A stretch of DNA of 64,000 nt from Tubulanus polymorphus. Taxonomy: Eukaryota; Animalia; Nemertea. Position 1 is the stretch's first letter, and each line of letters starts with the position of its first letter. The translations under genes were made by a program, and so were the position numbers. Below are positions 1 to 64,000 of the stretch, in pieces. The notes under the pieces are model-generated. The model saw nothing but the letters and a program-made list of their open reading frames with translations. It was not told where the DNA came from and made no database searches. The DNA lies in the NCBI RefSeq assembly GCF_964204645.1, contig NC_134029.1, positions 18,098,950-18,162,949 on the forward strand, read 5' to 3'.

Positions 1-1368
1 ACCAAGGGAGTGTGCCGATTCAACCGGCTAGTAAAACTCGACCATCACTTCCGAGACAAACCAGACTGCGAGGCTCCGCGTTTCCGTCTGCCCAGCAGTT
101 GGGCTCCGGATGAAATAGAACCAGTAATCGCCGAGTTCTGCAACGACGCGCACGAATTGGCTCAACAAACCAGGGATACGCGTCGCGCAAATGATAACCT
201 GACTAAACAGGAACGCGAAGCCCTCCAGCAGCTGCGTGACAACACTAATATTGTCATCAAAGCCGCCGATAAGGGTTCCGCCACGGTTATCATGGACCGC
301 GACGACTACGTCCACGAAGCCATGCGCCAACTAGCCGATCTCGAGTATTATCAGCCGCTGCAGCAACCGATCTTCGAACAGACCGGGGAAGAAATCCGCG
401 AAATCATCGAAAATATGGCTCGACGAAAAATCATCCCGCTAAAAACCGCCGAATATCTATTACCGCCCGATAATCCGAAACAGAGGCAGTTCTATCTGCT
501 TCCCAAAATCCATAATGAACGCGAGAAGTGGACGGTACCCGATCGCGTACCGCCGGGGAGACCGATAGTCTCCGACTGCGGCTCCGAAACCTACGAAATT
601 TCGGAATGGATCGACTACTATTTGCAGCCGATCGCCCGGAGTTACCCGTCGTACGTCAAAGATACCAACCACTTTCTAGATATTTTGGCCGGTAAACAAT
701 TTAGCGCCGATGCGTTACTCGTCACCATGGACATCCATTCGCTCTACACCAACATCCCCCACGAAGAGGGTATCGCCAGCATCCGACAAGCTCTCCGAGA
801 CAACCCAAACCCGGGACGCCCGGATGCCGAGCTGCTGAAACTACTCGAAATCAGCCTGAAGAAAAACGACTTTAACTTCAACGAAAACACATATTTACAG
901 GTAAAAGGTACCGCAATGGGTAAGCGTTTTGCTCCTTATGCCAATATCTTTGTAGCCGAATGGGAAAAAAAGAAGGTCTGTCCAGAAGCGAACTCCAACC
1001 ATCGCTATACGCTCAGTTCATCGACGACATCTACATGGTTTGGGAACACGGCCGCGAAACGTTGATGCAATTCATCGACGTCCTACAAACAGTGAGCCGA
1101 TCCATCAAACTCAAGTTCGAAATCAGCGACACCAGCATCAACTTCCTGGACGTAACCACTTTCAAAGGCCTGCGATTCGAGACAAGTGGCACAGTAGACA
1201 CCAAAGTCTACTTCAAACCAACCGATTGCACGATCACTACATCGACCTTCGTTTCACCCTAAGCACACATTTTCCGGTATAGGCCTAGTTAAAAGTCAAA
1301 TTCTCCGGTTCCGGCGCATCTGCTATAATGATTCGGACCTACACGCAGCGTCTGGAACCGTCCTTAAA
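1..1368 (+). pseudogene. Penelope-like element family 1 (Neptune-type) reverse transcriptase fragment, frameshifted, cut by window start and 3'-truncated
   Basis: ORFs 10-1065 and 960-1262 carry PLE RT motifs IVIKAADKGSATVIMDR, FYLLPKIH, PPGRPIVSDCGS, LVTMDI.SLYTNIPH, GTAMGKRFAP, FIDDIYMVW, INFLDV, VYFKPTD; near-identical to 34561-35924. Confidence 0.93.
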
Positions 1369-1670
1369 GTATTTTCAGACACCAGTCGAAGCATGACAGG
1401 AGGTGCACTTTATCAGAAGATTAAAGGAAAAGACAGATTGGTTGCATATCACTCCAAGGTTCTTCCTAAAGCAGCTAAATCCTATTCCGTCAGTGAATTG
1501 GAATTGTATGGATTATGGTTAAACATTCTTGCATTTAAACATATTTTGAGATCAATTTCGTTTCATTGTTATGTCGATCATTCGTCATTGATATACATTT
1601 ACAGGTCGAAGAACCAACCACCTACGCTTAGGATGCAAAAGTTACTCGAACGTCTTTCACCATATTCATA
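1369..1670 (+). pseudogene. Ty3/gypsy pol RNase H fragment
   Basis: VFSDTSRSMTGGALYQ...RLVAYHSKVL...YSVSELELYGL...YVDHSSL matches the gypsy RT_RNaseH pattern; fused directly to the PLE RT. Confidence 0.88.
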
Positions 1671-2530
1671 AACAGCAAAGAAAAACATCGATGACTCCGG
1701 TATGTAATAGTCGCAATATCAAATCATCCATTGAAATATCTACTTATTATATTTCCCTAATTTTAGAAAACGTTATAACCAAGGACAATTGGCAACAAGT
1801 CCTTGGTTCGGACATTGCAAGGGACGTTGTGAAATTCCTCGGGGGCAAGATGTCGCGAATTACTATGCTGCAGTTCATGGCCGTCCGGTATCATCTGATA
1901 ACTTATATATGCTCCCAAAATCAACAGCGAGCTGGTGTAGTACACCATTTAACGGTATCAGATATCGAGAGACTTCGGCTCGTTGATTTCGATGGTGATC
2001 AAGACCTAAGTGACAGTAAGTAATACTTAAGATACATTATCAAGTTTCCAGTGCCATAATTATCATTTCAAAATTTACGTAGGTCACAGGCGACCCAGAG
2101 CGAGGTCATGAAACTGTTTTGACGCATGGTGCCATAATTTTGTTCTTAACTGGTGACCTGAAAAGATTGCTATGTCTCTAAAAAATAAAAATACTGCCAC
2201 TTATAATTCGGAATGTGTGTCCACACTCCCCCCCCTGTGGGTCAGTTTTGCCGGGACAAAACTAAACAAAATGAGTGTGTAAGTGTCTTGAAATGTTGTA
2301 CAATAATTATGGTAATCCTTTCTATCGAAGTGTACTACAGCAATATTGGAAACAATCGACCAGAAAATTCAAACCAGTTACTAACAAACTGATCAGAAAG
2401 TCGGCCACAACATTGACTCGTACCGAACACCCAGAGAAGGCAGATACTTTGGCACAGCTGATGTGCCACAGTACAGCAACTGCCAACATGATCGGGCAAA
2501 AGTAAAGCATACCGAGGGCGTGGCTAGGGC
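1671..2530 (+). pseudogene. Tyrosine recombinase gene paralogue B, spliced catalytic exons
   Basis: RYHLITYICSQNQQRAGVVHHLT (catalytic R), GT-AG intron, GHETVLTHG, KLIRKSATT (second R), LAQLMCHSTATAN; the KYY nucleophile is deleted here but present at about 19300. Confidence 0.8.
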
Positions 2531-3158
2531 CGTCATCCACTGTCATCGTAGAGATAGAAGCCATCTTAAATGACAGACCGCTGTCATACGTGTCAGGGGA
2601 GGCAGAATACGTGCCACTAACCCCAGCACACCTACTATACAGGCGTTGTGTAACATCTCTACCGCATGAGTATGTCAATGAGGACAATATTATGGACCCC
2701 AACTTCAAAATCCGATCCTGCGATATAGAAAAGCGAAAGAAATACATCGATCGCGTATTCACTCACTTTTGGTCGAAGTGGAAAAACGAATATCTTGCGT
2801 CGTTAAGAGAACAACACGCTAACGCGAAAAACTCGGGACGAGTGGAAAACGTCATCAAAACCGGTGACATCATCATCGAGACAATGAGAAGCGTGTTAAC
2901 TGGCCACTGGCCATCGTGAGACATCTTCGTTACGGGCAAGATGGAATCGTGCGCAGCGCAGAAATCATGACAAAATTCGGTAAAACGAACAGACCAATTA
3001 AAAAGCTATATCCGTTGGAAATAAATAGCAATCTCGCGCCGGAAAAGGATCATCAAACCGATTAGACAACTACAGAAATCGTGAAACGACCGACACATCA
3101 CGCAGCGGAAAAGGCGCGCCGACAAATTAACGAATGGTCCAAAGTATTGAATGCTTAG
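2531..3158 (+). pseudogene. BEL/Pao LTR retrotransposon integrase C-terminus (DUF5641-like)
   Basis: EIEAILNDRPLSY...PLTPAHLL...FWSKWKNEYLASLRE...GQDGIVRSAEI...RPIKKLYPLE. Confidence 0.9.
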
Positions 3159-3696
3159 AGTAGTTTAATTAGAAAAATCATTATTCATTATTTCATATTC
3201 ATGTTCATACTTTTAAGTTTTTCAACGTGTATTTTTGCTCATTGGGAAATACTGAAACAATGTAACGCTCCTAACGTAATGTTATTGTTTAGGTTAATTG
3301 TAAACACCCGAGATGGGTACAGACTCGTCGATTGCGACGCCATCTAACGTTAGTTTGTAGACTATATAGTAGTATTAGAACGAGTTATACATGTAGTTAG
3401 ATAAATTAGACATTGGTGAGACATTGATATGTCACTTCTTATTCTTATGTAACGAAACTTGATTCACACAGTTGCTATATACATTACACATACATTACAT
3501 GTATTCTTATAAGTCTTTATTGGTCATTTTTCTATAGGTTGTTTATGATTATGCATTCTGTAATTGGTTACGTACACTAGACTACTTAGTTACCTATGGT
3601 ATAATTTCATAGTTTGAATTATTTCATGCGCTCTTAAAGCTTAAATACGTGAGTTGAATTAATCATATGTATGGTCACTTCTTTCTTGGCCGGCAG

Positions 3697-3920
3697 TGTC
3701 AAGAATGGTCTTGAATAGATCATCAGATGCACATGTTCATGTACCCGTTCTGGGAAACTGTAAATGTTCTCTTGTCATATGATACTATAGTGATGTGTGC
3801 AGTAGCACGTGGTAATAAAGCAGTAGCAGTTAGATATTCATACTATACAGACGTGTTCCTTTCATTCTCCTGGTCTCTTTCAACGCTTCGAACCTGAATC
3901 TAGTCTCGCGCATAGACACA
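3697..3920 (+). mobile_element. Possible 3' LTR of the BEL/Pao element
   Basis: Begins TGTC after a GGCCGGCAG tract, has an internal AATAAA and ends at about ...ACACA; no second LTR in the window to confirm. Confidence 0.35.
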
Positions 3921-4034
3921 TATCCTGTTCTTAGTTTCTTTACTCACTTCTGCAGTGTCGAAAAATTGCAGGTGATCTTATGATATGACCATGGGCAAAG
4001 GAAAACAAATTTTCAAGCGCCAAAGCTACTTCAT

Positions 4035-5017
4035 CTAAAGCGAAATTGTCCAGTAATGCTAATGGTCAACTTGACAGATGGTCTGGTCAATGGATCCCTC
4101 GGCTATGGCAAGGATTTTACTGATGAGGGACCAATCGTTCATTGGGCCGATGCCGAAATCACTATGTTAATGAAACGGCATAATTTTACAAGTGAGTCAA
4201 TAAAGATAACGAGTAACACATTCTTTTTATCTATGATGATGTATACAGCTCATAGAGCTGACTTTAATAACAAGAATCATAATTTGAAAAAGAATGAAAA
4301 ATAAACTGAAAATGATTTTAAAACTGTTGCGAAATTAAAGATTTAAAATAGAAATTAAGTATCAAATGAAAGTATAGTAATCTTTGCTCAGATTCATTAT
4401 ACATGTATCACAATTCAGTAAAAATTGTTTTTCAGTCTTCGATCCATCACAAGACCATATAATTGCAAGAGGTTGCAGATACCCATTGTGCTGGCTTTTG
4501 CGTTTACTGTCCATACGGCACAGGGCATGACTTGTTCGAGTGTTACAGTTGATTGTACCCTCATTAACCGTCCAGGACAACTTGGTGTTGCGATTGGAAG
4601 AGTTACAAACTCTGATGGATTGCGACTGATAAACTTTTCCGAGCAATGCATCATCAAACTGCTTTTGGTTGATGAATTTTACGAGTGCCGTTCGAACATT
4701 ATGTCCCAAAATTTATCTTGTTGTCGAAATATACTTTCTATTAAAGATATTATTGATTGAAATTGAATCAGAACCTGTACATCACTTACTCCCAGATTTC
4801 AAGACTGAAAATGTTACTAGTAGTACAAAACCTAAACGAGCTTGACTACTGAATCAATATATATGCCCTGAATGTCAACAGCCGTGGTCTGAAAACAGTG
4901 GGGAATGAATTGCATGTGATAGGTGTAATCGGTGGTTTCACCGAACTATTCGATGATGATGAATGGGAATTTCTGAATGGAAACAAGGATGAAGAATTCA
5001 TTTGCAGTTATTGCTGA
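4035..5017 (+). pseudogene. Pif1-family helicase C-terminal exons followed by a PHD finger (copy 1)
   Basis: CPVMLMVNLTDGLVNGSLG, QIPIVLAFAFTVH.AQGMT, PGQLGVAIGRV (Pif1 motifs), then CPEC...WIACDRCNRWFH...FICSYC. Confidence 0.85.
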
Positions 5018-5149
5018 TAAATCAGCAGTAGGTAAGGTTCATTAAACATGCAATGATTAGCTGTTTTTATAATCATAACTGCATTATTGAAGTGTGGAGA
5101 TGTTGTAATAGATACTAATTAAGGTTTTTAATCTACCTTTGATTGGAAA

Positions 5150-5460
5150 TATCAGCACAAAGTCAAATTCAACCGATTCAACTACTCCTAAGACAACACC
5201 TCAGACATCAAAACCGGAAGAAACCACGATGATAACTCCCAAGAAAACAAAGTCCAATTCAACCGATTCAACTACTCCTCAGATAACACCTCAGACATAA
5301 AACCGGAAGAAATTACGATGACAACACCGGAAGAAACCCTAATGACACCAACTCAGGAAACAGATACGACACCAAACCCGGAAGAAACCACGATGAAAAC
5401 CCCCCAGAAAGATACGTCCAATTCAACCAATTCAACTACTCCTAGAAAAACACCCCAAAA
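5150..5460. repeat. Degenerate ~90-bp repeat built on AATTCAACCGATTCAACTACTCCT and CCGGAAGAAA motifs; other copies at about 13615-13915 and 26265-26395 with different unit numbers
   Basis: Motif recurs at about 5166, 5256 and 5421. Confidence 0.7.
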
Positions 5461-5574
5461 GTTTTCCAGCAACCAAGTCCTCGAGCAAGTTGTTTTAAGT
5501 CCAGTGCCCAGTTGTAAGTTCATACAACAACCTAGCCCTAACCCCAGGACAGTAAATTATAACGTTACATTTCA

Positions 5575-6540
5575 GATCTACTAAGCGCGTTTCGTGAATG
5601 GTTGACTGGTCTGAAGATATGTGAATGCAGATAGCGAAAAAAGACAAAAGATAAAAGACCAACAAATTCAACAACTTCGTGATGCCCTACAGGCAACAGA
5701 TTATTATTTAGCTGCATCCAGATTGAAACGATTCTATTTCTCACTCGTTGAAGATGGCCGCAAGGCTTCGACTGCTTCGGTGTATATGAGCACAATGTCA
5801 GAATTTTTGACATTTCTCGCCGATGTAAGTACAGTGTAAATTCGGTACTGGCTTATCCCTAGTTCTTCAATTGATGCACTCTTTTCATTCAGAGACCCTT
5901 AGAATCGTTGCAACAGCGGAGCGATCTGCAACAATTGGAGAAGATGCTTGCTCATTGGCGAAAGTTACTAAATAAGACTAAAGAAATTAAGACTGCTGGC
6001 AAAGTGAAGCAAGTGACAATGTCCCAGTTTACAGCAATCAGGAATCACATGATAACTCATGTTTGCAGTCAGAATGCACAGCATGCTGGTGTTGTTAATC
6101 ATCTGACCTGTAGAGGGGAAGAACAGGAAGAGGAGTTGTATTACGTAACGGTAAGTAATACTAATCATATTCAAGTTTCCCTAGCCAACACAGCTTTCAT
6201 ATATAAAAATTCATTATTGGAGTTCCTGACATTTTTTCTGATGTAAGTACTTATATAGTGTGTATTGTTAACTAAGTTTCACGGTTATGCCTAGCCATAT
6301 AATTTAAAAAGTTTCACGGTTATGCCTAGCCAATATGCAAAGTTTCAAGGTTATGCCTAGCCAATATGCAAAGTTTCAAGGTTATGCCTAGCCTTAACTT
6401 TTATTATTTATGCAGGTGACCAGTGACGCCGAACGTGGACATAAGACGTTTCGACTTGTGGGGGGTTATTGTATACTTCACCAGTAATCTTAAAAAAACT
6501 TTTGGACCTATATGTTGAGAAAATCCTTCCGTCAACAAAG
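5575..6540 (+). pseudogene. Tyrosine recombinase gene paralogue A, spliced, 3'-truncated (copy 1)
   Basis: Exons bounded by TTTCAG/GTAAGT; QFTAIRNHMITHVCSQNAQHAGVVNHLT and VTSDAERGHKTFRL align with paralogue B. Confidence 0.75.
6274..6393. repeat. Intronic minisatellite AAGTTTCA(C/A)GGTTATGCCTAGCC, 4 units (3 units at about 14729-14817 and about 27218-27305)
   Basis: Direct inspection; period about 32 bp. Confidence 0.85.
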
Positions 6541-6544
6541 TTGA

Positions 6545-6751
6545 CTGTCGAAAAAGATGACTCCGTCGAAAAAGATGACACCGTCGAAAAAGATGACTCC
6601 GTCGAAAAAGTTGACTCCGACTAAAAGTTCTATGAAAATTCGTGAACCGAAAGAAGCTGCGAATCCAGCCCCGGCTCCTGTCCCGGCAATTCAGTTGCGT
6701 CGGAATCAACCGGACTGGAACGACTTCCAGTATGCACGATTTTGGCCTTGA
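6545..6751 (+). other. Coding-like segment with an 18-bp (KKMTPS)n repeat and the motif PAPAPV...RNQPDWNDFQYA
   Basis: ORF 6557-6751; copies at 14970-15177 and 27460-27647; diverged homologue at about 36980-37145. Confidence 0.55.
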
Positions 6752-6775
6752 TGACTTTTTTGGCTTTTGACTTTG

Positions 6776-9144
6776 GAAATTCCGCTGTCAGACTCTGTCT
6801 GACAAATTGTTTAACCTCCTGCATAACCCGCCCACTTCCTTTCTCATTCCAGGTCCCACCACCAGGAGGCACCCACGGAGCCGAAGATTCGTCCACCGCC
6901 GAGACCGAGCCGGAAGATTCGACAGCCCGCGACGCCTGCATTAACCGCAGCCACGCCCGCTGCGCCACCTTCTTTTTCTAATTCAAGGTCACCAAATAGA
7001 AGCTACGCTGATGTCAACAGGACGCCACCAACCAGAATGGCGCCACAACCGAGAAGTCCGATGCCGACACCACTGCAAAGAAGTCTGACGCCACCGCCTA
7101 GAAACCCGCCGCCGCCGCCGCAGAGAACGCCGACCGCACCAACCAGCAGTCCGATGCAGTCTCTTCTCTTTCCAGCTCTCAGTCTCTTTACAGGTCACCA
7201 GGGTGCCTACTGCCAGCACCAGCGCAAATTGCGACACCAACACCGAGACCGATGGCGCCCCAGGAAGTTTGCCGTCATCCGAGGATGAATCGGAAGAAAC
7301 AGGATTGGAGTCTGCCACCAACCCAGCGACCCATTCTGGTTATTGGTGACTCAAACCTGAGTAACATCACATCAAGCCGCCGTCCGGATGACGTCCAGAT
7401 CGAGAGCTTCCCCGGCAACAAGGCGTCTCATCTCGCCGACCTGATCGAAGCTGTACCGGAACGCTAAGATTGCCCAGACACGGTGATCATCAGCGTCGGA
7501 ATCAACGACCGCGACTATAACTTCGAAGCTACCACCCAGAAGACTCATCAACGGCGCAGTCCGAAAGTACCAGCACTCGTTCGTCCACTTCGTTCAACAA
7601 AACACAGCCCACGAACACCAGGAGTTCACCCGAAAATTCAACGAATTCCTCAAGAACCACGACGACGTCACCGCGATACGACCAATCGATGATCGAAGCT
7701 TCAGAGTTGTTGGAGACGGGATCCACTGGGGACCATGGCACAGCTAACACCCTGCTGGACCACTGGCTCAGTGGTTTAAACTAAGTATCAGTGAGAACAA
7801 CGGGTCCACTATTGGTGAGTTAAATCAACCGGAATTAACCAATGTTTCTCTCATTTCTTCCATTTCCAGGTCCGATGAACACGACGAACCGGCACCAAAC
7901 CAAGCGCGACGCGATCCCGTCACCGCTCTCGGTTGCCCGTTCACTCCGCATAAGTCCGGCGCAACATCAGCTACTCCGAAAGGGCCTCACTTATTGCCCG
8001 ACTCCAAAAATCGGTTCTGATGCCGCCGCGACCGAGCGCACCAAGGGAGTGTGCTGATTCAACCGGCTAGTGAAACTCCACCATCACTTCCGAGACAAAC
8101 CGGACAGCAAGGCTCCGCATTTCCGTCTGCCCAGCAGTTGGGCTCCGGATGAAATAGAACCAGTAATTTCCGAGTTCTGCAACGACGTGCACGAATTGGC
8201 TCAACAAACCAGGGATACGCGTCGCGCAAATGATAACCTGACTAAACAGGAACGCATGCCCTCCAGCAGCTGCGTGACAACACTAATATTGTCATCAAAG
8301 CCGCCGATAAGGGTTCCGCCACGGTTATCATGGCCCGCGACGACTACGTCCACGAAGCCATGCGCCAACTAGCCGATCTCGAGTATTATCAGCCGCTGAA
8401 GCAACCGATCTTCGAACAGACCGGGGAAGAAATCCACGAAATCATCGAAAATATGGCTCGACGAAAAATCATCCCGCTAAAAACCGCCGAATATATCTAT
8501 TACCGCCCAATAATCCAAACAGAGGCAGTTCTATCTGCTTCCCAAAATCCATAAAGAACACAAGAAGTGGATCGCGTACCGCCGGGGAGACCGATCCTCT
8601 CCGACTGCGGCTCCGAAACCTACGAAATTTCGGAATGGATCGACTACTATTTGCAGCCGATCGCCCGGAGTCACCCGTCGTACGTCAAAGATACCAACCA
8701 CTTTCTAGATATTTTGGCCGGTAAACAATTTAGCGCCAATGCGTTACTCGTCACCATGGACATCGATTCGCTCTACACCAACATCCCCCACGAAGAGGGT
8801 ATCGCCAGCATCCGACAAGCTCTCCGAGACAACCCAAACCCGGGACGCCCGGATGCCGAGCTGCTGAAACTACTCGAAATCAGCCTGAAGAAAAACGACT
8901 TTAACTTCAACATATTTACAGGTAAAAGGTACCGCAATGGGTAAGCGTTTTGCTCCTTCTTATGCCAATATCTTTGTAGCCGAATGGGAAAAAGAAGGTC
9001 TGTCCAGAAGCGAACTCCAACCATCGCTATACGTTTCACCCTAAGCACACATTTTCCGGTATAGTTAAAAGTCAAATTCTCCGGTTCTGGCGCATCTGCT
9101 ATAATGATTCGGACCTACACGCAGCGTCCGGAACGGTCCTTAAA
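6776..9144 (+). mobile_element. PLE family 1 copy: 5'-truncated Pro-rich/SGNH ORF1 plus internally deleted RT
   Basis: ILVIGDSNLS, VIISVGIND, DGIHW motifs; RT motifs at 8050-9030; homologous to 33271-35924. Confidence 0.9.
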
Positions 9145-9510
9145 GTATTTTCAGACACCAGTCGAAGCATGACAGGAGGTGCACTTTATCAGAAGATTAA
9201 AGGAAAAGACAGATTGGTTGCATATCACTCCAAGGTTCTTCCTAAAGCAGCTAAATCCTATTCCGTCAGTGAATTGGAATTGTATGGATTATGGTTAAAC
9301 ATTCTTGCATTTAAACATATTTTGAGATCAATTTCGTTTCATTGTTATGTCGATCATTCGTCATTGATATACATTTACAGGTCGAAGAACCAACCACCTA
9401 CGCTTAGGATGCAAAAGTTACTCGAACGTCTTTCACCATATTCATTTGATCTTTCCTATTGTAAGGGTTCAGTCAGGGTTATCGCAGATTTTCTAAGTAG
9501 AGCACCTGGC
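9145..9510 (+). pseudogene. Ty3/gypsy RNase H fragment (longer copy, ends at ADFLSR)
   Basis: ORF 9169-9564. Confidence 0.88.
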
Positions 9511-9511
9511 A

Positions 9512-10850
9512 CAGCGCGAGTACGTCGAGCAAGAGGGCTGTTGAACAGAAGATGCAGCAAGTGAGTGATGCGATGAATGCCACTGATTGGTACTTGCAGT
9601 CGGCAGCCCTAAAGTTCTTTTTCGCTCTTGGGTCATTCATTTATTACGTACGCATTAGGAGAGGGGGGAGGGGTCAGTGCAATTGCGTATTGTAATGCTT
9701 AATGTATATGAAAAAATGGCCGATTTTGCGTACAGAGGGGGAGGGGGGTTGAAAAATTCAAATTTTATGCGTACGTAATAAATGAATGATCCCTCTCGTG
9801 GAGTGTGGACTGAAGGCAAACACGGCGATAATATATATGAATTCGTTTCGGACTTCCTTACATTTTTGGCTGATTATATGATCGGGCAAAAAGTAATTAT
9901 ATAGTGTAAACTAAGTTTCACGGTTATGCCTATACTCATCATATATGCATCATCTTAAAGTAATCAATGGAATCGTGCCAAAAAGAGGCAGACCTGCGAA
10001 GGATCAGCAATCTAATTATTCACTGGAGGAAACTACTCAACTGACGAAAGGAGGTGGAAACAGCAAAGAAAAACATCGATGACTCTGGTACATAATAGTC
10101 GCAATATCAAATCATCCATTGAAATATCTACTTATTATATTTCCCTAATTTTAGAAAACGTTATAACCAAGGACAATTGGCAACAAGTCCTTGGTTCGGA
10201 CATTGCAAGGGACATTGTGAAATTCCTCGGAGGCAAGATGTCGCGAATTACTATGCTGCAGTTCATGGCCGTCCGGTATCATCTGATAACTTATATATGC
10301 TCCCAAAATCAACAGCGAGCTGGTGTAGTACACCATTTAACGGTATCAGATATCGAGAGATTTCGGCTTGTTGATTTCGATGGTGATCAAGACCTAAACC
10401 AAGTGACAGTAAGTAATACTTAAGATACATTATCAAGTTTCCAGTGCCATAATTATCATTTCAAAATTTACGTAGGTCACAGGCGCAGGTTACGTAGGTC
10501 ACAGGTTGTTCTTAACTGGTGACCTGAAAAGATTGCTATGTCTCTATAAAATAATAATACTGCCACTTATAATTCGGAATGTGTGTCCACACTCCCCCCT
10601 GCGGGTCAGTTTTGCCGGGACAAAACTTAACAAAATGAGTGTGTAAGTATCTTGAAATGTTGTACGTCTCAGTAAAGTGTCACAATAATTATGGTAATCC
10701 TTTCTATCAAAGTGTACTACAGCGATATTGGAAACAATTGACCAGAAAATTCAAACCAGTTACTAACAAACTGATCAGAAAGTCGGCCACAACATTGACT
10801 CATACCGAACACCCAGAGAAGATAGATACTTTGGCACAGCTGATGTGCAC
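9512..10850 (+). pseudogene. Tyrosine recombinase paralogue B (copy 2), interrupted by a MITE
   Basis: N-terminal exon homologous to 5650-5825; ORFs 10079-10423 and 10639-10875. Confidence 0.78.
9629..9793. mobile_element. 165-bp PIF/Harbinger-type MITE
   Basis: TIR (T)GGGTCATTCATTTATTACGTACGCAT / ATGCGTACGTAATAAATGAATGATCCC; 3-bp TSD TCT; removal restores TTC GCT CTC GTG GAG (FALVE) in the YR exon. Confidence 0.85.
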
Positions 10851-10997
10851 ACAGTCACTGTTTTATGAGGGTTAGGGCCCGGACCCATGGAGAAGATAGA
10901 GGGCGACTAGCTGACCAAGAGTTCCACTTAAGACCCGAAATCATTAATAATAATCATAATATTAATATATTAGTTGTGGTACATATCTCCACGAGAT

Positions 10998-11092
10998 GGT
11001 ACCTAAGTCGAACGAATTGGATTTAGGTACCCTGTTTGTTGGATTTATGTACCTTGAATGAAGGTACATAAATCCAACCGTCATTGGGTACC
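10998..11092. repeat. Nested inverted-repeat cluster including a perfect 18-bp hairpin
   Basis: GTTGGATTTATGTACCTT-gaatg-AAGGTACATAAATCCAAC at 11038-11078; copy at 23685-23725. Confidence 0.85.
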
Positions 11093-11139
11093 ATTTGTTT
11101 CGCAAAAAACTTCTAATTCATAAAACAGATCCACCGCAC

Positions 11140-11600
11140 GGATCACTCCGCAACAAGGTAGCTCTCTTAAAAAAGCATGAGTTTTCTCAGCAAATTTTAT
11201 TATCTAATATAAGGAAACGAACGTCAACACATTTTGACCGCACTATTCATTTCGACATGTTTTCAAATTGATCCGGTCTCCAGATTGTCCCGAAGCGATG
11301 ACGCTCTCTTGAAAAGCATGAGTTTTCTCAGCAAATTTTATTATCTAGTATAAGGAAACGAACGTCAACACGCTATGACTGCACTATTTATTTCGACATT
11401 TTTATTTAGATCCGTTCTCTGGATCGTCCCGCAGCAAGGACTCTCTCTTGAAAAACATGAGTTCTCTCAACAAATTTTAATATCTAATATAAGGAAACGA
11501 TCGCAAACACGCTATGACTGCACTATTTATTTCGACATATTTTTAATTAGATCCGTTCTCCGGATCGTCCCGCAGCAAGGACGCTCTCTTGTAAAAACAC
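11140..11600. repeat. Tandem repeat, ~141-bp unit, about 3.2 copies (duplicate at about 23790-24247)
   Basis: CTCTCTTGAAAAGCATGAGTTTTCTCAGCAAATTTTA-like motif at about 11162, 11305, 11444 and 11584. Confidence 0.85.
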
Positions 11601-11954
11601 AAGGATTCTTACAAAAAAAGTTTTATTTTTTATAAAACACTCAATAAACTATGAATATCGCTCATCAATATCTCATCCCACGTAACGGATCAAACAAACA
11701 GTGGAGCCTCTCGCCCGGAAGTTCACACCTTGACGTCCAGGCATGATATGACGCCCAGGACTAATTATCACAATTAGTGCCAGCACGGTGACATTGAGCA
11801 CGCCCGACCAATGCATTACTTGCATAGGGCCCCTATGTCGCCGTACACGAGTCTACTATGCCCTAATACACTGGACTAATTACCCCGACCGAGACACACC
11901 CCCAAGCCCGACTATAAAGACCGGCCCAAAACCTCCACTGCCCTAGAATCCTTC

Positions 11955-11993
11955 AGTTACTGACGAAGATACTATCAATCGAAACGTTTAACT
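11955..11993 (+). ncRNA. Minimal type I hammerhead ribozyme in a solitary PLE pseudo-LTR (about 11685-12072)
   Basis: AGTTA-CTGACGA-A-GAT(actatca)ATC-GAAA-CGTT-TAACT; stems I and II pair; palindromic AACGTT; TATAAA about 45 bp upstream. Confidence 0.8.
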
Positions 11994-12072
11994 TACGATG
12001 AGATACAACAACCGACCGCACCAACGCGGCAGGGAGCTGACCCCAGATCGCCGCCGGCCTACCAACCAGAGC

Positions 12073-13480
12073 CAGTTACCCCCTGTAAAAAATGTATTGT
12101 ACAATGACGATGGAAAAATGGCGTTTGAATCAGTTCTATGGGATCAGACCATTGTTCACACAACTTGTCACAGTAATGAGACAAAAGGATAAATTCTTTG
12201 CTCAGGTAGGCTAAAAAGTTTATGCTGTTTTGATACATGCCATGTCTATTGTTACTTGAAAATGATTTCTTTATAATAGGTTGTAAATGAAGTCAGCAAA
12301 GGCTATTGCTCTGCTGAGACAATAGATTTTCTAAAGGAACTTTCATGTAAAGAAAGCTACGCAAGTGAAACTATTTGCTACAAACACTGAAGCTCAAGTT
12401 GAAAATTCAGAATGTGTATTCAATGTGAGTATCATCTCATCTCATTTCTAAAGCGAAATTGTCCAGTAATGTTAATGGTCAACTTGACAGATGATCTGGT
12501 CAATAGCTCCCTCGGCTATGTCAAGGATTTTACTGATGCGGGACCAATCGTTCATTGGGCCGATGCCGAAATCACTATGTTAATGAAACGGCATAATTTT
12601 ACAAGTGAGTCAATAAAGATAACGAGTAACACATTCTTTTTATCTATGATGATGTATACAGCGCATAGAGCTGACTTTAATAACAAGAAACATAATTTAA
12701 AAAAGAATGAAAAATAAACTGAAAATGATTTTAAAACTGTTGAGAAATTAAAGATTTAAAATAGAAATTAAGTATCAAATGAAAGTATAGTAATCTTTGC
12801 TCAGATACATTAAGATTGCATCATTTGCTGTACAATAGAACAAAAATTTATACATGTATCACAATTCAGTAAAAATTGTTTTTCAGTCTTCGATCCATCA
12901 CAAGACCATATAATTGCAGAGAGGTTGCAGATACCCATTGTGCTGACTTTTGCGTTTACTGTCCATAAGGCACAGGGCATGACTTGTTCGAGTGTTACAG
13001 TTGATTGTACCCTCATTAACCGTCCAGGACAACTGGGTGTTGCGATTGGAAGAGTTACAAACTCTGATGGATTGCGACTGAAAAACTTTTCCGAGCAATG
13101 CATCATCAAACTGCGTTTGGTTGATGAATTTTACGAGTGCCGTTCGAACATTATGTCCCAAAATTTATCTTGTTGTCGAAATATACTTTCTAATTAAGAT
13201 ATTATTGATTGAAATTGAATCAGAACCTGTACATCACTTACCCCGAGATTTCAAGACTGAAAATGTTACTAGTAGTACAAAACCTAAACGAGCTCGACTA
13301 CTGAATCAATATATATGCCCTGAACGTCAACAGCCGTGGTCTGAAAACAGTGGGGAATGGATTGCATGCGATAGGTGTAATCGGTGGTTTTACCGATTTT
13401 GCGCCGAACTATTCGATGATGATGAATGGGAATTTCTGAATGGAAACAAGGATGAAGAATTCATTTGCAGTTATTGCTGA
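12073..13480 (+). pseudogene. Pif1-family helicase (motif III onward, spliced) plus PHD finger (copy 2)
   Basis: QLPPV...MAFESVLW, V.RQ.D, CPVMLMVNL, TVHKAQGMT, GQLGVAIGRV, WIACDRCNRWFY.FC...FICSYC*. Confidence 0.85.
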
Positions 13481-14035
13481 TAAATCAGGAGTAGGTAAGG
13501 TTCATTAAACATGCAACTGTTTTTTATAATTATAACTGCATTATTGAAGTGTGGAGATGTTGTAATAGATACTAATTAATGTTTTAATTTACCTTTGATT
13601 GGAAATATCCATCATCACAAAGTCAAATACAACCAATTCAACTACTCCTCAGACAACATCTCAGACATCAAAACCGGAAGAAACTACGATGATAACTCCC
13701 AAGAAAACAAAGTCCAATTCAACCGATTCAGCTACTCCTCAGATAACACCTCAGACATCAAAACCGGAAGAAATTACGATGACAACACCGGAAGAAACCC
13801 TAACGACAACAACTCAGGAAACAGATACGACACCAAACCCGGAAGAAACCACGATGAAAACTCCCCAGAAAGATACGTCCAATTCAACTAATTCAACTAC
13901 TCCTAGAAAAACACCCCAAAAGTTTTCCAGCAACCAAGTCCTCGAGCAAGTTGTTTCAAGTCCAGTGCCCAGTTGTACGTTCATACAACAACCTAGCCCT
14001 AACCCCAGGACAGTAAATTATAACGTTACATTTCA

Positions 14036-14965
14036 GATCTACTAAGCGCGTTTCGTGAATGGTTGACGGGTCTGAAGATATGTGAATGCAGATAGCGAAA
14101 AAAGACAAAAGATAAAAGACCAACAAATTCAACAACTTCGTGATGCTCTACAAGCAACAGATTATTATTTAGCTGCATCCAGATTGAAACGATTCTATTT
14201 CTCACTCGTTGAAGATGGCCGCAAGGCTGCTTCGGTGTATATGAACACAATGTCAGAATTTTTGACATTTCTCGCCGATGTAAGTACAGTGTAAATTCGG
14301 TACTGGCTTATCCCTAGTTCTTCAATTGATGCACTCTTTTCATTCAGAGACCCTTAGAATCGTTGCAACAGCGGAGCGATCTGCAACAATTGGAGAAGAT
14401 GCTTGCTCATTGGCGAAAGTTACTAAATAAGACTAAAGAAATCAAAACTGCTGGCAAAGTGAAGCAAGTGACAATGTCCCAGTTTACAGCAATCAGGAAT
14501 CACATGATAACTCATGTTTGCAGTCAGAATGCACAGCATGCTGGTGTTGTTAATCATCTGACCTGTAGAGGGGAAGAACAGGAAGAGGAGTTGTATAACG
14601 TAACGGTAAGTAATACTAATCATATTCAAGTTTCCCTAGCCATCACAGCTTTCATATATAAAAATTCATTATTGGAGTTCCTGACATTTTTTCTGATGTA
14701 AGTACTTATATAGTGTATATTGTTAACTAAGTTTCACGGTTATGCCTAGCCATATAATTTAAAAAGTTTCACGGTTATGCCTAGCCAATATGCAAAGTTT
14801 CAAGGTTATGCCTAGCCTTAACTTTTATTATTTATGCAGGTGACCAGTGACGCCGAACGTGGACATAAGACGTTTCGACTTGTGGGGGGTTATTGTATAC
14901 TTCACCAGTAATCTTAAAAAAACTTTTGGACCTATATGTTGAGAAAATCCTTCCGTCAACAAAGT
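14036..14965 (+). pseudogene. Tyrosine recombinase paralogue A (copy 2)
   Basis: Near-identical to 5575-6540. Confidence 0.75.
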
Positions 14966-15200
14966 TGACTCTGTCGAAAAAGATGACTCCGTCGAAAAAG
15001 ATGACACCGTCGAAAAAGATGACTCCGTCGAAAAAGTTGACTCCGACTAAAAGTTCTATGAAAATTCGTGAACCGAAAGAAGCTGCGAATCCAGCCCCGG
15101 CTCCTGTCCCGGCAATTCAGTTGCGTCGGAATCAACCGGACTGGAACGACTTCCAGTATGCACGATTTTGGCCTTGATGACTTTTTTGGCTTTTGACTTG

Positions 15201-17576
15201 GAAATTCCGCTGTCAGACTCTGTCTGACAAATTGTTTAACCTCCTGCATAACCCGCCCACTTCCCTTTCTCATTCCAGGTCCCACCACCAGGAGGCACCC
15301 ACGGAGCCGAAGATTCGTCCGCCGCCGAGACCGAGCCGGAAGATTCGACAGCCCGCGACGCCTGCATTAACCGCAGCCACGCCCGCTGCGCCACCTTCTT
15401 TTTCTAATTCAAGGTCACCAAATAGAAGCTACGCTGATGTCAACAGGACGCCACCAACCAGAATGGCGCCACAACCGAGAAGTCCGATGCCGACACCACT
15501 GCAAAGAAGTCTGACGCCACCGCCTAGAAACCCGCCGCCGCCGCCGCAGAGAACGCCGACCGCACCAACCAGCAGTCCGATGCCGTCTCTTCTCTTTCCA
15601 GCTCTCAGTCTCTTTACAGGTCACCAGGGTGCCTACTGCCAGCACCAGCGCAAATTGCGACACCAACACCGAGACTGATGGCGCCCCAGGAAGTTTGCCG
15701 TCATCCGAGGATGAATCGGAAGAAACAGGATTGGAGTCTGCCACCAACCCAGCGACCCATTCTGGTTATTGGTGACTCAAACCTGAGTAACATCACATCA
15801 AGCCGCCGTCCGGATGACGTCCAGATCGAGAGCTTCCCCGGCAACAAGGCGTCTCATCTCGCCGACCTGATCGAAGCTGTACCGGAGCGCTAAGATTGCC
15901 CAGACACGGTGATCATCAACGTCGGAATCAACGACCGCGACTACAACTTCGAAGCTACCACCCGGAAGACTCATCAACGGCGCAGTCCGAAAGTACCAGC
16001 ACTCGTTCGTCCACTTCGTTCAACAAAACACAGCCCACGAACACCAGGAGTTCACCCGAAAATTCAACGAATTCCTCGAGAACCACGACGACGTCACCGC
16101 GATACGACCAATCGATGATCGAAGCTTCAGAGTTGTTGGAGACGGGATCCACTGGGGACCATGGCACAGCTAACACCCTGCTGGACCACTGGCTCAGTGG
16201 TTTAAACTAAGTATCAGTGAGAACAACGGGTCCACTATTGGTGAGTTAAATCAACCGGAATTAACCAATGTTTCTCTCATTTCTTCCATTTCCAGGTCCG
16301 ACAAACACGACGAACCGGCACCAAACCAAGCGCGACGCGATCCGTCACCGCTCTCGGTTGCCCGTTCACTCCGCATAAGTCCGGCGCAACATCAACTACT
16401 CCGAAAGGGCCTCACTTATTGCCCGACTCCAAAAATCGGTTCTGATGCCGCCGCGACCGAGCGCACCAAGGGAGTGTGCTGATTCAACCGGCTAGTGAAA
16501 CTCCACCATCACTTCCGAGACAAACCGGACAGCAAGGCTCCGCATTTCCGTCTGCCCAGCAGTTGGGCTCCGGATGAAATAGAACCAGTAATTTCCGAGT
16601 TCTGCAACGACGCGCACGAATTGGCTCAACAAACCAGGGATACGCGTTGCGCAAATGATAACCTCACTAAACAGGAACGCATGCCCTCCAGCAGCTGCGT
16701 GACAACACTAATATTGTCATCAAAGCCGCCGATAAGGGTTCCGCCACGGTTATCATGGCCCGCGACGACTACGTCCACGAAGCCATGCGCCAACTAGCCG
16801 ATCTCGAGTATTATCAGCCGCTGCAGCAACCGATCTTCGAACAGACCGGGGAAGAAATCCGCGAAATCATCGAAAATACGGCTCGACGAAAAATCATCCT
16901 GCTAAAAACCGCCGAATATATCTATTACCGCCCGATAATCCAAACAGAGGCAGTTCTATCTGCTTCCCAAAATCCATAAAGAACGCGAGAAGTGGATCGC
17001 GTACCGCCGGGGAGACCGATCGTCTCCGACTGCGGCTCCGAAACCTACGAAATTTCGGAATGGATCGACTACTATTTGCAGCCGATCGCCCGGAGTCACC
17101 CGTCGTACGTCAAAGATACCAACCACTTTCTAGATATTTTGGCCGGTAAACAATTTAGCGCCAATGCGTTACTCGTCACCATGGCAACGATTCGCTCTAC
17201 ACCAACATCCCCCACGAAGAGGGTATCGCCAGCATCCGACAAGCTCTCCGAGACAACCCAAACCCGGGACGCCCGGATGCCGAGCTGCTGAAACTACTCG
17301 AAATCAGCCTGAAGAAAAACGACTTTAACTTCAACGAAAACACATATTTACAGGTAATAGGTACCGCAATGGGTAAGCGTTTTGCTCCTTCTTATGCCAA
17401 TATCTTTGTAGCCGAATGGGAAAAAGAAGGTCTGTCCAGAAGCGAAGTCCAACCATCGCTATACGTTTCACCCTAAGCACACATTTTCCGGTATAGTTAA
17501 AAGTCAAATTCTCCGGTTCTGGCGCATCTGCTATAATGATTCGGACCTACACGCAGCGTCCGGAACGGTCCTTAAA
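15201..17576 (+). mobile_element. PLE family 1 copy (same truncation and deletions as 6776-9144)
   Basis: Near-identical to 6776-9144 at an offset of about 8425. Confidence 0.9.
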
Positions 17577-17942
17577 GTATTTTCAGACACCAGTCGAAGC
17601 ATGACAGGAGGTGCACTTTATCAGAAGATTAAAGGAAATGACAGATTGGTTGCATATCACTCCAAGGTTCTTCCTAAAGCAGCTAAATCCTATTACGTCA
17701 GTGAATTGGAATTGTATGGATTATGGTTAAACATTCTTGCATTTAAACATATTTTGAGATCAATTTCGTTTCATTGTTATGTCGATCATTCGTCATTGAT
17801 ATACATTTACAGGTCGAAGAACCAACCACCTACGCTTAGGATGCAAAAGTTACTCGAACGTCTTTCACCATATTCATTTGATCTTTCCTATTGTAAGGGT
17901 TCAGTCAGGGTTATCGCAGATTTTCTAAGTAGAGCACCTGGC
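17577..17942 (+). pseudogene. Ty3/gypsy RNase H fragment (copy 3)
   Basis: ORF 17601-17996. Confidence 0.88.
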
Positions 17943-17943
17943 A

Positions 17944-19385
17944 CAGCGCGAGTACGTCGAGCAAGAGGGCTGTTGAACAGAAGATGCAGCAAGTGAGTGA
18001 TGCGATGAATGCCACTGATTGGTACTTGCAGTCGGCAGCCCTAAAGTTCTTTTTCGCTCTTGGGTCATTCATTTATTACGTACGCATTAGGAGAGGGGGG
18101 AGGGGTCAGTGCAATTGCGTACTGTAATGCTTAATGTATATGAAAAAATGGCCGATTTTGCGTACAGAGGGGGAGGGGGGTTGAAAAATTCAAATTTTAT
18201 GCGTACGTAATAAATGAATGATCCCTCTCGTGGAGTGTGGACTGAAGGCAAACACGGCGATAATATATATGAATTCGTTTCGGACTTCCTTACATTTTTG
18301 GCTGATTATATGATCGGGCAAAAAGTAATTATATAGTGTAAACTAAGTTTCACGGTTATGCCTATACTCATCATATATGCATCATCTTAAAGTAATCAAT
18401 GGAATCGTGCCAAAAAGAGGCAGACCTGCGAAGGATCAGCAATCTAATTATTCACTGGAGGACACTACTCAACTGACGAAAGGAGGTGGAAACAGCAAAG
18501 AAAAACATCGATGACTCTGGTACATAATAGTCGCAATATCAAATCATCCATTGAAATATCTACTTATTATATTTCCCTAATTTTAGAAAACGTTATAACC
18601 AAGGACAATTGGCAACAAGTCCTTGGTTCGGACATTGCAAGGGACATTGTGAAATTCCTCGGAGGCAAGATGTCGCGAATTACTATGCTGCTGTTCACGG
18701 CCGTCCGGTATCATCTGATAACTTATATTTGCTCCCAAAATCAACAGCGAGCTGGTGTAGTACACCATTTAACGGTATCAGATATCGAGAGACTTCGGCT
18801 TGTTGATTTCGATGGTGATCAAGACCTAAACCAAGTGACAGTAAGTAATACTTAAGATACATTATCAAGTTTCCAGTGCCATAATTATCATTTCAAAATT
18901 TACGTAGGTCACAGGCGCAGGTTACGTAGGTCACAGGTTGTTCTTAACTGGTGACCTGAAAAGATTGCTATGTCTCTATAAAATAATAATACTGCCACTT
19001 ATAATTCCGAATGTGTGTCCACACTCCCCCCTGCGGGTCAGTTTTGCCGGGACAAAACTTAACAAAATGAGTGTGTAAGTATCTTGAAATGTTGTACGTC
19101 TCAGTAAAGTGTCACAATAATTATGGTAATCCTTTCTATCAAAGTGTACTACAGCGATATTGGAAATAATTGACCAGAAAATTCAAACCAGTTACTAACA
19201 AACTGATCAGAAAGTCGGCCACAACATTGACTCATACCGAACACCCAGAGAAGACAGATACTTTGGCACAGCTGATGTGCCACAGTACAGCAACTGCCAA
19301 CAAATATTATATGATCGGGCAAAAAGTAAAGCATACCGAGGGCACGGCTAGGGCCGTCATGAAAACGTTTGGAATGGCTAGCGTT
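17944..19385 (+). pseudogene. Tyrosine recombinase paralogue B (copy 3, retains HSTATANKYY)
   Basis: ORFs 18511-18855 and 19170-19463. Confidence 0.8.
18061..18225. mobile_element. Harbinger-type MITE, co-duplicated with 9629-9793
   Basis: Same TIRs, same TCT TSD and same flanks. Confidence 0.85.
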
Positions 19386-19459
19386 AGTACATTTAGTACA
19401 TTCTATATGCCTCTAATTATACTCCTTTCATGTATTTTGAGTCTGGTATTTTTAGTCAT

Positions 19460-19865
19460 TTAAATACTGGTTTTTCTCCACATAACCAATTATTATCGAG
19501 ACACATCAACTCTTTATTAGATTTGGGTTAATTTCACTATGTGTCACTCTGTTATCGCCACCCTCTTCAGTCCACTTCACTTAGTTAATTAATTTGTATT
19601 TAATCTGAACTGGTTAGAATTGCTGTGGTTTCTACGGTACCCCTTGATGTTTTTATTGCTTGGTCTGTTAATCTTTAGTTTTGACACACAGCTTCTATTT
19701 TAGATCCTGTGAGTTTATATGCTTTGTTACTTGTTTTTCTGGTCATTCCACCTGATGATGGCTGTTAGTCAACAGCCAAAACGTTGTGGTTTCATAATAA
19801 TAAATTTGATCACATATTTTTAGTATTTCTGTACCTATAAGCTGATGGGTGTTTTTCATTTCTTT
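19460..19865 (+). mobile_element. 3' end/pseudo-LTR of a further PLE family with a hammerhead (copies at about 20915-21320 and 22368-22689)
   Basis: Encodes NTGFSPHNQLLSRHI..*, homologous to NHGFSPHNSLLSKYI..* at the end of the GIY-YIG ORF at about 46440-46508; hammerhead at 19748-19789. Confidence 0.75.
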
Positions 19866-19978
19866 GTACAGTCAATCTTCGTTGTAAGTGTTAAAAGATA
19901 AATAAAGAAAAATATCATACGAAGAATTGTCGCTCGACTTAGCTGATATCTACATTATTGACGTGACACAACTAGAAA

Positions 19979-20425
19979 ATGACAACCAATGCTGAAGATA
20001 TCAAAGTAACGAAGCTAGCCAGCGATAGCGATGAAACAATCGATTACTCCAAATTAAATATCGGTGTCAACGACACCGGCGATATCAAACCAGAGGACAG
20101 CATATCGCAGGTCAGTGCCGCCTCCTCAGTGAACTCTGTTAAGTTACGTGAGCAGCAGAAAAAAGCAGAGCTAGATGCACGCCTAGCTACGTTAAAGAAA
20201 AAACAGGAACTCGAACAAAAGAAGTTAGAGCTCAGAATGGAAGAGGAAGAGTTGGCTCTACAGATTGAAATCACCGTTGCTGACGCGAAATGCAAAGTTG
20301 CAGCAACGTTCGAAGAAAGCGATCGACCGATCTTCAGTTCAGCGAATACGCCAGTTCTAAATCCTAAGGCAACTGAGTTTAGTCCAAGTCACGGCAGCGG
20401 ATTACCTCCGTCAGGTGCGCCCCAG
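19979..20425 (+). pseudogene. BEL/Pao gag N-terminal fragment (copy at 21434-21880)
   Basis: IKPEDSISQV..SS followed by a coiled coil (KKAELDARLATLKKKQELE...) and LNPKATEF. Confidence 0.7.
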
Positions 20426-22625
20426 ATGTCTCTATAAAATAAAAATACTACCACTTATAATTCGGAATGTGCGTCCACACTCCCCCCTGTGGGTCAGTTT
20501 TGCCGGGACAAAACTAAACAAAATGAGTGTGTAAGTGTCTTGAAATGTTGTACGTCTCAGTAAAGTGTCACAATAATTATGGTAATCCTTTCTATCAAAG
20601 TGGACTACAGCGATATTGGAAACAATCGACCATAAAATTCAAACCAGTTACTAACAAACTGATCAGAAAGTCGGCCACAACATTGACTCATAACGAACAC
20701 CCAGAGAAGGCAGATACTTTGGCACCGCTGATGTGCCACAGTACAGCAACTGCCAACAAATATTATATGATCGGGCAAAAAGTAAAGCATACCGAGGGTG
20801 GGCTAGGGCTGTCATGAAAACGTTTTGAACGGCTAGCATAAGTACATTTAGTACATTCTAGATGCCTCTAATTATACTCCTTTCATGTATTTTGAGTCTG
20901 GTATTTTGAGTCATTTAAATAATGGTTTTTCTCCACATAACCAATTATTATCGAGACACATCAACTCTTTATTAGATTTGGGTTAATTACACTATGTGTC
21001 ACTCTGTTATCGCCACCCTCTTCAGTCCACATCACTTAGTTACATAATTTGTATTTACTCTGAACTGGTTAGAATTGCTGTGGTTTCTAAGGTACCCCTT
21101 GATGTTTTTATTGCTTGATCAGTTAATCTTTAGTTTTGACACACTGCTTCTATTTTAGATCCTGTGAGTTTATATGCTTTGTTACTTGTTTTTCTGGTCA
21201 TTCCACCTGATGATGGCTGTTAGTCAACAGCCAAAACGTTGTGGTTTCATAATAATAAATTTGATCACATATTTTTAGTATTTCTGTACCTATAAGCTGA
21301 TGGGTGTTTTTCATTTCTTTGTACAGTCAATCTTCGTTGTAAGTGTTAAAAGATAAATAAAGAAAAATATCATACGAACAATTGTTGCTCGACTTAGCTG
21401 ATATCTACATTATTGATGTGACACGACTAGAAAATGACAACCAACGCCGAAGATATCAAAGTAACGAAGCTAGCCAGCGATGGCGATGAAACAATCGACT
21501 ACTCCAAATTAAATATCGGTGTCAACGACACCGGCGATGTCAAACCAGAGGACAGCATATCGCAGGTCAGTGCCGCCTCCTCAGTGAACTCTGTTCAGTT
21601 ACGTGAGCAGCAGAAAAAAGCAGAGCTAGATGCACGCCTAGCTACGTAAAAGAAAAAACAGGAACTCGAACAAAAGAAGTTAGAGCTCAGAATGGAAGAG
21701 GAAGAGTTGGCTCTACAGATTGAATTCACCGTTGCTGACACGAAATGCAAAGTTGCAGCAACGTTCGAAGAAAGCGATCGACCGATCTTCAGTTCCGCGA
21801 ATACGCCAGTTCTAAATCCTAAGGCAACTGAGTTTAGTCCAAGTCACGGCAGCGGATTACCTCCGTCAGGCGTGCCCCAGATGTCTCTATAGAATAAAAA
21901 TACTGCCACATATAATTCGGAATGTGCGTCCACACTCCCCCCTGTGGGTCAGTTGTGCCGCGACAAAACTAATCAAAATGAGTGTGTAAGTATCTTGAAA
22001 TGTTGTACGTCTCAGTAAAGTGTCACAATAATTATGGTAATCCTTTTTATCAAAGTGTGCTACAGCGATATTGGAAACAATCGACCAGAAAATTCAAACC
22101 AGTTACTAACAAACTGATCAGAAAGTCGGCCACAACATTGACTCGTACCGAACACCCAGAGAAGGCAGATTGGCACAGCTGATGTGCCACAGTACAGCAA
22201 CTGCCAACAAATATTATATGATCGGGCAAAAAGTAAAGCATACCGAGGGCGCGGCTAGGGCCGTCATGAAAACGTTTGGAATGGCTAGCGTTAGTACATT
22301 TAGTACATTCTAGATGCCTCTAATTTTACTCCTTTCATGTATTTTGAGTCTGGTATTTTTACTCATTTAAATACTGGTTTTTCTCCACATAACCAATTAT
22401 TATCGAGACACATCAACTCTTTATTAGATTTGGGTTAATTTCACAATGTGTCACTCTGTTATCGCCACCCTCTTCAGGCCACTTCAACTGGTTAGAATTG
22501 CTGTGGTTTCTACGGTACCCCTTGATGTTTTTATTGCTTGGTCTGTTAATCTTTAGTTTTGACACACTGCTTCTATTTTAGATCCTGTGAGTTTATATGC
22601 TTTGTTACTTGTTTTTCTGGTCATT

Positions 22626-22667
22626 CCACCTGATGATGGCTGTTAGTCAACAGCCGAAACGTTGTGG
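22626..22667 (+). ncRNA. Minimal type I hammerhead ribozyme, intact core
   Basis: CCAC-CTGATGA-T-GGCTGTT(agtc)AACAGCC-GAAA-CGTT-GTGG; sister copies at 19748-19789 and 21203-21244 have AAAA instead of GAAA. Confidence 0.85.
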
Positions 22668-24601
22668 TTTCATAATAATAAATTTGATCGTATAATTTTA
22701 AATTCGAAGTGCGGGATTTCTTCATTTATCTCGTGCTCATGTTGGTCAAGGAAAAAACATCTAGACGCCAAGAACTAGGATCACCATCAGACAAGTACCA
22801 CATTCAAGCATAGGCAATGGAGTTGCAGAGTTTTGTTGAACTAAAGGCCACGAACAAGCTTGGGCCATTACCCCTGCAATAAAACATCCTCTATAAGTTA
22901 GAAATGATGATGCTTTATCGGCGTGGCTGTGGTGCCTGGCTCTTAACTGCGAACTCTAACGAACATCCAAGGGTAGAATCCTGCTCGAGAGGTTCTAGAG
23001 AACGATTTTGGGCGTTATACACTCGAAGTAGAGTCCCTTTAATCTGCCTGAGAAGTTTCAGCGCCCTAGCTGTCAAAAAATAAATTCGTCTTCACTTAGG
23101 ATACCTTTTGTTAATGTGTTTTTTTCGAAATTTCCAGGAGTCCCCACCATCCACCAAAACCCCGGCGAAAGGTTTAACTCCTCCTCCTTGTACTATAAGG
23201 CCCTGTCTACATACCCAAGGAGTTTTAAGGTTCCAGGGTACTATAAAAGGTCGGGCGGACCCCCTAGAAACGGTTCCACGGAGGTCTCGACTTTTTTCAA
23301 GGATTCTGGACATAGTCATTTTCAGAGTGACCTAAAGTTTTTGAAGCCGGTTAACATCGCTTTTGACCCCGTCATAACATCTTGCTAAGAGGGACTTAGG
23401 GACACACGGGTTGTGGATACTAACCCCCGGATTAGGGGGGCGCTAGGGGGAAATTAGTCAATTTTGGGACCCAGGTCCAACACCTATGGGCTTGCATTAT
23501 GTCACTGTTTTATGAGGGTTAGGGCCCGGACCCATGGAGAAGATAGAGGGCGACTAGCTGACCAAGAGTTCCACTTAAGACCCGAAATCATTAATAATAA
23601 TCATAATATTAATATATTAGTTGTGGTACATATCTCCACGAGATGGTACCTAAGTCGAACGAATTGGATTTAGGTACCCTGTTTGTTGGATTTATGTACC
23701 TTGAATGAAGGTACATAAATCCAACCGTCATTGGGTACCATTTGTTTCGCAAAAAACTTCTAATTCATAAAACAGATCCACCGCACGGATCACTCCGCAA
23801 CAAGGTAGCTCTCTTAAAAAAGCATGAGTTTTCTCAGCAAATTTTATTATCTAATATAAGGAAACGAACGTCAACACATTTTGACTGCACTATTCATTTC
23901 GACATGTTTTCAAATTGATCCGGTCTCCAGATTGTCCCGAAGCGATGACGCTCTCTTGAAAAGCATGAGTTTTCTCAGCAAATTTTATTATCTAGTATAA
24001 GGAAACGAACGTCAACACGCTATGACTGCACTATTTATTTCGACATTTTTATTTAGATCCGTTCTCTGGATCGTCCCGCAGCAAGGACTCTCTCTTGAAA
24101 AACATGAGTTCTCTCAACAAATTTTAATATCTAATATAAGGAAACGATCGCAAACACGCTATGACTGCACTATTTATTTCGACATATTTTTAATTAGATC
24201 CGTTCTCCGGATCGTCCCGCAGCAAGGACGCTCTCTTGTAAAAACACAAGGATTCTTACAAAAAAAGTTTTATTTTTTATAAAACACTCAATAAACTATG
24301 AATATCGCTCATCAATATCTCATCCCACGTAACGGATCTAACAAACAGTGGAGCCTCTCGCCCGGAAGTTCACACCTTGACGTCCAGGCATGATATGACG
24401 CCCAGGACTAATTATCACAATTAGTGCCAGCACGGTGACATAGAGCACGCCCGACCAATGCATTACTTGCATAGGGCCCCTATGTCGCCGTACACGAGTC
24501 TACTATGCCCTAATACACTGGACTAATTACCCCGACCGAGACACACCCCCAAGCCCGACTATAAAGACCGGCCCAAAACCTCCACTGTCCTAGAATCCTT
24601 C

Positions 24602-24640
24602 AGTTACTGACGAAGATACTATCAATCGAAACGTTTAACT
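24602..24640 (+). ncRNA. Hammerhead ribozyme, identical to 11955-11993
   Basis: Identical sequence. Confidence 0.8.
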
Positions 24641-24719
24641 TACGATGAGATACAACAACCGACCGCACCAACGCGGCAGGGAGCTGACCCCAGATCGCCG
24701 CCGGCCTACCAACCAGAGC

Positions 24720-26127
24720 CAGTTACCCCCTGTAAAAAATGTATTGTACAATGACGATGGAAAAATGGCGTTTGAATCAGTTCTATGGGATCAGACCATT
24801 GTTCACACAACTTGTCACAGTAATGAGACAAAAGGATAAATTCTTTGCTCAGGTAGGCTAAAAAGTTTATGCTGTTTTGATACATGCCATGTCTATTGTT
24901 ACTTGAAAAGGATTTCTTTATAATAGGTTGTAAATGAAGTCAGCAAAGGCTATTGCTCTGCTGAGACAATAGATTTTCTAAAGGAACTTTCATGTAAAGA
25001 AAGCTACGCAAGTGAAACTATTTGCTACAAACACTGAAGCTCAAGTTGAAAATTCAGAATGTGTATTCAATGTGAGTATCATCTCATCTCATTTCTAAAG
25101 CGAAATTGTCCAGTAATGTTAATGGTCAACTTGACAGATGATCTGGTCAATAGCTCCCTCGGCTATGTCAAGGATTTTACTGATGCGGGACCAATCGTTC
25201 ATTGGGCCGATGCCGAAATCACTATGTTAATGAAACGGCATAATTTTACAAGTGAGTCAATAAAGATAACGAGTAACACATTCTTTTTATCTATGATGAT
25301 GTATACAGCGCATAGAGCTGACTTTAATAACAAGAAACATAATTTTAAAAAGAATGAAAAATAAACTGAAAATGATTTTAAAACTGTTGAGAAATTAAAG
25401 ATTTAAAATAGAAATTAAGTATCAAATGAAAGTATAGTAATCTTTGCTCAGATACATTAAGATTGCATCATTTGCTGTACAATAGAACAAAAATTTATAC
25501 ATGTATCACAATTCAGTAAAAATTGTTTTTCAGTCTTCGATCCATCACAAGACCATATAATTGCAGAGAGGTTGCAGATACCCATTGTGCTGACTTTCGC
25601 GTTTACTGTCCATAAGGCACAGGGCATGACTTGTTCGAGTGTTACAGTTGATTGTACCCTCATTAACCGTCCAGGACAACTGGGTGTTGCGATTGGAAGA
25701 GTTACAAACTCTGATGGATTGCGACTGAAAAACTTTTCCGAGCAATGCATCATCAAACTGCGTTTGGTTGATGAATTTTACGAGTGCCGTTCGAACATTA
25801 TGTCCCAAAATTTATCTTGTTGTCGAAATATACTTTCTAATTAAGATATTATTGATTGAAATTGAATCAGAACCTGTACATCACTTACCCCCAGATTTCA
25901 AGACTGAAAATGTTACTAGTAGTACAAAACCTAAACGAGCTCGACTACTGAATCAATATATATGCCCTGAACGTCAACAGCCGTGGTCTGAAAACAGTGG
26001 GGAATGGATTGCATGCGATAGGTGTAATCGGTGGTTTTACCGATTTTGCGCCGAACTATTCGATGATGATGAATGGGAATTTCTGAATGGAAACAAGGAT
26101 GAAGAATTCATTTGCAGTTATTGCTGA
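24720..26127 (+). pseudogene. Pif1 helicase plus PHD finger (copy 3)
   Basis: ORFs 25059-25364, 25572-25844 and 25768-26127. Confidence 0.85.
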
Positions 26128-26517
26128 TAAATCAGGAGTAGGTAAGGTTCATTAAACATGCAACTGTTTTTTATAATTATAACTGCATTATTGAAGTGTG
26201 GAGATGTTGTAATAGATACTAATTAATGTTTTAATTTACCTTTGATTGGAAATATCCATCATCACAAAGTCAAATACAACCAATTCAACTACTCCTCAGA
26301 CAACATCTCAGACATCAAAACCGGAAGAAACTACGATGAAAACTCCCCAGAAAGATACGTCCAATTCAACTAATTCAACTACTCCTAGAAAAACACCCCA
26401 AAAGTTTTCCAGCAACCAAGTCCTCGAGCAAGTTGTTTCAAGTCCAGTGCCCAGTTGTACGTTCATACAACAACCTAGCCCTAACCCCAGGACAGTAAAT
26501 TATAACGTTACATTTCA

Positions 26518-27455
26518 GATCTATTAAGCGCGTTTCGTGAATGGTTGACGGGTCTGAAGATATGTGAATGCAGATAGCGAAAAAAGACAAAAGATAAAAG
26601 ACCAACAAATTCAACAACTTCGTGATGCTCTACAAGCAACAGATTATTATTTAGCTGCATCCAGATTGAAACGATTCTATTTCTCACTCGTTGAAGATGG
26701 CCGCAAGGCTTCGACTGCTTCGGTGTATATGAACACAATGTCAGAATTTTTGACATTTCTCGCCGATGTAAGTACAGTGTAAATTCGGTACTGGCTTATC
26801 CCTAGTTCTTCAATTGATGCACTCTTTTCATTCAGAGACCCTTAGAATCGTTGCAACAGCGGAGCGATCTGCAACAATTGGAGAAGATGCTTGCTCATTG
26901 GCGAAAGTTACTAAATAAGACTAAAGAAATTAAGACTGCTGGCAAAGTGAAGCAAGTGACAATGTCCCAGTTTACAGCAATCAGGAATCACATGATAACT
27001 CATGTTTGCAGTCAGAATGCACAGCATGCTGGTGTTGTTAATCATCTGACCTGTAGAGGGGAAGAACAGGAAGAGGAGTTGTATTACGTAACAGTAAGTA
27101 ATACTAATCATATTCAAGTTTCCCTAGCCAACACAGCTTTCATATATAAAAATTCATTATTGGAGTTCCTGACATTTTTTCTGATGTAAGTACTTATATA
27201 GTGTGTATTGTTAACTAAGTTTCACGGTTATGCCTAGCCATATAATTTACAAAGTTTCACGGTTATGCCTAGCCAATATGCAAAGTTTCAAGGTTATGCC
27301 TAGCCTTAACTTTTATTATTTATGCAGGTGACCAGTGACGCCGAACGTGGACATAAGACGTTTCGACTTGTGGGGGGTTATTGTATGCTTCACCAGTAAT
27401 CTTAAAAAAACTTTTGGACCTATATGTTGAGAAAATCCTTCCGTCGACAAAGTTG
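26518..27455 (+). pseudogene. Tyrosine recombinase paralogue A (copy 3)
   Basis: ORFs 26564-26782 and 26851-27189. Confidence 0.75.
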
Positions 27456-27671
27456 ACTCTGTTGAAAAAGATGACTCCGTCGAAAAAGATGACTCCGTCG
27501 AAAAAGTTGACTCCGACGAAAAGTTCTATGAAAATTCGTGAACCGAAAGAAGCTGCGAATCCAGCCCCGGCTCCTGTCCCGGCAATTCAGTTGCGTCGGA
27601 ATCAACCGGACTGGAACGACTTCCAGTATGCACGATTTTGGCCTTGATGACTTTTTTGGCCTTTGACTTTG

Positions 27672-29912
27672 GAAATTCCGCTGTCAGACTCTGTCTGACA
27701 AATTGTTTAACTCTGCATAACCCGCCCACTTCCCTTTCTCATTCCAGGTCCCACCACCAGGAGGCACCCACGGAGCCGAAGATTCGTCCGCCGCCAAGAC
27801 CGAGCCGGAAGATTCGACAGTCCGCAACGCCTGCATCAACCGCAGTCACGCCCGCTGCGCCACCTTCTTTTTCTAATTCAAGGTCACCAAATAGAAGCTA
27901 CGCTGATGTCAACAGGACGCCACCAACCAGAATGGCGCCACAACCGAGAAGTCCGATGCCGACACCACTGCCATGAAGTCTGACGCCGCCGCCTAGACAC
28001 CTGCCGCCGCAGAGAACGCCGACCGCACCAACCAGCAGTCCGATACCGTCTCTTCTTCTCTTTCCAGCTCTCAGTCTCTTTACAGGTCACCAGGGTGCTT
28101 ACTGCCAGCACCAGCGCAAATTGCGACACCAACACCGAGACCGATGGCGCCCCAGGAAGTTCGCTGTCATCCGAGGACGAATCGGAAGAAACAGGATTGG
28201 AGTCTGCCACCAACCCAGCGACCCATTCTGGTGATTGGTGACTCAAACCTGAGTAACATCACATCAAGCCGCCGTCCGGATGACGTCCAGATCGAGAGCT
28301 TCCCCGGCAACAAGGCGTCTCATCTCGCCGACCTGATCGAAGCTGTACCGGAGCGCTAAGATTGCCCAGACACGGTGATCATCAGCGTCGGAATCAACGA
28401 CTGCGACTACAACTTCGAAGCTACCACCAGGAAGACTCATCAACGGCGCAGTCCGAAAGTACCAGCACTTGTTCGTCCACTTCGTTCAACAAAACACAAC
28501 CCGAAAATTCAACGAATTCCTCGAGAACCACGACGACGTCACCGCGATACGACCAATCGATGATCGAAGCTTCAGAGTTGTTGGAGACGGGATCCACTGG
28601 GGACCATGGCACAGCTAACACCCTGCGGGACCACTGGCTCAGTGGTTTAAACTAAGTATCAGTGAGACCAACGGGTCCACTATTGGTGAGTTAAATCAAC
28701 CGGAATTAACCAATGTTTCTCTTATTTCCTCCATTTCCAGGTCCGACGAACACGACGAAACGGCATCAAACCAAGCGCGACGCGATCCGGTCACCGCTCT
28801 CGGGAGCCCGGTGGTCAACCTCACACGTTCACTCCGCATAAGTCCGGCGCAACATCAGCTACTCCGAAAGGGCCTCAATTATCGCCCGACTCCGAAAATC
28901 GGTTCTGATGCCGCCGCGACCGAGCGCACCAAGGGAGTGTGCCGATTCAACCGGCTAGTGAAACTCAACCATCACTTCCGAGACAAACCGGACTGCGAGG
29001 CTCCGCGTTTCCGTCTGCCCAGCAGTTGGGCTCCGGATACAATAGAACCAGTAATCGCCGAGTTCTGCAACGACGCGCACAAATTGGCTCAACAATCTTA
29101 TCTTACCTCACTCCGAAGCCAACCGAACCCTAGCCCGTAACATCCAAACCAGATTTACGGAACTGGCTACGGCCACCGGCCGGTCGGACGAGGTAACCAC
29201 GGTCACCGCCTACACCAAGCACAAGAGTCTCAAAGATCTCCTAACTTCGTCGCAGCTCAAACCCACGGAGCCACCCCCTCCCCGAGTCCCCTCTTCACCG
29301 CATCGTAACAGAAATACTTCCGTTGTTTCCAATTCTTCTATTTCCAGGTCTACTCAAAGAACTCCGTCAACCCGACGTCAAGGCACCAAGAAATGCAGAA
29401 CACCGAGATGTCGTATGTCACTCGTCCGAGAAACAACCGTTTGCCGCAGCCACAACAAAATGCACGCGATCCGCAGCACAATCAATTGCGCGACCCGTGA
29501 AATTGTATACTGCATCGAATGCACCAAGTGCAACATGCTGTACGTCGGCCAAACCGGAATGTCTCTACGAGAACGCGTCACTTATCACGTCTCACGCATC
29601 AGAACGAAGAATTCGACTCCAGTCTCGGACCACTTCAACCAAGTCGATCACCCCCGCGAACACTTTCGGGTGTACGGTCTCCAACACCTACCAGGCTCCA
29701 CGAGACTGATCCGCGAAGCAGCCGAACAAGACTGGATACGACGACTCGACACGAACACGCCCCGAGGCATGAACGTCCCGTAGACCGCCTCACTACAACA
29801 ATTAACTCTTACTACTTTTTTACAGGGATAACCCGCTGCCCGTGCACTAGTGGGGTCTCCAAACCTTCGGTTTGGTCCCCTAACCTCTATCTCTAAACCT
29901 AACCTTAGCCCG
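27672..29912 (+). mobile_element. PLE family 1 copy lacking the RT core but retaining the GIY-YIG endonuclease
   Basis: SGNH ORF1; RT N-terminus VVNLT..LLRKGL..PTP; deletion at about 29097; ORF 29415-29783 INCATREIVYCIECTKCNMLYVGQTG..LRERV.YH...HF....H...EQDWIRRLDT.TPRGMN. Confidence 0.92.
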
Positions 29913-30179
29913 TGCCAGGTTTCCCTCGTAAATTATCTTAACTGATTAATTATTAATCATCAATTTATTTGCAGAATCATCCTCCGTCGCCTGAAGCAGA
30001 AACCCGCTCAGAGACAGAGTACAAAACAAACTCCAAGATCACAAGCTCCACAGGAATCATCAACCTTTTATCTTTTAATTAGTTCTCTCTGCTTTACTTT
30101 GCAAATTCAATCGAAATTCAGTAAGTAAGAAGACAGACCAACTATCAGAAACAGTTAGAAAAATAAACAAAAGCGCGAT

Positions 30180-30790
30180 ATTGGGAACCGAACCCGCCGC
30201 TGGTACAGACTGGTTGCCTGTCCCAGGACGATAGAAACCGGTAACCAGTCCACCGCTATTATCTATTTCGAAAATATGCGTCAGCTCTGAGATTATATCA
30301 TAGAAACACCCGAAAAGTATTAATTAATCTATTATAAATTTAGAAATAAAGGGAATCTAGAATAGGTAAAAACATTAAGAATATACTCAATTACTAAAAC
30401 GGCGTGCCTGATCGGGACTCGAACCCGCGGCACCCGAATTAAGCTCCGGAGAATACTCGGGAACCATACCCGCCGCACCGAAATTAACCGCTAGTACTGA
30501 CCGGTTGCCGGTGCCCCGCGTTAGACACCGGTAACCAGTCCACCGCTCTTATTTATTTTGAAAATATGCGTCGGCACTAAGATTATATCGTAGAAACATC
30601 TGAAAAGTACTATCGTATCCGTTAAAGATTCAGAATTAAAAGGAATCCAGAATAGGTAAAAAACATTTAGAATAGAACTATTCAATTACTAAACGGCGCC
30701 TGGTCGGTACTCGAACCCGCGGCACCCTAATTAACCTCCGTTAAATCTATAAACGTACGGTCGGGAACCTAACCCGCTACGTCCTAATTA
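30180..30790. repeat. Imperfect ~300-bp tandem duplication containing tRNA T-arm/B-box-like motifs on the minus strand
   Basis: CCGGTAACCAGTCCACCGCT at about 30238 and 30528; (G)ACTCGAACCCGCGGCACCC at about 30416 and 30708. Confidence 0.6.
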
Positions 30791-32049
30791 ACTATTATCA
30801 TATCTACGCGCCAACTCTTGGAACATACTCTATAAAGATCCGGCTATCAAGTTTCAAATTTCTCTAAAACAGACAGTTTATATTCGAATAACAATTCTAA
30901 TGACATCGCTCAAAAGTATTAGTAGCTATATTCAAAAACCGCACTATAGGTTGTAGAAGTATAAGAAGTTTATAGGATAAATAATAGTCCACGGACATCA
31001 ATCACTGTTTACAAGTCACTCATAATTAGTGACCGATCGGCCACCTGCGCCTCTTGACTAATTTATAATTATCCGACTCAATTCTATACAAAATCACAGT
31101 TACGACGCCTTCAAACTCATCAGTTTTTATCAAAGAACACGGCCCAATATTCCCGATTCAAAAAGAGTTTTATATTACGTATATATTTCAGCCTTCGGAT
31201 TAAAGAAGAGATCATAGTGTTTTTGAACCATTCAAACTACGCAAACTTAAACCGATTTACTGAATACCCGCGCTCCGGTCTGAATATATTTGACACATGT
31301 TCAAGATCGGCTCCCCTATACATAGCTTTACTCGATCCTAATAACTCTAAATAAGCGTAGTTTATCTAATAGAATTATATTTAAGAACTTAGAATTAAAA
31401 CAGACGTATTAGTAAGACATTTCTATCAAAACTCATCACCCATAATTAGGGCTAATTAACCACCCGCGCTCACTCAGTAATTTAGATCTTATGGGTTATA
31501 ACTTCCTACTAAATCGCCGATGCGGCGCTGTCTAATTCATCCAATTTTCGGTAGAATACCGCGTAGATATTTCAAAATCCGCTCTTAAAAAGCTTTAGAA
31601 TACGGAGAAAACCTGATTAACTAAGAACCGGATTTCACCATTTACGACTATTTAGTAAACACGCGTATATCGGAATACGCATCGGCCGCGCACCGCTAAT
31701 TAACGCATCTAAACTAATTAGGAATTAAGCAATTTTGAAACTGAACTCGGACATATTTCGAACATTCCGGTTCACGTATATTAATAATACATATTCTAGA
31801 TTTCTCTTTATAGAAAACACTTTGAGTATTTATTAAGTTATATCGAAATAAACTTTTCAACTCTATATTAGACACGCCGTTCTTTAGATCTTTAGAACTA
31901 TACATCAAAGCAAACTATTCAACAGCTAGATCAAGGGCCATAACTAGTGCTGTTTTCTAGTCACTCTGGATCAAAGGCATAATTAGTCAGACCCCTAGTT
32001 TGTCTATTAGCTTGATCACAGAAGTACAATTAGTCTAGATCACAAGGTC

Positions 32050-32775
32050 TCATATGGTCACTTAACTTCTAACTCAAATACTGTTCACTTGTTGCGCGCT
32101 GCGTGTATAAAAACCCATGTCTAATCCTCCTTCACATGAACCGAACGTGTGTTGAGCGAAGAAACGCTGCATACTTGACATTGAAGAGTATGCAGTAATA
32201 CTATTTACTCCCTTTAAATACATGCCTAAATAGATGTATTGTAATTCAATATAACGGAAGAAAATTATTATTTCTTACGCTTAAGACCACTCTATAGCAC
32301 AAATCTAGTACATATTGTACTACAGCATCTATATTTACAAGTAATTAACTACTAAGTACTCGTACTTACTGTGTAAATGTGTCATTTGTTTTTTGTGTAA
32401 AATAATTAGTATATAAATGAAAATAATCAAAACAAAAAAAAGAAAACTATAATAATCATTAAACCGTATGATATGTATAACTAACTACTAACAACGTGCT
32501 CCTGATAGGGACCGAGCAAAACAAAATCCGTAAACAGTAATAACAGTAATAACTTCCGTACACCTTTGCTTGAATCTTTCTATATACACTATATACATTA
32601 TATCACATCACATCACCCACCCCCCCTTAGGCCCATCTCATATTAGTTCAATAAATATCCCTACCACAAAATTAAGCAAAACATGCACCTACGCGCTAGA
32701 ATGTAGGAGAGTGGACACCACTCTCGAAAATTAAAACGCGCTCCGCGCGTTTGTCTCTCTGTCTCTGCTGCTGCT
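32050..32775 (+). mobile_element. 3' end of a non-LTR retroelement with a (TGC)n tail; left boundary uncertain
   Basis: Last ~300 bp homologous to 49450-49754 (CACCTACGCG..GAATGTAGGAGAGTGG..CCACTCTCGA..AAAACGCGCT.CGCGTTTGTC..TGCTGCTG). Confidence 0.65.
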
Positions 32776-32793
32776 AGTTCAGCATGAATACTG

Positions 32794-32837
32794 CACTGAC
32801 ACTGAAGAAGGCAACCTCGCCGAAATATTTATCAATG
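32794..32837 (+). ncRNA. Probable hammerhead ribozyme at the 5' end of PLE family 1
   Basis: CACTGACA-CTGAAGA-A-GGC(aacctc)GCC-GAAA-TATT-TATCAATG; stem I pairs at 6 of 8 positions; palindromic AATATT. Confidence 0.65.
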
Positions 32838-34297
32838 GAGCGATCTAAGAAGAAACGACCACCAGCTGAGAAGACCAGCAAGGGCGGAGGACGCCCTGAG
32901 CGACACCAGCAACCCGGGATGTCGCCGAAAAACTACTACAGGGCTCTTCAAGTGGCGCACCACCTTGCCCAGTTGAGCTCTGGTCCAAAAGCGATTCGGA
33001 GGAAGGACGATCTGAAGATGTTCCTGCGGCCGGCGGCTTGCACCGAAGCAGTAACGGTGCAGCTGCACGCTGCCGCGGACGTCTGGATGGAGACAGTCGC
33101 GTAAGAGCTGACCATTCATTATGCCGGCACATTTGTAGTGCTAATGGGTGATCCTCTGCCGGACTGTCTGTCAGCACAGGATGTCGCCATGACATGGGCC
33201 CGGAGGAATTTCGGCTCCCGTCTGAGCCCGGAACAATCCGGCTTTTCAACATCGCGCTCGATTTGCGGTCGAAATTCCGCGGTCAGGCTCTGTCTGACAA
33301 GCTCAGAAATGTCTTGTCTAATCCACCCTCTTCCCCTTCTCATTTCAGGTCACACCACCAGGAGGCACCCACGGAGCCGAAGATTCGTCCGCCGCCGAGA
33401 CCGAGCCGGAAGATTCGACAGCCCGCGACGCCGAGGACGCCTGCACCAACCGCAGTCGCACCCGCCGCGCCTCCTTCCTTTTCTAATTCCAGGTCACCGA
33501 GAAGCTACGCGGATGTCACCAGGACGCCACCAACCAGAATGGCGCCACCATCGAGAAGTCCGGTGCCGACGCCGCCACCGAGAAGTCCGACGCCGCCGCC
33601 TCGAAACCCGACGCCGCCGCCGCAGAGAACGCCGACCGCACCAACCAGCAGTCCGATGCCGTCTCTCTCTTCTTCTCTTTCCAGCTCTCCGTCTCTTTAT
33701 AGGTCACCAGGGCGCCTACTGCCAGCGCGAAGTCCGACGCCAACACCGAGACCGATGGCGCCCCAGGAAGTTCGCCGTCATCCGAATACGGGTCGGAAGA
33801 AACAGGATTGGAGTCTGCCACCAACCCGGCGACCCATTCTGGTGATTGGTGACTCAAATCTGAGTAACATCACATCAAGCCACCGTCCGGATGACGTCCA
33901 GATTGAGAGCTTCTCCGGCTGCAAGATAGCTCATCTCGCCGACCTGATCGATGCTGTACCGGAGCGCCGAGATCGCCCGGATACGGTAATCATCAGCGTC
34001 GGAATCAACAACCGCAACAACAACTTCGAAGCGACCACCAGGAAGACTACACAGCGCCTGATCAACGCCGCAGTCAAAAAGTATCAGCACTCGTTCGTCC
34101 ACTTCGTTCAACTCAACACGACCCGCGAACACCAGCAGTTCGCCCGGAAGTTCAACGAACTCCTCGAGAATCACGACGACGTCACCGCGATACCACCCAT
34201 CGATGATCGACGCTTCAGAGTTGTTGGAGACGGGATCCACTGGAACCGTGGTACAGCTAACACCCTGCTGGACCACTGGCTCAGTGGTTTAAACTAA
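32835..34297 (+). pseudogene. PLE family 1 ORF1: N-terminal helical domain, Pro-rich linker, SGNH/GDSL hydrolase (one stop, one frameshift)
   Basis: SGNH blocks ILVIGDSNL (S), SFSGCKI (G), VIISVGINN (N), DGIHW (DxxH) in ORF 33194-34297. Confidence 0.88.
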
Positions 34298-34324
34298 GTA
34301 TTAGTGAGACCAACGGGTCCACTA
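34288..34324 (+). promoter_or_regulatory. Candidate -1 ribosomal frameshift signal (T_TTA_AAC, 7-nt spacer, hairpin)
   Basis: Heptamer in register with ORF1 codons; TAGTG-a-GACC(AACG)GGTC-CACTA stem; the -1 frame is the RT frame. Confidence 0.7.
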
Positions 34325-36461
34325 TTGGTGGGTTAAATCAACCGGAATTAACCAATGATTTCTTCCATTTCCAGGTCCGACGAACACGAAGAACCGGCAC
34401 CAAACCAAGCGCGACGCGATCCGTCACCGCTCTCGGGAGCCCGGTGGTCAACCTCACACGTTCACTCCGCATAAGTCCGGGGCAACATCAGCTACTCTGA
34501 AAGGGCCTCACTTATTGCCCGACTCCAAAAATCGGTTCTGATGCCGCCGCGACCGAGCGCACCAAGGGAGTGTGCCGATTCAACCGGCTAGTGAAACTCA
34601 ACCATCACTTCCGAGACGAACCGGACCGCGAAGCTCCGCGTTTCCGTCTGCCCAGCAGTTGGGCTCCGGATGAAATAGAACCAGTAATCGCCGGGTTCTG
34701 CAACGACGCGCACGAATTGGCTCAACAAACCAGGGATACGCGTCGCGTAAATGATTACCTCACTAAACAGGAACGCGAAGCCCCTCCAGCAGCTGCGTGA
34801 CAACACTAATATTGTTATCAAAGCCGCCGATAAGGGTTCCGCCACGGTTATCATGGACCGCGACGACTACGTCCACGAAGCCATGCGCCAACTAGCCGAT
34901 CTCGAGTATTATCAGCCGCTGCAGCAACCGATCTTCGAACAGACCGGGGAAGAAATTCGCGAAATCAGCGAAAATATGGCTCGACGAAAAATCATCCCGC
35001 TAAAAACCGCCGAATATCTATTACCGCCCGATAATCCAAACAGAGGCAGTTCTATCTGCTTCCCAAAATCCATAAAGAACGCAAGAAGTGGACGGTACCC
35101 GATCGCGTACCGCCGGGGAGACCGATCGTCTCCGACTGCGGCTCCGAAACCTACGAAATTTCGGAATGGATCGACTACTATTTGCAGCCGATTGCCCGCG
35201 GTCACCCGTCGTACGTCAAAGATACCAACCACTTTCTAGATATTTTGGCCGGTAAACAATTTAGCGCCGATGCGTTACTCGTCACCATGGACATCGATTC
35301 GCTCTACACCAACATCCCCACGAAGAGGGTATCGCCAGCATCCGACAAGCTCTCCGAGATAACCCAAACCCGGGACGCCCGGATGCCGAGCTGCTGAAAC
35401 TACTCGAAATCAGCCTGAAGAAAAACGACTTTAACTTCAACGAAAACACATATTTACAGGTAAAAGGTACCGCAATGGGTAAGCGTTTTGCTCCTTCTTA
35501 TGCCAATATCTTTGTAGCCGAATGGGAAAAAGAAGGTCTGTCCAGAAGCGAACTCCAACCATCACTATACGCTCGGTTCATCGACGACATCTACATAGTT
35601 TGGGAACACGGCTGCGAAACGTTGATGCAATTCATCGACGTCCTACAAACAGTGAGCCGATCCATCAAACTCAAGTTCGAAATCAGCGACACCAGCGTCA
35701 ATTTCCTGGACGTAACCACTTTCATAGGCCCGCGATTCGAGACAAGTGGTACAGTAGACACCAAAGTCTACTTCAAACCAACCGATTCGCACCAATTACT
35801 ACATCGATCTTCGTTTCACCCTAAACACACATTTTCCGGTATAGTTATAAGTCAAATTCTCCGGTTCCGGCGCATCTGCAATAACGATTCGGACCTACAC
35901 GCAGCGTCCGGAACCGTCCTTAAATTATTCAGAGGTCGTGGCTACAAAGACCGCGAACTGCGACACATCAAAAGCCAAGCTCTACGGCACCACGCCGAAC
36001 GAGATCTACGAGAACAACAACGGGCAAACGAACCGCCGAAAAAGCGTTTACCGCTTATCTTACCTCACTCCGAAGCCAACCGAACCCTAGCCCGTAACAT
36101 CCGAACCAGATTTACGGAACTGGCTACGGCCACCGGGCGGTCGGACGAGGTAACCACGGTCACCGCCTACACCAAGCACAAGAGTCTCAAAGATCTCCTA
36201 ACTTCGTCGCAGCTCAAACCCACGGAGCCACCCCCTCCCCGAGTCCCCTCATCACCGCATCGTAACAGAAATACTTCCGTTGTTTCCAATTCTTCTATTT
36301 CCAGGTCTACTCAAAGAACTCCGTCAACCCGACGTCGAGGCACCAAGAAATGCAGAACACCGAGATGTCGTACGTGTCCACTCGTCCGAGAAACAACCGT
36401 TTGCCGCAGCCACAACAAAATGCACGCGATCCGCAGCACACGAACATGCCCCGAGGCATGA
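34288..36461 (+). pseudogene. PLE family 1 ORF2: RT, thumb and Cys linker (CRTPRCRTC); GIY-YIG deleted
   Basis: ORFs 34570-34800, 34751-35239, 35182-35397 and 35475-36461; YARFIDDIYIVW; HPKHTFSGIVISQILRFRRIC; the Cys-rich linker is typical of the Neptune clade. Confidence 0.92.
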
Positions 36462-36829
36462 ACGCCTCACTACAACAATTAACTCTTACTACTTTTTTAC
36501 AGGGATAACCCGCTGCCCGTGCACTAGTGGGGTCTCCAAACCTTCGGTTTGGTCCCCTAACCTCTATCTCTAAACCTAACCCTAACCCTTCTGGAACCCC
36601 CCCAAAATGCCTCAAATTTGCGAAATATTGGTGTTTTGGGAGTCATTTTGACCCACTGGTTTTTCGGTTGATTCGAGATCAACGGCAAATTTTCCTACAA
36701 TAGATTAGTTTTACGTGTACCTTAGACGTTTCAGAGCGCTGGGTACCCTAGAAATAATTTCTAGACCCCCTCCCCCAAAATGCCTCAAATTTGCGAAATA
36801 TTGAATATGTATTGATGTCTTTCATTTCA

Positions 36830-38020
36830 GAATGGAAACTGATTATGATCCGTTCGCGGATAGTGACACATCTGAAAGTGATATGGATGGTTAGGATTTA
36901 TAGTTATCTATCGTTTCGTATTACTGAATCTATTTCTAATTACAATTTGACTCAATTTCAGTCGATGCACCGGAGAAATCGACTCCGACAAAAAAAAGTC
37001 AAAGTGACTCCGTTGAAGAAATCTAAGTCGACTCATGATTAACCAATCGAATCAATGGTCCTGGCCCGGTCTGGCCCCTGCTCCGGCCCCTGTAAATCCG
37101 TCGCGTGAAAGAAATCCCGACTGGAATGAATTTGAGTATGCTATCCCTCCCGAGAAATTTGTGTCGTACGCGCATGGAAAAAGCTCAATTGAGATCATGA
37201 ACGTCATGAAATTGACCTGCCGATTCATTGCAAAATCATCTACTAACACTGATTTTATAACGTTTATCTCAGGAAATTCGATGGAAGTGATTACCATATA
37301 TCATATTGCCACAATGAGATTGCATGTATGTTTGTATGCTACCTTTTATTTCCAGCTTTTGATTGCAACGACCGTCGAAGCATTGAAGCGCCTAGATAAG
37401 CATCTCAATAAGGTGGATCGTACCATATGCCCTCGCGTCATGGAAACGCCGATGGCCCATTACAGCAAGGAACGGACATCGTTCAATTTTGATAAACTGT
37501 TATTATTTTCAGTCACGCAAATTGACATGACGGACGACACAAAGCTTTCAGATGCGGAGCAAAGATGGACACGATACAACGAAGTTTGTAAGTTATAATA
37601 ACAGTCACCTTTCAATCTGTAGCAACTTACTATATATGATACATTGCAAAACGAACATATTTTAGTATGCGAAGTATAGAAGTTAGTGTTTTTGTTCGTT
37701 CAATGGTTTTACTCTTTGTGCGTTATTATTCACTCATGTTCCACTGTAGAAATCGACGATGAATACATGTTTGATTTCGAAGGGAAAAAACGCAAAGCAA
37801 AGTAGGCATTAGCCTAATTATTTGATCTTTTATTGTGAAAAACCTTTTGAAAACGCTATATTTCTTCAGCGTGTGCAACACGCCTGCCCGGTGTGCGCCA
37901 AACAAATAACACAAATGCCCGAGCATCTACGTAACAAGCACCATTGGGACAGAGAAACATCAAGAAATTGGCAAAGATTGGATGGCACATCCGGAACAGC
38001 GGCTCGTGCGAATCTGTGAG
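36830..38020 (+). pseudogene. Multi-exon unknown gene remnants: TPxKK/PAPAPV/PDWNEFEYA exon and a CPVC..HL..H zinc-finger exon
   Basis: Several TTTCAG acceptors; peptide similarity to 6545-6751; CPVCAKQITQMPEHLRNKH in ORF 37822-38019. Confidence 0.5.
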
Positions 38021-38414
38021 GCAAACATTGCAAGCTGAAGCAGTGCGAACATTGACATTTGTTTTTTCTGTCAGCTGGGCGAACACACTCGTTGCAAGCC
38101 AGGTAGGTGAATGAAAGTTTTGACGATCTTTGCAAGTGGATTTAGGCATGAAATAACATGTTTTTCTCTATTTTCTTAGTCGACCCCGATGACGAAAAAG
38201 AAAAAACAACATAGTATGTTTTTTTTCTACGTCAGGCACCAAACCACCATTCCTTTGCATGTAAAAGTAAGAAATCACAAGTTCTCTGGGGTTTAGACCA
38301 TCAATAGGAACCAGATCCATTTTGATTATATTTTTACACGTTTACTAAATAACTTTTTCAATGATCACAATTATCTCTTAATACGTGTATAATTATCTCT
38401 TATACGTATATATC

Positions 38415-38765
38415 GACCCAATTTAAATCGAATCGACCCAATTCTAAATAGGGTTCTACCCCAAGTGATATCCTACTTGTGTACCAAGTTTTAAAACAAT
38501 CGGTCAACAATTGCGGCCTCAAGGCTGTTAACGTCATTTTTCATGTCGGCCCCGTGGTGGCCATAATTTAAATCGAATCGACCAAATTTTAAATAGGGTT
38601 CTGGCCCAAGTGATATCCTACTTATGTACCAAATTTGAAAACAATCGATCAACAATTAGGGCCTCTAGACTGTTAACGTCCCTTGCGGCGGCGGCGGCGG
38701 TGTATACAGACAGGGGTAAATCTATATGCCCCCTCTCAACTAAAGTTGAGCCGGGGGCATAATAA
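38415..38765 (+). mobile_element. Helentron-associated (HINE/DINE-like) non-autonomous element, 3' part
   Basis: Two ~147-bp internal repeats (AATTTAAATCGAATCGACC), a (GGC)n microsatellite and terminal hairpin TATGCCCCC-tCTCAACT-aa-AGTTGAGcc-GGGGGCATA followed by ATAA. Confidence 0.7.
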
Positions 38766-39286
38766 CTACACACTGAACGCTTGGAATTAAACCAACACTC
38801 ATTCATTTCACAGTGGAACGTACACACACAGGCATATGGACATGCAGACACACGAAAGAAAATAAGTACAGTCAGAATTCCAGGTAGATATTGTTAATTT
38901 GTTATTTAAAAAAAACAAGTCAGGGATCATTTTTGTAAGGATCATTTCCCTTCTAAGTAGATTTTGACAACTTGCGACTGCAATATGCAATTTCTGCCTA
39001 ATATCTTACCAGTACTGCCGACTGGTTCTACGGTACGTGTCGAGACTAAGTACATGGTTCTTGAGTAGTTAATTCAATCAAAGCTATAAGATAAACATGG
39101 AAAAACTTTACTTAATTAATAGATACACCACAGGCCTGTCTTAAAATGTAAATTATTCATTCGTTACATATTTCAGAATGGTGGTTTGGCATAGATGTCG
39201 TAGTAGTTTCCACAAAACTCATCGCTTGACACATCACCGACTTCCGTCATTATTATCTTCGGAGAAAATGTATTGAACAACAGCAG

Positions 39287-39507
39287 TTGTACAAGAAGAC
39301 AGAACGAGAAGCACTGTGCGGTTTGAATAAAGTAGTAACCTCAACAACGCTGTCAAAAAGGAAACACGTATGTAAATATTGCGACAGATCGATATTTAAC
39401 ATGTCACGGCATCTTGAAGAATATCACCGAATGAAAAAACAGTGGGCCATCATTTATTCTAAATCAATGATCCTAACAACACATTCACCCAATGACGTTC
39501 ACACTGG

Positions 39508-39541
<34 letters not shown>

Positions 39542-40862
39542 ACTACTGGTAAAAGCAGTTGCGACATCAAGGTGCCAAAATTATATCGTTGTCCTGTCGC
39601 CGGCTGTGAAAATATACAAATAGGGCGCCATGTTCGAGGTACAAGGCACAACTTCAAATTGTCCGACGAACATAACATTCGTTTTATGAAATTGAAACAT
39701 CTCTTTTAGATTAGTAATGACCATAGCAACGAGACAAACTCATCACAGGTGACGGCCGAAACAATGACACAACACAGTTCACCCTAACCGTGTCTATCGT
39801 CGATATCATTGTATGAAGTACGACAACAGGAGCAGCAGCAAGAGCAGCAGCAGGAGCAGCAGCAGCAGCAGGAGGAGCATTCTGACATGTCCACAGAAGA
39901 TGATGAAAATACCCAAACAACAAGAGTTTCTGATGAAATTAAAACTGAACTGAACAGTTTCGGAAAATGGCTGGGCAGTTTTGCTGGAGGTGACAAAAGT
40001 GAAACGCAGTGAATTTGGAAATGATTTTCGATCATGTGTAGTAATTGATTGTTTAACAGATCTGGAATAAGGTCATTTGCAACACATGCTGAAACACAAG
40101 GAAGTGAGCAGGGTAAACAATTACCTTTTGAGTTTCTCACAATTCATAGTATGGGCCAAGAACAAAAAATGCCCATGGTTACCTGAGGACACTGCTTCAG
40201 CGATTGATTATCAAGTTCGAGCATGGAATAAAACGTTGCAGAAGCCAATCGAAAAACGTAGGCTAGTGCTTTGACTGTTGAACAAATCCAGATGTACCTG
40301 AAAGGAGAACGTGTCCGATCTGCAATGGATATTGTGATGAAAGCTGCAAACGGCACCCTTGAGACACTGTCAAAATCTCAGCATACAAACATACGTAATC
40401 ATATTATTTTGCTGATAATCTTTTCAAATGGTGCACGTGCAGGATCGATAATAAACATGACTACCGACGTGTTTGATATAGCACGAATTAATATACACAA
40501 CGGGCGCCATGTGATTAATGTATTACAGCACAAGACACAATCAGTGTACGGCGCAGCACAGTTAAGTTTGAATGCCAATGATTTTGCTTTACTTACAACT
40601 TACGTAGATATAATCAGACCAAAGATACCTACTCTTCGTAAAAACACACCGGAAATATTCGTATCATGGACTGGAGAAGTAATGAATCAAAGCAAACTGG
40701 CCAATGAAATCACACGGGAATTATGCTGCAGTACAGATAGAAAAAATTTCAGGACCAGTTGTACAATTGTAAGAAAATCTATCACTTCGATCATCTTGGC
40801 ACTTGATCTAGGAGTTGATACGAATAAAAACCTCGCCTCTCTGCTGAAGCATTCTGAAACCA
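39287..40862 (+). pseudogene. Tyrosine recombinase paralogue C with N-terminal zinc fingers and poly-Ala/poly-Gln tracts; broken just before the catalytic Tyr
   Basis: CKYC..HL...H, CPVAGC..H; RNHIILLIIFSNGARAG, QHKTQSVYG, IFVSWTG, CTIVRKSITS, LASLLKHSET. Confidence 0.85.
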
Positions 40863-41824
40863 GAAAGAAACTTTCCATGATGGGTTTCTGTGTAATTGTT
40901 TCTGTTTCATTCACCGAACTCGCTGTCAAAAAGGCGATTCTCGATATAAATAGTAATGGGTTTTCCCCGCGGGATACCCGCTTTGGGAAAGGCACCTGAA
41001 TCGATGCTACGAGTTCGAATCCTAATATTTAGACGTAATTTATTATTCTTTGAAATAAATTCTTAGAATTTCTATTTATGATAGGATGTGCAGGTTTTGA
41101 TTTGGTAATGATGTTAATAAAAGTTAACCTCTTAAGGTATTGTTTTCTATCTATTATTTGTGACGGATTAGTTTCGATGCTCCTTACAACCCGCCCCACC
41201 ACGTGTCACTTATTCACGGACGCGCGGATTGTATCATTTGTAATAGGTCTACCACATGAAAGAGTCCATGGCCTACCGTAGAATAGTAGGGCATACCGAT
41301 CACGCTATGTGCGATGAAAGTAGTGTTTGAATAAAACAAATTTTTAATGAAATAAACATTATTTATCATAATTAATCAATAGATCAGGTGCCGCCTAAAT
41401 AATTGTTTGTTTCGTGAAATTTGTACAAAACTTTGCGACTTCGTCATGTCTTGTGACCCTGAAAATACTAGAAGAATCATCGGTAAGCTTATAAAACGGC
41501 GAGGTCAACATAGTAACAACAACTTCGGGGATTGAAAAAAAAAACTCGAAAGAATTATTTTTTATACTGATGAGTTATACTGATGGGGAGTAGCGACCGT
41601 CATTGACACCGGTTATTTATCCATTCACTATCAAATGTGACGAGCCCAATAAATGATTGCGCATAGATTCGGCCTCTCAGCATTTAGCACAGCAGTTCCG
41701 AGAAGTGTTAAGACCAATCAGCACGCGCGCTATCTAAAACCGGTGCTAGTACGATCAATATCTACAGGTATATACGTGTTCAGTATAACACAGCGAGTAC
41801 CAGTATGTTGATCGAGCGTCGTCG

Positions 41825-42436
41825 TAGCAAATGACGACAACGACGAAACCCATCAAAAATGCGAAAAACGGTGTACAACACGGACACTCAGATTTGAAAA
41901 TGGCCAAAACCAGTGCTATAGTTGAAAAGATAATGCACGGCGAACACATAAGCGATGATGATATCATTAAGAGCGGCAGCGGCGCCAGTGCAGACTCGCT
42001 GCTACCAGCGATGTAGAAACAACAACAACAACTGAAACAACCACAGACGACGAGCATGAACAACAACAACAACAACAACCAGTCGAAATTTATCATGATC
42101 ACGAAATAGAACGTGCTGCCAACAACACCATTGAAAACAAACCCATCCACTGCTGCTGCCACCGAAAAAACAGACGATGGACCAGTTGCTGCCAGTAGTA
42201 CAAGAAGTATGCCGCCTAATATTTCATGACCAGAATCAACACGAGGTGCCTTGATGAGAGGTTTTGCTAAAAATATTGAACAGAAAAAGATATTAGGACA
42301 CCAGGTTAAAGAAATTCTGAATACAGATCCAGACTTATTGAAACTCGTTGAAAATTACACCAAAACGACAAACTTGCAAAGCAATACTAAAAAAGTATAC
42401 GATGTTGTTCGATCATTTTATAGGTATAAAAAATAA
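41825..42436 (+). pseudogene. Probable C-terminal part of the YR protein (low-complexity linker plus small helical domain)
   Basis: Co-oriented ORFs 41831-42016 and 42251-42436 ending KKVYDVVRSFYRYKK*; link to the YR is inferred. Confidence 0.45.
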
Positions 42437-42879
42437 ACCTCACTAGTAAGTTAATGTTGTCAGTAGAAATCTGCAGCATATCTGCACTGAACTTGAGTTA
42501 GTGGTTGGTACTTGTTATATTTACCGCGCTGATAACTTATAAAAGTTTATGTATATACATTATAATTGGCTGGAAGCGCGACTATAATCTGAATCTAAGT
42601 ACTATTATTCAAGCATCTTATAAGTTAGTTTAGAGACATTCATTCGTGTCCCGATGTTGAAAAAAGTGACGTTTTAGTTGGTAACGATCAATACAAATCA
42701 ATTTTATTGAACAAATTTTTTTTTTCTCGGTATACCCTTTTTTTTCGATAGATTACATGCTACTGTATATTCCCTAGTAATCTCAGAACGTTAGGTACCC
42801 TAGAAATATTTCTTTTGGTCCCCGAAAATAGCAATTATTGGGGTTTTGGGCCCTGGAGCAGCCCGCAGCTTTTCTAGAG

Positions 42880-43065
42880 AGACCCTGTGTTGAAATTCTG
42901 TAGCAGTAAACTCTTAGGAAGGATAGGAAACAATCTGAAATGGGGTGATGAATCGCAACGTTTACCCTGGTGGCCAAAAAATCAGCGTGATATACCATTT
43001 GCAGAAGCTATACGCAAAGTTTGTGGAGCTGCATATCAGTTCCATGAAGTATCTCAACTAACCCG
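42880..43065 (+). pseudogene. Fragment with an NRF1/Ewg DNA-binding-domain-like motif
   Basis: LKWGDESQRLPWWPKNQRDIPF resembles the WG...PxWWP...PW signature. Confidence 0.4.
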
Positions 43066-43091
43066 TAAGCGGTTTGTTTATATAATATTTA

Positions 43092-45100
43092 CAGTAAAAC
43101 CTCCCTTAGTGAACACTTTTTGCCCAGAACCAAATTTTCCCTATTCATTTTCAATTAAACAGAACCTCCATTTAGTGAACACCTCTCTATAGTGAACAGT
43201 GAACACTTTTTCTGGTACCAAATGAGCATTTTACCTCTCTATAGTGAACAGTGGCACCATCCCAGAATGGCTAGACAGTCAAAATTTGCTAGTAGACTCA
43301 TTGTTATCAGTATAGGTGTTCATCATATACCATATGATCATAACTCATGGTCATTCAATGGCTATTTGTCTCGAATAGTCCTTAGGCAGTTACTAATTAG
43401 GTTAATTTGTGACTATAATTATGAATGGGCAGTTGTTATTGTTAAATGAATACTTTACTCTGAATGTTTGTTAAACTGAATTATGATAACAATCCTTGGA
43501 TCATGTGTAGCAATGTATTGACTAAATTTTCTTAAATCAAAAGGATTTACAAAAATTCAATTTAAGCTTAATTAAGTAATCACTATCGTTTGATCATTTT
43601 GAATTAGCTATGTGTTGACTAATTTTTCTTAAATCAAAAGGATTTGCATAGGCCTAACTACATATTAGTTTGCTCCATGGCATATAAATAAAGCTATATG
43701 ATGGGAATTTTTCATATGCCAGTATGGCACCTAAGCGAAAGATTCTTACTCTGAAAGAAAAGTTACAAGTTCTGAACGATATTGGTTCTACAAGTCAAAG
43801 AGGGTTAGCTGAGAAACATGGTATCTCTCTTGGTGTAGTCAGCAATATCGTCAAACAGAAACGAAAGATTGAAGAGCTCTGTGAAGACAACATTGCTCAA
43901 GATAGAAAGAGAATGAAGATTCAAGCACATGAAGACCTTGATAAGCTTCTTTATGACTGGTTCACCATTGCCAGATCAAAGAACATACCACTATCAGGAC
44001 CAATACTTCAAGCTAAAGCGTTAGATTTCGCAAAACGGCTGGGGAAAACAGACTTCAAAGCATCAAATTGTTGGCAGGAGAAGTTTTTAGCAAGGCACAA
44101 CATAAGATTTAAAATCCTGAGTGGTGAAAGTGAGAGCGTCAACCTAGTAACCGTATCAACGTGGAAGGAGAGATTAGGTGACCTGATAGATGAATATAAC
44201 GCCGATGATATCTTTAACTGTGACGAGACTGGGCTATTCTTTAAAGCACTACCAACAAGATCAATGGTAGCCAAGACTGACAGGTGCCATGGTACCAAAC
44301 TCTTCAAAGACAGAATAACAGTCTTGTTATGCAGTAACATGTCTGGAACTGACAAGCTCAAGCCTCTCATAATTGGTAAAAGTAAACGACCAAGATGTTT
44401 CAAAAACACCAATATGGACAGGCTACCGGCAATATGGCGAAATGAAATAAGAAAGCCTGGATGAACACAGAAGTGTTCAAAGAATGGTGCAACCAGCTGA
44501 ATAAGAGGATGAGGCGACAGAAACGGAAGATTCTTCTCTTTGTTGACAATGCACCGAGCCATCCTGATATGACGATGACAAACATCAAAGTCAAGTTCTT
44601 TCCAGCCAACTGTACATCACATTTACAACCAATGGACCAAGGTATCATCAAAGCTATGAAGATGGGATAGAGGAAACTGATGCTGCAATAGATTCTCGCC
44701 AAGATGGATGAGGTGAATTCAGTACAGGAACTGGCTAAGGCAGTAACAGTGAAGGATGCCCTATACTGGACATGTCAGGCGTGGGATTCTGTTGATGCCG
44801 AAACAATCCAGAAGTGCTACTCTCGATGTGGATTTGAGTTGTTCGATGGTTTTGCGAGTGATTTCGATGATTTAGATGAGGAGGATTCAGTTGTAACCAG
44901 TTTTTCTGATATCATAGATCAGGATTATCTTAGTGCTGTGCGTGAAATTTACTGTTTAACTGACTGTGACTCTTTGTCTGCCGATGATTATCTTAGTTTG
45001 CCACATGAGAATGACTTTGATACGGCATCAAATGTGAAACAATGGGAGGAATATTTAGTATCCAACTATGAAGCCAATTCAAAGGACTGTGATCCACCAA
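43092..45100 (+). mobile_element. Tigger/pogo-family DNA transposon, frameshifted, right end missing
   Basis: TA|CAGTAAAACCTC left end; ORFs 43724-44464 (HTH-psq, CENP-B HTH, IFNCDETGLFF, DRITVLLC), 44461-44670 (LLFVDNAPSH, LQPMDQGII) and 44704-. Confidence 0.92.
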
Positions 45101-45299
45101 ATCCACCATTTTTTTTCTTGGCGTTCTTGTACATGAACACATTGGATTTTTTCGCCAAAAAAATCAAAGGAATTAGAGATTTAAGGGAGTTATCACTCTC
45201 GTAACGGTAAGTGCGTTCGGTTTGGGGGCTATCCCTTGTTTCTATTTTACCGTAATAATTTTACTAATATAATTTAATTGAATTTATCATTGTGACCGA

Positions 45300-45540
45300 A
45301 ATAATTATGCCGCCTCCTCCTAAGGGTCAACATGGTGGCGGGAGGGATGTGGGCATTTGTTCGGTGCCTGGGATGATCACGGTTGGTGTGCATCGTGCAG
45401 GCGTAAATCTGGACAAATCGGTGCAAGGACTAATCCTTGCAAGATTTGCGAGGTTTGGTCCGAGGTCCTTTGGATTTGGGCCGATAAGGCTCGGAAGCTA
45501 AGAGATCGTCGTCGAGTTAATAGTACCATAAAACCATAGG
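45300..45540 (+). pseudogene. Cys/His-rich N-terminal fragment, possibly DIRS-type gag
   Basis: DDHGWCASCR...PCKICEVWS pattern. Confidence 0.4.
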
Positions 45541-45559
45541 AAAGGGTACAGTACTCACT

Positions 45560-46183
45560 CAATACATGATCAGCAAGGAATATACCTCCAGCTTGTAAGA
45601 GACATCCAAACAGGAGATGTAAAGGCCTACCAGAATTTCCCTGTGTGACAGCAGATCGATTTGTGCAGATACAGGATAGAATAGCCCCTTAGATCGAAAA
45701 AGAAGACACCAATTTTCATAAAGCAGTTACCGTCGATGAAAGACTGGCAGTAGCACTGAGATTTTCTAGCAACCGGAGGTTATTTCACTGTACATTGTAC
45801 TATACTTTATTTTACTTGGAAAAACACATTTTATCAAAAATTTATCCAATTTTCAAATGCAAATGTATAATCTTACAGTTTAAAATCATACCAGAGTATG
45901 TAGTGTTTAACTCATATCACACATAAACGAATACCCGGTACATGGAAAATAACATGATTGTTTAAAATCTGAAATACAAATGGGACATATAAAAAAAATT
46001 CTTAATACAAAAATATCTTTGCAGGTGAATCGTACAAATCTATGTCATATGCTTTCAGACTGGGTGCAACAACCGTAGGTGAAATAATTCCAGAGACATG
46101 TGACGCAATTAACGCAAGCATGAAAGACGAATTTATGAAGGTGAATAGCAAATAAAGGAGCTTTACCTGGTTAAAATAAATTC
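45560..46183 (+). pseudogene. PIF/Harbinger transposase N-terminal (HTH) exons
   Basis: DRIAP.IEKEDTNFHKAVTVDERLAVALRFLATG|intron|ESYKSMSYAFRLGATTVGEIIPETCDAI. Confidence 0.85.
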
Positions 46184-48660
46184 CTTACAAAATTCCTTGT
46201 TTTGGCTATGATAAAATTTACTTTGGAGAAACTGGTCGTGATTTAAAAACTCGAATTTCGGAACACAAAAAGGATATAAATCAAAAACCGGCTAGTGGCG
46301 TAGCCAATCACGTTTGGAACACTGGTCATCGTTTTAATTTTGATAAAGCCGAAATTATTTATACTTCCAGCAATTACACTAAACGCCACATAGTTGAGTC
46401 TGCCCTAATTACTCGTCACTCAGATATTAGTACCAATTTAAATCATGGCTTTTCCCCGCATAATTCCCTTCTTTCTAAGTATATTACTTCATGCCATGCC
46501 AAACACTAATTATTTACTCACTCACCAATTTACTCAATTAACCTGTCCTCCTCTGTATATATACCCCTGTTTTTAGTCTATTTCTCACACCTGACGATGA
46601 TCTCTAGGGTGAGATCGAAACGTCGTGTCTTTTATATATTTTAGATTTAATAAATAAATTCTGGTTTTTAAATTCTTTTAATCTGTAAATAGTGGGATTT
46701 TATCTTATTATCCGTGAGTGTGGTCATCGTTCTATTATGTTACCCACGGATTTTAATTTGGCTTTGAAATTCTTATTCATAACCTTTCCTCAGTTGATCT
46801 TTGCTTTTCGAAAATACGAATCTGCTGCTTATAAAGCTCACAAATCCAAAGAAAACTTCATATTTCCTCAAAAATGTCTCCAAGAACAGGTTATTCCTAA
46901 ATCTCTGAATGGGTTGAATAAATTAAAATCAGATCAACCATTTTCCAATGAAGCAGCATCTCATCTAAGACATTGCATTTTGGAAGCAAAAGAAACTACC
47001 AACTCCAATTTCTATAAAATGCGACAAGCAGAACGTTTTCTCAGACACCATATACCTGATGGTTTCCTTTGGCACTCTCTCCTCATTCAGGCATCAAGAA
47101 TCTTGGCGCGGCACATCGTCTAAAGAAAAATTCGCATTTCTCTTCCATTCTGAATAAATTAATCGACAACAGCCCTTGGACCAAATTTTGCGCTACTGAT
47201 AATGTTGTCAATCTATCTTCGGCTAAATTAACCAAAACACAAATTAAAGTTCTCGGTTTAGGATTAAATTTCTCTCTCCCGCATAAAAAACAACACATTT
47301 TGGATTTCGTTGAACGTATGGAAAGATCTCCTCCGGCTAGTTTTCAATACAATTTTATATTCATGAATTTGGACACCATTTGGAATACCCTTCAAGGTCA
47401 ATCTAATCAGTTCTTTCCTCGGAGATTTTCGATTTCTCTCCAGGAACTAAAATCCATCAAAACCATCCGCATCTCCAAGGCTGATAAAGGCGGCAAAATT
47501 GTTATTCAAGATTTGATCAATTACAATTCTAAAATGTTTGCTATTTTCGGTGATTCCAATTTCTACAAATCCATCAAAAACAACCCTTTGAAAAAGATGC
47601 AATCGGCTTTTAATTTAGGTTTAAAAAACATCTCTAAGAAATTTCCTGACCATTCAGACTTCATCTCCAAATTTAACTCTCGGCTTCCAAATCTTCCTTA
47701 TGCTCATGGTCTTCCCAAAATTCATAAACCCAATTCACCGTTAAGACCGATCATTTCTAATATCAATTCTCCATCATATCGGCTCTCCAAATATCTGGCT
47801 GAAGTACTCTCCCCGGCTTTGGGTACTTTTTTCTGATTCTCACATTCGGCACAATATGTATCTTTTAGACAAACTCAAAAATCTCAAACCTAATGGACAA
47901 AAATTTATATCTTTCGAAGCTGTTTCCTTGTTCACTAATATACCATTGGAACAAACTCTCAATTTCTTTGGACTCCAATCTTGATCTCCCAATTCCTGTA
48001 GAATGTTTACTTGAACTTTTGGAACTCTGTACAACCAATTTATATTTCCAATTCCAAGACAAATTCTATGAACAAATTTTCGGTTTCGCTATGGGTAACC
48101 CATTATCCCCGATTTTGGCTAATCTTTTCCATGAACACTTTGAATCCGAAATTCTCCCTAAGTACGCTGGCTCTAAACCTAACTTTTGGATTAGATATGT
48201 TGATGACATTCTGTGCTTAGTTTCTGATAATTTTGATCTTACCTCCTTTATCGACTTCATCAACTCCCAATATCCATCTTTGAAATTCACTTTTGAATGG
48301 GAACAAAATGACCAAATTCCGTTTTTAGATGTTCTAATTCACAATAAATTTTCTCATTTGATTTTCTCAGTCTACCGTAAACCTATCAACGCCGAGGCAT
48401 ACCTTCACTTCTTTTAGTTTACTACCAAATCAATCAAAATTGGTCTCGGTCAAGGCCTCTTTCTCCGTGCACTACGGATCTGCGATGAAACCTTCCTTTC
48501 GGCTGAATTTGACCATATATCCAACTCTCTTAGAAAATTGGCTTACCCTGATCACATTTTGAAAATCGCTATTTCTAAGGCTAAACGTACTTTCTTCAAT
48601 TCTAAACCTCCAGAAAATAAAAAAACACATATCAGAGTTCATTGTAGTTCCGTATGTACC
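46184..48660 (+). mobile_element. PLE family 2 (Penelope/Poseidon type) in partial-tandem form: GIY-YIG tail, pLTR with hammerhead, then 3'-truncated RT ORF
   Basis: YKIPC...IYFGETGRDLKTRISEH at 46186-46270; VVNLSS..L.LGLNFS, KADKGG, GLPKIHKP..PLRPIIS, GFAMGNPLSP, WIRYVDD, IPFLDV. Confidence 0.93.
46587..46628 (+). ncRNA. Minimal type I hammerhead ribozyme (GUC cleavage site)
   Basis: ACAC-CTGACGA-T-GATCTC(tagggt)GAGATC-GAAA-CGTC-GTGT; TATA-like TATATATA about 30 bp upstream. Confidence 0.9.
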
Positions 48661-48664
48661 TGAC

Positions 48665-51484
48665 CGACTATTACGCGAGAATATACGGCGTAATATATAA
48701 TATATAATCTATACTTCCTTGATAGATGGCAGCACCTGTCGGCACATAATTATTCTATTGCTTTGCTTCGGGATGAAGATCGTAATTTTTTTAAAGTAAA
48801 ACATATTAAACAAATAAACTATGTATGAAAATTTGTGTTCAAAACAAATAGTGTCATTCATTTGTCTTTAATTAAAACTGGTGTTAGAAAGCTAATTTTT
48901 CCTTTAATCAAAGGTTTGCTTTGATCTCAGTAGATGAAAGAGATCCAATTAACGGTAATTCTCGAGTGACATGTACTTGAGATAGTTGGTGTTCTTTCTT
49001 GCTCTTTAGTCCATAACATAAGTAATTAGTCTTTAAGAAAAATTTTACGGAGGCTGACTATCTAAATTGATCAATTAGTGTAACTGTGTCCCTATTTTTG
49101 TATAAATACCCCAGCTTTTTCATGATCGACATTCAGAGAAGATCGAAGATTTCTTTGTGTTACACGAACTATATAGGTAGCCTGTATCTAGGTCGCTACT
49201 CCTTACACAACACGTCACGTGAACCGAACTATATGCAGTAAAACTATATACTCTTATTAACATATCTAAGAAATGTACATTATAAGCTTTGTATATAGTA
49301 ATTGACAAAGTATTCGCGACTCCCCTTAACGGAGGAAAATCACTAGAAAACTTCTATTTTTGTGTACATAACATTAAATTGAATTTAAAGACTATATATA
49401 TACATATATTAAAAAGAAAAAAAAAAAAAAAAAAAAAAAAAAACTATTATAACTAATCACTAACAAACTCCTGATAAGGACCGAACCAAATAAAAACGCC
49501 TAAACAGTAATAATTGTCCGTTCTGTATGTACCTTTGCTTGAATCCTTCCACCAGTACCTTCACATCCATACAAATATCACACCACCCACATCCCCCTTA
49601 GTTCATCTCATAATAGTTCAATTCATATATCTATCATCATATCAAGCAATTAATAATGCACCTACGCGTCCTGAATGTAGGAGAGTGGCCACCACTCTCG
49701 AGCATTAAAAACGCGCTCTGCGCGTTTGTCTTTTTTATCTGCTGCTGCTGCTGCTGATCGACATTCAGTATTAAAATGCCGTCTAGAAAGAACAACAAGT
49801 ACACGCAGAATTCAAGTTAAAAGTGATCCAGTATGCAACGTTGACGAACAACAGCGCTGCTGGTAGAGAGTATGGAGTCTTCGAGAAGATAGTCAGAGAT
49901 TGGAGAAAGCTGGAGAAGAAGATCGCTGCAATGCCCAAGAAAAAATGCTCAGACAGAGGGATGGTCTGCAAGTTTCCGGAGCTAGAAAAAAAAGTAGCTC
50001 GATGGGTAGAAGAAAATCGTCTTTCTGGTCACGTAATAACGAGAGGGCTGATCAGAATACATGCGCTGAATTTGGCGAAGAAAGATGAAATCGCGGATTT
50101 CAAGGCCAGTGTCGGCTGGTGTTCACGCTTCATGAGACGTCATGACTTCGTCCTCCGTCAGAAGACGAAGATAGCCCAACGCCTACCAGATGAACTCGAA
50201 AATAAAATCACTGAATTTCATCGATTCGTTATTCGTCATCGTGATAAAAATAGCTACAGGCTAGCGTGCATTGGAAACATGGATGAAACGCCGATGAACT
50301 TTGATATGCCGATGAACCGAAGAATAAATAAAATCGGCGAAAAAACCATCTTCGTCTGGACGACCGGTCACGAAAAAAACAGATTTACGGTTGTTCTCGC
50401 ATGTATGGCAGATGGAACTAAATTAAAGCAAATGGTTATTTTTAAAAGGAAAACGATTCCGAAAGAAAAATTTCCTAAGGGACTTAAAGTCCATGTTCAC
50501 CCGAATGGGTGGATGGACGAAAACGGATGTATAAAGTGGTTGAACGAAGTGTGGGCTTTATGACCGGGTGGACTGCTTAAAGAAAAAAGTCTACTCGTTT
50601 GGGATCAATTTAAAAGTCATTTGTGCGATAAAGTAGTTTCGAAAGTGTGCTCTCAAAGTACCGATATAGCCGTTATCCCTGGTGGACTCACTAGTGTTTT
50701 ACAACCCCTGCATGTTTGTTTGAACAAGCCGTTCAAAGACGCAATTCGAAAGCAGTGGAATAAATGGATGATGGAGGGTGAAAAGTCGTATACGAAACGA
50801 GGCAATATGCGTGCACCCTCCTTACCGGTCATGTGTAAATGGGTCGTTGATGCCTGGAACGAACTAGACATCAAAATCGTTCAAAATTCGTTCAAAAAAT
50901 GTGGCATATCCAATGCATTAGACGGTTCAGATTAATAGACAGAACTGTTTATTGTGCTCGTTTAGTGCTATAGTTGTTCAGTGTGTGCTTAGTGTGTTTT
51001 GATAAGGAGAACAATATACCATATGCCAGGCCGTAATTACCGGTATTGTGTTACTGTGAATAGACTTAATCTGTGTCTATTGATTGTTTACCTAATAACA
51101 GCCAATTATTAATTTGATATCATGTGCAAAATAATGAAGTTATATATAAAATAAAATGTACGAAATTGAGTGAAAAAGTTTTTATTTTTATTTTCATGAA
51201 GTTGACATCTAGTCTGCATCTCACTTGAATACCGGTAGATGGCAGAAGCTATCGTTAGTGAATGCTTCTTGTATTCTTCTGATCTTCTTTTTCATTTACC
51301 TAGACCTACCTTCAGACCCTGTAATTAAGTCCTTACTTCCAGTAATAAATATATTGGATTGAATTGGTCGACTGCCGCGGATATTTTTATGACTCGAAAA
51401 GTATAACTCGTGTAAAAGTCGACCCCGGAAAATATACCTGATTTTTGAGGTCTAGAAATTCGACTATTACGCGAGAATACACGG
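48665..51484 (+). mobile_element. pogo-family (Brinker-HTH/CENP-B/DDE_1) DNA transposon, decayed
   Basis: ORF from about 49775 (KYTAEFKLKVI..., IGNMDETP, GWMDE, VIPGGLTSVLQPL.V.LNKPFK); right end CGACTATTACGCGAGAATACACGG|TA, with the same motif at 48665. Confidence 0.9.
49137..49754 (+). mobile_element. 5'-truncated non-LTR insertion with a (TGC)n tail and 14-bp TSD, inside the pogo element
   Basis: TGATCGACATTCAG at 49123-49136 and 49755-49768. Confidence 0.85.
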
Positions 51485-51822
51485 TAGTGAAAAGATGATG
51501 AAAAGATAGTGAAATAATGAAAAAGATAGTGAAATAATGATAAAAAGATGAAACGATGGAAAGGTGAAACAATGAAAAGGTTAAACAATGATAAGGTGAA
51601 AAGATGAAAAGACGTTGGAAGATGATAAGTAAAAAGGTTATTATGCACCAGCTATAGTAGTTTACTGTGGTGTTAGAGACACAACGTTCAAGGTCGTTGT
51701 GATAATTGGAATCTTACAGTCGAATCTTAACTAGCGTTGCATTCATTGCATTGCTTGATTAGATGCGATACAGTGTAAATATTATTGCATTTTTATATTA
51801 CATCGTAAAATTAGGATAACGG

Positions 51823-52683
51823 ATGACAGAAATTGAAGTTTATAGACACATTTTTGACCGGCTGAAATATGTGTTGGGTGAAATTGAAAGAGAAGCCATA
51901 AACGAGAGAACTCTCTATAAGTTAGATAGACTTTACAGAGACATGTTTGAGTGCGAGTGCCATGAACTAGAAACAATAGCATATGATATTGCCCATGCGT
52001 ATAGTATCATTCAACGTTTGTGGTATCAGCCAACAAGTTCAGACACATCGGTGTCTCAAAGTCATCACTATCAAGCTCTATTGAATAGGCTACCTGGGGC
52101 CGGGCGCCCAAGATTTGATATATCTAAGGAACAACATGAATTTTTCCTGGGTAAGTTTTAAAAATGATTAATTTCAGCCTTGCATATTGGCTCAAGTCAT
52201 GTTACTGTAGGCCTACTTTCAAACTTTTATTAGATAATTTAAGATACCAGGCAAAGCATCTTTCTTTTGATGCTTGTTTTTGTCAATAGTTAGAAGGAAA
52301 TACATGTTTCAGTTGTTTAACGTTATGTAACTTTTTACAGAAAATAATTTCAGGATACCAGATATTGCAGAAATGTTATCTGTTAGTAAAAGGACGGTAG
52401 AAAATCGTTTAAGAGAATATCACATGAAAGTTCGAGATTACTTGCGTCATCACAGATGATCATCTAGATAGTCGGGTTGCGTACTATATGCAGCTATTCC
52501 CTAATGCTGGTAAATCTTTTTCCTGGATTCTTTAAGCTAACACCACCAATAAAAATGCACCAAGCATCATAATAGTGGTATTGCGTGCACTCTCTATATT
52601 TTTAAGGATGGCGTAGCATTTTAGCCATTCTCTCATCAGAGGGCAGAAGGATTCAACGTGATCGCGTAAGAGAATCAATGTGA
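51823..52683 (+). pseudogene. N-terminal exons of an integrase-type (IS3EU-like) transposase
   Basis: GRPRFDISKEQ..F|intron|F.IPDIAEMLSVSKRTVENRLREY...FPNAG|intron|..L.SEGRRIQRDRVRESM. Confidence 0.65.
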
Positions 52684-52949
52684 ATCAAATAGTAATAGTG
52701 ATAAAAAGGCTCAACGAAACTCTGGAGGGGTAATAGAGTTATGCAAAGAGAAACTTAGAGGATATGTCAAAGTCTGTTGCAATTGTTCGATACCTCAACT
52801 TGGTGCAAGGGTGGGTAAAAGCTAAATCGAACTCGAGCGCATAAGTCAAAGCTAAGCCTACGTAGTCAAGCATAGTCGAGACCCAAACCGTTCAAACAGA
52901 ATTTTGTGCTGCTTGTATCTGTAATAACTTAAAACTCTTAAAAACGCCT

Positions 52950-54305
52950 ATAACAGTAAGGACAGGATGAGCTAAGCCTAGGAACGTACGCTGCCTGTAT
53001 CTATGCACTTAAGCGTTGGGAAACCACTAGCCGAAGCCAGATCAAAACCCGAAGCCTCAGAGCCAGAACTCAACAACTCACAGACCAAGTCGGGCGCTCG
53101 GAAGAAAGTTGGGTCGAGTGTGGGCGGAATACCATCGCATAAAACAGGGCATAAAGCGCATGAAGAGACAGGACAGGTGACCTCTGAGCTAAGACGAAAG
53201 TGCGCCAGCACAAACTCATCGAGGCGAAGAAAGATCTGAAAAAGGTGGGAAACAGCACTCGAGCAGAGGGGACCCAGGTCCCAACGGGATCCAAAACTAC
53301 TGGTGGAAGAAACTCCAGGATCCTCTAAAGCAAGTAGTGGAGGGTGTCCTTAGGGACCACCTCACAGTTAACGATGTCTTCTGTGGTGGCCGGATGGCGA
53401 CGTTCCACAAGAAGGGGGATGAGGCCAATCCTGCAAACTACCGACCAATTGTCTGCTTGAACACGATGTACAAGATTACCACTGGAGTAATGGCGAAGTG
53501 GATCACAAATCATTCAATTGCGACGGGCATTCTACCGGAAGAGCAGAGGGCTTGACTGTTTGCTGATGGACAAGTCTAACCTAAAGCAAGCAAAGCATCT
53601 CCACAAGACCCTTTCGGTGGTCTGGATTGATTACAAAAGGCCTATGACAAGGTCCCACATGACCTAGTCACACACGCAGTAGAAACAATCGGCGCACCTC
53701 AATGGTTTAAAGAACCCCTTAGCAAGATCATGAGACACTGGAACATAGTGTTTGAGCAATTGGGCAAGGACGGGTTCGAGTGTAGTGAGCGGCTACACCT
53801 ATGGTGGGGTTACTCCAGGGCGACCCCCTAAGTCCGATACTTTTCTGCATTGCCAGTGCGCCTATCTCAATGCAATAGATGAGCATACAGCCGGGTTCAA
53901 GACTAAGGACAGAGCAAGCTTGACCCATTTTGCATACATGGATGACATCAAGCTTGTTCAGCCTAACGAATCCATGCTGCACTTGGCAGCCAGGGATTCT
54001 GGAGAAGCTTCGACAGCTTGCGGTATGGAACTATGGTACGAGAAGTGTAGAGAGGCACACATGGACCGTAAGGGTGGAGTGAAGACGGATGGGGCAGCAG
54101 ACGTGCCACTGCCAGTGTACAAAAAAGGGAGCACGTAAACCTATCTGGGGGCACCCCAGTTACACGAAACCTGCATGGGTGATCTGAAAACGAAAGTCAA
54201 AGACCACCTATGCGCCTAGGCGAAGAAAATTTGGGGATCAACGCTCAGTTCCAGCCAGAAAAAGACCACGCCCAATGCCGTGTGTATAGGTGCCTTAAGG
54301 TACAA
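52950..54305 (+). pseudogene. Non-LTR retrotransposon RT (R4/Dong-like, RLE group), decayed
   Basis: KKGDEANPANYRPIVCLNTMYK, ILPEEQ, WIDY.KAYDKVPH, LQGDPLSP.LFCIA, HFAYMDDIKL. Confidence 0.85.
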
Positions 54306-56516
54306 TTGAAATTTCTCGTAGAGATGACGCCCCCCATTCAAGGTCATTGCAATTTTATACGCAAGAGCTAAGAATTTTCCCGCCAAAAAACAGTTTTTTG
54401 TCGAATTTTGACAAAGTTGACCATGTCATCAACGGAGGTTTGTCTTCAATCGCATCGATTATACGTCGTTTAACCCGAGAACCAATGAAAAAAATGCTCA
54501 CATAAAAAAAAGTACCGCGATTTTACATGAATTGGCAATGCCAAGCTCATACCGCTGACAAAGGTAAACCAAAAAACTAATTAAGGCCTAACAGTCGATT
54601 TTCCTAAGTCAGATAACCATCTGATCCAGTCATCCATGGTTTGAAGTAGCGCCTTATTGATTGATTGTAGACCTTCCTTTTATAAACTAAGCTGCATTGA
54701 CCGTTGACCGTTGACCAGGTTTCTATATTCCCATCAATTTCAATAGCATGGTGCGACTGGGTCAGCATACACGCGATCATGGTCGACACAGTACCCAGAC
54801 TAGATCAAGAATACTAACAAGGCTGTGCAGAAAACCCGTTGTTGCTGCTTTGCAGCTTTATTTTGAAAATGTTATTTATGTGTAATTTCTAAACCAATTT
54901 CTGATTTTATTTTGATGATAAACAAATGTGGTCTATGGGAGAAATACAAAACGGACATAAACACATTCTTCCATGACGTAATGATTCCAAACATAATCAG
55001 ATCGCAATGTGCGATGAGTCAAACAAAGGTAAGCTATCTTAAACAGGCTTGTTGAGATTTTTTAATATTGCTAATAATGCTAACATTTGTTTGGTATCCA
55101 GGGAGATGATTGAGGTCCATGAGCTCATGATTTCAAACCGTCAAATGAATCGAGCAATGAGTGGAGTAATTATCTAGTGGAAAAGCCTCCTCGTTTCTTA
55201 AAAAAGATGAATCCTCTGGTAGAAACTTTCTGTTAATTGATAATTCGTGATATTCGTTAGGTAATTTATGATTATTTCTTAAAATAAACCACTACTATAT
55301 ACTAAGAGGAGAGAGTTAGGTGATGGGCTAAAAACATATATGGATGAAAATCCAATTTCTTCGGTAAGCATTCAGTAAAATGTCATATACGATGAATAAT
55401 GAACTTTCTACATCCTCAGTGTCAGGCTATTAGACTGAGAATTTTTCAAGTCTTCATGAATGCGTTTAATTTACACAATGTTTAAGTTAAATTGTAAGTG
55501 TAACTTCATTATGTAGGTCCTATCAACGTTGAAAATTTCTCTCTACGACAAAAGACCGATATGCGAGAGGAATGCTTCTGTGGTTGAAGCATTCCCTGAA
55601 AGAATAATCGAAATGGCGAAGGAGCTTGGTAGGAGCTTTGACAAATGCAACATCCCACGCCGGTTTGCCATGAAGGAAGATGGGGTAAGACCTTTATCCA
55701 CAAATATCCCAATTTTCTCTCCATTGATTGAGAAGTTTCGCCGGAACTGTGAATTGCTCATATTATATAACAATGAGCAGGTTCACATCAAAACCACTAA
55801 AAGTCATGGGAAACAGCATGGTAGCTTAAAGTATTGTTGCAGTTTGGGTGTGAACATGTCTTACTGACAGAAAGAGGATGAGTATTGATCTGGAAAGCAG
55901 AGAGAAGTTTTAGTATTAACTAGAATTATTGGGATACCATTCACATTATGTTACATTTTGAGAAAACTCTTTCACTAGAATTCTTTTGTTGGCTTCCATC
56001 ACCTTATTTATAGGTATGATCATTACTATTTCACTGAGCATTGCAGTTATACTGAACTTCCCTTGACTTGTCGAATATGACAATAGATACATGTGCATTG
56101 AACAATGCTTAGTTAAGTCTTTTGGGTTGCTTCTTTAGTTGACAAGGATTTTGGAGAAAATACCTTGCTTTTAGTAAGGGAAAGTATATATGAAACATTT
56201 CCATGATTTTGAATGGTCATGTAGCCAGAAATTCAAAATGTGGAATCTTTTTACTTTCATCAAAGGTGTTATGGTGTTTTTTTTTAAATTGTAGCATCCA
56301 AGCAGTTCAACCACAAAATGTAGTGTTATATTTATCAGCAATTTCACAATAGATGTACAAAATTCATTGAAAAATCTAATTAGTGCAACGAATTGGGAAA
56401 TAACACGAACCATATCAAGTGAAAAATAACTTTTTCTGAAAAGGATATTAATGAATTATTTTTTCCTAGGTGATTTATTTAGAAACCTATGATTACTATA
56501 CAAAATGTCCTAAAGC

Positions 56517-57420
56517 CATTCAGATATTTGGTATAAAATGATGACATGTTCTCTTTTAGGAGTAAAACACACTGACACTGACAATCCAAAAAAGCACTGT
56601 AGTACGAGATGCAGTGACGACACACAGAGTGATACCGCAGCATCTCTAACAAGTGCGGTTACCTAATTCTTAATGCTTTTCTCAATAAGTATTTCGCATT
56701 AACAAATCCCCGCATCACACGATGAATGATTACGGATACAACATACAAAATCTTGATCCTGCTGAAATGTCCATGGTTCAAACGGTGCCATAACTCAGAA
56801 CCGCATTCAAATGTTTGGTAGAAAATGATATGACATGTTTTCTTTTAAGAGTGAAACACACCGACACTGGCAATCAAAGAAGTCACAGTAGCATGAGTTG
56901 CAGCGATGACACACAGAGTGATACTGCAGCATCTCTAACAAGTGTGTTACCTAATTCTTAATGCTTTTCTCAATTTCAAGTATTTCGCATTTCCAAATCC
57001 CCGCATCACACAATGAATGATTACGGATACAACATACAAAATCTTGATCCTGCTGAAATGTCCATGGTTCTAACGGTGCCATAACTTAGCATCGCATTCA
57101 AATATTTGGTATAAAATGATATGACATGTTTTCTTTTAGGAGTGAAACACACCGACACTGGCAATCAAAGAAGTCACAGTAGCATGAGTTGCAGCGATGA
57201 CACACAGAGTGATACTGCAGCATTTCTAACAAGTGTGTTACCTAATTCTTAATGCTTTTCTCAATTAGTATTTCGCATTTCCAAATCCCCGCATCACACG
57301 ATGAATGATTACGGATACAACATACAAAATCTTGATCCTGCTGAAATGTCCATGGTTCAAACGGTGCCATAACTCAGAACCGCATTCAAATATTTGGTAT
57401 AAAATGATATGACATGTTTT
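56517..57420. repeat. Tandem repeat, ~290-bp unit, about 3.1 copies
   Basis: CATTCAAATATTTGGTATAAAATGATATGACATG-like motif at about 56517, 56804, 57095 and 57383. Confidence 0.9.
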
Positions 57421-57431
57421 CATGATATGAC

Positions 57432-57790
57432 ATGATGCATCTGGGGTAGGGCTTGGGTGTGTGTTGTCCCAGATCCAGGACAGCATCGAATGAGTCATCG
57501 CGTACGGGAGTCGAACGTTATCTATGCAAGAACTGAATTGCTGCGTGACCCGGTGGGAATTGCATGTGGTGATAACATATATCAAGCTTTTCTGTCATTG
57601 CCTGCTAGGCACTAGGTTTCTACTCTGACCACGGCTTGTTACGGCGGTTGATGTCGTTCAATGAACCTGAAGGTCAGACGGCACGATGGATAACGGCACT
57701 GACTGATTATGACTTCGCAATACAGCATCGATCTGGGAGGAGCCACAAAAATGCAGATGCTCTCTCTCTCGGAGGCAATGTACCAAATGT
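57432..57790 (+). pseudogene. Second Ty3/gypsy RNase H fragment (different family)
   Basis: DASGVGLGCVLSQIQD..E.VIAYGSRTLS...EPEGQTARWITALTDYDFAIQHRSGRSHKNADALS, read manually. Confidence 0.85.
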
Positions 57791-58608
57791 TTAGCTACTT
57801 CAAAGAATGGAGAAGCCTCTGAGTAGCCCGTGGTGAAAGGGCCGGGCCCTCTATCCGCAAAACATCCGTTGGAGTTTACTTACCCCTGCGAAGTTAACTT
57901 ACCCCTCATCCATGAAATAGGCCCCGACAGCTGAGGAATATAGAAAATATTGAGTTTTCAGACGAAGAGGTCCCTGCAAAAGCCCGGAAGACCTCTGAAG
58001 ATACCAACGTTGCAGTCAGGACTAGCCAGGAGCCACCGTTCCCTGACATCTCACAGAAGATCCCAGTCATTGCGTCTACATTCGGGACATTTCTCAAACA
58101 TGAGTTGCAATAAACAATAGGGCCAGTCTTGTACAACGAAGAAGCATGTACATTCGAGGTTTCTATTAATAGAAAATCTATCAATAGAAATCACCCACCA
58201 GTCAACCCACAGTGTCAGTTCTGCGCAGACTGCCGTTGCCTGTGGCAGGTCTGCCATTTAAACCAGTTAGAAGGTTGGCCAGTGTGAAACTCATCGGGAC
58301 TGAAGTGGTAGAGGAGTTTAGGACTCTTGAAGATCTACAGTGCTGCCTGTGTGAAATTTGCAAGGAACCTGAGAACCAGGAGCAACCGTCGACCGAATGA
58401 ACAATTTTCTGCCTTTGTTTTATATTTACCTCGATAGATTCGAAGCTGGGAGAGGGTATTGTGGCGAAAATTGTCGGGAAGCGACTACGTCATTTCAGGT
58501 CGACGATACCAGCTGTTTGTGCATATAGTTTTCAGCTCAGGCCGTGTTCCGCTGTACGAGTCAGCGTGGTTCGAGCCCCGTCCGGATTGTAATAGTTTAT
58601 GTGTATTA

Positions 58609-59195
58609 CCGTAAAAACCGGCGTATAAGTCTACGCGGCGTATAAGTCGAGGTCGATTTTTAGACCTACATTTCATGATTTTAACATATATCCGGCTTAT
58701 AAGTCGAGTCCCTTCTCTTAGAAGAATAATTACTAGTATCATTGTATTGAATAGTTTGTTTTGATAACGATGTGTGCCTTCACGCTCACCGCCACGCGTC
58801 AGCCTGATTGCTGCTGTGTGTTAATCAATAGACTGTTACACACACTCAGGTATAATACACTACCATACAGTGATACAGTAGTGTGAGTCACACGCTATAT
58901 ATAGCCTAATGTATTAAGCGCTGGTATGAGCGCGCATATATGAATACATCGTTTTAAATGAGTGTCAAAATGAAAGAAGTTTTTTTCTCATTAAATAACT
59001 TTATTTATCATGAATAATTATTCAAACTGTTATAGCAGTAAGAAGATGAACACTGTCTTTTTTGTCTGGTAGAATCAATATTTCTTGTGACCTGAAAATA
59101 CTTCGTAGAAAACTGTACTCGGCGTATAAGTCGAGGTCAATAATTTAGTGGTAAAATCAAGGGTTAAAAACTCGACTTATACGCGGTTTTTACGG
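58609..59195. mobile_element. pogo/Tc1-type MITE with TA TSD
   Basis: TA|CCGTAAAAACCGGCGTATAAGTC ... GACTTATACGCGGTTTTTACGG|TA; internal GTATAAGTCGAG repeats. Confidence 0.9.
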
Positions 59196-59705
59196 TATAT
59201 ATATGGCAGTGTACACACCACAGATAGAGTAACAGGCCAGATGGAAGCAGTTGACTGAAACGGTTATAGAGATAAGCGGATCATCTGAAAGGCATACTGT
59301 TCCAACGTTTAGGAAAACGACCTATCATACACATATTAACTCATTAGCACTCAGGAATTGCACTATGTAGTGTCAATTACTCCTCAAAAAATTCAAGGTA
59401 AAATCTAAGTTCATCACAATACCAAATAGCTCTTTTTGGCCCCCCGAAATTCATCCAAACTTACTTGGATTTGAGGTCAGCGCTCAGATGTGTGTCATGT
59501 TCAAACTCAAAATACTCAAGGAAATTGAAATAGGAGGATGTTGATTTCTGTTTGGTATTTCGAGGACTTAGGTGTGTAGTGCATCATAAGCTATTGTGTT
59601 CGAATCCCACTATAACCGTTTTCGTGCAGCATACGAAAAAAGTGCCGTGGCGGATTCGGGGGCTTGAGGAGTAACCGGCAGGGCAGCTTGAGTGCTAATG
59701 GGTTA

Positions 59706-60200
59706 ATAGGTATAGAGAACATTGAACTACATTATTCGTACAGATATACGCGGAAGACCGAAAGAGCCAGTGGCAAAATTAACACCACTTGGGTGGATTT
59801 GTATTAGTTGTCCATCAAGAAACCCAGATGGAACAACGGATGTTCAAATGAACTTTGTAAGTACATACTTCAGCAAAGCCGATCAAGAACTTAGCTTATC
59901 AGTTGAGAAATAAGGAACTTGGGGTCAACGAAAGAAATCTTTAAGCCAAGAAGATCGTCAGGCGCTCAAGATAGTAGAAGTGTCGCTGACATACCAAGAA
60001 GGGCGTTATTAAGTAGCAGTACCATGGAAGGGTGAAGTGAGAAGACTTTAAAACTACCAGGCTGCACTTAAACGCCTCGAGAACACAGAAAATTGATTGA
60101 GAAGAAATCCAGAAATAGCAGATTCAGATAGTAAGACGATCCAGAAATACATCAGAGAAGAAATACATACAGAAGATACCAAAATGAGAAGACACCCATG
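59706..60200 (+). pseudogene. BEL/Pao pol fragment (protease-RT linker)
   Basis: EPVAKLTPLGWIC, LSQEDRQAL.I....GRY.VAVPWK, NYQAALKRL..TE..LRRNP. Confidence 0.8.
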
Positions 60201-60453
60201 GAGGTCATTGGTATTCACAGCAAAATGTGTGCCATATCACCAGTAACGTGATAAACCTCAAAACAAAAGATGGCAGATTTCCCAGTATAGTGTTTAGCGA
60301 TCGACAAGCCACCATTTGCCAACACTGGAAACGATAATTACATGCCGTTCCGTTAAGGAGTAATCCTTGCAAGATTTGGTCCAAGGACCTTTGGATTCGG
60401 GCCGATAAGGCTCGGAAGCTAAGTGATCGTTGTCGAGTTAATAGTACCATTAA

Positions 60454-61497
60454 CCCCTTGACCGCCTGTACCGATATAGTCGGTATCACCGTTTCTCCCC
60501 GGAATGTCGGTACCGATATTGTCGGTATTTATGTATATGGGATTTGACCTGCCTTTGCAAGGTCTACTGTGTATCGAGTAACATTACGCATATATAGGTA
60601 CCGTAGTAAACATTCACGTACTTGAAATGGAAGCAATTTCATGAATTTGCTGGTGTTTTGATGACAAGGGATACAATCTATGTGTATGAGTGAGATTCTC
60701 ATGGCTAATCGTAGACCTAAACGGTATGATCTTGCAGCTGTTGTTGATCAAATCTGCAGCTAAGGGTCGCCCAAGAGCGTCAAATGATGTCCCCATCCGC
60801 TTTAGTGGAAAACACTTCCCAGCTCTGAATCCTCCTACTGGAAACAGACAAGTTGCGTTTCGTGTCTGTCGAATCTGCTCAGAACGTGATCGCGAAAATG
60901 GGGCTTCAGGAACACGGAAACGTGTTGAAACGAAATACAGGTGTGTTGCCTGTGGAAATGTGCCTCTTTGTGCTGCACCCTGTTTTGAACAATGGCATAC
61001 TTTATAAACTGGATACAACTGCATATGAACTGTGACAATTGATATTTGTGTTTTTCCATGAAATTTCACTAAACGGATATTTTCAGGTAAAAGAGCCTTT
61101 ATTCATTTATTTGGAGATCTAATCACACAGAAATGGTTGTATATTGTAGGTAACATTCATATCTATCATTCAGGCACACACAAAACTGTTTCTGCACTTT
61201 TTATATGCAAAATTTTATTTCAGAAGGAGGTGTGTATATGAAATTTTGATGGCGGCCATATTGATGACGTCATAATGACATCATCATGAACAACCAAGTA
61301 TCTTAAAAAGTATTTTAATGGGCTTGAATAGATAGCTCTGAATGTTACCTTTTCAAATATATATGGTTTATAGCAGTTTAATTGAGAAATAAGTGACTGG
61401 AAGGCAATTTTCAACTTTTGGGTCACGACATAAAAATCCCCCCAAAATAAGTGGCGTACGGGTATATTTATTATAAAAATAAGTGGCGGTCAAGGGG
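60454..61497 (+). mobile_element. Non-autonomous piggyBac element retaining the C-terminal Cys-rich domain
   Basis: TTAA|CCCCTTGACCGCC ... GGCGGTCAAGGGG|TTAA; HFP...CRICS...RVETKYRCVACGNVPLCAAPCFEQWHT. Confidence 0.95.
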
Positions 61498-61501
61498 TTA
61501 A

Positions 61502-62141
61502 ACCATAGGAAAGGGTACAGTATTCGAAGGAAATACATGATCAGGAAGGAATATACCTCCAGCTTGTAAGAGAACCGGCAACAGGAGATGTAATGGCCTA
61601 CCAGAATGTCTCTGTGTGACAGCAGATCGATTTGTGCAGATACAGGATAGAATAGCCCCTTAGATCGAAAAAGAAGACACCAATTTTCATAAGGCAGTTA
61701 CCGTTGATGAAAGACTGGCAGTAGCACTGAGATTTCTAGCAGCCGGTAGTTATTTCACTGTACATTGTACTATACTTTATTTTACTTGGAAAAACACATT
61801 GTATCAAAAATTTATCCAATTTTCAAATGCAAATATATAATCTTACAGTTTAAGTTCATACCCGAGTATGTAGTGTATATAACTCATATCACTCATAAAC
61901 GAATACCCGGTACATGGAAAATTACAAATGGCAAATGCAAATTTAAAAAAAACTCTTAATACAAAAATATCTTTGCAGGTGAATCGTACAAATAAATCTC
62001 TATCATAAGCTTTCAGACTGGGTGCAACAACCATAGGTGAAATAATTCCGGATGCATGTGACGCAATTAACGCAAGCATGAAAGACGAATTTATGAAGGT
62101 GAATAGCAAATAAAGGAGCTTTACCTGGTTAAAATAAATTC
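61502..62141 (+). pseudogene. Harbinger transposase fragment, duplicate of 45533-46183 (further diverged piece at about 62715-62800)
   Basis: Collinear nucleotide identity. Confidence 0.85.
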
Positions 62142-62993
62142 TGCATTGCCTTCCATGATGACTTAATTGTTTTTTTTTTTCAGAGTCAACTAAAGACCAA
62201 ATTTAACATTCGGAGAACATTTTTTCGATAGGAGAGCAGCACCATCCCACCTAGGATAAGTACTTTATTCAGATGAGAAGTTACTTATGTTGGCCACATT
62301 ATTTAAATTGTAGATGGAGTAGTACAAGTTCAAGTGATGAATGAGAAATGTAGCGCAATTAGAAACATGAAAATTTCCAAGAATCCGAAAGAAGTCAGCA
62401 GATTCATTGGAACCATAAATATCTGGCGATATTCTTACCAAAGTTCCAGTCTCTATTGAAACTGTTGAAATAATCAATATCTAAGAAAGAAGTTACAGAG
62501 AGACAATCGATAGAGATCTATTCACAAGTTAAAGCAGCCATGCTTAAATTGATCAGCTAACTTCAGCACTAATATCATGCTAAGTATCAACTTTTGCAAG
62601 CAATGAAATGTCTGAATCCGAAAGAAATTGTTGAAAATCTGGTTGTAATTCTATCATTTCAATAAAGTGCTTTTAAGTACTTATTGACTCAAAGAAAGTG
62701 AATGAGAAATAATTCCAGCGACATGTGATGCAATTGGTGCAAGCATGAAAGACAAATTTATGAAGGTAACTACCAAATAAAGGAGCTTTACCTGGTAAAC
62801 ATTAATTTTGTATTGTTATCTTGTATCCATGATGACTTTATTGATTTTAACTAAATCAACCAAATGAAACACTTCTTGTTCAACTTCAGAGACGCACCAT
62901 CTCACCTAAGGTATGTAGGTTAGATGTGATATGAAGTTAGTTATGTTGGACATTTTATTTCAATTGTAGATAAAGTAGTATAAGTTCAAGTAA

Positions 62994-63138
62994 GGGATCA
63001 TTCATTTATTACGTATGCATTAGGGAGGAGTCAATCGCTTATTGTAATGCTTAATGTATATGAAGAAATGGGCCGATTTTGCATACAGAGGGGGATTGAA
63101 AAATTCAAATTTTATGCGTACGTAATAAATGCATGATC
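62994..63138. mobile_element. Harbinger-type MITE (family of 9629-9793), right TIR interrupted by a copia LTR
   Basis: TAA|GGGATCATTCATTTATTACGTA ... TACGTAATAAATGCATGATC|TG. Confidence 0.8.
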
Positions 63139-63930
63139 TGTTAGATAATGTTAACTATGTTATTTTTATATTGTGGTTAGAAATATTCCATCATCCTCCT
63201 GATGATCATGTGCATGTATGACTATGACTCATTTACGCATGATGATGATATGATGAAATAAAGATTAGTTGATTAGTAGATTTAGCAGAAACAAGACGTT
63301 GTTGCATTGTTTTATCCCCAAGTTCTGGATTCCGCTGTTAATTACTCAAGTTCATGTTAAGGATGGCTTCTAGCGCTCCAACAGGTTATGGGCCCAGGAG
63401 AAACTTGATTTTTGATGGCGATGAGAAGAGGTATGAACTGTGGGAAGCGAAGTTTTTGGTGTACATGAGACTTCAAAAACTTTATGAAGTATTGATTCCG
63501 GCAGCAGGGCTAGAGGCTCAAGCCCCAAATGCCAATGATAATGCGAACGCATATGCGATATTATAAACTGTTTGGATGACAGAAGTCTAACCCTTGTCAT
63601 CCGTGATGCCGAAAATGATGGCAGATAGGCTTTGAAAATTTTGAGAGAACACTATGTCCAACCGGGAAATCAAAGATAATTGGATTATATCATGAACTTA
63701 CAACAATTCAGAAACGAAGTGGTGAAAGTGTTACCGACTATATGCTGAGGGCCGAGAGTGCAGCCACAGCATTAAAGTCAGCAGGAGAAAAAATAGGGGA
63801 TGGATTGCTCGTAGCTATGGTGTTAAAAGGATTACCCCCGTCGTATAAAAAGAGAAGGAAGTGAATTGGAGCGAATTCAAAGTGTCGTTAAGAAATTTCG
63901 AGGAAACCGAAAATGATAAAATTACAATTT
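63139..63930 (+). mobile_element. Ty1/copia element 5' part: LTR 63139-63383 (TG...CA), PBS 63384-63397, decayed gag
   Basis: TGTTAG...CCAACA followed by GGTTATGGGCCCAG (copia-type PBS for an initiator-tRNA fragment); gag FDGDEKRYELWEAKFL, LDDRSL.LVIRDA..DGR.ALKILREHY, ESVTDYMLRAE, MVLKGLP. Confidence 0.9.
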
Positions 63931-64000
63931 TTGGAACTAAAATTTGTATTTCCGAGTAGTACTTACCCATTCCTATGGTTTTTGCCAATATTGGCCCCAG

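Follow-up and report, generated by a model that had tools for sequence, protein, structure and literature searches.

Co-oriented transposon remains across 64 kb of the Tubulanus polymorphus genome: a candidate one-strand piRNA source locus

Loci resembling Drosophila flamenco (flam-like loci) have been predicted from strand-biased transposon (TE) content in 100-kb windows, and in the passages describing them their strand bias is driven by Gypsy LTR elements only (van Lopik et al. 2023, PMC10643416). Clusters that lie antisense to TEs on a single strand have also been described in planarians (10.64898/2026.01.28.702291), as well as in crickets, mosquitoes and bees (PMC13172572). Here we analyse a 64,000-nucleotide stretch of the nemertean Tubulanus polymorphus (the window), a transposon graveyard that, judging from its sequence, is probably part of a one-strand piRNA source locus with a minus-strand precursor.

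All transposon coding remnants that can be recognised and oriented lie on the plus strand across the whole window (Table 1), as the initial annotation had claimed. We scanned stop-to-stop ORFs of at least 45 aa against Pfam (E ≤ 0.01) in the non-duplicated parts of the window (1-12500, 19280-23510 and 29090-64000), excluding later tandem copies (94-99% copies). A mobile-element family was matched by 17 of 215 plus-strand ORFs, 13 of these 17 exceeding the curated cut-off, and by 0 of 247 minus-strand ORFs, upholding the earlier statement that there is no minus-strand TE ORF; the latter set gave seven weak non-TE matches, all with E ≥ 0.0026. When stops were read as X in seven unannotated stretches (15.2 kb), no TE family appeared in the 21 minus-strand frames, so that the many minus-strand fragments that might have been hidden there were not found. 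The corresponding plus-strand read-through (10 stretches, 30 frames, partly overlapping the minus-read stretches) gained the second gypsy RNase H (E 3.5e-12). Minus-strand coverage of 38100-39250, 40900-43700, 48660-49790 and 50930-51820 comes from the ORF scan alone. No host gene family exceeded the Pfam cut-off on either strand in ORFs and read-through, a scan that exons below 45 aa could escape.

Similarity searches gave the same polarity. With the window's own 29 ORFs tblastn returned 117 plus and 0 minus matches (self hits counted), with 120 pogo relatives and one tyrosine-recombinase (YR) relative 226 and 0, and with 150 YR relatives 298 and 0. Self-BLAST of the window yielded 58 direct versus 4 inverted matches, the inverted ones being 39-41-bp palindromes or CTG/CAG runs. 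Hammerheads, all of which had been placed on plus before, were found there by a strict descriptor (two on plus and none on minus, with no match in 100 shuffles) and by a relaxed one (4 plus, 0 minus). The statement on orientation concerns coding remnants, several high-copy non-coding repeats being impossible to orient, and the sole feature pointing to minus is a non-coding repeat (30180-30790) in which ARAGORN detected 0 tRNA genes.

Table 1. Features of the window (positions within the 64,000 nucleotides; PLE, Penelope-like element)
Feature	Positions	Strand	Evidence, copies and remarks
TE-dense stretch without recognised host gene	1-64000	.	both ends beyond window
PLE family A (PLE-A), RT part	1-1373	+	self-BLAST, tblastn; copies 6776-9150, 15201-17581, 27672-29911
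Gypsy-type RNase H fragment 1	1374-1669	+	RT_RNaseH E 1.5e-16; copies 9150-9565, 17581-17996; fused to truncated PLE-A (junction inspected)
YR2, tyrosine-recombinase-like gene fragment	1670-2536	+	tblastn; copies 9900-10855, 18330-19380
BEL/Pao integrase C-terminal fragment	2536-3150	+	DUF5641 E 1.7e-8
Pif1 helicase end and PHD finger	3984-5014	+	Pif1_2B E 2.1e-5; copies 12447-13480 (PHD E 4.7e-5 on this second copy), 25094-26127
Head-to-tail tandem duplication, ~8.4-kb unit	4034-19286	+	97% identity; third partial copy 23501-29095
YR1, tyrosine-recombinase-like fragment	5600-6250	+	tblastn; copies near 14060 and 26540
Very high-copy MITE	9630-9794	.	~2000x single-copy depth; also 18062-18223; independent copy 62995-63138
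Weak hammerhead-like motif	11955-11997	+	relaxed descriptor only; folding z -0.03; copy at 24607
Third PLE family, 3' end with hammerhead	19380-19810	+	44-47% to PLE-B endonuclease end; copies 20840-21260, 22290-22680; intact hammerhead core at 22630
Presumed BEL/Pao gag N-terminus (probable)	19976-20426	+	motif, by eye; no TE family in Pfam; copy 21431-21881; in 1456-bp tandem unit
~290-bp repeat, tRNA-T-arm-like motif x3	30180-30790	-	element type not assigned
Non-coding retro-element 3' end, TGC tail	32410-32775	+	orientation inferred from tail; second copy 49393-49754, 74% identical
Longest PLE-A copy: GDSL/SGNH-like ORF, RT	32778-36590	+	RVT_1 E 3.6e-4, GDSL E 0.009; UUCG hairpin plus short (TAACCC)n at 3' end
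ORF remnants and zinc finger upstream of YR3	37017-38016	+	tblastn with YR relatives; zf-Di19 E 0.003
YR3, zinc-finger/tyrosine-recombinase gene	39296-42433	+	46% to P0001; interrupted by ~1-kb high-copy insertion at 40858-41830
Tigger-like DNA transposon	43092-45200	+	HTH_Tnp_Tc5 E 8.9e-18, DDE_1 E 1.9e-19; probable left terminal repeat only
Presumed Harbinger-like transposase fragment, apparent intron	45425-46183	+	motif, by eye
PLE family B (PLE-B): endonuclease end, hammerhead at 46591, RT	46185-48660	+	GIY-YIG E 8e-5, RVT_1 E 3.6e-6
Pogo-type DNA transposon, right terminal repeat	49776-51486	+	HTH_Tnp_Tc5 E 1.4e-15, DDE_1 E 2e-16; 599 relatives
Presumed integrase-type (IS3EU-like) transposase 5' part, apparent introns	51820-52690	+	motif, by eye; HTH E about 1e-3; no usable match in Atlas search
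Non-LTR RT fragment, clade not assigned	52960-54300	+	RVT_1 E 1.2e-4
291-bp tandem repeat, 3.1 copies	56517-57421	.	
Gypsy-type RNase H fragment 2	57420-57760	+	RT_RNaseH_2 E 3.5e-12
Complete pogo-type MITE, TA both sides	58609-59195	+ weakly favoured	alignment score 42 vs 34
Presumed BEL/Pao protease-RT junction fragment (probable)	59716-60260	+	motif, by eye; no Pfam match
Presumed Harbinger-like twin, split by piggyBac	60355-62141		further piece 62706-62991
piggyBac derivative, both terminal repeats and TTAA duplication	60454-61497	+	zf-Tnp_2 E 1.6e-7; inserted into Harbinger-like twin
Presumed hAT-like transposase fragment (possible)	62330-62700	+	motif, by eye; no Pfam match
Copia gag fragment	63340-63930	+	Retrotran_gag_2 E 4.9e-8

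The element list drawn up before stood in large part, as both PLE RTs, both gypsy RNase H fragments, one BEL piece, the YR genes, Pif1-PHD, Tigger-like, pogo, piggyBac, a non-LTR RT (named R4-like before, its clade not assigned here) and copia gag were all confirmed on plus by tools. Harbinger, the integrase-type (IS3EU-like) transposase and two further BEL pieces from that list, together with a hAT-like piece, we take to be such by eye, from sequence motifs that our searches did not confirm. For YR3 we found 544 relatives, PF00589 being present in 6 of 20 scanned. About 68% of the bases were assigned to plus-oriented TE remains, with boundaries set by us and by-eye pieces counted. At least 12 element families entered the window, some of them by ordinary transposition, since the piggyBac derivative and the pogo MITE retain both ends and target duplications, and most elements were later cut down and fused. 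Several pieces kept apparent plus-strand GT-AG introns (by eye), and GTAAGT and TTGCAG are enriched on plus only. Because of the apparent introns these pieces look unlike processed sense mRNAs; together with the DNA transposons, one of which has intact ends and a TTAA duplication, they argue against an origin from retro-copied mRNA and also against an ordinary intron.

The left 36 kb are a local tandem duplication, amplified at this place only. The ~8.4-kb unit carries Pif1-PHD, YR, PLE-A, gypsy RNase H and YR, its read depth is 2-3 times that of single copy, and the junction 12440->4034 is present in runs X1 and X5; from X5, a DNA run of another study, the window stretch was recovered as well. 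The runs compared with the window either behave as DNA or cover no more than a MITE. As copies arising in this way are not independent, we collapsed them before counting. All 12 tool-supported elements that remained are co-oriented (p = 4.9e-4), and so are all 20 if by-eye calls are counted (p = 1.9e-6), so that the earlier estimate of about 15 independent insertions and a chance of about 6e-5 was of the right order only with by-eye calls, the conservative values being 12 and 4.9e-4.

These counts bear on the explanation that the window is a graveyard in silent heterochromatin whose polarity arose by chance, exaggerated by tandem duplication and by the choice of the most extreme among many windows, or else the relic of a cluster that has ceased to be expressed. 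Assuming 12 orientable elements in each 64-kb window of a 220-300-Mb genome, chance would co-orient about 2 windows, an upper bound that, like the duplicated left 36 kb, fits this explanation. With by-eye calls (20 elements) fewer than 0.01 windows per genome are expected, and only this count, which leans on by-eye calls, escapes the genome-wide chance expectation. The absence of two possible traces of transcription is likewise in line with chance or a relic: AATAAA is not depleted on minus (41 seen versus 33.3 expected, z +1.6), which does not bear out a remark on polyA signals in the initial annotation, and 298 polarised changes revealed no transcription-type substitution asymmetry (A>G 46 versus T>C 33, p 0.57), G>C versus C>G alone among six tests reaching p 0.005. 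Against it, the 7 families with Pfam support in the non-duplicated right 27 kb alone are all on plus, as is the YR3 gene there, and we regard a chance or relic origin as unlikely.

Hardly more probable is that the window lies within a minus-strand gene or lncRNA, in a very long intron where selection against sense insertions made the bias with no piRNA output. In mammals and cichlids most LTR and LINE elements inside introns lie antisense (PMC3088655, PMC4353498, in the passages on introns), and that no exon was found in the window is what an intron would predict. Intronic DNA transposons, however, are described as unbiased in cichlids (PMC4353498), whereas DNA-type elements in the window are on plus in 4 of 4 tool-supported cases and in 8 of 8 with by-eye calls, a departure from the LTR/LINE-limited bias of introns that involves small numbers. 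An intron-type null gave p = 0.001-0.027 for 12 elements and ≤1.1e-3 for 20, and ~68% TE remains with a 15 kb tandem duplication also argue against an intron.

Polarity might also have been set at insertion, in a telomere-proximal or replication-fork-polarised region or by Penelope-driven capture of co-oriented RNA as in bdelloid rotifer Terminons, which we consider improbable. According to the available description (PMC6431247), Terminons have a PLE RT, a GDSL esterase, hammerheads, head-to-tail arrays and a C-rich telomere-like 3' end, echoed in the window, where three PLE families occur, two of them having hammerheads, along with a GDSL-like ORF, head-to-tail arrays and, where PLE-A has its 3' end, a short (TAACCC)n. 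Yet Terminons are endonuclease-deficient mobile units at telomeres (PMC6431247), whereas PLE-A (copy 29055-29780, E 4.6e-5) and PLE-B have GIY-YIG endonucleases, and the tandem unit, with 2-3 copies by depth, is not a dispersed mobile unit; in these respects the window differs from a Terminon, an endonuclease-deficient PLE unit moving whole. Unlike Terminons, it also includes unrelated TEs with their own ends, and the target duplications of piggyBac and the pogo MITE are typical of their own transposases. Furthermore, the window lacks a telomeric array, with one (TAACCC)2 only, and PLE-A copies break off away from hammerheads. No hammerhead core was detected at the PLE-A 3' end, which has the hairpin and the (TAACCC)n.

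On present evidence the layout appears to fit a one-strand piRNA source locus better than these rivals, given ~68% plus-oriented TE remains, no host exon found and the inclusion of DNA transposons. In such a locus a Pol II transcript would run right to left through the window. Antisense insertions would be kept as a source of guide piRNAs against active relatives elsewhere, sense insertions would be lost, since any polyA sites, splice signals or ribozymes in them would interrupt the precursor, and tandem duplication would raise the dose. For PLE-A (~50-60 genomic copies by read depth) and PLE-B, close copies in the genome number tens to hundreds, so that piRNA targets exist. Tigger, pogo, YR3 and the non-LTR RT show single-copy depth at 93% likeness, and thus their close targets may be gone from the genome. 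A wider reading, which we put forward tentatively and hold to be less probable than a source locus as such, is that of a pan-class one-strand piRNA master locus: an antisense archive of Gypsy, Penelope, non-LTR, BEL, copia, tyrosine-recombinase and cut-and-paste DNA transposons that might have grown by local tandem duplication and might hold the last remaining close relatives of families that the genome has otherwise lost. If it is true, sequence polarity alone could suffice to call such loci across invertebrates.

The window displays general features of uni-strand piRNA clusters, namely a strong one-strand TE bias and high TE density without recognised host coding exons. Such clusters are further characterised by a long transcript of one strand, antisense to the TEs, and by phased, 1U-biased small RNAs of 24-32 nt from one strand; strict flam-like clusters also by expression in ovarian somatic cells and a size of hundreds of kb. 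With Drosophila flamenco and flam-like loci it shares a large TE-dense region of one-strand fragments (PMC10643416). The bias described there is Gypsy-only, whereas that of the window, known from sequence alone, spans PLE, non-LTR, BEL, copia, YR and cut-and-paste DNA transposons, gypsy accounting for 2 of the 12 families with tool support, each a short RNase H piece. Gypsy-driven enrichment and bias being absent, the window does not belong to the strict flamenco-like class; the label 'flamenco-like' of the initial annotation falls, and its one-strand cluster reading stands as far as polarity, TE density and lack of host exons go. Planarian type A ('Seed') clusters, from a non-insect animal, are likewise large, gene-depleted, one-strand and TE-antisense, but in the account given hold mostly LTR elements, with DNA transposons in sense in another cluster type (10.64898/2026.01.28.702291). 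One-strand somatic clusters of mosquitoes, a stingless bee and crickets resemble the window in that elements of several classes (gypsy, BEL/Pao, LINE, copia) have inserted antisense, but are Gypsy-centred, the relevant passages making no mention of DNA transposons (PMC13172572). Mollusc piRNA clusters are, like the window, enriched in DNA transposons (Kolobok, hAT), Gypsy and BEL; the main-text passages give no strand tally of insertions, which the supplements may hold (Jehn et al. 2018, PMC6128900). The piggyBac copy in the twin of an empty site inserted late and in the correct orientation and can be dated, which makes it useful for testing the trap model. The window is a good candidate for a known kind of locus, the one-strand piRNA cluster. 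If small RNAs confirm it, an animal with none mapped would have a master locus for its defence against transposons, and strict antisense polarity, Gypsy-only in flamenco, would be seen to include DNA transposons and Penelope elements.

We scanned stop-to-stop ORFs of at least 45 aa from the non-duplicated parts of the window (1-12500, 19280-23510 and 29090-64000) against Pfam. Mobile-element families were found in 17 of the 215 plus-strand ORFs, 13 exceeding the curated cut-off, and in none of the 247 minus-strand ORFs, which gave seven weak unrelated matches. Reading the plus strand through stops added a second gypsy RNase H. Minus-strand TE fragments were sought in the same manner in the unannotated stretches, and none was present in 21 frames over 15.2 kb; at 38100-39250, 40900-43700, 48660-49790 and 50930-51820 the minus strand was covered by the ORF scan only. 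Three homology searches of the window gave 117, 226 and 298 plus-strand matches and no minus-strand match, and the initial annotation, which had placed every recognisable coding remnant on the plus strand, is thus borne out. Self-BLAST of the window yielded 58 direct vs 4 short inverted matches. A first hammerhead descriptor, requiring a closed stem III, matched neither strand; with a minimal Penelope-type descriptor two strict hammerheads were detected on the plus strand, none on the minus strand and none in 100 shuffles, and both show the expected fold. The earlier assignment of all hammerheads to the plus strand therefore holds for these two strict cores. Only one feature might dissent: a 290-bp repeat whose tRNA-T-arm-like motif lies on the minus strand.

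Head-to-tail duplications form a mosaic over the left 36 kb, with an 8.4-kb unit (97% identity), a 2.9-kb piece (99%) and a 1456-bp unit. Since the depth across the 8.4-kb unit is two to three times that of single-copy sequence and its junction occurs in contigs of sequencing run X1 as well as in nine reads of X5, a run from another study, the tandem duplication is real and local; an assembly artefact is ruled out by the junction and a dispersed composite mobile unit by the depth. Duplicate copies were merged, and all tyrosine-recombinase-like (YR), zinc-finger and Pif1 pieces were counted as one element, leaving 12 elements with tool support, of which 8 are retro and 4 DNA-type; all are on the plus strand (p = 4.9e-4). 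With a further eight that were assigned by eye or are weakly oriented, the count rises to 20 and p falls to 1.9e-6, or to 2e-5 if one dissenter is allowed. Thus, the polarity to which the initial annotation had attached a chance probability is confirmed, the statistic itself being more modest as copies are not independent. About two windows per genome would be co-oriented by chance if every window had 12 orientable elements, and <0.01 with 20. That the window owes its polarity to chance, or is a silent relic, is quite unlikely, as the right 27 kb, which is not duplicated, by itself contains seven Pfam-supported families and the gene YR3, all on the plus strand, which weakens this explanation. 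A single-copy depth of ~8 from 1934 Mb of reads roughly suggests a genome of 220-250 Mb, and CpG is barely depleted in the window.

Features of the window and their positions
Position	Strand	Feature	Remarks
32778-36590, 29055-29911	+	PLE-A (Penelope-like element)	upstream GDSL/SGNH-like ORF; C-terminal GIY-YIG; 3' UUCG hairpin, then short (TAACCC)n
36800-42433, 5600-6775, 9900-10855, 3984-5014		zinc-finger/YR genes	three, diverged; Pif1 and PHD neighbours
~6700, ~37110		common motif	after one YR, before another
60454-61497		piggyBac	
45425-46183		Harbinger-like twin	
30180-30790		~290-bp repeat	in 2.5-kb non-coding stretch 29911-32410, which has no family match
9630-9794, 18062-18223, 62995-63138		165-bp MITE	~2000 genomic copies; two independent insertions match in direct orientation
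40858-41830		high-copy non-coding repeat	B-box-like motif on plus
38400-38735, 54300-55200		high-copy non-coding repeats	
59336-59706		370-bp element	inverted-repeat bounds, TTAA ends, B-box-like motif on plus
58568 (within 58540-58600)		further B-box-like motif	
32410-32775, 49393-49754		non-coding elements, TGC tail	74% identical; left end A-rich; each directly precedes another element's ORF (PLE-A; pogo)
55517-55864	+	116-aa ORF	no family match
54867-55180		apparent two-exon remnant	no family match
19752, 21207		tandem copies of the 22630 hammerhead	GAAA core lost in both
11148-11599, 23795-24246, 56517-57421, 11038-11078		141-bp and 291-bp tandem repeats, 41-bp palindrome	
49096-50122		joint skipping 1025 bases in runs X1, X2, X5	perhaps a different allele, or a pogo copy elsewhere that carries a deletion

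Of the 599 relatives of the pogo transposase, those with names are from vertebrates and arthropods (50-57% identity); together with the barely depleted CpG, this suggests that the window is animal DNA. The zinc-finger/YR genes have 544 unnamed relatives. The YR label is backed via relatives (PF00589 in 6 of 20 scanned) with weak agreement in Atlas, and Pif1 has a helicase match in PHROGs, where other matches are weak; together with Pif1/PHD the YR genes possibly form a large, poorly described family of YR DNA elements. The Harbinger, integrase-type transposase, hAT-like and two BEL pieces were labelled by eye from motifs, and these assignments are putative. At E<=1 Pfam linked none of the Harbinger, BEL gag, BEL RT and hAT-like pieces to a TE family fitting its label, neither of two candidates confirmed the Harbinger exon, and Atlas gave no usable match to the integrase-type ORF. 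A PDB sequence search with the PLE RT returned no matches, Rfam none in the window at gathering score (one chance match, E 0.18), and ARAGORN detected no tRNA genes there. Genome-wide, close copies of PLE-A and PLE-B, the two PLE families with an RT, number in the tens to hundreds; at 93% likeness, single-copy depth is seen for Tigger, pogo, YR3 and the non-LTR RT. PLE-A may be recently active because ~50-60 close copies exist in the genome; no hammerhead core was found at its 3' end.

As judged from the sequence, the pieces fit ordinary insertion followed by DNA-level deletion and duplication. The piggyBac element has both terminal repeats, is flanked by TTAA on either side and splits a Harbinger-like copy, whose twin represents the empty site with one letter changed. 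Both ends and TA flanks are present in the pogo MITE, PLE-B carries a hammerhead and the usual endonuclease end ahead of its ORF, and YR3 is split by a 1-kb high-copy repeat at 40858-41830. One or both ends are missing from most other pieces, whose fusions show little or no microhomology. By eye, plus-strand introns are apparent in pieces of the Harbinger-like, integrase-type and YR kinds; enrichment of splice motifs is confined to the plus strand. Retro-copied sense mRNAs are disfavoured by the apparent retained introns and the target-site duplications.

Cut-and-paste transposons have no built-in orientation and, therefore, a filter acting after insertion would be the simplest cause of the polarity. 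The one known to act across TE classes is a uni-strand piRNA precursor, a long transcript in which antisense content is useful and sense content harmful; here it would presumably run on the minus strand. The best available explanation, which we consider reasonably probable, predicts that the window is a one-strand piRNA source locus read from the minus strand. In runs X1-X3 depth follows copy number as it does in X5, a WGS run, and these runs were treated as DNA; coverage by X7 and X8 is confined to the high-copy MITE (1 of 30 bins each) and is uninformative. Depletion of AATAAA was sought on the minus strand, where 41 were seen vs 33 expected, and the 298 polarised substitutions between tandem copies exhibit no transcription-type asymmetry; neither result lends support to minus-strand transcription. 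A long intron, for which a bias of LTR and LINE elements is expected according to passages of PMC3088655, is unlikely, as intronic DNA transposons are unbiased in cichlids in the account excerpted from PMC4353498 and the 12 elements have p = 0.001-0.027 under an intron-type null. An origin by polarised insertion or by Terminon-like capture is echoed by the three PLE families, the GDSL-like ORF and the (TAACCC)n at the PLE-A end, features found in passages of PMC6431247, but the PLEs here have endonucleases, the tandem unit is not dispersed and the window contains no telomeric array, making this origin very unlikely.

A one-strand piRNA source locus, the explanation we prefer, would have counterparts in other animals. 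The window had been termed flamenco-like, which did not hold up: flam-like loci were found via strand-biased TE content and, in the passages describing them, this bias comes from Gypsy only (PMC10643416), whereas the polarity of the window spans TE classes and a Gypsy-driven bias is absent. For other insects (PMC13172572) and planarians (10.64898/2026.01.28.702291), excerpts describe one-strand clusters that carry antisense TEs from several retro classes. Mollusc piRNA clusters are rich in DNA transposons, the relevant passages giving no orientation (PMC6128900); those of PMC6004056 and PMC4662822 hold no strand tally, and that of PMC8557442 covers general PLE anatomy only. Among the listings and passages covered, our literature search returned no cluster with a DNA-transposon polarity this strict, which is weak evidence that none exists; mollusc and insect supplements may hold strand tallies. 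Within a known class of loci, the distinctive feature of this candidate would thus be its pan-class polarity.
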